Below are positions 1 to 36,827 of a stretch of 36,827 bases of DNA, in pieces. The position numbers and the translations under genes were made by a program. The notes under the pieces are model-generated. The model saw only the letters and a list, made by a program, of their open reading frames with translations. It was not told the origin of the DNA and did not search any database. The stretch is from contig JAUWYL010000012.1 in assembly GCA_030615855.1 (NCBI GenBank), positions 1 through 36,827 of the forward strand, in the 5' to 3' direction. Position 1 is the stretch's first letter, and each line of letters starts with the position of its first letter. This DNA comes from a bacterium. Its GTDB lineage: Bacteria; UBP18; UBA7526.

Positions 1-156
1 AGATAAACCGGCTCTTAAAAGATTATTGCCTATGGAATATTTAAATTCTTTTGGTAGTTTTCTATACACCTCAAAGATTTTATCTATAAACTTTAGGGCA
101 AATTGGTAGACCTTTAGCCTTTCAAAATCAAACTGAAAATCCTCATCTTCTCCCAT
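1..156 (-). CDS. Four-helix-bundle protein (23S rRNA IVP / TIGR02436-like), 5' part; runs off the window edge
   Basis: Not in the ORF track. Manual translation from ATG 156: MGEDEDFQFDFERLKVYQFALKFIDKIFEVYRKLPKEFKYSIGNNLLRAGLS, matching the family N-terminal pattern F.xL.VYQ.A...LP..E....L.RA..S; GAGGTG RBS just upstream. Confidence 0.85.
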   Translation of the reverse strand, partial: MGEDEDFQFDFERLKVYQFALKFIDKIFEVYRKLPKEFKYSIGNNLLRAGLS

Positions 157-198
157 AGTGTCACCTCAATTATCAACTGGCTCGTAAATTCTCCAACA

Positions 199-228
199 CT
201 GGTTACTGTTCGCTGGTTACTGGTTACT
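199..228. repeat. Degenerate 7-mer array (CTGGTTA)x4
   Basis: ctggtta ctgttcg ctggtta ctggtta. Confidence 0.85.
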
Positions 229-246
229 TATTCATTGCTATTTGCT

Positions 247-275
247 ATAATATCACACTATTTCTAACGGGGCAA
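247..275 (-). promoter_or_regulatory. Sigma70-type promoter for the four-helix-bundle gene
   Basis: Minus strand TTGCCC-17 nt-TATTAT with TGn extension. Confidence 0.55.
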
Positions 276-283
276 GTTTTTTC

Positions 284-312
284 TTGCAAAAATTTTAGAG
301 AGGAGATATAAT
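284..312 (+). promoter_or_regulatory. Sigma70-type promoter for the PPIase gene
   Basis: TTGCAA(284-289)-17 nt-TATAAT(307-312). Confidence 0.7.
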
Positions 313-318
313 ATTACT

Positions 319-436
319 GTGAACGGTGAACAGTGAACAGCGATCGGTGATCAGTAGACAGAAGTTAACAAGGATACAAGTTAACAAGAAAATACGAGAA
401 TAAGAGAATACGAAAATACGTATCAACTTATTAACT
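319..436. repeat. Stacked arrays: 7-mer GTGAACA x5, 8-mer AAGTTAAC x3, 8-mer ARAATACG x4, then inverted TATYAACT x2
   Basis: Read directly at 319-356, 362-388, 389-420 and 421-436. Confidence 0.8.
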
Positions 437-462
437 ATCCGAATGGAGTGGGGAGGCAAGTT

Positions 463-1860
463 ATGGTAATGCTCAAGATCATGCGCAGAAGGGCAAGAAG
501 GATTCTTTGGATTACCATCATTTTAATTATACCGGCCTTTATCTGGTGGGGCACAGGGGGATTGCGCGAAAGGGAGATAGGCCTGGTCGCTTCGGTAAAC
601 GGGAAGGGGATCACAAGAGAGGTTTATTACAAGGAAGTTGAGAGACTCTACCGGGGGATGCGAGAGAGGATGGGGGATGCATTCGATGAGAGAATGGCGA
701 AGATTCTGAACCTGGAGGAAGCGGCGGTAAACGACTTGGTTAAAAGAGAGCTCCTTCTTCAGGAAGCGAAAAGGGAAAAGATAAGAGTAAGCGATGAAGA
801 ATTACGAGAAAAGTTAAAAAGCTTCCCTGCCTTCCAAAGGGAAGGTAGATTTGACAAAGAGGTTTACTTTAATGTCCTAGAATATCTCAGGATTACTCCC
901 AAAGAATTGGAGGAAGGGATAAGAGAGGATCTCGCAATGGTAAAACTTGAAAATCGGATTCTAGCAGGAGTGAAGGTGAGTGAAGAGGAGATAAGGAATG
1001 AGTATCTGAAGGAAAATGAAGAGATAGAGATTGAATATCTTCTTATAAAACCCGAGAAAGATATAAGGCCTGAGGAAGAAGAGATAGAAGAATACTACCA
1101 GAAGCAGAAAGAGGATTACCGGATACCAGAGAAGATAAGGGTAAGACACATCTTGATTAAGGGAAAAGAGGCCCGCGAAAGAATAAAGGAAGTAAGCAAG
1201 AGATTAAAGAGGGGGGAAGGTTTCGAGAAGCTGGCTAAAGAACTCTCCCAGTGTCCCAGCAAAGAGAAGGGGGGAGATCTGGGCTTCTTTAAGAGGGGGG
1301 ATATGGTAGAAGAGTTTGAGAGAGTGGCTTTTGGATTAAAAGAAGATCAGATATCCCGCCCGGTAAGAAGTAGGTTTGGCTACCACATCATTAAGTTAGA
1401 AGAGAAAAGAGAATCTCATATCCCACCGTTAGAAGAAGTAAGAGAGAGAATAAAAAGAACTTTAAAAGAAGAAAAGAGATGGGAGACGGCCAGAGAAAAT
1501 GCTCAAGAAATAGCCAAGGGAATAGAAAGAGAAGATTTAGAGGTCTTGGCCAAAAGGTCCTCCTTGGAGGTTAGGGGGACTGGTCTTTTCAAGCGTGGGG
1601 GGAGCAATCTGCCCCGGGAGATTGAAGAAGAAGCCTTTGGCCGCAAAGTGGGTGAAGTGAAGGGTCCTCTAAGGGGAAGGGATGGCTATTACATCGTTAA
1701 ACTGGTTAAACGAAAAGAAATAGACGAAGAAAGATTCGGTCAAGAAAAAGAGGCCTTTAGCAGAGACTTCATTCAAAAGAAAAGAGCAATGGTCTATAAT
1801 CAGTGGTATCAGGATCTATATCAAAAAGCCAAAATTAAAATTTATCCTGCAGAAAGGTAA
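463..1860 (+). CDS. SurA N-terminal domain / PpiD-like parvulin peptidyl-prolyl isomerase, membrane anchored
   Basis: N-terminal TM helix, VASVNG SurA-N motif, parvulin motifs VRHILI, FEKLAKELS, GGDLG, FGYHIIK. ATG 463 chosen after GGGAGG (track start 448). Confidence 0.9.
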   Translation: MVMLKIMRRRARRILWITIILIIPAFIWWGTGGLREREIGLVASVNGKGITREVYYKEVERLYRGMRERMGDAFDERMAKILNLEEAAVNDLVKRELLLQEAKREKIRVSDEELREKLKSFPAFQREGRFDKEVYFNVLEYLRITPKELEEGIREDLAMVKLENRILAGVKVSEEEIRNEYLKENEEIEIEYLLIKPEKDIRPEEEEIEEYYQKQKEDYRIPEKIRVRHILIKGKEARERIKEVSKRLKRGEGFEKLAKELSQCPSKEKGGDLGFFKRGDMVEEFERVAFGLKEDQISRPVRSRFGYHIIKLEEKRESHIPPLEEVRERIKRTLKEEKRWETARENAQEIAKGIEREDLEVLAKRSSLEVRGTGLFKRGGSNLPREIEEEAFGRKVGEVKGPLRGRDGYYIVKLVKRKEIDEERFGQEKEAFSRDFIQKKRAMVYNQWYQDLYQKAKIKIYPAER

Positions 1861-1864
1861 GGGG

Positions 1865-2842
1865 TTAAATATTAGAGTCAATTTGCAATCTTCCTTTTAG
1901 GTTGGAGGAGAGAAGGATCTTTCCTTGAGAATCGATGATTATCCCTTCCACACCTTCCAAGGACTCTATTAACTTCATCCCTTTCTCGGGACCTAAGATA
2001 AAGATCCCAGTGGCTAAAATATCTGCTTGAGTAGCCCGAGGGGCAAAGATGGTTACACTCATACATCTCTGGGCAGGATGACCAGTCTTGGGATTGATAA
2101 TGTGATGGTATCTTTTATTCTCTTTCACAAAGTATCTCTGGTAATCACCAGAGGTAGCGATTGCCTGATCTTTTAACTTGATTATTATTAAAACTTCGCC
2201 CTCTTTCCTGGGATGTTGCAGGCCGACCCTCCAATTCCTTTCTCCCATTACCCTGATATCTCCGCCGACATTGATCAAGGCCTCTTTAATTTCCCTTTCC
2301 TTTAAAACTCTTACGGCACAATCTAGGGCATAGCCTTTCGCTATCCCTCCTAAATCCAGAGCCATCCCTTCTCTCTTAAATTCAACTGTCTGATTTCTTT
2401 TATCCAAAACGATATTTTTGTAATTCACCAGTGACAATCTCTCCTCTATCTCTTTTACTTTAGGGATTTCCTTTAACTTTCCTTTTTCTCCCCATAAAAC
2501 ACTCAAGGGACGAATGCTTACGTCAAAGGCCCCGGAGGTAAGAACACTATATTCCACGGATACCTCTAAAATTTCAAAGATTTTTTTATCAATCTGAACT
2601 GCTTCCTTACCGGCCAATCTGTTAACTCGGGAGATTTCACTTTCTGGATCATGGACATTCATCAATTTCTCAATTCTTCTCATTTCATCAAAGGCTGCGG
2701 CAAAATCCTCCTCACTTCCTTGAGGTAGGATGACCTCCACCTCAGTATCCATTAAGAATTCTTTTTTAGTGGGAAATCTCTGGGTGCAGCCGTTGATCAA
2801 AAGAATAACTAGCAAAATAAAAAAGAGAAGTTTTCTAATCAT
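1865..2842 (-). CDS. apbE: FAD:protein FMN transferase (lipoprotein)
   Basis: Lipobox LINGC; DLGGIAKGY, GGDIR, ATSGDYQRY, YHHIINPKTG motifs. Confidence 0.95.
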   Translation of the reverse strand: MIRKLLFFILLVILLINGCTQRFPTKKEFLMDTEVEVILPQGSEEDFAAAFDEMRRIEKLMNVHDPESEISRVNRLAGKEAVQIDKKIFEILEVSVEYSVLTSGAFDVSIRPLSVLWGEKGKLKEIPKVKEIEERLSLVNYKNIVLDKRNQTVEFKREGMALDLGGIAKGYALDCAVRVLKEREIKEALINVGGDIRVMGERNWRVGLQHPRKEGEVLIIIKLKDQAIATSGDYQRYFVKENKRYHHIINPKTGHPAQRCMSVTIFAPRATQADILATGIFILGPEKGMKLIESLEGVEGIIIDSQGKILLSSNLKGRLQIDSNI

Positions 2843-3393
2843 TGTCTAATCTTCTTCTCACATTCTGGACAGAACCAGGAGTCCTTTACATCTGTATCAA
2901 TTAAGGAGTTGGAGAAGTGCATGACGCATTTTGGATTGGAACAATGTTCCAGGCCAAAGGTATGGCCCAGTTCATGAACCGCCTCCTTTAAGGTTCTTTC
3001 TCTAAGTAGTCTCTCGTTTGGCCTTCTTCTCCAGAACTCTTCTCTCAATCGGACCAGAGAGATCAGGGCAGTCCTTCCTCCCATCTGGGCCTGACCGAAA
3101 ATAAAGTTGAGATTGGGAACATAGAGGTCTAATTCTGTCACCCCCAATACCCAATAGGCCCGCCTTCGCTCTTCGAGCTTCGGTGGGCGGGAAAGATTAT
3201 CTAAAATGGGTGAGGAATGGTACTGTCTCCGCCTTCGATTATAAGCATAATCTGGTTTAGGAAGTGACTCTCCAATCACGACCTCTAAATGGAACTTTTC
3301 TTTTAGGGAAGATTTCAATTCCTCCAATATCTTCCCATCCACTTCTCCAATGGGGATGAGATAGATCTTCTCCATTTGTTTCTGCCCCATCAA
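2839..3393 (-). CDS. Archaemetzincin family Zn metalloprotease
   Basis: HELGHTFGLEHC zinc motif, CVMHFSNS and FCPEC cysteines; true start may be ATG 3375 or 3390. Confidence 0.92.
   Translation of the reverse strand: MMGQKQMEKIYLIPIGEVDGKILEELKSSLKEKFHLEVVIGESLPKPDYAYNRRRRQYHSSPILDNLSRPPKLEERRRAYWVLGVTELDLYVPNLNFIFGQAQMGGRTALISLVRLREEFWRRRPNERLLRERTLKEAVHELGHTFGLEHCSNPKCVMHFSNSLIDTDVKDSWFCPECEKKIRQ
3159..3191. repeat. 33-bp REP-like palindrome inside the archaemetzincin CDS
   Basis: cccgcc ttcgctcttcgagcttcggtg ggcggg. Confidence 0.65.
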
Positions 3394-3439
3394 AAATAAG
3401 AACCTGCCTTCGGCAGAACCTTGTTTTTTCTAACCATTC

Positions 3440-3469
3440 AACTCCCTAACTTACCTAACTCACCTAACC
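3440..3469. repeat. 9-mer array (AACTYACCT)x3
   Basis: 3447-3468 is the exact reverse complement of 36114-36135. Confidence 0.8.
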
Positions 3470-3471
3470 TC

Positions 3472-4455
3472 CTAATAGACAACATTAATCTCTTCCCCGC
3501 AATACTGGCACTTTTTCTCTTTTAAATGTATCTTGGAGATAGAGTATCCATCGCGGACGATTAAGGCCTTCTTGCACTTTGGGCAATAGGTGGTATTGGC
3601 GCTGGGGTCTAAGATATTCCCGATATAGACATGTTTTAATCTCTTCTGGGCTAGTTCCCTCGCTTTCTCTAAGGTAGTTACTGGGGGGGGTGGAATATTC
3701 AACTTATAGGCAGGAAAATATCTTGAGAAATGTAAAGGGGTATCATCCCCTAACTTATCCGCTATCCAATTAATCAATTTTTCAAAGTCCTCATCTGAAT
3801 CATTCAGGGTAGGGATGATAAGGTTGGTGATCTCCACATGGCAGGACTTCCTCGCTCTCTCTGCCGTCTTTAGAATAGGGGCCAAGGTGGCCTTACAATA
3901 TTCTTTATAGAAGGATTCCTTCATGGACTTGACATCGATATTCATGGCGTCAATAAATGGAAGAAGTTCCTCAAAGGGCTCGGGATTAATGTAGCCGTTA
4001 GTGACCAAAACATTGGCCAGTCCCTTTTCCTTAGCTAACTTCGCTGTTTCTAAGAGATACTCATACCAGATCAAGGGCTCGGTATAGGTATAGGCAATCC
4101 CCACAGAATCCTTCTTTAGGGCAAGTTCCACCATCTCTTTGGAAGTGATATGCTGGGTAGGGGTCTCCTCCTGGGATATGGTCCAGTTCTGGCAATAGAG
4201 GCAAGCAAAGTTGCAGCCATTAGGTGCGCAGGAAAGAATGAGAGAGCCAGGATGAAAGTGATATAAGGGCTTCTTCTCTATAGGGTCAACAGCAATTGAG
4301 ACACACTCCTCATAAGTCAGGGCGATTAATTTTCCATCTATGTTCTTCCGTCCCCGACAGAATCCCCTCTTTCCCGGAGCAATGACACACTCCTTGGGAC
4401 ATAAAAGACACTTTATCTTATCGTCTATTCTTTGGTAATATAATGCTTCCTTCAT
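3472..4455 (-). CDS. amrS: AmmeMemoRadiSam system radical SAM enzyme
   Basis: CLLCPKEC..G.CRGR, DPIEKKPLYHF, CNFACLYCQNW radical SAM motif, C-terminal CPKC/CQYC. Confidence 0.95.
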   Translation of the reverse strand: MKEALYYQRIDDKIKCLLCPKECVIAPGKRGFCRGRKNIDGKLIALTYEECVSIAVDPIEKKPLYHFHPGSLILSCAPNGCNFACLYCQNWTISQEETPTQHITSKEMVELALKKDSVGIAYTYTEPLIWYEYLLETAKLAKEKGLANVLVTNGYINPEPFEELLPFIDAMNIDVKSMKESFYKEYCKATLAPILKTAERARKSCHVEITNLIIPTLNDSDEDFEKLINWIADKLGDDTPLHFSRYFPAYKLNIPPPPVTTLEKARELAQKRLKHVYIGNILDPSANTTYCPKCKKALIVRDGYSISKIHLKEKKCQYCGEEINVVY

Positions 4456-4480
4456 CTTGCTTCCCCGCTTAAAGAATAGA

Positions 4481-4556
4481 GGTTAACAGTTTACCCGCTC
4501 CCCCGATTCATCGGGGTCGCTGTTTACCGTTAGCCGTTAACCGTAAACCGTAAACC
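4481..4556. repeat. 7-mer CCGTWAA array with palindrome CCCCGATTCATCGGGG (4501-4516)
   Basis: Read directly; same unit at 6110-6153, near-identical palindrome at 34319-34334. Confidence 0.8.
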
Positions 4557-4575
4557 CTATCATTCTAGTTGCTGG

Positions 4576-5394
4576 TTACTTGATGAGTGCTCCGCCGTAG
4601 CCTACCACCTGGCGATAATCGCCGATGACATCTCCACTGGTCATATACTTCACTAACTCGCCCTTTGTGGCACCCAACTCTTTACTTGCCATAAGCATAA
4701 TGGTTGTAGGAATAACGCCACACATCGATATTCTGAGTTCCTCTACCTTGTTAATCAACTCCTCTGGATCCAATTTTATTACCGCATCCAAAGCAATTTT
4801 ATCCTTCCTATTCGCTTCCTCTTGTGGTTCATAATGGGTGAGATCGGAACTGGCCACAATGACTACCTTCTTCTTCCCTTCCTTTATTGCTTTGGCAATT
4901 GCTTTTCCAATATCCTGGCAGGCCTCTAAATCTAAATGGCTCAAACAGATGGGAACAAATCTAAACTTATTTGCGTTAATTCGCGTCTCCAGGTACTGCA
5001 AGAAAGGCAATTGAACCTCTATGGAATGCTCGTAGGAATGGGCCCTCTCATCCTCTTTCAGACCCTTAGAATTGGCCAATATCTTTCCCGCCAAGTCAGA
5101 ATCAATCTCTACCTCTCCTAAAGGGGTCTGCCACTTCCCTTTTGTTATAATAGCGGAGGGGTGTCCTGCTCCAGTATGATTGGGACCAATGATGACAAAG
5201 GTATCAGGAAAAATTATGCGGGAATAGACGGCTCCTGCCACTTCTCCAGAGAACATGAATCCCGCATGGGGAGCCAAAACCCCGATCACCTCTTCCTTCC
5301 TCACCTTCTCATCGATATACTTTCTTACTTGTTCCCTCAAACTCTCCGCTGTTCCATTATAGAACTGCCCAGCAACAACCGCTCTTCTTACCAT
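4576..5394 (-). CDS. amrB: AmmeMemoRadiSam system protein B (MEMO1 family)
   Basis: RRAVVAGQFY, APHAG, GPNHTG, EHSIEVQLPFLQ, SSDLTHY, MCG, VVGY motifs; ATG 5394 follows AAAGGAGG. Confidence 0.95.
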   Translation of the reverse strand: MVRRAVVAGQFYNGTAESLREQVRKYIDEKVRKEEVIGVLAPHAGFMFSGEVAGAVYSRIIFPDTFVIIGPNHTGAGHPSAIITKGKWQTPLGEVEIDSDLAGKILANSKGLKEDERAHSYEHSIEVQLPFLQYLETRINANKFRFVPICLSHLDLEACQDIGKAIAKAIKEGKKKVVIVASSDLTHYEPQEEANRKDKIALDAVIKLDPEELINKVEELRISMCGVIPTTIMLMASKELGATKGELVKYMTSGDVIGDYRQVVGYGGALIK

Positions 5395-5425
5395 TCTCTT
5401 TCCCTCCTTTGCAACCGCAAAAACG

Positions 5426-5530
5426 CCTGTCCGCCGCACATAGCGTGCTATGGAAGGCGGGCAGAATTCAACTTAAAGACACAAAATGAAAATTTTTTGT
5501 GTCTTTGTTTCTCCTTTTGTGCTTCTGTGG
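5426..5530. repeat. REP-like palindrome (5426-5464) plus inverted ACACAAAA/TTTTGTGT element (5475-5530)
   Basis: cctgtccgcc...ggcgggcag, related to 36180-36215; aaagacacaaaa...ttttgtgtcttt. Confidence 0.75.
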
Positions 5531-6082
5531 TCACCATTTCTTGATCTTTATTTTGCTGGGAAAGGTGAAGTATTCTCCACCGAGATGGTGGATAGTCTTG
5601 GCCTCCTCTTTTTCTACCAGCCACCTATCGGTGAAGGTTCCTTCCTCTGCCCAGGCATAGACGATATCCGCCAAGAAGAGATCAAAGTCTTTAGTTACTC
5701 TTGATTTAATGAGTTTGCATTCCAGGTGGCCAATGCATTCTTTTATGAGTGGCGCCTTTACCTTTTTTCCTGGGATGGAAGTTAGTTTAAATTTTTTAAA
5801 TTTATCTATCTTTCTCCCTGAAACGGTTCCACATTGGACGGTCTTCTCCAATAATTTTTTGGATGGGATATTTATTACAAATTCACCTGTCTTGGTAATA
5901 CACTCATAGGAGTAGTTATCGCTACCAATTACTAAAGCTACCTTGGGAGGAGCATAGTCCAAGGGCATATTCCAGGCAACGGTCTGGACATTTGCTCGGC
6001 CCTTATAAAAGGAGGTTATCAATACTGTCGGCCCATGGTTCAAAAGCCTACTGGCCTTATTCAAAGGAACTCTTACTTTCAT
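5531..6082 (-). CDS. Flavin reductase family protein
   Basis: RLLNHGPTVLITS, GEFVINIP, GTVSGR..DKF, APLIKEC..HLEC, HHLGG; ATG 6082 after GGAGGT (the track extension is repeat-derived). Confidence 0.9.
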   Translation of the reverse strand: MKVRVPLNKASRLLNHGPTVLITSFYKGRANVQTVAWNMPLDYAPPKVALVIGSDNYSYECITKTGEFVINIPSKKLLEKTVQCGTVSGRKIDKFKKFKLTSIPGKKVKAPLIKECIGHLECKLIKSRVTKDFDLFLADIVYAWAEEGTFTDRWLVEKEEAKTIHHLGGEYFTFPSKIKIKKW

Positions 6083-6109
6083 GGAAATACCTCCCCATGT
6101 TTTAAGTGG

Positions 6110-6153
6110 TCGTTTACCGTTAACCGTACACCGTAAACCGTCAACCGTTAACC
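6110..6153. repeat. 7-mer array (CCGTTAA-like)x6 overlapping the rnfB stop
   Basis: cgttta ccgttaa ccgtaca ccgtaaa ccgtcaa ccgttaa cc. Confidence 0.85.
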
Positions 6154-6947
6154 ATTTCAATGGCGTGAGTGGGGCATTTCTCGACACAGGCCCCACACTC
6201 TGTGCACTTCCCGTAATCGATATGGGCTAAGTTGTCCTTTAGGGTTATCGCTTTCTCTGGACAAACCTTGACACATATTCCACATCCTATACAGCCTTCC
6301 TTGCATATCTTCCTTACTATGGCTCCCTTATCCTTAGAGTTACAGAGAACGTGGACCCCCTTCTCTTCAGGAACTAAGGCAATCACTCCTTTAGGGCAGA
6401 TGGAGACGCACTTGCCACATCCAGTGCATCTCTCTTCGTTTATTTCAATTTTCCCTTTAATTAGAGTGATGGCCCCGAAGGGGCAGGCAAGAATACAGTC
6501 TCCCAATCCCAGACAGCTATAGAGACAGGCCTTATTCCCACCAAACAAGAGAGCCGCTGCCCGACAGCTTTCCAAGCCCCGATAGTCAAACTGAGTCTGG
6601 GAAGCTCCTCTATGATAACAAAGAATCTTGGCGATTCTCTTCTCTCTGACCTCTACCTCTACTCCCAGGATAGAAGCAACTTGATTGGCTACCCCTTCCC
6701 CACCAGGGATGCAGCCATTGGCCTGGGCCCTTTCCTCAATGAGTGCCTTGGCAAAGCCGCTACACCCCGCAAAACCACAGGCTCCGCAGTTTGCTCCAGG
6801 TAGAATCTCCAGTATGGCCTCTACCTTGGGATCTATCTTTGAGACAAGTTTCTTGGAGGCATAGGCCAGTCCACTCCCGGCTAATAGGCCCAAGCCACCC
6901 AACACAATTATAGAAAGAGTTATAGGATTAAGCACCAAATACTCCAT
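6141..6947 (-). CDS. rnfB: Rnf complex subunit B (polyferredoxin)
   Basis: N-terminal TM, LPGANCGACGFAGC, several CxxCxxCxxxCP motifs, operon position. Confidence 0.93.
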   Translation of the reverse strand: MEYLVLNPITLSIIVLGGLGLLAGSGLAYASKKLVSKIDPKVEAILEILPGANCGACGFAGCSGFAKALIEERAQANGCIPGGEGVANQVASILGVEVEVREKRIAKILCYHRGASQTQFDYRGLESCRAAALLFGGNKACLYSCLGLGDCILACPFGAITLIKGKIEINEERCTGCGKCVSICPKGVIALVPEEKGVHVLCNSKDKGAIVRKICKEGCIGCGICVKVCPEKAITLKDNLAHIDYGKCTECGACVEKCPTHAIEMVNG

Positions 6948-6956
6948 GAATAGGAA

Positions 6957-7057
6957 GGTTAATATCGGTTAAAAACTGTTAATAATGGTTAAAATCGGTT
7001 ACATTAAAAAGCAACTGATATTAACCGCTATTAACTACTGTTAACTGTTATTAACTA
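6957..7057. repeat. Inverted pair of 10-mer arrays (GGTTAAWAWC x5 / TTAACYNNTR x4)
   Basis: Exact 10-nt periodicity on both arms; arms are approximate reverse complements. Confidence 0.85.
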
Positions 7058-7063
7058 ATCTGT

Positions 7064-7645
7064 TTAAAGTTTTACTAAACCACTGAAGCCCATGAAGGCT
7101 AAGGAGAGAAGTCCAGCCGTGATAAGGGTGATGGCTGCTCCCTGTAGGGCTACTGGGACATCAGCTAATTCCAGCCTTTCTCTTATCCCAGCCATGATGA
7201 GGAGAGCTAGGGCAAAGCCAATCCCCGCTCCCAGGCCAAAGAAAATGGCCTGAATGGCATTATGTCCTTTGATGACATTCAATAGAGCGAGACCTAAGAT
7301 GGCACAATTGGTAGTAATCAACGGGAGGTAGATTCCTAAAGCGCGATATAGGGCAGGGCTAATCTTTTCTAAGACAATCTCGACCAGCTGGACCAAGGAG
7401 GCGATGACCAGAATGAAGGTGATGATATGTAAGAATAAGAGGTTCAAGGGAACTAAAACAAGATTATATATGAGGTTGGTCACTAAAGAAGCTAAGGTCA
7501 TGACGAAGATCACCGCCATGCCCATCCCCAGTGCGGTCTCTACCCTTCTGGAAACGCCTAAAAAAGGACAGATGCCCAAGAATCTTGTTAAGACAAAGTT
7601 ATTTACTAAGATGGCACTTAAGAAGATTACGAATAAATGAAGCAT
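7064..7645 (-). CDS. rnfA: Rnf complex subunit A
   Basis: [31 protein letters not shown]. Confidence 0.96.
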
Positions 7646-8232
7646 TACACTCTCCGTAGTCTATTCATTAGTCCCAATAGAAGGCCTAAAACGATGAATG
7701 CTCCCGGAGGAAGGAGCATAACTATAAAGAGAGGATAGCCTTCTCCTAAGAGAGCAAATCCAAAGACGGTTCCACTTCCCAGTATTTCCCTTATACTACC
7801 CAGAACGATTAAAGAGATGGTGAAGCCCAGCCCCATTCCCAAACCATCAATGAGAGAACGAAGGAGGGGATTCTTTGAGGCGTAAGCCTCTGCCCTTCCC
7901 AAGATGATGCAGTTAACAACAATGAGCGGTATGAAGAGGCCGAGCACCTTATGCAGTTCGTAGAAGAAGCCGGCCATGAGCATATCGATGATGGTAACGA
8001 AGGAGGCAATGATGACGATGAAGGCCGGAATCCTCACCCGAGGAGGAATGAATCTCCGTAACAAAGAAATAGTACAATTTGAGCCAACTAAGACTACGGT
8101 AGTGGCCAGCCCCATAGCCACCCCATTTATAGCAGCAGTAGTCACAGCTAAGGTGGGACACATTCCGAGAAGTAGTCTGAATATTGGATTCTCGGTAACG
8201 AATCCCTTGGTAAACTCTTTCCTCAAACCCAC
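7645..8232 (-). CDS. rnfE: Rnf complex subunit E
   Basis: ENP...[27 protein letters not shown]. Confidence 0.96.
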
Positions 8233-8248
8233 TCTAATTCTCCATAAA

Positions 8249-8468
8249 GGTTACATCTGACGGTTACGGCAACGAGGCCCGTATCGGTAACATTGCAGGG
8301 TTACGTTGAAAAAATCAAATGTTAAAAATTAAATATTAAAATCACAGATTAAAATCCAAAATTTTACATTTTATATTGTCATTTTGATTTTTGCATTTTG
8401 ATTTTTGATATTGCGCTATATCATTTGATATGGGCATCATAATCCTAACCGAACGACGATAAACCAAC
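8249..8468. repeat. Nested element: outer GGTTAC units, inner inverted 7-mer AAAATCA/TGATTTT arrays (8309-8410)
   Basis: ggttac at 8249, 8262 and 8299, ggtaac at 8286, taacc remnants near 8446-8466; inner arms read directly. Confidence 0.7.
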
Positions 8469-8474
8469 TTTTGT

Positions 8475-9053
8475 TTACTGTCCAATCAGAATCTGTTCTT
8501 TGTATTTCAGGAAAACTTTTAGTCCCTTATCCACCGCCTCTACTATTCCCCGGGAAGAGATGGTGGCACCAGTCAAAGCATCGATGTCCCCCTTATCCTT
8601 CTTGACCGCTAATCTTCCATCAACCAATTTAGAATTGGCTAAGGACTTTTCTTTGAACTGGTTCTTAAATTCCTCCTTCTCAATATTTGCTCCCAGGCCG
8701 GGGGTTTCCATATGCTCCAAAATCTCTATGCCAGTAATAGAATCATCTTCTGGGTTCACTCCCATCATAATGGTGATGAAGCCACTATATCCTTCCCCTT
8801 TTGAGGAGAAGGCAACTCCAGTAATTTCTCCCTCCTTTTTCCCTAAATAAAAGGTTATTCCTTCAATCTCCTTTTTATCCTTTAAGGGATCGTTATCGAA
8901 GGGAGGGAGGACAGATTTGATGGCCTTCAAATGGGCTAATCTCTTCTGCTCTAAGCGAGGCTCCTTTGTGAGTCTATCCACTCCTGCCAGGGCCAAAGCA
9001 GCAATGAGGCAGACCAGAGTTAAAACAATAACCAACCTCAGTGACTCTCTCAT
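8475..9053 (-). CDS. rnfG: Rnf complex subunit G
   Basis: ETPGLGA and FMN-attachment motif DALTGATISS; ATG 9053 after GAGGT (track start 9068). Confidence 0.95.
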   Translation of the reverse strand: MRESLRLVIVLTLVCLIAALALAGVDRLTKEPRLEQKRLAHLKAIKSVLPPFDNDPLKDKKEIEGITFYLGKKEGEITGVAFSSKGEGYSGFITIMMGVNPEDDSITGIEILEHMETPGLGANIEKEEFKNQFKEKSLANSKLVDGRLAVKKDKGDIDALTGATISSRGIVEAVDKGLKVFLKYKEQILIGQ

Positions 9054-9086
9054 TCTTGTATACCTCATTCAGAAAAATAATCGCAT

Positions 9087-9277
9087 AAGATACAATAACT
9101 AAACAACATACTTAAAATCCGAAATCCGAAACCAGAAATCCGAATAAATGTCCAAATGCCTCAATGATTAAATTTGACATTTGGAAATTTGAGCATTGAT
9201 TCGTCATTCGGGTTTCGTCATTCTAATTTGATTATTAGTGATTAGTTATTGTTTGATGTTTGTATCTTGTATCTTGG
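9087..9277. repeat. Nested inverted 7-mer elements: outer AAGATAC/GTATCTT, inner AAATCCG..AAATG / CATTT..TTCG
   Basis: Outer arms about 9087-9106 and 9235-9277; inner element about 9114-9229. Confidence 0.8.
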
Positions 9278-9292
9278 GTATTAAAGTGGCAG

Positions 9293-10234
9293 TTATTTTA
9301 CCTTTGACTTGCGTGGTCTGATGAAGCGATCAATTAAGGGGGCGAAGGCATTCATCAGAAGAATAGAGAAGGAGACTCCTTCTGGTGGGCCTCCCTTTAA
9401 TCTAATTAAAGCAGTAATAGCACCACAGCCTATTCCAAATATCATCCTCCCTGAGCGAGAAGTAGGAGAAGTAACGGGATCAGTGGCCATAAATAAAGCG
9501 CCCAATAAGAGACCACCGGCTAAGATGTGGAAGAGCATTGGGCCTTTGAATAGCTCTTCTCCACCAAATAACCAACAAAGGATTCCAGTAGTAGCAATAA
9601 AGGTAAATGGTATGTGCCAGGTGATGTGTTTTCTAAGAAGAAGATAGAGCGCCCCAATAATTAGAGCCAAAGCAGAAGTCTCACCAATACAGCCTCCCAC
9701 ATTGCCTAAGAATAAGTCTTTCAAAGGGGTTAATACACTATTCTCTTTCAAAGCGGTTAAGGGCGTGGCATAGGTCAAGGCATCGAAGGAAATAAATCTT
9801 GGGAGAGACCAGGTAGTCATGACCACAGGAAAGGAGATTAATAAGATGGTTCTGGCGACGAGGGCAGGATTGAAGATATTATGTCCCAGTCCACCAAAGG
9901 CCTGCTTTCCAATGGAGATGGCGATGGCTCCTCCTGCCCCGGCCATCCATAATGGAATGCCAGGAGGGAGGTTGAAGGCCAAGAGGATTCCCGTGACTAC
10001 TGCACTTCCATCGAAGATAGTAACTGGTTTCTTGCAGGCTTTCTGAATGAGGGCCTCAGTAATTAATGCTGAGAACGTGGTTACCAGGATGATATAGATT
10101 GCCTTAGAGCCGAAGAAGTAGATGCTGGCAATGGTGGCGGGAATTAAGGCTATGATGACGTCCCACATCATTCTGGGAATATTCCCTCTTATCCTAATAT
10201 GAGGAGAGACAGAAACGACTAACTTCTGAGGCAT
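9293..10234 (-). CDS. rnfD: Rnf complex subunit D
   Basis: SPHIR, KQAFGGLGHNIFNPA, DALTYATPL, GCIGETS, FMATDPVTSP. Confidence 0.96.
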   Translation of the reverse strand: MPQKLVVSVSPHIRIRGNIPRMMWDVIIALIPATIASIYFFGSKAIYIILVTTFSALITEALIQKACKKPVTIFDGSAVVTGILLAFNLPPGIPLWMAGAGGAIAISIGKQAFGGLGHNIFNPALVARTILLISFPVVMTTWSLPRFISFDALTYATPLTALKENSVLTPLKDLFLGNVGGCIGETSALALIIGALYLLLRKHITWHIPFTFIATTGILCWLFGGEELFKGPMLFHILAGGLLLGALFMATDPVTSPTSRSGRMIFGIGCGAITALIRLKGGPPEGVSFSILLMNAFAPLIDRFIRPRKSKVK

Positions 10235-10256
10235 AAAGTCCTCTCTTTGTTATTTC

Positions 10257-10397
10257 AATGCAAAATGAAAAATTAGCAATGAACAATGCAAAATTATTTA
10301 TTCTCTTTTACAGTAACAAAACATAAAGGTCCTTGTTTTCCTTAATAATTAGTTCAGTTATAAATTGTTAATTTTGCACTGCTAATTTTGCACTTTT
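10257..10397. repeat. Inverted pair of 7-mer arrays AATGCAA / TTGCACT
   Basis: Left arm 10257-10295, right arm about 10340-10397. Confidence 0.75.
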
Positions 10398-11709
10398 AAC
10401 TGATTTTTGTAGGAAGTTGGGCTTTGGCATACTTTATGAGTTGGACTAATGGTATCTTTGCCGGGCAAACATAGGCACAGATCCCACACTCCATGCAGTC
10501 CAGCGCCCCATACTCTCTGGCCCAATCAAACCTATCCTTGCTGGCGTACTTTGCAATCAGGTTAGGTGAGATGTCCACGGGGCAGACATCGACGCATCTT
10601 GAACATCTGATGCAGGATTTCTCCCTTATCTCTTCCGTCTCCTCTTCAGGTAGAACGAGAATCCCAGTGGTTCCTTTAATTACTGGAATCGAAGTAGTAT
10701 ACTGGGCGAAGCCCATTAATGGTCCGCCCATGATCATCTTGCCCGGTCTCCCCCTGAATCCTCCACAATAGTCAATCACATCCTGGAAAAGGGTACCAAT
10801 TCTTACTCTTAAGTTGGCTGGATTCTTAATCCCTTTTCCCGTGACAGTGACCACCCTCTCGATTAAGGGGCTTCCCTTCTTCACTGCCTCACTTATTGCC
10901 AAAGCGGTCCCTACATTCTGGACTACTACCCCAACATCCAGGGGCAGTCCTCCAGAAGGAACCTCCCTATTCAAAATGGCCTTTATTAATTGTTTCTCTG
11001 AACCCTGGGGATACTTCGTTTTGAGGGCAACGACCTCCATATTCGCTTCATTGCGAATCTCTTCCCTCATTGCTCTTATAGCATCCCTCTTATTCCTCTC
11101 AATTCCGATATAGCAGGAGGTGACCTCCAGGGTCTTGGCGATGATCTTTAACCCCTGAATGATCTCGTATGTCTTTTCAATCATTAACCTGTGATCGCAG
11201 GTGAGGTAGGGTTCGCACTCACAGCCATTCAGGATAACGGTATCTATCCACTTATCCTCTGGAGGAGAAAGCTTGACATGAGTGGGAAAGGCCGCTCCAC
11301 CCAGACCAACGATGCCCGCCTCTCTAACGATCTCCCTTATCTCATTGGGATGGAGTCTGAAGTAGTCATTATTATGCTTGATGCTCGGGTGATGTTCATC
11401 CCTTCCATCAGATTCAATGGTAATTGCCAGACTGGGAGGACCTAAGGGGTGGGGATGATCTGAGATATCTACGACTTTTCCTGAGATAGAGGCGTGGATG
11501 TTAGAGGAGATGGGGCCTTGGGCCTCACCAATCTTCTGTCCCGTCTTTACCCTATCTCCTACCTTGACCGCTGGTTCGGCAGGAGCACCAGTATGCTGGG
11601 ATAGGGGAATGACCACCTTTTTGAGAAGGGGTAATTCTTGGATGGGTTTTTGGGAAGTGATCTTTTCTTCAGGAGGATGGACTCCCCCCCGAAAACTCCT
11701 TATTTTCAT
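10396..11709 (-). CDS. rnfC: Rnf complex subunit C
   Basis: FRGGVHP, GIVGLGGAAFPTHVK, NGCECEPYLTCD, two CxxCxxCxxxCP motifs; ATG 11709 preferred over 11751. Confidence 0.97.
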   Translation of the reverse strand: MKIRSFRGGVHPPEEKITSQKPIQELPLLKKVVIPLSQHTGAPAEPAVKVGDRVKTGQKIGEAQGPISSNIHASISGKVVDISDHPHPLGPPSLAITIESDGRDEHHPSIKHNNDYFRLHPNEIREIVREAGIVGLGGAAFPTHVKLSPPEDKWIDTVILNGCECEPYLTCDHRLMIEKTYEIIQGLKIIAKTLEVTSCYIGIERNKRDAIRAMREEIRNEANMEVVALKTKYPQGSEKQLIKAILNREVPSGGLPLDVGVVVQNVGTALAISEAVKKGSPLIERVVTVTGKGIKNPANLRVRIGTLFQDVIDYCGGFRGRPGKMIMGGPLMGFAQYTTSIPVIKGTTGILVLPEEETEEIREKSCIRCSRCVDVCPVDISPNLIAKYASKDRFDWAREYGALDCMECGICAYVCPAKIPLVQLIKYAKAQLPTKIS

Positions 11710-11758
11710 TGATCCGATTTCCTTTAATCCTTTCGACCCTTCACAAGACAAGATAGGT

Positions 11759-11879
11759 AACCACAGATTTTCACCAGATTCTCACAAGATTTTTGAAATT
11801 TCCTCTGTGTTAACCCCGCCCCTGCGTGCAGGAGCGGGGTTAATCTGTGCAATCTTGTGGTTTCATTAAAGTTCCGATG
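11759..11879. repeat. CACAGAT-family dispersed element, copy 1, with 26-bp palindrome between two TTAA
   Basis: First 35 bp identical to 21852-21886; insert at 11814-11839. Confidence 0.85.
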
Positions 11880-11887
11880 CTTTTAAA

Positions 11888-11954
11888 TATTAGCGATGAT
11901 TTCCGCCAAACTAACGGCGGACAGGCGCGTTCCGATATTCGCGGAAATTCGTGT
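11888..11954. repeat. ATTCGCG-type array interrupted by CCGCC...GGCGGACAGG palindrome (11903-11925)
   Basis: Removing 11903-11925 restores gatttcgcg. Confidence 0.6.
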
Positions 11955-11973
11955 CTTATTTATTTGTAATTAT

Positions 11974-12429
11974 TTACGTCTTCAAATATTTTTCTTCAAT
12001 CTCAATGAGTTTCTTCAGTCTCCTTCGGTGGCGGCCACCAGAAAACTTGGTTATTAAGAATAGCTTTACCAGCTCCTTTGCCAGTTCCTTCTCAACAACG
12101 TCTGCCCCTAAGGCTAATACATTGGCATCCAGGTGCTCCCGGGCCATCCTGGTGGTGAAGAGATCATGGCACTGAGCAGCCCTTATTCCCGGAATCTTGT
12201 TGGCAGTTATCGAGACTCCGATCCCGGTTCTACAGATCACAATTCCCCTATGGCACTTACCACTGGCCACCGCCTCTGCTACTTTGTAGCCAAAGTCTGG
12301 ATAGTCAACGGACTCTGCGCTCTCTGTCCCAAAATCGATGTAGGTATGGCCGTAGTCCTTGAGGTATTTCTTAATCTCTTCTTTCAGATAGAACCCTCCA
12401 TGATCGCTCCCTAAGGCAATCCTCATCAT
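11974..12429 (-). CDS. rpiB: Ribose-5-phosphate isomerase B
   Basis: GSDHGG, SVDYPD, ICRTGIG..ANK.PGIRAA, FSGGRH motifs. Confidence 0.96.
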   Translation of the reverse strand: MMRIALGSDHGGFYLKEEIKKYLKDYGHTYIDFGTESAESVDYPDFGYKVAEAVASGKCHRGIVICRTGIGVSITANKIPGIRAAQCHDLFTTRMAREHLDANVLALGADVVEKELAKELVKLFLITKFSGGRHRRRLKKLIEIEEKYLKT

Positions 12430-12484
12430 TCACCCCTTAATTTAGGATAGACGCCAGGCAATCTGGCTAGATTCTTCGCACTGC

Positions 12485-12552
12485 TCAGAATACAGGAAAT
12501 CAGGTGATCAGGAACTTCCTGATCGCCTGATGACCCGATAACCCGATCACCC
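12485..12552. repeat. Inverted pair of 8-mer arrays TCAGGTGA / CCYGATNR
   Basis: caggaaat caggtgat cagg aactt cctgatcg cctgatga cccgataa cccgatca. Confidence 0.85.
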
Positions 12553-12556
12553 TCTA

Positions 12557-13030
12557 TTAGTCCCTGCTTAGATATTCCAAGATTCTGGGCAATGCTTTCT
12601 CCAGAGCCTCTTTTATCTCTTTTGCTATTCTTTGATAAACGCTATAAGGAAGGCCGAGAGGATCTTTGATATTCAGATTTTCTTGATAGCCAGCGAATTC
12701 CTTGAGTAAGAATACCCTTTCTTCTGCTTTAGGTTCTAGATTAAGGATAAACCTCCTGTGCTCCTCAGACATGACCAAGATGAGATTCGCCTCTTCAGTG
12801 GCCTCCTTTGAAAAGGGGGTAGTCTGATGGGCGGAAATATCCAGACCAAAGGCCCTCATGGCTTCTACCGCCTCTTTTGTGGGATTTTTGAAGGAACCAC
12901 GTTTTATTCCTGCAGAAAGAACCTTGATTCCTCTCCTCCCCCCTTCTTCAAGCATTTTTTTCAAAAGACCCTCTGCCATGGGACTACGGCAGGAGTTTCC
13001 AGTACAGACGAAGAGGATGGTCTTATTCAT
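12557..13030 (-). CDS. Low-molecular-weight protein arginine/tyrosine phosphatase (YwlE-like)
   Basis: CTGNSCRSPMAE P-loop, IKDP; gene order as Bacillus ywlC-ywlE-ywlF. Confidence 0.9.
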   Translation of the reverse strand: MNKTILFVCTGNSCRSPMAEGLLKKMLEEGGRRGIKVLSAGIKRGSFKNPTKEAVEAMRAFGLDISAHQTTPFSKEATEEANLILVMSEEHRRFILNLEPKAEERVFLLKEFAGYQENLNIKDPLGLPYSVYQRIAKEIKEALEKALPRILEYLSRD

Positions 13031-13668
13031 AGAATTTTTCCAATTACTTCTTCTATCTCTTCTCTTTTAAATGCCCCTTCTCTCAGGATAGTGGGCGGAG
13101 AGGTGGTCAGGTCTAAGACTGTGGATTCTACTCCTACCTTTGTCTCTCCTCCATCGAGGATGAGGTCTATTCTCTCCCCCAGATCCTTTATCACTTCTTC
13201 TGCTTTAGTAGGGGAGGACCTTCCCGATAGGTTGGCGCTGGGACAGGCAAGGGGGACCCCAGAGGCTTTAACTATCTCCAGGGCTATCCTGCAATCCGGC
13301 ATGCGTATGCCGATGGTATTATTCTCACCCATCATGATATCAGGTATCAGTGGAGAGGCCCTGAAGATTAAGGTTAAGGGCCCTGGCCAGAATCTTTCTA
13401 TCAGCACTTGGGCGGATTTGGGAATTTCCTGGACACATTGCCTTAGCTCTTCTTTTCTGCCGATGATGATGCTTAGCGGCTTATCGAGGGGTCTTCCTTT
13501 TATTTCAAATATCCTCTTAACCGCCTCTTCGTTTAGAGCATCTGCCCCCAGGCCATAGACTGTCTCTGTAGGAAAGGCAATTAACTTCCCTTCTTTAATT
13601 AATTTGACCGCTTCCTCAATTATTTCCTTTTTGGGATGATCAGAATCTACTTTTAAAACTTTTGCCAT
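13027..13668 (-). CDS. tsaC: L-threonylcarbamoyladenylate synthase (single-domain Sua5/YrdC)
   Basis: FPTETVYGL, KGRP, FWPGPLT, PSANLSG, ESTVLD. Confidence 0.95.
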   Translation of the reverse strand: MAKVLKVDSDHPKKEIIEEAVKLIKEGKLIAFPTETVYGLGADALNEEAVKRIFEIKGRPLDKPLSIIIGRKEELRQCVQEIPKSAQVLIERFWPGPLTLIFRASPLIPDIMMGENNTIGIRMPDCRIALEIVKASGVPLACPSANLSGRSSPTKAEEVIKDLGERIDLILDGGETKVGVESTVLDLTTSPPTILREGAFKREEIEEVIGKIL

Positions 13669-13690
13669 TTCTTCTCCTGCCCAACCAAGA

Positions 13691-13843
13691 TAACCCCTTC
13701 GGGGTTACTTCCATAGGGGCTTTGCCCCTCTGGCGGTCGGCAAAGGCATGCTTTGCCTCCCTGTCACCCCCTGGGGGCAAGCAGATTCTTTCCCCCCAGA
13801 CCCCCTAATCATCGGTATCGGAATTTATTGAAATTCCGATACC
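13691..13843 (-). other. Run of five GC-rich hairpins in the predicted tsaC leader
   Basis: Stems at 13691-13707, 13715-13729, 13739-13757, 13771-13799 and 13814-13843. Confidence 0.6.
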
Positions 13844-13862
13844 TCAAATCCATCTCACAACG

Positions 13863-13891
13863 AATATATCACAAACAGCATCAGAGGTCAA
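13863..13891 (-). promoter_or_regulatory. Sigma70-type promoter upstream of tsaC
   Basis: TTGACC-17 nt-TATATT with TGn extension. Confidence 0.65.
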
Positions 13892-13962
13892 ATAAAAAAT
13901 GCGGTTCGTTCTACTAAGAATAACTATTCAAAAATGACAGAGAACACTATGAAAAGAGATAG

Positions 13963-14052
13963 AAAAAGCCCACCTCAAAATGACGGCGCGCTTCGCTCTC
14001 CGCCGTCTTTTGCTTATTGAAGTTTCGATACTTCAAAATAGAGGTAGGCTTT
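13963..14052 (-). terminator. Terminator-like stem with two extra hairpins in its loop
   Basis: aaagcccacctc...gaggtaggcttt followed by T-run on the minus strand, downstream of the hydrolase gene. Confidence 0.5.
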
Positions 14053-14094
14053 AAAAAAAGTACCAGATCTTGATTTCTGGTTTTAATACTTTAG

Positions 14095-15321
14095 TTATCC
14101 GGCGAACTCTTCTTCGCTCTCTGCCACTTCCTCATCTGCCCTCACCTGGCTGGCAACCTCTGCCTTCTCCTCCCTCATCATCATTCTAAGTATCTCAAGA
14201 AGCATCTTCCCTATCCTCTTTGGTGCCGTTCTCTCTTCCTTCGCCTCTCTTGACTTCTCCTGCCAACCTTCTCCCAAAATCAAAAGAAGTAAAATCCTAC
14301 CCAATGCTTCTAGTCTCTCCCTCTTGAAAATCTCTACTACACGTCCCTTCATCTCCAGGATTCTGGTGGTGGCCATTAATAAGAAGGCGGGAAGGAGGAA
14401 GAAGTAGCCGAAGTAGGGCCAGGCGTGGAGGTGGAAAGTTGGTTGGGGGGAGAATCTGTTGAGATTCCAGAGGGCCAGGATCCCAGAGAAAGCAATGACT
14501 AAGAAATTGGCTATGGGGTTGCTTGCCTTCAGGAACTGGCCGCCCGTTGTGCGCCGCTGTTTAATTGGCCAGAATAGGTTGGCTCCCATGAATCCTGTCA
14601 AATCGAAGAGGATGTGGGAGATGAAGCCCAGGCCGATGACCAGACCATATATCTTTCCCAGGAATATCCAGCCTAGAGCGCCAAATATTATCCCTAAAAT
14701 AGGACTGTGGCTCCACTGTCTGTGCCAGGGAAGAAAGATGACCTCCACCCCTTCCTCTCCCTTTTTCATATAACCAAAGGAGGGACCATTGAAGATGTCT
14801 ATCCTCGAGGATCGGTTCTGGGTCTGGAGAATATTGCACTTTGTCTTCGCTCTGGCCCTTTCCTTAAAGTCATAGGGTATCCCTAAGAATTCACCCGGCA
14901 CCTGAGACATGGTAACCACCGGGCCTATGGTGACTACTACCTCATTCTCTTTTGTATCATAGAAGACCTCATAGTGTCTCCAGAGATCTCCGGCCACCTG
15001 AACGGTATGTAGCTGTAATCTTATCTCCCTTCCCGTATCCCAGGCCTCATCTATTGCCTGGGCCACTTTGGCCGCCACCTTCTGGGGATCGATGCTATTC
15101 ATGTCCATGGGGTCTTTCAAGAACTCTTTGGTTGCCGGATCGATGATGTAATCATTCTCCTCAATGAACATGGCCAGCTTAAAGTCCAGGGTATCAGGAA
15201 GGAGGCCGAATATTCCCCCCAGGGCGAGGATGGCAGAGAAGTGGGTCAAGGAAAGATCTATCGCCTGGGGAAAACAGGTAGCAATCGCTGCCCCAACCGT
15301 GAAGTGGGTTAGTCCTTTCAT
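14095..15321 (-). CDS. Membrane-bound metal-dependent hydrolase (YdjM/DUF457-like) with large insertion
   Basis: MKGLTH, LLPDTLD, WHRQWSHS, SHILFD, G.NLFWP motifs; ATG 15321 after AGGAG. Confidence 0.8.
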   Translation of the reverse strand: MKGLTHFTVGAAIATCFPQAIDLSLTHFSAILALGGIFGLLPDTLDFKLAMFIEENDYIIDPATKEFLKDPMDMNSIDPQKVAAKVAQAIDEAWDTGREIRLQLHTVQVAGDLWRHYEVFYDTKENEVVVTIGPVVTMSQVPGEFLGIPYDFKERARAKTKCNILQTQNRSSRIDIFNGPSFGYMKKGEEGVEVIFLPWHRQWSHSPILGIIFGALGWIFLGKIYGLVIGLGFISHILFDLTGFMGANLFWPIKQRRTTGGQFLKASNPIANFLVIAFSGILALWNLNRFSPQPTFHLHAWPYFGYFFLLPAFLLMATTRILEMKGRVVEIFKRERLEALGRILLLLILGEGWQEKSREAKEERTAPKRIGKMLLEILRMMMREEKAEVASQVRADEEVAESEEEFAG

Positions 15322-15334
15322 ATCAATTCTCCTC

Positions 15335-16660
15335 TTAGATAAGGTGGAAGAATTTGAGCACTGCGGTCTCAACTCCAAACATGCTCAAGGTCATATGGAC
15401 AAGGAGAATGGCCATACAGTTCATCCTTCGAGAATGAAAGAGAACTGGGATGAGTCCGATGCCCGTGGCAACAACGGTAATGAATATTCCTCTTAAACCA
15501 GTTATTGTGAGCACAATGGCAAAGAGTATGACTACCGTAAATAGTGAAATCAGACGGTAATCAAACTTGGTAATGACTTTTATCACGAAGCGAGAGAAGC
15601 GCAATAGTAAGAAGAAAGCAAAACCGGCACTCAGGGCGATGGTGGCTAAGATTATGAAGTAGTCTCCTATAGTCCGGGGAACATAGAAGGGGGAGAGCAT
15701 CCAGGCCATCCCTCCCCTCCTCAGATGGTACATCCCAAAATAGGGAACGAAGAAGAGTAGAAAGCCGCCTACATAATAGGTGGTCTTGGAAGCACCCTGG
15801 GAGATGATGAAGAGCCTATCATCCCTCTGGGCCGTGGCATGGCCAGCGATCAAGCCCCCTATTCCTCCAGTAATGATGGGTAGCAGGGCGGCAAAGGAGC
15901 CCCCCAAGACTCCAGCGAATGTTCCCCTTATGGCTAACTTATAATCCAAATCAATGGAGGTGCAAATATTCTGCTTAGGGATCTCTGTCTTGGATATGAT
16001 ATTGGTAATCACCCAGGGGACAGCATATAATCCAACAAAGGCGGGCATGATATTCTGAAAGGCCCTTTCAATAGGAATGAAGGGTTTATTCAGGATAAAG
16101 ATTCCCAATAACCCAGCAAGGATAAAAGTGAGGATCCCGGCAGCACTCGATTTCCAGCCATCGATAAATCTTCCCCACTTTGTCTTTGGCCTCAGGGTTG
16201 CTTTGGGCCACTCGCCCATTATGATATAGGCACAGATCAAGAGGAGGATCCAGCCCATATGGGGTATTAGAAGCCAGCGAATCTTGGGGAAGAGCTTTAA
16301 GATGACCGGGCTTCCTATACCCAGGACAATGATTGCTCCCAGTGCTCCCACTCCAGAGAGAACCGCGGCCTCATATCCCTTGCCCAGCATCATATACTTC
16401 TGTCCGGGCAGAACAATGAACATGGCGCTCTCATCCGGCGCCCCTAAAAAGAGGGCGGGGATGGTGTTGATTATCGACCAGGAGACGACCAGGGACATCA
16501 TGAAGGCCGGAAGGGCATTCCCGGGAAGAAGCTGGGGAAACTTAAAATAGAGGAGGATAAAACCTGCTAAGTTAAAGATATGCAGAGCAGGGATGAGGGA
16601 AACTAAACCGGCCATCAATGTTCCCAAAAGAATATAGGGAATGAGAATAAGAAAATCCAT
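15335..16660 (-). CDS. Tripartite tricarboxylate transporter TctA-like permease (DUF112 type)
   Basis: Polytopic; IPALH..N, IPALFLGAPDES...VLPGQK...GKGYEA signature. Confidence 0.85.
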   Translation of the reverse strand: MDFLILIPYILLGTLMAGLVSLIPALHIFNLAGFILLYFKFPQLLPGNALPAFMMSLVVSWSIINTIPALFLGAPDESAMFIVLPGQKYMMLGKGYEAAVLSGVGALGAIIVLGIGSPVILKLFPKIRWLLIPHMGWILLLICAYIIMGEWPKATLRPKTKWGRFIDGWKSSAAGILTFILAGLLGIFILNKPFIPIERAFQNIMPAFVGLYAVPWVITNIISKTEIPKQNICTSIDLDYKLAIRGTFAGVLGGSFAALLPIITGGIGGLIAGHATAQRDDRLFIISQGASKTTYYVGGFLLFFVPYFGMYHLRRGGMAWMLSPFYVPRTIGDYFIILATIALSAGFAFFLLLRFSRFVIKVITKFDYRLISLFTVVILFAIVLTITGLRGIFITVVATGIGLIPVLFHSRRMNCMAILLVHMTLSMFGVETAVLKFFHLI

Positions 16661-16661
16661 A

Positions 16662-18245
16662 TTACCTTACAATCTGGACATCGCCCGGGTCCCTTGGTTT
16701 TATTTGCAATCTTCCCTTGTGGCTTGCGATCTCACCTGAGACCTGAATCTTTGTTCCTTGAATGAGAGAAGCTCTTTGTGGTATCTCGTCGTAGAGATCT
16801 CTCCAGATTAAGACATCTATGCTTCCCGTGCCATCACTAATCTTTATTGACCTACCTGTGGCCTCCTTAAAGACATAGACACTAGTTATGGTTCCCTTCA
16901 ATGTTGCCCTTTGACCAACTGAGGCCTGGGTGATGCTTCCAATGGAGGTGACACCGGCAACAGGAGCTGCAGTTGGAACAGTGGGTGCAGCAGGCACAGC
17001 GGGAACAGCACCTAAAATTTGAATATCTCCCGAGCTCCTTGGTTTAATCTGGGGCCTCCCCTTGTAACTTGCGATTTCTCCTGAGACCTGAATCTTTGTT
17101 CCTTGAACGAGAGAAGCTCTCTGTGGTATCTGGTCGTAGAGATTCTTCCAGATTACAACATCTATAGTTCCTGTGCCATCACTTATCTTTAAGGTACGAC
17201 CCTTGGCCTCCTTAAAGACCCTAACAGAGGTTATTGTTCCTTTTAATGTTGCCCACTGACCAACACTGGCCTGGGTGATACTACCAATGGAGGTCACACC
17301 AGCAGCTGGAGCAGTTGGTGCAGCCTCTGCAGGGGAAGGCCCGATGACTGGAGCTGCTGCTAAGTCGGAGGTAAATTTGACCCTCTCCGGCATCTGAACC
17401 GTCATGCTGGGCCGGCCCGCCATGACCTGAAGTTGGCCTGCTACCTCCACTCGATCTCCCATCTTGGGAAGTCTGTTCGTTCTCAATAGTTCCTCAACTG
17501 TTATACCAAGGGATTCTGCATACCCCCTTATCAATCCCTGGGCGGTCTTGCCCCAGGATCTAATCTGTATGTCACCAGTACCGTCACTTACCCGGAAATA
17601 GAGAGAATTAATCTTCTCGATGCCCAGAGCAAGAGGGGTTATCTGGGCAGGAGGGGGTTCAATCTCACTGACAGAGATTATTTTTATCTCAGTTGGCGAG
17701 CCAAGCCCTATTTGGAGTTGCCCTCTGTAAGTTTTAACCACTCCTTCCACAGAGATGGGGGTTCCCTCCCTCAACGATTGTCTATAAGGAATCATATTGT
17801 AAAGGCTATCCCACATCACAACATTGACGGTGCCCGTTCCATCGTCGATCTTCAGCGACCTCCCTCCCGGGAAGGTTCTAACATTTATAATCGTTCCCTT
17901 TGTCTTCACCTTCTGCTTAATAATCGCCTCACTTATCTGGCCGATGCGTGCTTCCTCTGCTCCTGCGATAAAATATGTTGCATCCCGGGTTAGAGTACCG
18001 CAGATCCGGATATAGGCCCAGTTCATGGTCTCGGTGATATCCTTGACCTTTATGGTTGGAATCTCTATAATCCTCACCGCAAAGTATAGGAGGATTAATC
18101 CGACAACAGCCACCACTACGGCGCCATACCTGAAGAACCTGACGGTCATTCTCTTCTTGACCGCTGCTCCACAGTAGGGACATTTCTCATGAATCCCAAC
18201 AAACCTTCCACAACTGGGACAGATTACCTCTTGGTCTTTTTCCAT
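16662..18245 (-). CDS. Zinc-ribbon + TM + four OB-fold domain protein
   Basis: CPSC..CPYC, one TM helix, four DGTG-containing OB repeats; ATG 18245 after AAAGGAGG. Confidence 0.8.
   Translation of the reverse strand: MEKDQEVICPSCGRFVGIHEKCPYCGAAVKKRMTVRFFRYGAVVVAVVGLILLYFAVRIIEIPTIKVKDITETMNWAYIRICGTLTRDATYFIAGAEEARIGQISEAIIKQKVKTKGTIINVRTFPGGRSLKIDDGTGTVNVVMWDSLYNMIPYRQSLREGTPISVEGVVKTYRGQLQIGLGSPTEIKIISVSEIEPPPAQITPLALGIEKINSLYFRVSDGTGDIQIRSWGKTAQGLIRGYAESLGITVEELLRTNRLPKMGDRVEVAGQLQVMAGRPSMTVQMPERVKFTSDLAAAPVIGPSPAEAAPTAPAAGVTSIGSITQASVGQWATLKGTITSVRVFKEAKGRTLKISDGTGTIDVVIWKNLYDQIPQRASLVQGTKIQVSGEIASYKGRPQIKPRSSGDIQILGAVPAVPAAPTVPTAAPVAGVTSIGSITQASVGQRATLKGTITSVYVFKEATGRSIKISDGTGSIDVLIWRDLYDEIPQRASLIQGTKIQVSGEIASHKGRLQIKPRDPGDVQIVR
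16665..17306. repeat. Intragenic tandem duplication, 345-bp period (last two OB domains)
   Basis: gagacctgaatctttgttccttgaa at 16738 and 17083; ccaatggaggt at 16939 and 17284. Confidence 0.9.
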
Positions 18246-18284
18246 CTGATTCCTCCTTTGCAATACCTTAGCGTTTTTGCGTTA

Positions 18285-19868
18285 TTAGTGTCTGAAGTGT
18301 CTTATTCCAGTAAAGGCCATGGCTATATTATGCTCGTCACAGGCTTTAATTATTTCTTTATCTCTTATTGAACCCCCTGGTTGGATAATAGCAGAAACCC
18401 TTGCTTTCGCTGCCTCATCGATGGAATCCCTAAAAGGGAAGAAGCCATCAGAAGCCATCACTAAGGGGATGTGGGATGTGGGATGTGGGATGTGGGATTG
18501 CATTTTTGAAATGGCGATTTTGACTGCGTCAATACGAGAGGTCTGGCCAGCACCGATGCCCAAAGCCTCGGTCTTGTTGCCTATGACGATAGCATTGGAC
18601 TTAATATATCTTACCACTTTCCAATTGAAAAGTAAAGCCTTTATTTCTTCTTGAGTGGGCGATCTTCTGGTCATCACTTTCAGCTCTTTAATTTCGATAT
18701 CTTCAGTATCTCTATCCTGAACCAATAATCCCCAGTCTACTGTCCGCATATCTTTTTGGTGATCGGTGATCCGACCCGGCTTTGCCGGGTGCCCGCGGTG
18801 ATCGGTGATTTTTATTACTCGTAGATTCTTCTTCCTCTTCAAAACTCTCAAAGCCTGAGGAGTGAATTCAGGGGCGATCACTGCCTCAATGAAGGTGGAG
18901 GTTAGCTCTCCAGCTGTAGGAGTATCGACCTTTCTATTCAGGCCGACCACTCCTCCAAAGGCAGAAAGGGGATCGCAGGCTCTCGCCTTTCGATAGGCGC
19001 TAACTAAATTTCTATCTCTCGCTACTCCGCAGGGGTTGGTATGCTTAATAATAACCGCAGTCGGCTCCTTAAACTCTTTGACTATAGTTAAAGCAACATC
19101 CAGATCCAGAATGTTATTAAAGGATAACTTCTTCCCCCATAGTTGCTTCCAATTTTGCATTTTGCATTTTACATTTTGCATTTGATACAGGGCTGCCCTC
19201 TGATGGGGATTCTCCCCATACCTCAAATTCTGTACCTTCTCATATTCTAGGTATAATTCTCTCGGTAACTGGTAACTGGTAACTGGTAACTGGTAACTCT
19301 TTAAGTATCCATATACCATTCTATCATATTTCAGGAGATATCTAAGGGCTTTTTTTGCTAAATTCTCTTTAGTCTTTTGTGATAGATTGCCCTTTCTTTT
19401 CCTTAATTCATCTAGGGTTCTTTTATAATCTTCAGGATTGATGATTACTCCCACATTCTGGTAGTTTTTGATCGCTGCTCTAATCAGAGCTGCTCCTCCA
19501 ATATCCATACCCTCTAAATTTTTCCTGGGGGGGTAGAGGTTAACGGCGACAAGATTGATGGGTTTTATATCTTCTCTGGCCAGCTCTTTCAAATGCTTTC
19601 TGTTACGTAAGGCTAATATGCCCCCAAAAATCGCAGGATGCAGGGTCTTTACTCTCCCTCCTAAAATTTCCTTAAAGTCTGTAATCTCTGAGACGGTTTT
19701 GACTGGGATATCCTTCTTTTTAAGTGTTCTCGCTGTGCCCTTAGTAGCGATGATTTCAAAGCCCAATCTCACTAATCCCTTAGCAAAAGGAACAAGACCT
19801 TCTTTATCGGCAACACTAATTAAAGCTCTCTTTATTTTCTTTCCCGTCGAAAATTTTTCATTTTTCAT
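18285..19868 (-). CDS. purH: Bifunctional AICAR transformylase / IMP cyclohydrolase
   Basis: RALISV, GRVKTLHP, LRYGENPHQ, KHTNPCGVA, KSNAI, ASDGFFPF, GIRHFRH. Confidence 0.97.
   Translation of the reverse strand: MKNEKFSTGKKIKRALISVADKEGLVPFAKGLVRLGFEIIATKGTARTLKKKDIPVKTVSEITDFKEILGGRVKTLHPAIFGGILALRNRKHLKELAREDIKPINLVAVNLYPPRKNLEGMDIGGAALIRAAIKNYQNVGVIINPEDYKRTLDELRKRKGNLSQKTKENLAKKALRYLLKYDRMVYGYLKSYQLPVTSYQLPRELYLEYEKVQNLRYGENPHQRAALYQMQNVKCKMQNWKQLWGKKLSFNNILDLDVALTIVKEFKEPTAVIIKHTNPCGVARDRNLVSAYRKARACDPLSAFGGVVGLNRKVDTPTAGELTSTFIEAVIAPEFTPQALRVLKRKKNLRVIKITDHRGHPAKPGRITDHQKDMRTVDWGLLVQDRDTEDIEIKELKVMTRRSPTQEEIKALLFNWKVVRYIKSNAIVIGNKTEALGIGAGQTSRIDAVKIAISKMQSHIPHPTSHIPLVMASDGFFPFRDSIDEAAKARVSAIIQPGGSIRDKEIIKACDEHNIAMAFTGIRHFRH
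18466..18498. repeat. (GGGATGT)x4.7 in frame in purH
   Basis: Perfect array; encodes SHIPHPTSHIP. Confidence 0.95.
18758..18809. repeat. (GGTGATC)x4 split by hairpin ACCCGGC-TTT-GCCGGGT, in frame in purH
   Basis: Encodes ITDHRGHPAKPGRITDHQ. Confidence 0.9.
19152..19184. repeat. (ATTTTGC)x4.7 in frame in purH
   Basis: Encodes QMQNVKCKMQN. Confidence 0.92.
19264..19298. repeat. (GGTAACT)x5 in frame in purH
   Basis: Perfect array; encodes SYQLPVTSYQLP. Confidence 0.95.
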
Positions 19869-19879
19869 TTTACATTTTT
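19853..19879. repeat. (ATTTTTC)-type array spanning the purH start and upstream stop
   Basis: atttttc atttttc attttac attttt. Confidence 0.75.
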
Positions 19880-20440
19880 ACTTGATAATTGTCTGGTGAC
19901 TTCATCTGTTTTTAATACCAATCCGATATTCTCCTTAAAATATTTTAGGGCGGCCCTGTGTAGGTCTCTATGAGTAGCACTTACTACGTCAGAGACTACT
20001 ATTACCTCATAATCCCGGAAGTAGGCATCCCTTACCGTAGAAGAGACGCAGCAGCTGGTGGTCACCCCGCAGACGATGAGCCTTTTAACTTTTAATCTCT
20101 TCAAAAGCCTATCCAGGCCTGTCTTATAGAAAGCACTATACCTTCTCTTCCTAACAATATATTCTTTCTTTTGAGGATTAATCTCAGGAATGAGCCTTGC
20201 TCCAGGAGTATTCTCTATACAATAGGCACGGTTATACTTTTTATCCAGCAGAGCCCAGTCGCTTCTATCCTTTTTGTGAGAAGTAACAGCATAAACGATG
20301 GGAATTTTTTTCTTGCGGCAGGCAGTTAAGAGTTTAACTATCTTAGGAATAATCTTCTTGACAGGCGGAACGTAGACCGGTGAGTTCTTAAAATAGATGA
20401 AGTCGTTCTGCATATCAACGACTAAGAGCACGGTCCTCAC
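19865..20440 (-). CDS. Isochorismatase family cysteine hydrolase
   Basis: LLVVDMQNDF, KRRYSAF, GVTTSCCVSSTVRDA; GTG 20440 is the likely start. Confidence 0.92.
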   Translation of the reverse strand: MRTVLLVVDMQNDFIYFKNSPVYVPPVKKIIPKIVKLLTACRKKKIPIVYAVTSHKKDRSDWALLDKKYNRAYCIENTPGARLIPEINPQKKEYIVRKRRYSAFYKTGLDRLLKRLKVKRLIVCGVTTSCCVSSTVRDAYFRDYEVIVVSDVVSATHRDLHRAALKYFKENIGLVLKTDEVTRQLSSKNVK

Positions 20441-20526
20441 CCCGCACCTTTTTATATTCCTCTTTTTCCGTGTTCCTGTCAAAGGTGTGGGGTTCAATTC
20501 CTTCTTCTTGCTTAAAGGTGCGGGGC
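20439..20526. mobile_element. MITE-like element with CCCCGCACCTTT terminal inverted repeats
   Basis: accccgcaccttt (20439), aaaggtgtggggt (20481), aaaggtgcggggc (20514); same ends at 29915-30019. Confidence 0.55.
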
Positions 20527-21819
20527 TCATATACCCAATCTCTTGTATATCTTAGCCACATTGCGAAGATAATACTTGAGATTAAAGCAGCCTTCTATCT
20601 CTCGGGGCTTGAGATGTCTAGTGACTTTTTTATCCTTTAATAGAGAGTCTTTGAACTCTAAACCCTTTTCTTTTGCCCGGAAGGCATTCCTCTGGACAAG
20701 GGCATAGGCCTCTTTTCGAGAAAGGCCCTTCTTCATCAATTCCAATAATACCTTTTCAGAGAAGATCAGACCCTTTGTCTTCTCCAAGTTCTCTCGCATC
20801 TTTTCGGGATAGACCTTCAAGCCTTCTATTATTACTCTGAACTTATGGAACATATAATCAACTAAGATGCTCGAATCCGGGATAATGATCCTTTCCACAG
20901 AGGAATGGCTAATATCCCTCTCTTCCCATAAAGGAATATTCTCCAGACCTGCTAAAAGATTTCCCCTTACTATACGTGCCAGGCCACAGAGCCTCTCACA
21001 GATTACGGGATTCCTCTTATGGGGCATGGCGGAGGATCCCTTCTGTCTTTTAGCGAAGGGCTCCTCCACTTCCCCGATCTCTGTCCTCTGCAGGTTCCTC
21101 AAGACAAGGGCAAATTTCTCCAAAGAGGTAGCGATCAGGGCTAAAGTAGCCAGATATCGGGCCTGCCTATCCCTCTGAATGATCTGGGTGGAGATGGGAG
21201 CGGGCTTCAGATTCAATCTTTTCAAGACTATCTTCTCCACTCTGAGATCGATATTGGAATAGGTTCCTACTGGCCCAGAGATCTTACCATAGGAGACCGT
21301 TTCCTTTGTCTCCTTCATCCTCTCTAAATTTCTCCTGCACTCCTCTCTCCAGAGAAGGAGTTTGAGGCCAAAGGTGGTCGGCTCGGCATGGATGCCATGG
21401 GTCCTGCCTATCATTACCGTATCCTTATATTTCTTTGCTTTCCCAAGCAGGGCCTTCATTAAATCCTCCAAATCCTTAATAATTAAGTTAGAGGATTCTT
21501 TCAGTTGTAAAGCCAAGGCGGTATCTAGAATATCGGACGAAGTGAGACCGAGGTGGAGGAATCTTGCCTCCTTGCCCACCTTTTCGCTTATTGCTTCAAT
21601 AAGAGCGATGGTCTCGTGGTGGGTTATTCTCTCGATCTCTTTTACTCTTTTGACATCTATCTTTGATCTCTTGCGAATCTTCCTTGCTGCTTTTTGGGGA
21701 ATTTGACCGATCTCTGCCAGGGCCTCGCAGACCAGGACCTCGATCTCTACATACTTCTCAAACCTATTCTCTTCACGCCAAACTTCTCCCATCTCTGGTA
21801 GAGTATACCTCTTTAACAA
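20527..21819 (-). CDS. purB: Adenylosuccinate lyase
   Basis: HLGLTSSD, GRTHGIHAEPTTFG, GSSAMPHKRNP; TTG 21819 after GGAGGAGG gives 430 aa. Confidence 0.97.
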   Translation of the reverse strand: MLKRYTLPEMGEVWREENRFEKYVEIEVLVCEALAEIGQIPQKAARKIRKRSKIDVKRVKEIERITHHETIALIEAISEKVGKEARFLHLGLTSSDILDTALALQLKESSNLIIKDLEDLMKALLGKAKKYKDTVMIGRTHGIHAEPTTFGLKLLLWREECRRNLERMKETKETVSYGKISGPVGTYSNIDLRVEKIVLKRLNLKPAPISTQIIQRDRQARYLATLALIATSLEKFALVLRNLQRTEIGEVEEPFAKRQKGSSAMPHKRNPVICERLCGLARIVRGNLLAGLENIPLWEERDISHSSVERIIIPDSSILVDYMFHKFRVIIEGLKVYPEKMRENLEKTKGLIFSEKVLLELMKKGLSRKEAYALVQRNAFRAKEKGLEFKDSLLKDKKVTRHLKPREIEGCFNLKYYLRNVAKIYKRLGI

Positions 21820-21851
21820 CTTCCTCCTCCTCCCTTCAAAATAATCACTGG

Positions 21852-21944
21852 AACCACAGATTTTCACCAGATTCTCACAAGATTTTAAAAACTTTCTCTG
21901 TGCTAATCTGTGTTAATCTCGTGGTTCTTATTTAAGTTACGATG
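21852..21944. repeat. CACAGAT-family dispersed element, copy 2 (no insert)
   Basis: Aligns with 11759-11879 once the 30-bp insert is removed. Confidence 0.85.
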
Positions 21945-21983
21945 TTGTAAACTAATCCCGTTATCCATCACCTCTACAGTAGT

Positions 21984-22011
21984 ACTATAATCAAGATTTC
22001 TGATTTGTCAA
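21984..22011 (-). promoter_or_regulatory. Probable sigma70 promoter for purB operon
   Basis: TTGACA-16 nt-TATAGT. Confidence 0.55.
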
Positions 22012-22045
22012 CCCCCCACCCCGGAACTTCCGTGGTGGGGGGTTG
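22009..22045 (-). terminator. Strong hairpin downstream of the cold-shock gene
   Basis: caaccccccacc-ccggaacttccg-tggtggggggttg. Confidence 0.55.
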
Positions 22046-22062
22046 TTTGTTAAACTAAGAAA

Positions 22063-22266
22063 TTACTTTTCTAATTTAACAACATTCTTTGCCTGAGGGC
22101 CACGGGAACTTTCTTCGATCTCAAACTCTACCTCATCACCTTCCGCTAAGGATTTGAACCCTTCGCTTGTGATGGCAGAGAAGTGAACGAAGACATCCTT
22201 ACCACCCTCTTGTTCAATGAAACCAAAACCTCTCTTTTCATTGAACCACTTCACTTTACCTCTCAT
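22063..22266 (-). CDS. Cold-shock protein
   Basis: [29 protein letters not shown]. Confidence 0.97.
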
Positions 22267-23086
22267 CTCTTCTCCTTTCTATTAGTTTCCTTTTGATCCT
22301 ATAGATGATTCCTTTCTTTCTCTTCATCTCCTTCTTAAGTTGGGGGATGACTTCCTGGGTTGCCCGGTAGCCAGCTTGCAAGAGTTCCCGGGCCCTCTTT
22401 AAATCTACTTTGGAGATATCCCCGACCTCGGGATAGATAACGAGATCAGCATCCTTCTTGGCTCTCTCTGCTCCCTGACGGGAGATCACATCCCAGGACT
22501 GAAGAATTACCTGGAAGACGTTCTTGGGCTCCGGGCTTATGGTCGCCCTGGTATTGACATCCACCCCAATGACAAAGTCTGCCCCCATCCTGTGTAGCAC
22601 ATCTGTAGGAAGGATATTGACCACTCCCCCATCGACCAGAAGCATACCCTCATATTTTACCGGGGTATAGACCCCAGGAATAGAACAGGAGGCCTGGACA
22701 ATTCTTGCCAATGGCCCTTCCTTAAAGATCACTTCTCTTTCGCTAATTAAATCTGTGGTAACGATAGCTAAAGGAATCTTTAGTTCTTTAAAATTCCGCA
22801 CCCCGGTATGCTCTGAGACAAACTCCTCTATTCCTTTTCCCGAGATGAGGCCCATCTTAGGTAAGGTGAAGTCAGCAAGCTCCCTCCATTTTAAGGCGAG
22901 AGCCTTCTCTTCGATTTTATCGATATCCAATCCTGACGCATAGAGAGCGCCGATGAGTGCTCCGCTTGAAGCTCCAGCGATTATATCTATGGGAATCCGG
23001 GCTTCGCTTAAGGCCTTCAGAGCCCCAATATGGGCAATCCCCCTTGCCGCTCCTCCACTCAGAGCAAGACCGACCTTCACTTTCAT
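22256..23086 (-). CDS. Patatin-like phospholipase
   Basis: [17 protein letters not shown] nucleophile, DGG; ATG 23086 avoids overlap with upstream gene. Confidence 0.92.
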
Positions 23087-23090
23087 AAGA

Positions 23091-24374
23091 TTAAACAAGA
23101 TACCTAAAGTAGATATAAATTGAAGCAATGAGGAGGGAAACGAGGGTTAAGGGCATCCCTACTCTGAGGAAATTCTTAAAGGTGAGGGGGGTTCTGGTCT
23201 TCTCGCTTATTCCCACCACAGCGAGATTGGCCGCAGCGCCCATGATAGTTCCGTTTCCTCCCAGGCAGGCTCCTAAGGCCAGTGCCCACCAGAGGTGGTT
23301 CATCTCTAAAGGGGGAAGACCAAGCTGGGTGCCAATCTGCTCCACTATAGGAATTAAAGCGATGACGCTGGGGACAGCACTCAATAGTGAAGAGCCGAAA
23401 GCCGCCCCCCACAAGATAATGAGGGCGATGGCTGCTGGATTCTCAGTAACCTTCAGGATGAGTCCTGCCAGATGTCCCATGATACCCACCTTCTCCAGGG
23501 CTCCCACCAGGATGAAGAGGCCGAAGAAGAAGAATAGGACGGGCCACTCAATTTCCTTAAAGATCTCTTCTGGGTTAATTCTACTTACAAATAATAGAAG
23601 GGCTGCTCCTCCAAGAGCGATGGTGGAGGGCAGGAGGTTGAAGCGATGATGGAAAATAAAGGCAAGAAGGGTGAGCCCCAAAACGATGAGCGATTTCTTC
23701 ATCAATAGAGGATCCCTTATGGCCTCCCTTTCCTTGAAGGCCGCCACCTTCCTCTCCATCTCAGGTCGCACCCGGAAGTGACGATGGAAGAAGAGTAATA
23801 AAAGTAATACCGTTACTATAAAAATGACAATGGCGATGGGAGTGAGATTAATGATGAAGTCCATGAAGGAGAGATGGGCAGCGCTTCCCACCAGGATATT
23901 CGGGGGATCCCCGATGAGGGTGGCCATTCCCCCAATATTGGCAGATAGAATCCCGGCTATTAGAAAGGGGAGAGGGCTCTTTCCTAAGGTATCAGCGATT
24001 AAAATGGCCATGGGAATGGTCAATAAGACGGTAGTGACATTATCTAAGAAAGCAGAGAGAATGGCGGTAGATGCAGAGAGGGTGATGAGAACCAGCCAGG
24101 CCCTTCCCCGGGCTAATTTAGCGGCCTTTATGGCTACATACTGGAAGAGGCCAGTCCTCGCAGTAATAGCTACGATGATCATCATCCCGATTAATAAGAG
24201 GAGGGTATTGAAATCAATATACTCTACCCAGGCCTCTTTTAGGGGAAGGATGTTCAGTATTAATATAAGGCTAGCGCCTGCTAAGGCAGCCGTGGTACGA
24301 TGAACCCTTTCGGTGACAATAAAAAAATAGGCCGCTACGAAGATGACAGCGACCAGGATCATGGATTGATTCAC
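23091..24374 (-). CDS. ArsB/NhaD (IT superfamily) permease
   Basis: SAFLDNVTTVL, ANIGGMATLIGDPPN, GACLGGNGT. Confidence 0.9.
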   Translation of the reverse strand: MNQSMILVAVIFVAAYFFIVTERVHRTTAALAGASLILILNILPLKEAWVEYIDFNTLLLLIGMMIIVAITARTGLFQYVAIKAAKLARGRAWLVLITLSASTAILSAFLDNVTTVLLTIPMAILIADTLGKSPLPFLIAGILSANIGGMATLIGDPPNILVGSAAHLSFMDFIINLTPIAIVIFIVTVLLLLLFFHRHFRVRPEMERKVAAFKEREAIRDPLLMKKSLIVLGLTLLAFIFHHRFNLLPSTIALGGAALLLFVSRINPEEIFKEIEWPVLFFFFGLFILVGALEKVGIMGHLAGLILKVTENPAAIALIILWGAAFGSSLLSAVPSVIALIPIVEQIGTQLGLPPLEMNHLWWALALGACLGGNGTIMGAAANLAVVGISEKTRTPLTFKNFLRVGMPLTLVSLLIASIYIYFRYLV

Positions 24375-24375
24375 T

Positions 24376-24834
24376 TTATTTCTTCTTTTCTATTCTATAA
24401 ACCGCTCTACAGATATCCATCTGGCTAATAATCCCTACTACCTTATCATCCCTTACCACCGGAAGGATATTTAAGCGATGATGGGCCATGACAGAGGCTG
24501 TGGCCAAGAGGGGCATATCCTCTGTGGCCGTGACTGGTTTGCGGATCATGATATCATCGATTACTAAGAGTTGGTTCAGTTCGGGAAGGGCCTCGGCCTT
24601 CAGGAGCCCAAAGTCCTCAATGTAGGATAGATCGCCCAAGAGGTCGAAGTAGTCGGGGATGAACATCATGAGAAGTTCCTTCTTGGTCACGATGCCCAAA
24701 ATCCTATTCTCCTCATCCACTACCGGCAATCCCCCATAGTGATGCTCGCTGAATATCTTCATGGCCTCCAGGATGGGTGTGGAGCGGGTAACGGTCACCA
24801 CCTCTCTGGTCATAAAGTCCTTTACCTTCTTCAT
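24376..24834 (-). CDS. CBS domain pair protein
   Basis: VKDFMTREVVTV, LPVVDE..ILGIVT, LPVVRD.KVVGIIS. Confidence 0.92.
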   Translation of the reverse strand: MKKVKDFMTREVVTVTRSTPILEAMKIFSEHHYGGLPVVDEENRILGIVTKKELLMMFIPDYFDLLGDLSYIEDFGLLKAEALPELNQLLVIDDIMIRKPVTATEDMPLLATASVMAHHRLNILPVVRDDKVVGIISQMDICRAVYRIEKKK

Positions 24835-24838
24835 TTAG

Positions 24839-25306
24839 TTACTCCGCGGCCTCTTTCTCTTCTTTTCTTATTAAGTTTATTACTTGACGAGGGGACTGGG
24901 CAGCGCGCAATCCATTCCTTATTCTCTCCTCATGTAGGAGGCGGGATATCCGGGCAAGAACCCTCAGGTAGGTCTCGTGGGCCTCCTCTGGGGCAATGAT
25001 TAAGAAAACTAAATAGACCGGCTTCTTATCCAGAGAGTCAAAGTCTATTCCCTTATCTGACTTAGCAAAAGCAATGATAATCTTCTTTGCTAAGTCTGTC
25101 TTGGCATGGGGGATGGCTATCCCATTCCCCACTCCCGTGCTTCCCAGGCTCTCCCTCTCCAATAAGATCTTAACCAGTTTTTCTCTATCTGGGATTATCC
25201 TCTGTTTTGCCAAGAGATCAGCCAATTCTTCTAAGGTCTCTTTTTTGCCCTTTGCTTGAAGGCTTAGATCGATGAGCCTCTTGTTAATAAGGTCTGATAG
25301 TCTCAT
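24839..25306 (-). CDS. PTS EIIA (fructose/Ntr-type) domain protein
   Basis: RESLGSTGVGNGIAIPHA phospho-His motif, GIDFDSLD.KPV. Confidence 0.93.
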   Translation of the reverse strand: MRLSDLINKRLIDLSLQAKGKKETLEELADLLAKQRIIPDREKLVKILLERESLGSTGVGNGIAIPHAKTDLAKKIIIAFAKSDKGIDFDSLDKKPVYLVFLIIAPEEAHETYLRVLARISRLLHEERIRNGLRAAQSPRQVINLIRKEEKEAAE

Positions 25307-25327
25307 TTTTTTACTCTCTCCTTAGAT

Positions 25328-25402
25328 TGGAGCCCGCAGAGGGATTTGAACCCCCGACCTGAGCTTTACGAAAGCCCTGCTCTACCCCTGAGCTATACGG
25401 GC
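25328..25402 (-). tRNA. tRNA-Thr(CGT)
   Basis: Cloverleaf GCCCGTA...GGGCT-TTCGTAA-AGCTC...TTCAAAT...TGCGGGC-T-CCA. Confidence 0.92.
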
Positions 25403-25406
25403 TTAC

Positions 25407-25482
<76 letters not shown>

Positions 25483-25642
25483 ACTACTTCGCTAAAGCTT
25501 CGTAGTGAAAAGCTACTTAATTACAAATAGTATACTAAACTGCTTGTCCTCCGTAGCTTCAGCAAAGGAGGAAGCTATCCCGGCATTCCAAGATAGGAAC
25601 CACGGATTTCATAGATTTCCATGGTCCGTCTAATCCGTGGTT
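25483..25642. repeat. Two REP-like palindromes (25483-25506, 25547-25572) and a mini element with 11-bp TIR AACCACGGATT (25598-25642)
   Basis: actacttcgctaaagcttcgtagt; tcctccgtagcttcagcaaaggagga; aaccacggatt...aatccgtggtt. Confidence 0.7.
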
Positions 25643-25645
25643 GCA

Positions 25646-26137
25646 TTAAAAGTGCCTGGTCAAGCCAAACCTCAGGCCATAATCCCCAGTAAATCCCAGG
25701 GTCATTTCACTATCGAAAATGGCCAATCTATTTCTATGCTTCAAGCTTAATTTGGTACCCTGCTCCAAGTTTAGGGGAGAAAGACTGGTCGTCAAGTGTA
25801 GAGAACGGTCAATGGGAAAATTGAGAGTGAAGCCATCCCGACTAAGATATTCATTGAGACCGAAGAAATTGTCTTTTTCAATAGCGTTTCTCTTTTCCAT
25901 ATTAGAAAACAAGTCAAGTCTTTTCTCTTTTTTAATAGAGGAGAACAATTCGCGGCTCACAGAAGAGGTTCTATTGACCCTTGAGACAATTCTTTCCTGA
26001 CCCTTACCAAGCTTAACTATCTTCACTTCTTTTTGAAGCGGAATAACGGTCTCGTTGATATTTGAAATTATATGAGGATAGAGTAAAAGTGCAGTCAGAA
26101 TAGGAATCAAAACAAATAAAATTTTTCTGATATCCAT
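25646..26137 (-). CDS. Hypothetical exported/membrane-anchored protein
   Basis: GGGAG RBS, hydrophobic N-terminus, C-terminal beta-strand-like segments ending in F; no family recognised. Confidence 0.6.
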   Translation of the reverse strand: MDIRKILFVLIPILTALLLYPHIISNINETVIPLQKEVKIVKLGKGQERIVSRVNRTSSVSRELFSSIKKEKRLDLFSNMEKRNAIEKDNFFGLNEYLSRDGFTLNFPIDRSLHLTTSLSPLNLEQGTKLSLKHRNRLAIFDSEMTLGFTGDYGLRFGLTRHF

Positions 26138-26149
26138 GCTTATTTCTCC

Positions 26150-26776
26150 CTAAAAGATAAAAGTAACTCCTCCTACTGCCTCATCGATATCTGTATAATG
26201 GACATGGTCGATGTGTCGCCACTTCATACCTAAATCCAAATGCTTATGTGCTCTCCAGAAGAAGCCTCCTTCAACCTCATTCCTCGTTCCCCGGTGGCTG
26301 TCAAGATCATAGATGTAGGTCTCTTCTGCCCGGAAACGGATGGGCCTTCTGGCAATCTTTAGAGGTGTGGGAATAGAGAAGATGATTCCATTCAGTAGTT
26401 CGAAATTGATCTTATCCTCTCCCGTATAGATATAGTCGTGGTGCTTATTAATTGTAGCATACTGAAAAGCAGAATGAAAGTTTAGGTATTTTACTATTTC
26501 GAGCTCTGCTTCCAAGCCAGTCTCTGTCTTACTCAACTCATCCGTCTCAAAATTATAGGTTATCTCAGTATAAGGAGCGATCCTTAAGTTGCGATTTATC
26601 CTCTCCAACTTAAAATTCCAGTTCAGGGAAAGCCTGTTGGCATACTGGACTTCATCCTCATGGGCAGAGGATACTCCATGAATATATTCACTGCGACTTC
26701 TCAACTCAAACGATTTGCAGAAAGCGAGGGATGGAAATAAGAACAATGTAATGAAAACGCAAAGGAATTTTTTCAA
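26150..26776 (-). CDS. Probable outer-membrane beta-barrel protein (DUF2490-like)
   Basis: Signal peptide from TTG 26776, alternating amphipathic strands, RNE motif, C-terminal F; track start overlaps tRNA-Asp. Confidence 0.6.
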   Translation of the reverse strand: MKKFLCVFITLFLFPSLAFCKSFELRSRSEYIHGVSSAHEDEVQYANRLSLNWNFKLERINRNLRIAPYTEITYNFETDELSKTETGLEAELEIVKYLNFHSAFQYATINKHHDYIYTGEDKINFELLNGIIFSIPTPLKIARRPIRFRAEETYIYDLDSHRGTRNEVEGGFFWRAHKHLDLGMKWRHIDHVHYTDIDEAVGGVTFIF

Positions 26777-26785
26777 TTTTAGCTC

Positions 26786-26864
26786 TGGCGGGGGCGAAGG
26801 GATTTGAACCCTCGCTCTTGGCCTTGACAGGGCCACGTGTTAAACCAGGCTACACCACGCCCCC
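26786..26864 (-). tRNA. tRNA-Asp(GTC)
   Basis: GGGGGCG...TGGCC-CTGTCAA-GGCCA...TTCAAAT...CGCCCCC-G-CCA. Confidence 0.93.
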
Positions 26865-26876
26865 TTATAAATATTA

Positions 26877-26905
26877 ATTATAACAGAAAAAGTCTCTTTT
26901 GTCAA
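26877..26905 (-). promoter_or_regulatory. Consensus sigma70 promoter for tRNA-Asp
   Basis: TTGACA-17 nt-TATAAT with TGn extension. Confidence 0.85.
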
Positions 26906-26930
26906 AGTTTTAGAAGAAGCCTCTAAAAAA

Positions 26931-27002
26931 ATCGCAGATTCAGACAGATAAATTATCAAAAAAGACTTCCGTCTGCATCCGTGATAATTTGTTTGCATCC
27001 GT
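26931..27002. repeat. Degenerate CAGAT / ATCCG inverted element
   Basis: cgcagattcagacagat ... tccgtctgcatccgtg...gcatccgt. Confidence 0.5.
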
Positions 27003-27015
27003 TTTTCAATGTTCT

Positions 27016-29916
27016 CTAAAAAACTACCGCCATTCCCAGCCAGGGCCGAACATCCTCGTAGTCATCGAAGCCATGGGCTAAGGCAAGTTCCAGGTTCAGA
27101 GGAATATGATAGAAGATGAAGGATTTCAGGCGAATCCCAGCTCCGGCATCAGTATCGAAGTCACCGATGGATAGTTTCCCTTGGAACCAGGCAGTACCAC
27201 TATCCACAAAGAGCATGCCATATAGCCTGTCAAGATAGAAGAAGGAGAGCTTCTTTCCCATATCCTGTAGGATGGGAAAGCGATACTCTGCGCTCCAGAA
27301 GCCCATCTTATCTCCGCGAAAAGAGTTATATTCATAGCCTCTCAGGTTCTCCATCCCTCCTAAGAGGAAGGCGCCCTGGCTCAGGTTATGTCCCTTACAG
27401 AAGCCCCCCATGGCTCTCAGGGCCAGGGTATGACGCTTATAGAGGGGAATATATTCTCGCCAATCCAGGGTATATTCGTTGAAGTTGAAATCGCTCCCAT
27501 AGGATTCATCTGCTAAAGCATAAGAAAGGATGACCCGTCTCCCTTGCGGGTTGATATCCATGTCCAGAGTAGGTTTTATCCGATAATGCATGAGGCTCGC
27601 TCCCCAGGTAGCGATATGGCCATCATCTGGAAGATTGGGAGGATTAATGTCCCTGTCGGTATCTATGTCATCAACGAAGTAAGCCTCATAATCTAATAAT
27701 AGATACCCTATCGGTACCAAGGGAAAGCCAGCACCTACTATTCCTCCCCGCCTCCTCTCCCAGTAATCATCGGTCAGATTATCCTGATTGGGACCCTCAA
27801 TATAGTTGGTGTAACCAAGAGAGTAATCATAAGCACCAACTAGGATATTGGGAAAGAACTGACGATTGAGATAGTAGGCATAGCCCGATACCCCCCCATA
27901 CCCCCCATAGCCAATAGCGCTTTGGAAGATATGTTTCCCCATGACATCTTGGGCGTAGCCCATGACGCTCAAGCCCAGGGGCATCCATAGAATGGGCCTT
28001 ATTCTCGGTCGATACTTTCTTACCGGGTATTCCTCCCTCTCCTCTGCTTCAGGATTATTACTTGAAAATGAATCGGGGAATCGGTGTATTTCTGTATCGG
28101 TGTAACGGCGCGTCGGTGTATCGGTGTAATTCTCTTCTACTCCCTTACTCCGATACTCCGTTACTCCCTTACTTCCTTCTTCCTTCTCTAAGACCTTAAT
28201 GTCATAGCCATCTGCGCTATAAGCGGAGAAGACGACCCCCTCTCTCCCAGAAGAGTAGGAAGGCTCAAAGGCTCCCCCAATGACATTGGTCAGTTGTTTT
28301 ACCCTCTTTGTTTCTAAATCGAGTTCATAGATGTTGAAGATTCCCGTCCTATCTGAGGAGAAGATGATTCTCTTGCCATCCTTTGACCAGGAGGGATCCC
28401 GATCATCCGCTTTATCATTGGTAAGGGAGACTATTTCTGATCCATCGACATTCATTAGATATAGATCCCTCTGGCCGTCCTTGAATCTGGAGAAGACGAT
28501 CTTCTTTCCCTCTGGTGAGAACTTGGGAGTGAAGTACTGAGTGTAGTCCTCGGTCTTTGTAAGATAGATAACCTCTTCTGTTTCCAAACTAAAGAGGCAA
28601 ATATTCGTCTTCCCTCCTTCATTCTTGATAAAGACAATAGTTTTTCCATCTGGTGAGAGATGGGGCTCCTTGGCCCTCATCCCCCGGGTGAGGCGCCTCT
28701 TCTTATTTACCTGCGTCCAGTCAATGAGATAGAGATCACTATAATAGGAACCCCGCCAGTTATACCAATTCTTAGAGTAGACTAACTTCTCTCCATCATA
28801 GGAGAAGGAGGGATCGGGATTGACTTTCCCCGCCAAGCACCTATGTTTCTCACTATCCAGGTCCCAGAGATAGAGCCTTAATCTCTCATAGTCCTGACCC
28901 TTATTGGAGACAAAGGCTATCTCATTTTTAGTTGGCGAGAAGGTAGGATGCCTATCACACCATCCCCGGGAGACCAGGTCCTTGACATTCTCATCAGGGG
29001 TGATATGCTTAGTCTCTTCCCTATACTTCTTCTCCAGATCCTCCTTCCACTCCTTATAGAGCCACCTGGGAGTATCCTTCACTCGGTAATACATATTTCT
29101 CTTTAGGGACAGATAATTATGGCCTTTTCCCTCTAAGATGGAGGCGATACCTTCTTCCCCGTGCTTCTTCTTCATATATTTGGTGAGAGAATAGCCCTGA
29201 TTGTAGACCATCTCATTCCCTAAGCCGTTCTTCCCATAGACCCCCATCCGATTATAGGTGAGTAGCTTATCCTCTAATGTTGCACTCCTTAGGATCATAT
29301 CTCGATGGCTATCCCAGAATTCCCCTCCGCCTTCTTCGCTGGTATCCTGGGCCAATCCCTCAATGAACCAAGAGGGGACGAATTCACTGGGCCCGGGGAA
29401 TCCCGGACCGAATACCTTAACCAGCCTTCTGGGAAGACCGCTCATGATATCTAGATGGACGATGTGAGTAAACTCGTGAGGGATGACCGTCTCCAGCCAC
29501 TTATGGGTTCCCCTCAAGGAAATATCCATATGGGTGAGCCAGATGACAATCCTCTGATTTGCGGAATCGGCAAATCCATTGGCATAATCATCAGTATCTA
29601 AGATAATGATGTGGGTCTTGGCCTCTGGCTCATGGCCCAGTCTCTTGGTAATCGGTCCATAGCATCTCTCCGCAATCTGGGCTACATCCTTAGCAACGTC
29701 TGTATGTTTTCTCTTATCAAAGTAGACCAGAAAATGAGGGGTCTCCATGACATACCACTTTATCTCTGGATGGTTGAAGGGAGACCAGGGAACCTGCCCC
29801 AGGATAATTTCCTCTGGGGTCTTAGGAATTAAATTAGGGGATAGAAGATTCTGAGCAAGTATATTCTGGGAAAAGAAGAGGACTATTAAGACTAAAGTAA
29901 AAAATATTTTTTTCAT
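27016..29916 (-). CDS. Exported gluzincin-like peptidase domain + PD40/TolB-like beta-propeller + BamA/TamA-like C-terminal barrel
   Basis: Signal peptide, HEFTH..WFIEGLA, repeated P.FSP.G..I.F blades, LGG..NLRGY...F.G, SAEYRFP, FVDSG, C-terminal F; ATG 29916 preferred. Confidence 0.8.
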   Translation of the reverse strand: MKKIFFTLVLIVLFFSQNILAQNLLSPNLIPKTPEEIILGQVPWSPFNHPEIKWYVMETPHFLVYFDKRKHTDVAKDVAQIAERCYGPITKRLGHEPEAKTHIIILDTDDYANGFADSANQRIVIWLTHMDISLRGTHKWLETVIPHEFTHIVHLDIMSGLPRRLVKVFGPGFPGPSEFVPSWFIEGLAQDTSEEGGGEFWDSHRDMILRSATLEDKLLTYNRMGVYGKNGLGNEMVYNQGYSLTKYMKKKHGEEGIASILEGKGHNYLSLKRNMYYRVKDTPRWLYKEWKEDLEKKYREETKHITPDENVKDLVSRGWCDRHPTFSPTKNEIAFVSNKGQDYERLRLYLWDLDSEKHRCLAGKVNPDPSFSYDGEKLVYSKNWYNWRGSYYSDLYLIDWTQVNKKRRLTRGMRAKEPHLSPDGKTIVFIKNEGGKTNICLFSLETEEVIYLTKTEDYTQYFTPKFSPEGKKIVFSRFKDGQRDLYLMNVDGSEIVSLTNDKADDRDPSWSKDGKRIIFSSDRTGIFNIYELDLETKRVKQLTNVIGGAFEPSYSSGREGVVFSAYSADGYDIKVLEKEEGSKGVTEYRSKGVEENYTDTPTRRYTDTEIHRFPDSFSSNNPEAEEREEYPVRKYRPRIRPILWMPLGLSVMGYAQDVMGKHIFQSAIGYGGYGGVSGYAYYLNRQFFPNILVGAYDYSLGYTNYIEGPNQDNLTDDYWERRRGGIVGAGFPLVPIGYLLLDYEAYFVDDIDTDRDINPPNLPDDGHIATWGASLMHYRIKPTLDMDINPQGRRVILSYALADESYGSDFNFNEYTLDWREYIPLYKRHTLALRAMGGFCKGHNLSQGAFLLGGMENLRGYEYNSFRGDKMGFWSAEYRFPILQDMGKKLSFFYLDRLYGMLFVDSGTAWFQGKLSIGDFDTDAGAGIRLKSFIFYHIPLNLELALAHGFDDYEDVRPWLGMAVVF
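28070..28174. repeat. In-frame inverted pair of 8-mer arrays (ATCGGTGT / TACTCCNW)
   Basis: Encodes SKGVTEYRSKGVEENYTDTPTRRYTDTEIHRFPDS between propeller and barrel. Confidence 0.85.
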
Positions 29917-30019
29917 CCCGCACCTTTTTGTATTCATTTTCTACCTTTGCTTAAAAGTGAGGGATTTGAAGGGAGAAATATAACAAAATACGGGCTGAAT
30001 ATGGTAAAAGGTGCGGGAT
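29915..30019. mobile_element. MITE-like element with perfect 14-bp TIR ATCCCGCACCTTTT
   Basis: 29915-29928 and 30006-30019 are exact reverse complements. Confidence 0.6.
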
Positions 30020-30025
30020 TCACGC

Positions 30026-31246
30026 TCAAAATCTTCTCAAGATTAAAGAGGCATTGCTTCCTCCATCAGCAAATCCATTTATCAGGACCGCCCCTATCTT
30101 TTTCGCCCTTACCTCATTGGGAACATAGTCTAGGTCGCAGGAAGGATCCTTTTCTCCATAATTTATAGTGGGAGGAATGAAACCATTCTCTATTGCCAGA
30201 CAGGTGCTTATTGCCTTCAGGCCGCCAGAGGCATTGAAGTAGCCGATGAATGAAGAAAGGGAACTGACCGGAATACCTTTACCAAATACTTTCTTAATTG
30301 CCTCTGTCTCAGACCTATCTAGAATAGGGGTGGAATTCGCTGCAGCAGAGATATAACTAATCTTCTCCTTAGAAATTGAAGCATCCTCTAATGCCAACTC
30401 CATGGCCCTCGCCATTTCTTCGGGATCGCTATCATAATCACTTATTCCAGGATTGGAGGAACTCATCCCATAACCTATAACTTCAGCATATATCTTGGCT
30501 CCCCTTTTTTGGGCGTGTTCCAGGGTCTCCAAGACTAAAATCCCTCCCCCCTCCCCTAAAACCATGCCATTTCTTCTCTTATCAAATGGCCGTGAACCCT
30601 CAGGATAATCTTTATTCTTTAAGGGAGATAGTATCCCTAAATGGGAATAGGTATGGAAGAGTATCCAGGAGAGCTCATCTACCCCACCAGTCAGGATGAC
30701 CTTTGCCTTACCATGCCTCAAGAGACTGTAGGCATAACCTATGGCTCCTTCACCCGTTGTTCCCTTCTGAGTAATGGTGGAGTTGGGGCCGGTAATTCCC
30801 AGTTCTATCGAGATGTGGCCAGCAGGAGCATTGGGAACGGTATTGGGAAAGAGCATGGGATTTACTCCACTTGGGCCATGCTCAATGAGTCCTCTATGAA
30901 AAGCCTCTGTGGTCTCCAGGCCGGTAAATCCGCTTCCCAATATGACTCCACACTCAGGTGAATTTTCGGGAGTAATTTCTAAGTTAGCATCCTTCAGGGC
31001 TAAGACAGCAGCGGCAACCGCAATCTGAGAGTCCCGATCCATCCTTCTGATCTTCATAGGATTGATATAATCCTTAGGGTTGAAGTCAGTGACCTCTCCT
31101 CCCAGACGAGACTTATATTTTGAGGTATCGAACCGAATAATCTCTTTTATTCCCGATTTTCCCTCTTTAAGGTTCTTTAGAAAGGTCTCCTTTCCAATCC
31201 CAATGGGTGAGATTACCCCTAATCCAGTAACGACTACTCTATTCAT
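30026..31246 (-). CDS. Beta-ketoacyl synthase homologue lacking the catalytic triad (chain-length-factor-like)
   Basis: KS fold motifs (RVVVTGLG, SRPFD, GEGGG) but TAC>QKG, AHGT>AAAN, KSMVGH>SSFIGY relative to the neighbouring KS. Confidence 0.85.
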   Translation of the reverse strand: MNRVVVTGLGVISPIGIGKETFLKNLKEGKSGIKEIIRFDTSKYKSRLGGEVTDFNPKDYINPMKIRRMDRDSQIAVAAAVLALKDANLEITPENSPECGVILGSGFTGLETTEAFHRGLIEHGPSGVNPMLFPNTVPNAPAGHISIELGITGPNSTITQKGTTGEGAIGYAYSLLRHGKAKVILTGGVDELSWILFHTYSHLGILSPLKNKDYPEGSRPFDKRRNGMVLGEGGGILVLETLEHAQKRGAKIYAEVIGYGMSSSNPGISDYDSDPEEMARAMELALEDASISKEKISYISAAANSTPILDRSETEAIKKVFGKGIPVSSLSSFIGYFNASGGLKAISTCLAIENGFIPPTINYGEKDPSCDLDYVPNEVRAKKIGAVLINGFADGGSNASLILRRF

Positions 31247-32463
31247 TCCTTATATTTCCCGAAGGCAAGAACCGTATTATTTCCACCAAAGGCAAAGGAG
31301 TTTGAGAGGGCAATATTTATTTCTTGCTTCCTTGCTTTGCCCGGAACATAGTTTAAGTCACATTGAGGGTCTTCAGTTTCATAATTTGCCGTGGGTGGTA
31401 CCATGCTATTTCTGATCGCTAAAGCAGTTGCTACCGCCTCTATTCCTCCCGCAGCTCCCAGACAGTGACCCACCATGGACTTGGTAGAACTCACCGGTAT
31501 CTTATATGCCCTTTCTCCAAAGACCTCCTTTATGGCTAAGGTCTCTGTCTCATCGTTGAAGGGGGTGGCGGTGCCATGGGCATTGATATAATCGACATCC
31601 TCTGGTTCTATTTTGGCATCCCTTAAGGCCTCTCTTATCGCCTGAATAGCTCCTCTTGCCTTTGGATGGGGAGCGGTCATATGATAGGCATCCCCACTTA
31701 GGCCATAGTTTAAAAACTCACAGTAGATTTTAGCGTCTCTATTTTTGGCATGCTCTAATTCCTCCAGGATAAGGATGCCCGCTGATTCCCCTAAAGAAAG
31801 GCCGGTTCTATTCTTATCAAATGGTCGGCACCTATCCTTATCCACCACCCTCATGGAGTTAAATCCAGAGTAGGTTAACTGACACAGGGCATCGCTTCCT
31901 CCAGTAATCATAACAAGTGCTTTTCCATCCTTAATTAGATCAGCAGCATACCCAATGGATGTTGCAGAAGAAGAACAGGCAGTTACAATTGTGGAACGAG
32001 GCCCTTTCAAAGAAAACTCTTTAGCAATATAATCCGTAGTAACGCAGGGGGGATGGGAGATAAGCAAGGAAGGCTTAGCTTTCTTTAAGTCTTTAGTGAG
32101 AAGGGCTCTATGGTATTCCTCAGCCTCAAACATCCCTCCTGCCCCGGCTCCCAAAAGGACACCGATTCTTTCTCTATTCTCTATCTCCAAATCGAGCCCT
32201 GAATCCCTTATCGCCTCTTGGGCCGCGATCACTCCCATTCTATCCGTCCGGGACATCCTTTTCAACTTCTTGGAAGGAATGTATTTCTCTGGATGGAAAT
32301 CCTTCACCTGAGCCCCGGTCTGGGTCCTATGCTCTTTAGTATCAAAGAGGTCTATTTTGCCAATCCCACACTTCCCCTGAATGAGATTATTCCAGTACTC
32401 CTCCTTATTCTTACCAATGGCACATACTGCCCCCAGACCAGTTATTACTACTCGTTTCGCCAT
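31243..32463 (-). CDS. fabF: Beta-ketoacyl-ACP synthase II family (active KS)
   Basis: TACSSS, NAHGTAT, STKSMVGH triad intact; NSFAFGGNN. Confidence 0.9.
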   Translation of the reverse strand: MAKRVVITGLGAVCAIGKNKEEYWNNLIQGKCGIGKIDLFDTKEHRTQTGAQVKDFHPEKYIPSKKLKRMSRTDRMGVIAAQEAIRDSGLDLEIENRERIGVLLGAGAGGMFEAEEYHRALLTKDLKKAKPSLLISHPPCVTTDYIAKEFSLKGPRSTIVTACSSSATSIGYAADLIKDGKALVMITGGSDALCQLTYSGFNSMRVVDKDRCRPFDKNRTGLSLGESAGILILEELEHAKNRDAKIYCEFLNYGLSGDAYHMTAPHPKARGAIQAIREALRDAKIEPEDVDYINAHGTATPFNDETETLAIKEVFGERAYKIPVSSTKSMVGHCLGAAGGIEAVATALAIRNSMVPPTANYETEDPQCDLNYVPGKARKQEINIALSNSFAFGGNNTVLAFGKYKE

Positions 32464-32464
32464 C

Positions 32465-32911
32465 TCACTTCCCTTTTGTGAAGACCAGTTCTCCTTGAGC
32501 GCAGATCTCTTTATCTACCCTTGCTTCTCCTCTGACCTTGAAGAGATTGGCTAATCTCTGGACAACCTCTACATTAATCTCCAATCGGTCTCCAGGCCTG
32601 ACCGGTCTCTTGAACTTGATCTCTTTTATTCCTGCTAAATATCCCATTCTCTCTTCTGGCTTTACTTCCTTTCTAATCGTCTTGCTTCCCACCACAATGG
32701 CTGCCACCTGAGCCATAGCCTCTATAATGAGAACCCCGGGCATGATGGGCTCTTCCGGAAAATGGCCTGAGAAAAACTCCTCATTGATGGTAACATTCTT
32801 TATTCCCGTTCCCTTCTTGCCCGGCTCAAGGTTAATGACCTTGTCCACTAATAGAAAAGGATAGCGATGAACGAGAATTTTTTGGATCTCGCCAATATCT
32901 AAAATTTTCAT
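32465..32911 (-). CDS. fabZ: 3-hydroxyacyl-ACP dehydratase
   Basis: HRYPFLLVD, FSGHFP..PIMPGVLIIEAMAQ. Confidence 0.95.
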   Translation of the reverse strand: MKILDIGEIQKILVHRYPFLLVDKVINLEPGKKGTGIKNVTINEEFFSGHFPEEPIMPGVLIIEAMAQVAAIVVGSKTIRKEVKPEERMGYLAGIKEIKFKRPVRPGDRLEINVEVVQRLANLFKVRGEARVDKEICAQGELVFTKGK

Positions 32912-33171
32912 TCACTTTCTCCTTTTTTCTTTTTAACGTATTCTGCTAAAGTATTAACTGAGGTAAAAATCTCTTTTCCCACCTCTTCGTCCTTTACTTT
33001 GATCCCGAACTCCTGCTCCAGACCAACCACCAGTTCCAAAGCATCTATAGAATCGAGCCCCAGGCCGGTTCCAAATAAGGGAGCGGCGCTATCGATCTCC
33101 TCGGGTTTTATCTCTAACTTCAATCTCTTAACAATGAGTTCCTTAATCTTGTCTTCTAATTCTTCAGCCAA
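32908..33171 (-). CDS. Acyl carrier protein (aryl-polyene/ladderane-cluster type)
   Basis: LFGTGLGLDSIDALELV; TTG start after GGAGGGAG. Confidence 0.92.
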   Translation of the reverse strand: MAEELEDKIKELIVKRLKLEIKPEEIDSAAPLFGTGLGLDSIDALELVVGLEQEFGIKVKDEEVGKEIFTSVNTLAEYVKKKKGESE

Positions 33172-33185
33172 TTTCTCCCTCCTTC

Positions 33186-33357
33186 ATCCACAGATACTCA
33201 CAGATTATCTACAGATTGGCACCTACCTACGCCAAGGCTTTTCGGCAGGCAGGCAGATCACAGATAGCATCTGCGGTCATCTGCGTCTTGATCTGCGGAC
33301 ATTGCTTGATATTCATGCTCTCTCGGATGCCAGCGAAGCGCATCCGGCATCTGCGTC
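33186..33357. repeat. Inverted CACAGAT / ATCTGCG arrays with two palindromes (33222-33253, 33324-33346)
   Basis: Removing 33222-33253 restores ...attggcacagatcacagat. Confidence 0.85.
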
Positions 33358-34103
33358 TACATGGCGAGGCCACCATCTATTCTTATTACCTGACCGGTGA
33401 TATAGTCTGCCTCCTCACTAACCAAAAAGATTACTACCTTTGCTACTTCCTCTGGAGTGCCCACTCTCTTTAATGGCGTTATCTTCAAAATCCGGTCCAG
33501 CATCTCTTTAGGCATCTTCTTAACCATCTCGGTATCAATGAGTCCTGGAGCAAGGGCATTAACCCTTATGCCAAAAGGAGCCAGTTCTCTGGCTAAAGAT
33601 TTGGTGAAACTGATCATCCCTCCTTTAGCAGCGGAGTAGTTCGTTTGACCCGCAGTGCCAGAAATGGCAGAGACAGATGAGATATTGACAATGTTTCCGC
33701 TCCTCTGACCAATCATAACTCTCGAAACCGCCTTAGAGCAGTTGAATGTTCCTTTGAGATTGACATCTATTACCTTATCCCACTCTTCCTCATTCATAAT
33801 CATCAAATATTTATCAATGTTAAGCCCCGCATTATTAATCAGGATATCAATCCTTCCAAATCGCTTGTTAATTTCCTCCACCATCCTATTCACTTCTTCC
33901 AATTTAGAGACATCTGCCTTATGACTAATCGCTTCCCCGCCCTTTTCCTTTATTCTTTTTACCACTTCTTCTGCGGCATCCTGGCTATGGAGATAATTGA
34001 CACAGACCTTTGCCCCTTCCCTTGCCAGAGCAAGAGAGATTGCTCTTCCAATCCCCCTTCCTCCACCAGTCACCAGGGCAACCTTTTCCTTAAGAAGTCC
34101 CAT
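33357..34103 (-). CDS. fabG: 3-oxoacyl-ACP reductase
   Basis: TGGGRGIG, NNAG, GQTNYSAAK. Confidence 0.93.
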   Translation of the reverse strand: MGLLKEKVALVTGGGRGIGRAISLALAREGAKVCVNYLHSQDAAEEVVKRIKEKGGEAISHKADVSKLEEVNRMVEEINKRFGRIDILINNAGLNIDKYLMIMNEEEWDKVIDVNLKGTFNCSKAVSRVMIGQRSGNIVNISSVSAISGTAGQTNYSAAKGGMISFTKSLARELAPFGIRVNALAPGLIDTEMVKKMPKEMLDRILKITPLKRVGTPEEVAKVVIFLVSEEADYITGQVIRIDGGLAM

Positions 34104-34158
34104 ATCTCATTACCACAAAATAAAATTTAGACCAAGCACTTCGCCTGTCTAACTTAAA

Positions 34159-34188
34159 ATTATAACACAGGTCTGAGACAAAAATCAA
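34159..34188 (-). promoter_or_regulatory. Probable promoter for fabG-acp-fabZ-KS-KS operon
   Basis: TTGATT-18 nt-TATAAT with TGn extension. Confidence 0.55.
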
Positions 34189-34293
34189 TTATTTATTAGA
34201 CCAAACAATATTTAGCCATCTTCCAATCTTCGAAGATGCGAAGATACTACTGATTGGTATTATGAGGGCGCCCATTCGCTTGCCCCCTCTACT

Positions 34294-34345
34294 AAGAAAG
34301 CCCGAATAACAAGGTTCTCCCCGATTTATCGGGGAGGCTTTCTTA
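34294..34345 (-). terminator. Terminator-like stem after fabD containing palindrome CTCCCCGATTTATCGGGGAG
   Basis: aagaaagcc...ggctttctt with inner hairpin 34317-34336. Confidence 0.5.
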
Positions 34346-35263
34346 TTATAACGTGCTTAATGTACGGATTGTCTTTTCTAATGATGACAAATTATCTACA
34401 TTCAGGATCTTGACTTCGCGAGTTATCCACTGGACGAGTTGGGAGAGGACCTGGCCCGGACCAACCTCGATGAAGGTATCCACTCCTTCAGAAAGCATTC
34501 GGCGTATGCTTTCTTCCCAGAGAACGGGCTTCGTTATCTGCTTTACTAATATTTCTCTTACCCTTTCTTTATTTCTTAGGTAGTCTGCATCGAAGTGGGT
34601 AATTAGAGGAGTCTTGGGTTTCTTTATTTCAATGGACTCTAAATAAGAGGCCAACTTTTTGGAAGCCTTCTCCATCAGTTTGGTATGTAGGGGACTGGAA
34701 ACGTTTAAGGGGACGGTTTCTAAGGCATCTTTCTTGGCCAAATCTATCGCTTTATCTAAGGCACTTTTCTCTCCAGATATGACGAACTGTTTGGGAGAGT
34801 TATGATTGGCAATTGCTGTTCCAGATAATCGACAAATCTCTTCTATTTCTCTCTTATTTAATCCGATGATGGCTACCATTCCTCCAGGAACTTCCTGGAT
34901 CAATTCTCCTGCTTTCTTTGTTAATTTAAGCCCAGCCTCAAAACTCAAGGCTCTACTAGCCACTAAAGCAGTATATATCCCCAGGCTATGCTCTCCAATA
35001 ACATCAGAAGCGATTCCTCTCCCTTTCAATATCTGGTAAGTAGCGATACTTACTGTAAAGACCCCTAATTGGGCATTGAGGTCTTTATTTAACTCTTCTT
35101 CTGGCCCTTCAAAAGAGACTCTCGCTAAATCGAAGCCAAGAATCTCATCTGCTCTCTGAAATATCTCTCTTGCTTCTTTAAAATCATCATAGAACTCCTT
35201 CCCCATCCCCACATACTGAGAACCCTGACCGGGAAAGAGAAAGGCAATCTTAGATTTTGGCAT
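34346..35263 (-). CDS. fabD: ACP S-acyltransferase, FabD family, atypical active site
   Basis: FPGQGSQYVGMG, EHSLG, PLHT, EVGPG.VL. Confidence 0.85.
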   Translation of the reverse strand: MPKSKIAFLFPGQGSQYVGMGKEFYDDFKEAREIFQRADEILGFDLARVSFEGPEEELNKDLNAQLGVFTVSIATYQILKGRGIASDVIGEHSLGIYTALVASRALSFEAGLKLTKKAGELIQEVPGGMVAIIGLNKREIEEICRLSGTAIANHNSPKQFVISGEKSALDKAIDLAKKDALETVPLNVSSPLHTKLMEKASKKLASYLESIEIKKPKTPLITHFDADYLRNKERVREILVKQITKPVLWEESIRRMLSEGVDTFIEVGPGQVLSQLVQWITREVKILNVDNLSSLEKTIRTLSTL

Positions 35264-36104
35264 AAGTGGTCTTGCTCACTCCAGGAACAAGGACCTTCCT
35301 GGCTGTTAGAAAATAGATGCCCTGGGCCCAGAGATTGAAATAATTCGTCCAGAACCTGTCCATTCTTCTCTCTGGAGAGGTTGGCTTTCCGATGACTGTC
35401 TCTATTCTCTTGAAGCCTGCCTTCAGTAAGAACTCTCTCAATATCTCTGATGAGAAGTCATAGAGGTGCATGGGCGGATGGAAGAGGTTGCGCCTCACCC
35501 CAAAGAACCTCAAGAACCTCTCTGCCGATATACTCTGGGGGACCCTGATGGCTAAGAGACCATCCTCTTTTAAGATCCTTCTCGCCTCTTTTAAGACTTT
35601 TAAAGGATGAGGAAGATGCTCCAGGACATAGAACATAGTGACAACATCGAAGTAGTTATCGCTAAAATCTGTCTTCTCTAAAGAGCCTTGCCTAACATTC
35701 AATCCCTTACTCTGGGCATACCCAACCGCTTTCTTAGAGATATCTATACCAAAGAGTTCCCATTTTTGGGGGTCCCATAACTCCAAGAATAGTCCCAATC
35801 CACATCCCATATCTAATAATTTCCCAGAAGAATATTTTCTCTCAATGTTTCTTTTTGTTTCCTCATATACTCTTCCCATCAATCTCGACCATTGAGAAAC
35901 GCTCTCCTCATCAGTGGAAAAGAAGTCATCATAGAACTCTAAGAGGTCCTCTTCTCTTGGCCGGGGATTAAGATAGATGAGGCCGCATCTCTTACATTCA
36001 ACGATCTTAAAAGAATTCTCAACGGTTACTATCCTTGTATTATCTGCCCCACATAGACCACAACTGACATATTCTAAGGTTTTGTTATAATTCCATTTAG
36101 GCAT
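35250..36104 (-). CDS. Class I SAM-dependent methyltransferase with N-terminal Zn-binding cysteines
   Basis: CGLC..CKRC, LLDMGCGLG, FDVVTMFYVLEH; ATG 36104 (track extension to 36308 is repeat-derived). Confidence 0.88.
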   Translation of the reverse strand: MPKWNYNKTLEYVSCGLCGADNTRIVTVENSFKIVECKRCGLIYLNPRPREEDLLEFYDDFFSTDEESVSQWSRLMGRVYEETKRNIERKYSSGKLLDMGCGLGLFLELWDPQKWELFGIDISKKAVGYAQSKGLNVRQGSLEKTDFSDNYFDVVTMFYVLEHLPHPLKVLKEARRILKEDGLLAIRVPQSISAERFLRFFGVRRNLFHPPMHLYDFSSEILREFLLKAGFKRIETVIGKPTSPERRMDRFWTNYFNLWAQGIYFLTARKVLVPGVSKTTYAKI

Positions 36105-36113
36105 GGCACCCCA

Positions 36114-36339
36114 GTTAGGTGAGTTAGGTAAGTTAACTTTTGTATTTTCCCGTCTTTCGGTATACGTTGAAGGGTTGCGCCCGCCTTCCATAGTAATACT
36201 ATTACGGCGGACAGGCTGCTCGTTACGTTTTACGTTAATCAGTTGCGTTTTGTTACGAATGACGATAGACGACGGCCGAAACGAGCTTCGCAACCGCAAT
36301 CCGACCACCTACGGTGGATGGATTGACGATGGACGGCGA
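36114..36339. repeat. Patchwork of arrays (GTTAGGTRA, CGTT-core, GACGATR) with palindromes at 36180-36215 and 36298-36324
   Basis: Read directly. Confidence 0.75.
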
Positions 36340-36364
36340 ATTTACAAAAGTCTAGTTCCGAACT

Positions 36365-36826
36365 TTATTTTACTGGCTTGAATATCTGTATTCTATGATT
36401 GTAGGTATCGCTTACATAGATGTTTCCTGTTCTATCTACGGCTACTCCATAGGGCTTGTTGAATTCACCGGATAGAGAGCCTGGCTTTCCGAACTCGGTT
36501 AAGAACTTTCCTTTAGAATCGAAGACCTGGATGCGATAGTTCCCGGTATCTGCAACATAGACCTGGCCTTTATAACCTAAGGCAATACCACTAGGAGCAT
36601 AAAATTCTCCCGGACCTTTCCCCTTTCTTCCCCAGGCAAAGAGAAACTTCCCTTTAGGGTCAAACTTCTGGATTCTATTGTTATAGGAGTCAACGACATA
36701 GATATTTCCCAATCTATTAACAGCAAGATCAGAAGGAACTCTAAACTCCCCTTCCTTCTTCCCCTCTTCCCCAAAGGAGAGAAGGAACTTCCCCTGGGAA
36801 TCAAACTTCTGGATTCTATTATTCTT
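36365..36826 (-). CDS. NHL-repeat beta-propeller protein, 3' part (enters from window edge)
   Basis: Repeated IYV.D..N.RIQ.F...G.F...FG..G...GEF..P; frame is open to the window end (KNNRIQKFDSQGKFLLSFG...). Confidence 0.92.
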   Translation of the reverse strand, partial: KNNRIQKFDSQGKFLLSFGEEGKKEGEFRVPSDLAVNRLGNIYVVDSYNNRIQKFDPKGKFLFAWGRKGKGPGEFYAPSGIALGYKGQVYVADTGNYRIQVFDSKGKFLTEFGKPGSLSGEFNKPYGVAVDRTGNIYVSDTYNHRIQIFKPVK

Positions 36827-36827
36827 A

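Follow-up and report, generated by a model that had tools for sequence, protein, structure and literature searches.

Background

Heterocystous cyanobacteria carry short tandemly repeated repetitive (STRR) heptamers, and SSRs of the long type have units of 5-11 nt; they were reportedly described by Mazel in 1990 and Mrazek in 2007, and the small dispersed repeats (SDR) of Nostoc punctiforme, attributed to Elhai et al. in 2008, are said to be very small and to be inserted within tandem heptamer repeats. In this, SDR would resemble the 47-60-nt dispersed cores that lie inside arrays in the DNA studied here (12444-12500 and 33269-33359). Direct repeats of TAACTGA occur in Beggiatoaceae, Cyanobacteria and Bacteroidetes, and the Beggiatoaceae paper counts 169 direct and 1 inverted TAACTGA sets in BOGUAY and nowhere mentions IVS, four-helix-bundle or GxxExxY genes (PMC4679880). 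Like the arrays reported below, STRR and TAACTGA repeats are intergenic sets of 2-6 copies of 7-nt units, some extending into ORFs, with a patchy phylogenetic distribution; the words GGTAACT and TAACTGG of the present genome are related to TAACTGA. These repeats comprise one or few words per genome and are almost only direct, whereas the present genome combines hundreds of words with inverted arms that face each other, cassettes dispersed as families, and cargo genes.

ORF-bearing 23S rRNA IVS are known from Coxiella burnetii, Leptospira and others (PMC4990558, which cites Ralph & McClelland 1993). The Coxiella burnetii IVS lies in helix 45; its terminal stem is 28 bp, its loop holds the S23p ORF, and a variable number of tandem GACAGAT heptamers stands at the RNase III cut site (PMC4990558). 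The IVS share with the cassettes described here terminal inverted repeats that form a long stem, a PF05635 S23p/four-helix-bundle gene in the loop, variable tandem heptamers (there in the 5' stem region) and ORF-less forms. They differ in that the present cassettes occupy spacers in the mRNA of ordinary operons, with a few in frame in genes, rather than in rRNA; that about 100 paired loci occur in 1.4 Mb, mostly ORF-less, with many units and mutually nested; that GxxExxY genes form a second cargo; and that RNase III cleavage is here predicted. MITEs and REP/REPIN, which PMC3116915 presents as thought to be mobilised in trans, are likewise small, non-coding, dispersed intergenic hairpins in many copies. 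In contrast, the arms here are built as tandem arrays, each family with a unit of its own, no target-site duplication was seen, and genes of the Y1/RAYT, DDE_Tnp_1, rve and TnpB types were not found in the genome.

The first-pass annotation of this DNA had proposed an undescribed mobile or repeat-writing system. Arrays of heptamers (STRR and TAACTGA repeats) are already in the literature, and so are rRNA IVS that bear an ORF and have stem heptamers, whereas neither a link between the two nor the ORF-less cassette population described here was found there. Cassettes with a tiny gene of the rRNA-IVS type would connect two old puzzles of bacterial genomes.

Abundance and placement of tandem arrays

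The genome is that of an uncultured sediment bacterium (UBP18; UBA7526; GCA_030615855.1; 1.4 Mb, 93.6% complete), called G000 in comparisons with five relatives, G001-G005. The window is the whole 36,827-nt stretch analysed, positions 1-36,827 of the forward strand of contig JAUWYL010000012.1. The short tandem arrays (period 7-10) first noticed there are real, as a genome-wide scan returned 1547 arrays, whereas three dinucleotide shuffles of the genome gave 265, 254 and 233 (~6-fold excess), with 366 against 30 at period 7, 272 against 40 at period 8 and 213 against 53 at period 10. Within the window, TRF gave 47 rows. Removing redundancy leaves 38 arrays, of which 16 are intergenic, 21 coding and 1 on the boundary of a gene, where about 6.7 would be expected at the shuffled-genome rate, and 10 of 18 spacers bear an array. 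Array density, divided by crude ORF calls, is 5.6/kb in intergenic and 0.61/kb in coding DNA (~9-fold). The 366 period-7 arrays comprise 152 distinct units, the commonest being AACCAGT (34 arrays). The R-R-T core ascribed to most units occurs in 346 of 405, where shuffling the units would lead one to expect 298, an excess that stands but is modest.

Facing arms, polarity and hairpin folding

Inverted partners were scored as reverse-complement matches with an SW score of at least 24 no more than 120 nt away. Such partners accompany 132 of 1025 arrays, compared with 18 for reversed and 32 for complement control matches. The earlier statement that arrays are usually paired did not hold: only 108 of 512 intergenic arrays (~21%) face an inverted partner, coding arrays do so no more often than controls (14/440), and partners at 150-2500 nt show no inverted preference (19 direct, 17 inverted). 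Pairing of arms is therefore real, yet a minority feature of the arrays.

De-duplication leaves 92 paired loci. In 69 of these a purine-rich arm stands on the left, compared with 5 that have a pyrimidine-rich left arm (binomial p 2e-15) and 18 in which it is neutral, so that the purine-first order seen initially in the window extends across the genome. By sequence cluster, 21 are purine-first, 4 pyrimidine-first and 6 neutral, and among 14 loci in 149 kb of the five relatives the figures are 11, 1 and 2. This polarity is strand-symmetric, as would be expected if purine-rich units were added to both 3' ends of a break, for instance at an extruded hairpin tip, and the ends then rejoined, so that a further pair of arms, made of another unit, would form inside the old one. 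Further points in favour of such addition are the very large unit diversity, the presence of new arm pairs inside older ones and the absence of any RNA-strand asymmetry that accounts for the polarity. Many units, however, seem to be a single step apart, in which case independence of the clusters is uncertain and polarity could be inherited from common ancestors.

Eight facing pairs had been singled out in the window, and their DNA fold energies were compared with shuffles. Three are strong hairpins: 6957-7057 (z -5.2), 9087-9277 (z -4.5) and 12485-12552 (z -6.4). The A/T-rich pairs at 8309-8410 (z -0.4) and 10257-10397 (z -1.2) fold arm on arm with energies no better than shuffles, 28070-28174 pairs only in part (z -3.4), and 33186-33357 is not a single hairpin (z -0.6), despite its near-complementary CACAGAT and ATCTGCG units. 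The eighth, 34218-34245, is a small palindrome of 28 nt (ATCTTCGAAGAT core) that is pyrimidine-first, in agreement with the opposite polarity assigned to it; it is shared with the syntenic spacer of G003, and the spacers of G001, G002 and G004 are ~40 nt.

Dispersal, nesting and turnover

Paired arms belong to dispersed multi-copy cassettes with defined ends, among them families of 14, 24 and 18 loci. The first, family A, occupies the rnfA/rnfB spacer at 6957-7057, where one arm repeats GGTTAAWAWC about 4.5 times, the other is its complement, and the two fold at -16.3 kcal/mol; its 14 genome loci have common ends and unrelated flanks. Family A is present in the same spacer of G002, G004 has a different cassette there, and in G001 the spacer is 0 nt, the genes meeting in a TGATG stop/start overlap. 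The second is represented by a composite cassette in the rnfG/rnfE spacer (8244-8458), in which outer GGTTACG-type stems surround an A-rich arm (8309-8356) and a T-rich arm (8362-8410), and which belongs to the family of 24 loci. The corresponding genes adjoin without a spacer in G001 (TGAATG), are separated by 75 unrelated nt in G003, and in G004 are separated by a family-A cassette with another cassette nested inside. A strain-level replacement is seen in metagenome run X2, whose contig has 86 other letters in place of 8219-8546, and in four other metagenome runs the read depth over 8244-8458 is 15-50x that of the flanks. The third family, at 12444-12552, has a 60-nt dispersed core (GGATAGACGCCAG...) followed by a TCAGGTGATCAGGAAC arm and its complement; its 18 loci carry the core, then ATCAGRAY arrays and their complement.

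Other spacers show the same behaviour. At 9087-9277, outer arms (AAGATACAATAAC... / ...TTGTATCTT) enclose an AAATCCG x4.3 arm and its partner in a nested hairpin of -29.1 kcal/mol, and G002 retains the outer arms with the inner arms swapped for other units. In the rnfD/rnfC spacer (10256-10397), a AATGCAAAATGAAAAATTAGC-type arm and a distal ATTTTGCAC arm pair as outer arms, and G001 and G002 have a GGGTAACAAGGG / CCCCTGTTACCCC cassette instead. A multi-copy cassette at 4480-4565 with GTTAACC x5 (4522-4556) has 17 matches in the genome; its spacer holds a different cassette (AAGTAGTA... / ...CTTTCCCA) in G001, G004 and G005, and only a 37-nt arm in G002. At 33186-33359, CACAGAT units are followed by ATCTGCG units around a ~47-nt dispersed core (33269-33359), with 19 matches in the genome, and the composite recurs in a G002 spacer.

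Cassette matches lie on non-syntenic contigs in 5 of 5 relatives, orthologous spacers of close relatives can be as short as a stop/start overlap or hold up to ~350 nt of cassettes nested in each other, and unit numbers vary between orthologous copies. Cassettes thus nest, and are gained, lost or replaced at one spacer among close relatives. Alignment with relatives, suggested earlier as a route to empty alleles and target-site duplications, showed gene pairs with no cassette between them (rnfA/rnfB and rnfG/rnfE in G001), whereas 18 of 19 boundary pairs gave no target-site duplication and none was seen for family A. A genome search for five transposase and reverse-transcriptase families found no mobility enzyme. 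No transposase, integrase or reverse transcriptase was found among the 36 ORFs of the window scanned against Pfam, as had been stated of it.

Cargo genes

Genes between paired arms, whose listing had been proposed, fall into two classes. Four-helix-bundle genes of the 23S-rRNA-IVS-protein family lie between inverted arrays in 7 of 7 testable cases (SW 26-34; an eighth is at a contig edge), and 3 of 6 GxxExxY genes have flanking inverted arms at an SW of at least 24, compared with a background for small genes of 8/141 at that score and 2/141 at 30 or above. All 12 of 12 cargo genes are co-oriented with their co-directional neighbours. Two GxxExxY copies are 98% identical and have common arms in different flanks, so that the arms move together with the cargo gene. 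At the C6 site, G002 has outer arms only, and in G000 those outer arms enclose a four-helix-bundle gene flanked by inner arms of its own. ORF-less counterparts with both arms were seen for only 5 of the 13 gene-bearing elements, and the low complexity of the arms weakens the match.

The window begins with the 5' part of such a gene (PF05635 / TIGR02436; 1-123, minus strand), which runs off the contig start and, being truncated, scores below the cut-off (27.2 bits, profile positions 1-41; TIGR02436 E 6e-4). Contig C6 begins with the same fragment. The upstream arm array of this cargo gene is ACTGGTT x4.4 (198-228, minus strand; AACCAGT on the gene strand); its partner would fall beyond the contig end, and the segment has 11 other matches in the genome.

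Four-helix-bundle genes from 30 other genomes have arms in 24 of 30 cases, against 2/30 in the reversed control, and polarity around these genes outside the lineage is weak (12 purine-first, 6 pyrimidine-first, 6 neutral). The suggested correlation of array density with cargo gene counts proved weak. In 20-kb samples, genomes with at least three four-helix-bundle genes had a slightly higher density (mean 0.72 vs 0.28 per 10 kb; one-sided p 0.02), in a small sample biased because four positive samples contained a four-helix-bundle gene; within the positive genomes density and gene count are uncorrelated (rho -0.20). Four-helix-bundle proteins, for which a weak match to NF033474 was seen, are related to Avd, which partners the DGR reverse transcriptase.

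Evolutionary scenarios

We favor, as the probable explanation, that the arrays are arms and leftover arms of a large, fast-turnover population of hairpin cassettes with the design of the ORF-bearing 23S rRNA IVS. In this reading each cassette has a purine-rich arm, made up of 3-5 degenerate units 7-10 nt long, then a centre and then a complementary arm; the centre is usually empty and sometimes holds another cassette or a small gene. The cargo encodes a four-helix-bundle S23p/Avd-like or a GxxExxY PD-(D/E)XK protein, co-oriented with the host operon. Unit numbers may shift by slipped-strand mispairing, and cassettes that lack an ORF may derive from gene-bearing ones as non-autonomous forms, or serve them as landing pads. 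Once the operon is transcribed, the arms would pair into a long stem, which RNase III, encoded in this genome, probably cuts as in rRNA IVS; such cutting would make the insertions tolerable. Since a partner was detected for only about one-fifth of intergenic arrays, most are tied to cassettes by inference alone. The earlier suggestion that the arms are empty ends of a small cargo-gene element gains from the cargo genes between arms, the arms shared by the near-identical duplicate and the nesting at C6.

It is unlikely that the arrays are purely local slipped-strand repeats of the STRR or long-SSR type, which grow in place while nothing moves, the facing arms being chance or old terminator palindromes. 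Growth in place is consistent with the difference in unit number between orthologous copies (in G002 only the left arm of family A is shorter, by one 10-mer), with a perfect 5x GGTAACT in purH where relatives have diverged versions, with the ~80% of arrays that have no detectable partner and with the small copy numbers (median 3.7). It does not predict whole cassettes, loops and ends included, at 14-24 unrelated loci and on non-syntenic contigs of relatives, a single spacer with unrelated cassettes or none in different relatives, arms that move together with a cargo gene, or reverse-complement partners 4-7 fold above both controls. Because copies of a cassette occur at different loci and one cassette takes the place of another at syntenic sites, slippage alone does not account for facing arms, as the first-pass annotation had argued.

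Just as doubtful is the view that these are host-selected regulatory elements, such as terminators or attenuators, RNase III sites or translational-regulator sites kept for host benefit. Arrays do lie in co-directional operon spacers, 438 of the 726 spacers of at least 40 nt carry one, purine-rich arrays sit just past the upstream stop and pyrimidine-rich ones nearer the next start (mean relative spacer positions 0.34 and 0.60), and MacGregor 2015 argues for a translational role of TAACTGA repeats in Beggiatoaceae (PMC4679880). However, in a same-genus relative rnfA/rnfB and rnfG/rnfE meet in a stop/start overlap or in directly neighbouring stop and start codons, with no cassette between them, and the cassettes are therefore dispensable. 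Units also differ at the same spacer between relatives, sense and antisense strands are alike in RNA folding energy (43 vs 40 loci, p 0.98) and G-U pairs (333/3995 vs 338/3893), and stop-codon density on the purine-rich strand is as expected (0.082 vs 0.083).

De novo addition of units at breaks, the other model of the first-pass annotation, to which the Avd relationship would lend some appeal, is the least likely of these readings and has no direct support: copies match through both arms and loop and share their ends, indicating that cassettes are copied rather than written anew, the polarity weakens around four-helix-bundle genes outside the lineage, and no reverse transcriptase (PF00078, the only polymerase profile tried) was found in the 93.6%-complete genome.

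Further arrays of the window

Three adjoining purine-rich arrays (GTGAACA x5.3, AAGTTAAC x3.4 and AATACGAG x3.8; 319-420, plus strand) lie upstream of a SurA/PpiC-type gene. A single array, of AGGTGAGTT type on the gene strand (3440-3475, minus strand), lies between a radical-SAM gene and an M54 peptidase gene and is followed by a small UUCG-loop hairpin; this spacer holds 379 nt of other cassettes in G002 and is 53 nt in G003. The array CAGATTTTCAC x2.7 (11764-11793, minus strand) has a unit that recurs at 21857-21886. CGTTAAC x6.1 (6111-6153, minus strand) lies inside the 5' region of a flavin-reductase-like ORF and has 13 matches in the genome, and contigs of runs X4 and X5 omit 74 nt (6094 to 6169) at this array. 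The in-frame arrays ATCGGTGT x7.1 and TACTCCCT x5.1 (28072-28178, minus strand), inside a PD40/Omp85-domain protein, are only partly complementary. Likewise in frame, purH (18466-19298, minus strand) carries GGGATGT x4.7 (18466-18498), ATTTTGC x4.6 (19152-19183) and GGTAACT x5.0 (19264-19298), which map to variable linkers in a protein alignment. In purH of family relatives, diverged versions occupy the same places (SYQLPVTSYQLP vs GYGLQAAGYKLP and others), and these arrays therefore persist in place and are not fresh insertions.

Tandem arrays in a housekeeping region

The window corresponds to contig C7 of the assembly under study (G000; 1.375 Mb in 45 contigs, 93.6% complete). Among the genomes compared, no more than five (G001-G005) are relatives at family level, the others being related at domain level only. 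A Pfam-type scan of the window's 36 ORFs, nearly all of which lie on the minus strand, recovered a housekeeping set: a SurA/PpiC-type protein, ApbE, Memo with a radical-SAM gene, rnfBAEGDC, rpiB, purH, purB, fatty-acid-synthesis genes and an Omp85/PD40 protein. Rnf and fatty-acid synthesis are thus encoded in the window, in which the ORF scan found no photosynthesis genes. The first-pass annotation had noted the absence of any transposase, integrase or reverse transcriptase from the window, and none was found among the 36 scanned ORFs.

The short arrays described by the same annotation are also borne out, with 38 non-redundant TRF arrays in the window against approximately 6.7 expected from shuffled sequence. 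Genome-wide there are 1547 arrays, compared with 233-265 across three dinucleotide shuffles, with periods 7, 8 and 10 accounting for most of the excess. Period-7 arrays number 366 (30 in shuffles) and comprise 152 distinct units; array units are highly diverse overall, with a median copy number of 3.7. Judged by a crude set of ORF calls (1320 ORFs, 89.7% coding), intergenic array density is 9-fold that inside genes. An array is present in 438 of the 726 spacers of at least 40 nt, and TRF-detected arrays cover approximately 16.5% of intergenic bases.

Cassettes as dispersed copies

Arrays with a facing partner belong to hairpin insertions, here termed cassettes, in which a purine-rich arm of tandem 7-10-nt units is followed by a centre (empty, or holding a nested cassette or a small gene) and then by a complementary arm. 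A BLAST comparison of the window with its own genome yielded approximately 30 multi-copy segments that coincide with cassettes. For example, the cassette at 6957-7057, in the rnfA/rnfB spacer (family A, with arms of GGTTAAWAWC units), is found at 14 loci with common ends and loop and unrelated flanks. The cassette at 8244-8458 occurs at 24 loci, and that at 12444-12552 at 18 loci, where a common 60-nt core precedes ATCAGRAY arrays with their complement. Cassette segments of the window match non-syntenic contigs in all five relatives, and where contigs from four further sediment metagenome runs cover them, their depth is 15-50 times that of the flanks. Copying between loci, not local generation, accounts for the paired arms.

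Facing arms and their polarity

It had been claimed that arrays usually face an approximate reverse complement. Such pairing is real, but it is not usual: a reverse-complement partner lies within 120 nt of only 132 of 1025 arrays, compared with 18 in the reversed control and 32 in the complement control. By location, 108 of 512 intergenic arrays are partnered, and the 14 of 440 in coding sequence are at control level. The mean RNA folding energy over 88 paired loci is -38 kcal/mol. Among the eight pairs that the first-pass annotation had named, three form strong hairpins, two pair arm on arm yet with an energy no better than that of A/T-rich shuffles, one pairs partially, another fails to fold as a single hairpin, and the pyrimidine-first exception is a 28-nt palindrome.

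The most striking point to be confirmed is the rule that the purine-rich arm comes first, which is robust yet unexplained. Across 92 loci, 69 are purine-first, 5 pyrimidine-first and 18 neutral; counted by sequence cluster, the corresponding numbers are 21, 4 and 6, and in 149 kb from relatives (14 loci) they are 11, 1 and 2. Both A over T (58 vs 18) and G over C (48 vs 23) contribute. Gene orientation is ruled out as the cause because the polarity reads identically on either strand.

Three candidate explanations may be put forward. The polarity may go back to an ancestral arrangement whose purine-rich arm acted as the leader of the cargo ORF, or it may record synthesis onto 3' ends, as in an earlier model in which repeats are added to both ends of a DNA break. 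It could also reflect avoidance of Rho loading, given that hairpins of this polarity never leave a C-rich strand unpaired; Rho is encoded in the genome. Selection at the RNA level on the sense strand was rejected, folding energy and G-U pairs being equal on sense and antisense strands. The supply of stop codons in six frames fares no better: the purine-rich strand has a stop density of 0.082 vs 0.083 expected, and stops fall in all three frames in 30% of arrays vs 52% of shuffled-unit tandems.

Small genes carried as cargo

Cassettes are associated with two kinds of small gene, namely four-helix-bundle genes of the S23p / 23S-rRNA-IVS-protein family (PF05635) and GxxExxY genes (PF13366 / TIGR04256). 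The genome has eight full-length PF05635 matches (one with an internal stop), three contig-end fragments including window 1-123, and six GxxExxY matches; the truncated gene at 1-123 is the only PF05635 gene in the window. Inverted tandem arrays flank all seven testable four-helix-bundle genes (SW 26-34), and a score of at least 24 is reached by three of six GxxExxY genes and by 8 of 141 other small genes. Units differ from one four-helix-bundle copy to the next, and identity between the paralogs is only 20-44%. Recent duplication is seen once, in two GxxExxY genes that are 98% identical and have both arms in common but nothing outside them. All 12 cargo genes with co-directional neighbours point along the operon. 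The window and contig C6 both open, at positions 1-123, within one and the same four-helix-bundle gene fragment. Multi-copy cargo genes thus interrupt the assembly, and the true number of cargo genes is probably higher than counted.

Comparison with the relatives shows cassettes nested, filled and replaced. At a site on contig C6, G002 has an empty hairpin whose arms are the outer arms in G000, where they enclose a four-helix-bundle gene with its own inner arms. At a site on C44, a single spacer adjoining a tRNA gene holds four or five different cassettes across five genomes. A gene-bearing cassette on C2 is common to G000 and G004, and four other relatives have other cassettes there. The G004 copy of this C2-site gene (locus L089, G004:C146) contains a 30-nt in-frame insertion in the form of a small hairpin (CCCCGTAG...CAACGGGG), which G000 lacks.

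Two further candidates were discarded. Distant-partner arms (150-2500 nt apart) show no inverted excess that would mark them as cargo flanks (17 inverted vs 19 direct; reversed control 3, complement control 0); the list of these partners did expose small ORFs between facing arms. GIY-YIG mini-genes do not share the design: in the three small ORFs tested, out of four PF01541 matches, one has a 14-nt inverted repeat that is not tandem and two have none.

Turnover at syntenic sites

Syntenic spacers carry, swap or lack cassettes among relatives, and the intergenic cassettes are therefore not conserved in place. In the rnfA/rnfB spacer, compared across G000, G001, G002 and G004, family A is present in G000 and G002, an unrelated cassette occupies G004, and G001 lacks a spacer, stop and start overlapping as TGATG; the G003 sequence here reads N (L016 2884-3011). 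In the rnfG/rnfE spacer, G000 and G002 share a cassette, to which G002 adds a small central hairpin; G001 reads TGAATG, G003 has 75 unrelated nt, and G004 has a family-A cassette with another nested inside. Between rnfG and rnfD, the outer arms are retained and the inner arms replaced in G000 vs G002. A contig from metagenome run X2, with flanks approximately 94% identical, has 86 different letters instead of window 8219-8546, and contigs from runs X4 and X5 retain family A with indels in the loop. In G002, family A is one unit short in one arm only, from which we infer that unit numbers change by slippage.

In G000, rnfA and rnfB are 116 nt apart (window 6948-7063) and rnfG and rnfE 242 nt apart (8233-8474); the first pair overlaps and the second abuts in G001. 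On folding, the hairpin would restore the proximity of stop and start, and translational coupling might thus be preserved. In G000, rnfB probably starts at a GTG downstream of the ATG that ORF prediction gave.

The three in-frame arrays of purH (window 18285-19868) differ from the intergenic cassettes in that family relatives have diverged versions at identical places; for the one array examined in more distant relatives, these have an ordinary linker of similar length. The purH of G002 (L004) carries a 21-residue insertion (PSLRSGYLEVSSEVSREKSRG) precisely at the junction of the two QMQNVKC/KMQNWKQ repeat halves, and that of G004 a 10-residue insertion near the ITDH repeat.

Occurrence beyond the lineage

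PF05635 is present in 51 of 121 sampled genomes. Around 30 four-helix-bundle loci from 30 other genomes, inverted tandem arrays flank 24 (reversed control 2 of 30), with a different unit each time; polarity is weaker there (12 purine-first, 6 pyrimidine-first, 6 neutral). The proposed comparison of array density with cargo-gene counts across genomes gave a weak association. Among 40 sampled stretches, each 20 kb at most and too few for a firm test, mean density is only weakly higher in genomes with at least three four-helix-bundle genes (0.72 vs 0.28 per 10 kb, p 0.02). The comparison is biased in that four positive samples themselves contain a four-helix-bundle gene, and there is no correlation within the positive set.

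A search with a 24-nt family-A pattern gave nine loci, mostly in MAGs labelled only "bacterium". A cassette in an Ignavibacteriales MAG (L093), from another phylum, has both arms of the GGTTAAWAWC 10-mer family. A match in a Methanobrevibacter MAG covers the A/T-rich left end only and looks like chance. Rfam returned nothing above threshold for the window except tRNAs; microRNA-precursor matches to the family A hairpin, sub-threshold on both strands, were set aside as generic hairpin matches.

Relationship to known repeat systems

The closest parallel is the intervening sequence (IVS) of 23S rRNA, with which the cassettes share terminal inverted repeats forming a long stem and, in all seven testable genes, an S23p / four-helix-bundle ORF in the loop. 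The IVS differs in its insertion at a 23S rRNA helix tip, whereas the cassettes examined here lie between or inside protein genes, and no rRNA gene lies within the window. The Coxiella IVS is described as having a 28-bp terminal stem whose loop contains the S23p ORF; its three tandem GACAGAT heptamers, which vary by strain, lie where RNase III cuts, and the origin of IVS is called unclear (PMC4990558).

Short tandemly repeated repetitive (STRR) sequences resemble the arrays in being tandem heptamers that are mainly intergenic. They consist of a few fixed words (STRR1-3) of heterocystous cyanobacteria, in contrast to the 152 distinct period-7 units found here. The TAACTGA repeats of Beggiatoaceae are direct, with one inverted case, and the paper describing them mentions neither IVS nor four-helix-bundle or GxxExxY genes (PMC4679880). 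Our literature search, to which most subscription journals were closed, found no link between heptamer arrays and four-helix-bundle or GxxExxY cassettes outside rRNA.

MITEs likewise are small, with terminal inverted repeats and many copies, but a target-site duplication is absent from 18 of 19 family-A boundary pairs (2 nt in one), arm boundaries are imprecise, and a search of five families found no related autonomous element encoding a transposase. A REP/REPIN-RAYT system is set apart by the absence of its cognate Y1 transposase (PF01797, no matches). PF01609, PF00665, PF07282 and PF00078 likewise gave no matches in this 93.6%-complete assembly; IS elements are often lost from assemblies.

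This real, dense and unusual repeat system, with its copying between loci, nesting, turnover, cargo association and polarity, is best read as IVS-type hairpin cassettes together with their empty derivatives. On present evidence it varies known kinds and is not categorically new. The ORF-less forms may depend on the gene-bearing ones or act as their targets, and RNase III, whose gene is present in G000, would process the stems.

A more far-reaching reading, which we think improbable, is that bacterial heptamer-type arrays (STRR, long SSRs of 5-11 nt, TAACTGA) are arms or relics of one widespread class of selfish hairpin cassette, first seen as the rRNA IVS. Cassettes would insert at the middle of hairpins already present, their cargo proteins (ring-forming four-helix bundles or nucleases) would act on the cassettes' own repeat arms, and the purine-first polarity would record arm synthesis onto 3' ends at a broken hairpin tip. 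If true, this would be a mode of DNA mobility without a transposase, integrase or reverse transcriptase of known kind.

Two long-standing puzzles so far handled apart, the origin and spread of heptamer-type repeats and the nature of the rRNA IVS and four-helix-bundle genes, meet in G000, which unites both in one structure at very high density. Cassettes part translationally coupled genes and reshape protein loops, and essential-operon spacers range from 0 to approximately 350 nt among same-genus relatives. Should the cassettes move without any known transposase, this would be a new route of genome change; even if they do not, the purine-first rule offers concrete experimental material, as do the sites found filled, empty or replaced.

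Other elements in the window

The non-tandem dispersed element at 13684-13848 (165 nt) includes a perfect hairpin (GGTATCGGAATTTATTGAAATTCCGATACC); six further copies occur in the genome (77-93% identity), and all five relatives have many at non-syntenic places. A 66-nt dispersed element at 13976-14041 has five near-full genome copies (89-94% identity) and is also present in relatives. In the 388-nt spacer upstream of purB, 22006-22349 (minus strand) matches the cspA thermoregulator RNA family below threshold (40.7 bits vs a gathering score of 78), and the G002 spacer at this place is 2262 nt. A 93-nt dispersed element at 34258-34350 has a terminal hairpin (CTCCCCGATTTATCGGGGAG) and occurs in G005 (C18:2635-2975) as four head-to-tail copies of approximately 84 nt each.

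Follow-up and report, generated by a model that had tools for sequence, protein, structure and literature searches.

The abundance of heptamer repeats in bacteria poses an old open question, and it is usually ascribed to polymerase slippage. Long heptamer simple-sequence repeats (SSRs) are familiar from cyanobacteria, where they are known as STRR, heptamers such as those of Haemophilus HMW are examples of phase-variable SSR contingency loci, and palindromic elements that are translated in frame within proteins include the Rickettsia RPE and the REP elements. According to the accessible portions of the published reports, Geobacter metallireducens contains multicopy elements, each made up of four or five hepta- or octanucleotide units in tandem, which are located within as well as between genes and are paired on opposite strands (PMC2700814). 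The TAACTGA heptamer of Beggiatoaceae was reported together with an excess of heptamers, for which slippage was proposed (PMC4679880), and the heptamers GGGAATC of Xanthomonas, which is found in convergent pairs, and GGGGAYT of Nostoc have also been described (PMC4692102). Lastly, the intervening sequence (IVS) in the 23S rRNA of Coxiella harbors an S23p (PF05635) open reading frame (ORF) with tandem heptamers before its start codon, and S23p is a homopentamer (PMC4990558).

Here we describe heptamer arrays at purH in an uncultured sediment bacterium, whose genome is referred to as G000, and the behavior of similar arrays throughout this genome. The window that was analyzed is the whole stretch of 36,827 nt in which this purH gene is located. 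As far as the accessible text of the reports on long heptamer SSRs goes, the G000 arrays share with them the excess of heptamers, the presence of intergenic and of some intragenic copies, an unknown function, convergent pairs and an orientation that is limited by stop codons (PMC4679880, PMC4692102). However, these reports describe one dominant word per genome, as compared with 95 heptamer words in G000, their in-gene copies are mostly at protein ends and not in internal loops of core enzymes, and it is only in G000 that the word at a given site is seen to be exchanged. In the part of the Geobacter report that is accessible, the elements are described as putative regulatory sites, and no cassette gene, orthologous slots or word replacement are described (PMC2700814). 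The Coxiella IVS resembles the cassettes of G000 in its four-helix-bundle ORF between inverted repeats, but the latter are located between protein or tRNA genes and have repeats as both of their arms, whereas the purH arrays are gene-less single arms (PMC4990558, accessible text).

The arrays of G000 also resemble contingency loci in their non-triplet 7-nt units. They differ from them in that their length stays close to 33 nt and preserves the frame, and that it is the sequence and not the count which changes; they are located in purH and other core housekeeping enzymes instead of in genes for surface or host-interaction functions. What is new here is the counts showing that words are replaced from a shared stock, for which plain slippage is not enough. 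For the replacement of words at orthologous heptamer arrays, and likewise for repeat-armed PF05635 cassettes outside rRNA, no report was found in the open literature; subscription journals and supplements (for the former notably those of PMC2700814) may hold one.

Genomes and Comparisons

The G000 genome is 93.6% complete. G002 is its congener, and G003 and G004 are further relatives within the family. The in-depth comparison is of two genomes only, G000 and G002, and covers 1.17 Mb of about 1.3 Mb; the comparison with G003 as an outgroup covers 0.44 Mb of about 1.2 Mb. PurH is present in 26 of the 31 genomes searched, and the G000 gene was included in a codon alignment with those of the three family members that have PurH. 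The 765 orthologue pairs of G000 and G002 yielded 60 array sites with well-anchored flanks, unanchored sites having been dropped uncounted, and removal of one site that lies before a start codon left 59. The term stock refers to 103 intergenic word classes out of 1172 possible. Sequencing run X1 is possibly the source sample, and the strain-level purH alleles are based upon contigs of four runs, which drop rare variants.

The purH Gene and Its Arrays

The single purH ORF contains both the IMPCH (MGS-like) and the AICARFT domains (Pfam PF01808, E value 2.5e-114, and PF02142). Its product aligns over its full length with solved PurH structures, and all of the invariant columns of a 20-sequence alignment are retained in it, including K275-H276 and the RHF-H end. 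In the initial annotation of this DNA, five heptamer arrays were claimed at purH, four of them coding and in frame, and all five were found at the places given for them (Table 1), with the ORF intact. For the (ATTTTGC) array the position stood, and the copy number of 4.7 was corrected to 4.6 (92% matches). The internal hairpin noted in the GGTGATC array was confirmed as a 25-nt insert between pairs of units. The proposed location of the arrays in loops and linkers was likewise borne out by an AlphaFold model based upon the 20-sequence alignment (mean pLDDT 86.9), in which slots 1 to 4 correspond, respectively, to the predicted interdomain linker, a strand-strand loop, a long loop and the loop before ASDGFFPF; residues 359-368 of the slot 3 loop have pLDDT values below 50. 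The effect of the arrays on PurH function is probably neutral. Among 1403 ORFs, the heptamer-derived peptides SYQLPVT and SHIPHPT were each found once, and MQNAKCK and ITDHRSP twice each.

Table 1. Positions of purH, its array slots and related features in the window
Feature	Position	Strand	Description
purH, bifunctional IMP cyclohydrolase / AICAR transformylase	18285..19868	-	527 aa, intact open ORF
Slot 1	19264..19298	-	(AGTTACC)5 = (GGTAACT)5.0, 100% matches; aa 191-202, interdomain linker
Slot 2	19152..19183	-	(AATGCAA)4.6 = (ATTTTGC)4.6, 92%; aa 229-239, loop after AALY
Slot 3	18758..18809	-	GATCACC array = GGTGATC x2 + 25-nt insert + GGTGATC x2; aa 354-371, loop after KKNLRV
Slot 4	18466..18498	-	(CCACATC)4.7 = (GGGATGT)4.7, 100% matches; aa 457-468, loop before ASDGFFPF
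Slot 5	19853..19879	-	AAAATGA-type = (ATTTTTC)3.9; stop of upstream isochorismatase-family gene and overlapping purH ATG (ATGA coupling)
GC-rich hairpin mini-element, 25 nt	18772..18796	-	Takes the place of a slot 3 unit; net gain 18 nt
PF05635 four-helix-bundle gene start (cut by contig end)	1..228	-	Upstream AGTAACC arm at 198-228; belongs to the cassette family with which the word stock is shared
Gene-less cassette (arm + inverted arm, 8-mers)	28072..28178	-	Read in frame inside 973-aa Omp85-domain protein

Two further features of this region may be mentioned. About 11 residues after NLYP (aa 113-120, in the IMP cyclohydrolase domain) are missing from all four family PurH proteins and present in most outgroup proteins, a difference unrelated to the arrays. 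Directly after purH, positions 16662-18263 of the window encode a 533-aa protein, in which a zinc ribbon and at least three OB folds are present together with a probable membrane helix.

The arrays can scarcely be an artefact of assembly. The two perfect arrays (18466-18498 and 19264-19298) each contain ends of run X1 contigs, so that the exact copy number is not bridged there, but these contigs cover the stretch with 0 differences, on both sides of these arrays, and a single 825-nt piece spans both the ATTTTGC and the hairpin arrays. Moreover, arrays of the same length are present in independent genomes, and the frame is kept at all sites.

In the relatives of G000, the same loops are occupied. 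In each of the four family genomes, slot 1 consists of 5 units encoding 12 aa, and it is not longer than the outgroup linker; its words, in the same register, are GGCCACA-type in G002 and GGCTACA/AGCTACA-type in G003 and G004. At slot 2, the G000 word is also that of G002, where an in-frame 63-nt hairpin accompanies it, G004 has GATTACC x5, and G003 has no clear array. About five plain GATCACC units make up slot 3 of G002 and G003, and another word with another hairpin that of G004. Slot 4 is CTCACAT in G002 and a decayed, unrelated word in G003, the G004 sequence being cut before it. The four loops thus carry arrays in G002, at three of the four (clear or decayed) in G003, and at all three of those covered in G004. 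Slot 5 is absent in G002, and in G003 and G004 the gap is filled by other intergenic arrays. Such arrays might also have been present in orthologues from array-free genomes, but none of the 15 outgroup purH genes carries one, a single gene having a weak 3-copy run elsewhere in its sequence.

The initial annotation had interpreted the arrays as five independent events in one housekeeping gene. This interpretation had to be abandoned, as the four coding sites are already occupied in the genus and family relatives and slot 1 adds no length. The purH arrays are old slots with changing content.

It had also been suggested that gain or loss of units could turn purH on and off. A change of 7 nt would shift the frame, and the loss of one slot 5 unit would, as read from the sequence, remove an in-frame ATG. 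Additionally, a short AAAACTC run (C35:76602-76700) is the place of a frameshift in another G000 gene, which is continuous in G002 as a 531-aa frame. Nonetheless, it is very improbable that the arrays are contingency loci switching purH by one-unit changes. The purH alleles in four genomes are all in frame, every allele seen differing by a multiple of 3, and no +/-7 allele was present in the contigs of the four runs, although such contigs drop rare variants. The affected genes are mostly housekeeping, and of the six frame changes observed in G000 for 787 G002 orthologue queries with hits, only that at C35, in a gene other than purH, is at a heptamer array. In G002, seven frame changes were observed; two of them are at arrays close to the start of a gene, and none was judged to interrupt a gene internally at an array.

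Replacement of Words at Orthologous Array Sites

Long exact runs in G000 number 60 for period 7 and 39 for period 8, and at most one for other periods up to 12. The genome contains 293 period-7 segments, whereas an order-4 Markov control gave 10, all of them shorter than 18 nt. TRF analysis identified 277 heptamer and 184 octamer arrays, of which 70 and 20, respectively, are within ORFs. The 70 in-gene heptamer arrays have a median length of 32 nt, and 84% of them are 29-38 nt long. As the median number of copies is 4.6 for 7-mers and 4.4 for 8-mers, the base length (32-35) is steadier than the number of units. The genes with arrays are mostly housekeeping and include, besides purH, those identified by sequence as tRNA synthetases, FolC-like, RmlD-like and other core enzymes. 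At least two slots are present in 13 genes, where 3.8 such genes are expected, and purH lies at the upper end of the distribution of slots per gene without being unique.

An array is present in both G000 and G002 at 50 of the 59 in-gene sites. The edit distance between the two words is 0 at 13 of these sites, 1 at 7, 2 at 7, 3 at 12, 4 at 9 and 5 at 2, and is therefore at least 3 at 23. Array length is equal at 25 of the 59 sites, with the words changing instead, and 12 of the 23 far-changed sites differ by one codon or less. With such equal lengths and a narrow length range, change at these sites is not mainly by gain or loss of units. Neutral divergence between the two genomes is 0.205 at four-fold sites (57,617 sites), from which 5.9 heptamer pairs are expected to differ at three or more positions, an expectation that is widened because divergence varies along the genome; the number observed was 18 of 40. 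Within a single gene of C30 (start 79281), the array at one slot is identical between the genomes and that at another is unrelated.

The new words are drawn largely from those in use elsewhere. Of 48 changed words, 33 are already in the intergenic stock, as against 4.7 expected by drift, or 8.4 when drift is constrained to follow RRT-N-W, a pattern common to most words. Isolated variant units inside arrays match the majority word of another array 195 times out of 282 (75-95 expected), and in G002 GGTTAAG occupies six slots and GATCACC five, the G000 word being different each time. The purH arrays belong to this same stock, as had been noted from the resemblance of their units to intergenic families, and the very active process of loop rewriting proposed in the initial annotation is supported by the genome-wide word changes. 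These comparisons show that slots persist between relatives, that words often jump, and that the new words are already used elsewhere in the genome.

Comparisons of G000, G002 and G003 were possible for 24 sites. At four of them, G000 and the more distant G003 share a word or a near variant and the closer G002 differs, and at several others all three words are different. G003 has no clear array at about 7 of the 24, which indicates that not all slots are old. At a site in G000 C25 (ORF 11826-13082; G002 L069), an ACCGTTC array is common to G000 and G003, and in G002 this stretch is equally long but not repetitive; slots can thus also be erased.

Could these changes have arisen by ordinary slippage and point mutation, filtered by the reading frame and with no copying between loci? 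Slippage has been proposed for heptamers, the commonest long simple repeats (PMC4679880, in its accessible part). In accordance with this, 20 of the 50 shared sites differ by 0-1 edit, and the word stock forms a connected one-step network, with 177 one-substitution links as compared with 70-123 in controls. Many of the word changes could therefore have been stepwise under a mutational bias, among them that at purH slot 1, which is 2-3 substitutions away from G003 and G004. However, slippage does not fit the jumps of 4-5 edits, the swaps between 7-mers and 8-mers, the narrow length of the in-gene arrays, the occurrence of the same word at many slots, or the excess of stock words, which holds even allowing for the RRT-N-W pattern. 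Further, the majority word would give an in-frame stop in 9 of 67 in-gene arrays; a variant unit is present at each such place, 11 of 13 stop-avoiding variant units are drawn from the stock, and words of this kind cannot expand as pure arrays within a gene. As a full account of the arrays, slippage is in our judgment rather improbable. Fixed slots whose words are replaced from a genome-wide stock are a misfit with plain slippage, and they point to copying between loci.

Hairpins and Cassettes Associated with the Arrays

The hairpin in purH slot 3 belongs to a family with seven copies in the genome, which have variable stems and are located between the repeat units of several different words, all seven entering at the same point of the repeat unit. 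A slot 3 allele without the hairpin is seen in contigs of runs X2 and X3, and when 185,579 genomes were searched for exact matches to the purH hairpin, two were obtained, both unrelated. Like the Rickettsia RPE and REP elements, this 25-nt hairpin and the 63-nt hairpin of G002 are dispersed palindromes that are translated in surface loops. They differ in being much shorter and nested in heptamer arrays, and no Y1/RAYT transposase was found: searches of the 93.6% complete G000 genome detected no Y1 (HUH) transposase (PF01797), no reverse transcriptase (PF00078) and no DUF559. Four GIY-YIG matches are present in G000, and the three inspected are UvrC-like or flanked by other palindromes, none by the purH hairpin.

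Words of the stock are also found beside a particular class of genes. G000 has 10 matches to PF05635, 8 of them over the cut-off, and six GxxExxY/PF13366 genes, and PF05635 genes are present in all five family relatives and in 8 of 25 other genomes. PF05635 is not known to have catalytic activity. Of 30 cassettes examined in G000 and its relatives, 28 were comparable; their arms are closer to each other inverted than direct in 26 and tied in 2, some of the arms being weak. The examined cassettes are located between protein or tRNA genes and not in rRNA. Cassettes with a PF05635 gene between inverted 7- or 8-mer arms are present elsewhere in G000 and in its relatives, and the purH arrays themselves are without such a gene. 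The arm words overlap those in genes, a GGCTACA arm of G004 being the same as the slot 1 word of its purH, and a GATCACC-type arm is present in L186. The purH arrays and the cassette arms overlap in words and in length, but for a putative origin of the plain purH arrays from such arms no donor-recipient pair with a unique shared signature was traced. The G002 stretches compared contained no cassette that has GGTTAAG arms.

Twelve of 13 G000 cassette sites are spanned in G002, where eight have arrays or an empty arm pair without a gene, two a different cassette and two a gene of the same family. Four-helix-bundle proteins of 98-99% similarity are encoded at different loci between arms that are the same, and at 45-70% identity the words often differ; overall, protein similarity tracks arm words weakly (rho 0.21-0.24). 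These results show that stock words form the inverted arms of PF05635 cassettes, that these cassettes come and go or replace one another at fixed spacers, and that hairpins ride inside arrays. One PF05635 protein of G000 matches the five-chain structures 2GSC and 2RLD, and one repeat unit per subunit of a pentamer was considered, but is no more than a lead, the base length of the arrays being steadier than their number of units.

Some additional observations were made on these elements. The same four-helix-bundle gene is present at three contig ends (window 1-155, G000 C6:1-140 and the end of C26), with different upstream sequences, and the four-helix-bundle copies at C7 and C6 have an identical 31-nt arm, as of a recently copied cassette that broke the assembly. 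The GxxExxY genes, which have a PD-(D/E)XK fold, are at C30:3069-3452, C45:36814-37200 and four other places; two of them were inspected and have inverted 10-mer arrays on either side, and at GxxExxY sites G002 has one four-helix-bundle cassette and, at three, only arrays or a short gap. Several contigs of G022 contain 19 partial PF05635 matches, many of them in back-to-back pairs on opposite strands, unlike the cassettes of the G000 type. Other dispersed elements of 130-170 nt, which have many copies in relatives, are present in the window at 13677-13850, 11745-11890 and 8285-8430.

Possible Mechanisms of Array Change

The account that we favor, and consider slightly better than an even chance, is that the purH arrays are long-lived slots of about 33 bases in tolerant loops, which are overwritten, for the most part in register, with sequence copied from elsewhere among the arrays of the genome. 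The donors would be solo arrays and the arms of cassettes, the event would be conversion-like with both tract ends inside the repeat, and the overwriting may proceed unit by unit or wholesale. A candidate cassette protein, either the four-helix-bundle oligomer or the GxxExxY protein with its nuclease fold, may have the putative role of promoting this process. Selection would then discard products with a shifted frame or a new stop, and the expected result would be in-frame, stop-dodging arrays that alter loop peptides without switching the gene. At equal-length changed sites, the in-place register was the best or tied-best match in 8 of 8 (4 ties), and several far-changed sites retain old-type units at their edges as well as the register.

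Alternatively, a single arm or a cassette, empty or not, could be inserted by targeting into an existing array in a transposition-like step, with later deletion eliminating the old array and restoring length and frame. Double arrays (61 nt, two words) and pairs of arm and inverted arm are read in frame in several genes, as this would predict, and it also agrees with the replacement of cassettes by one another at spacers, with the near-identical four-helix-bundle genes (98-99%) with the same arms at different loci, and with the entry of the hairpin family at the same unit point in its seven copies. Some swaps flip polarity or alter the length by 10-37 codons, and these are better fitted by insertion and deletion. 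The agreement within one codon at 12 of the 23 far-changed sites, several of them keeping edge units and register, argues against it, as does the derivation of single units inside arrays from the stock; insertion of a full cassette would also disrupt genes like leuS and valS until trimming had taken place. We regard insertion followed by trimming as unlikely to be the general explanation, but it and in-register copying may both operate. A gene-less unit of arm and inverted arm, similar to that in the Omp85-domain protein (Table 1), was also seen in frame in an unrelated protein at G000 C6:6424-6459.

A more specific proposal, which we put forward tentatively and regard as fairly unlikely, is that the four-helix-bundle (S23p/Avd-like) and GxxExxY cassettes encode a repeat-homing system of a kind so far undescribed. 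Such a system would recognize periodic arrays of about 33 nt by a loose RRT pattern, overwrite them in register with the word of another array, and spread its genes and hairpin passengers between spacers.

Biological Significance

The arrays described here provide a clear case in which non-triplet repeat DNA supplies and changes loop peptides in essential enzymes. The purH gene, with four slots and alleles in four genomes, offers a compact test locus, and the PF05635-type cassette family provides named candidate genes for copying between loci. If the repeat-homing proposal is true, the continual rewriting of surface loops in core enzymes would be a by-product of this system, and the excess of 7- and 8-base repeats in bacteria, which has long lacked an explanation, would be accounted for.
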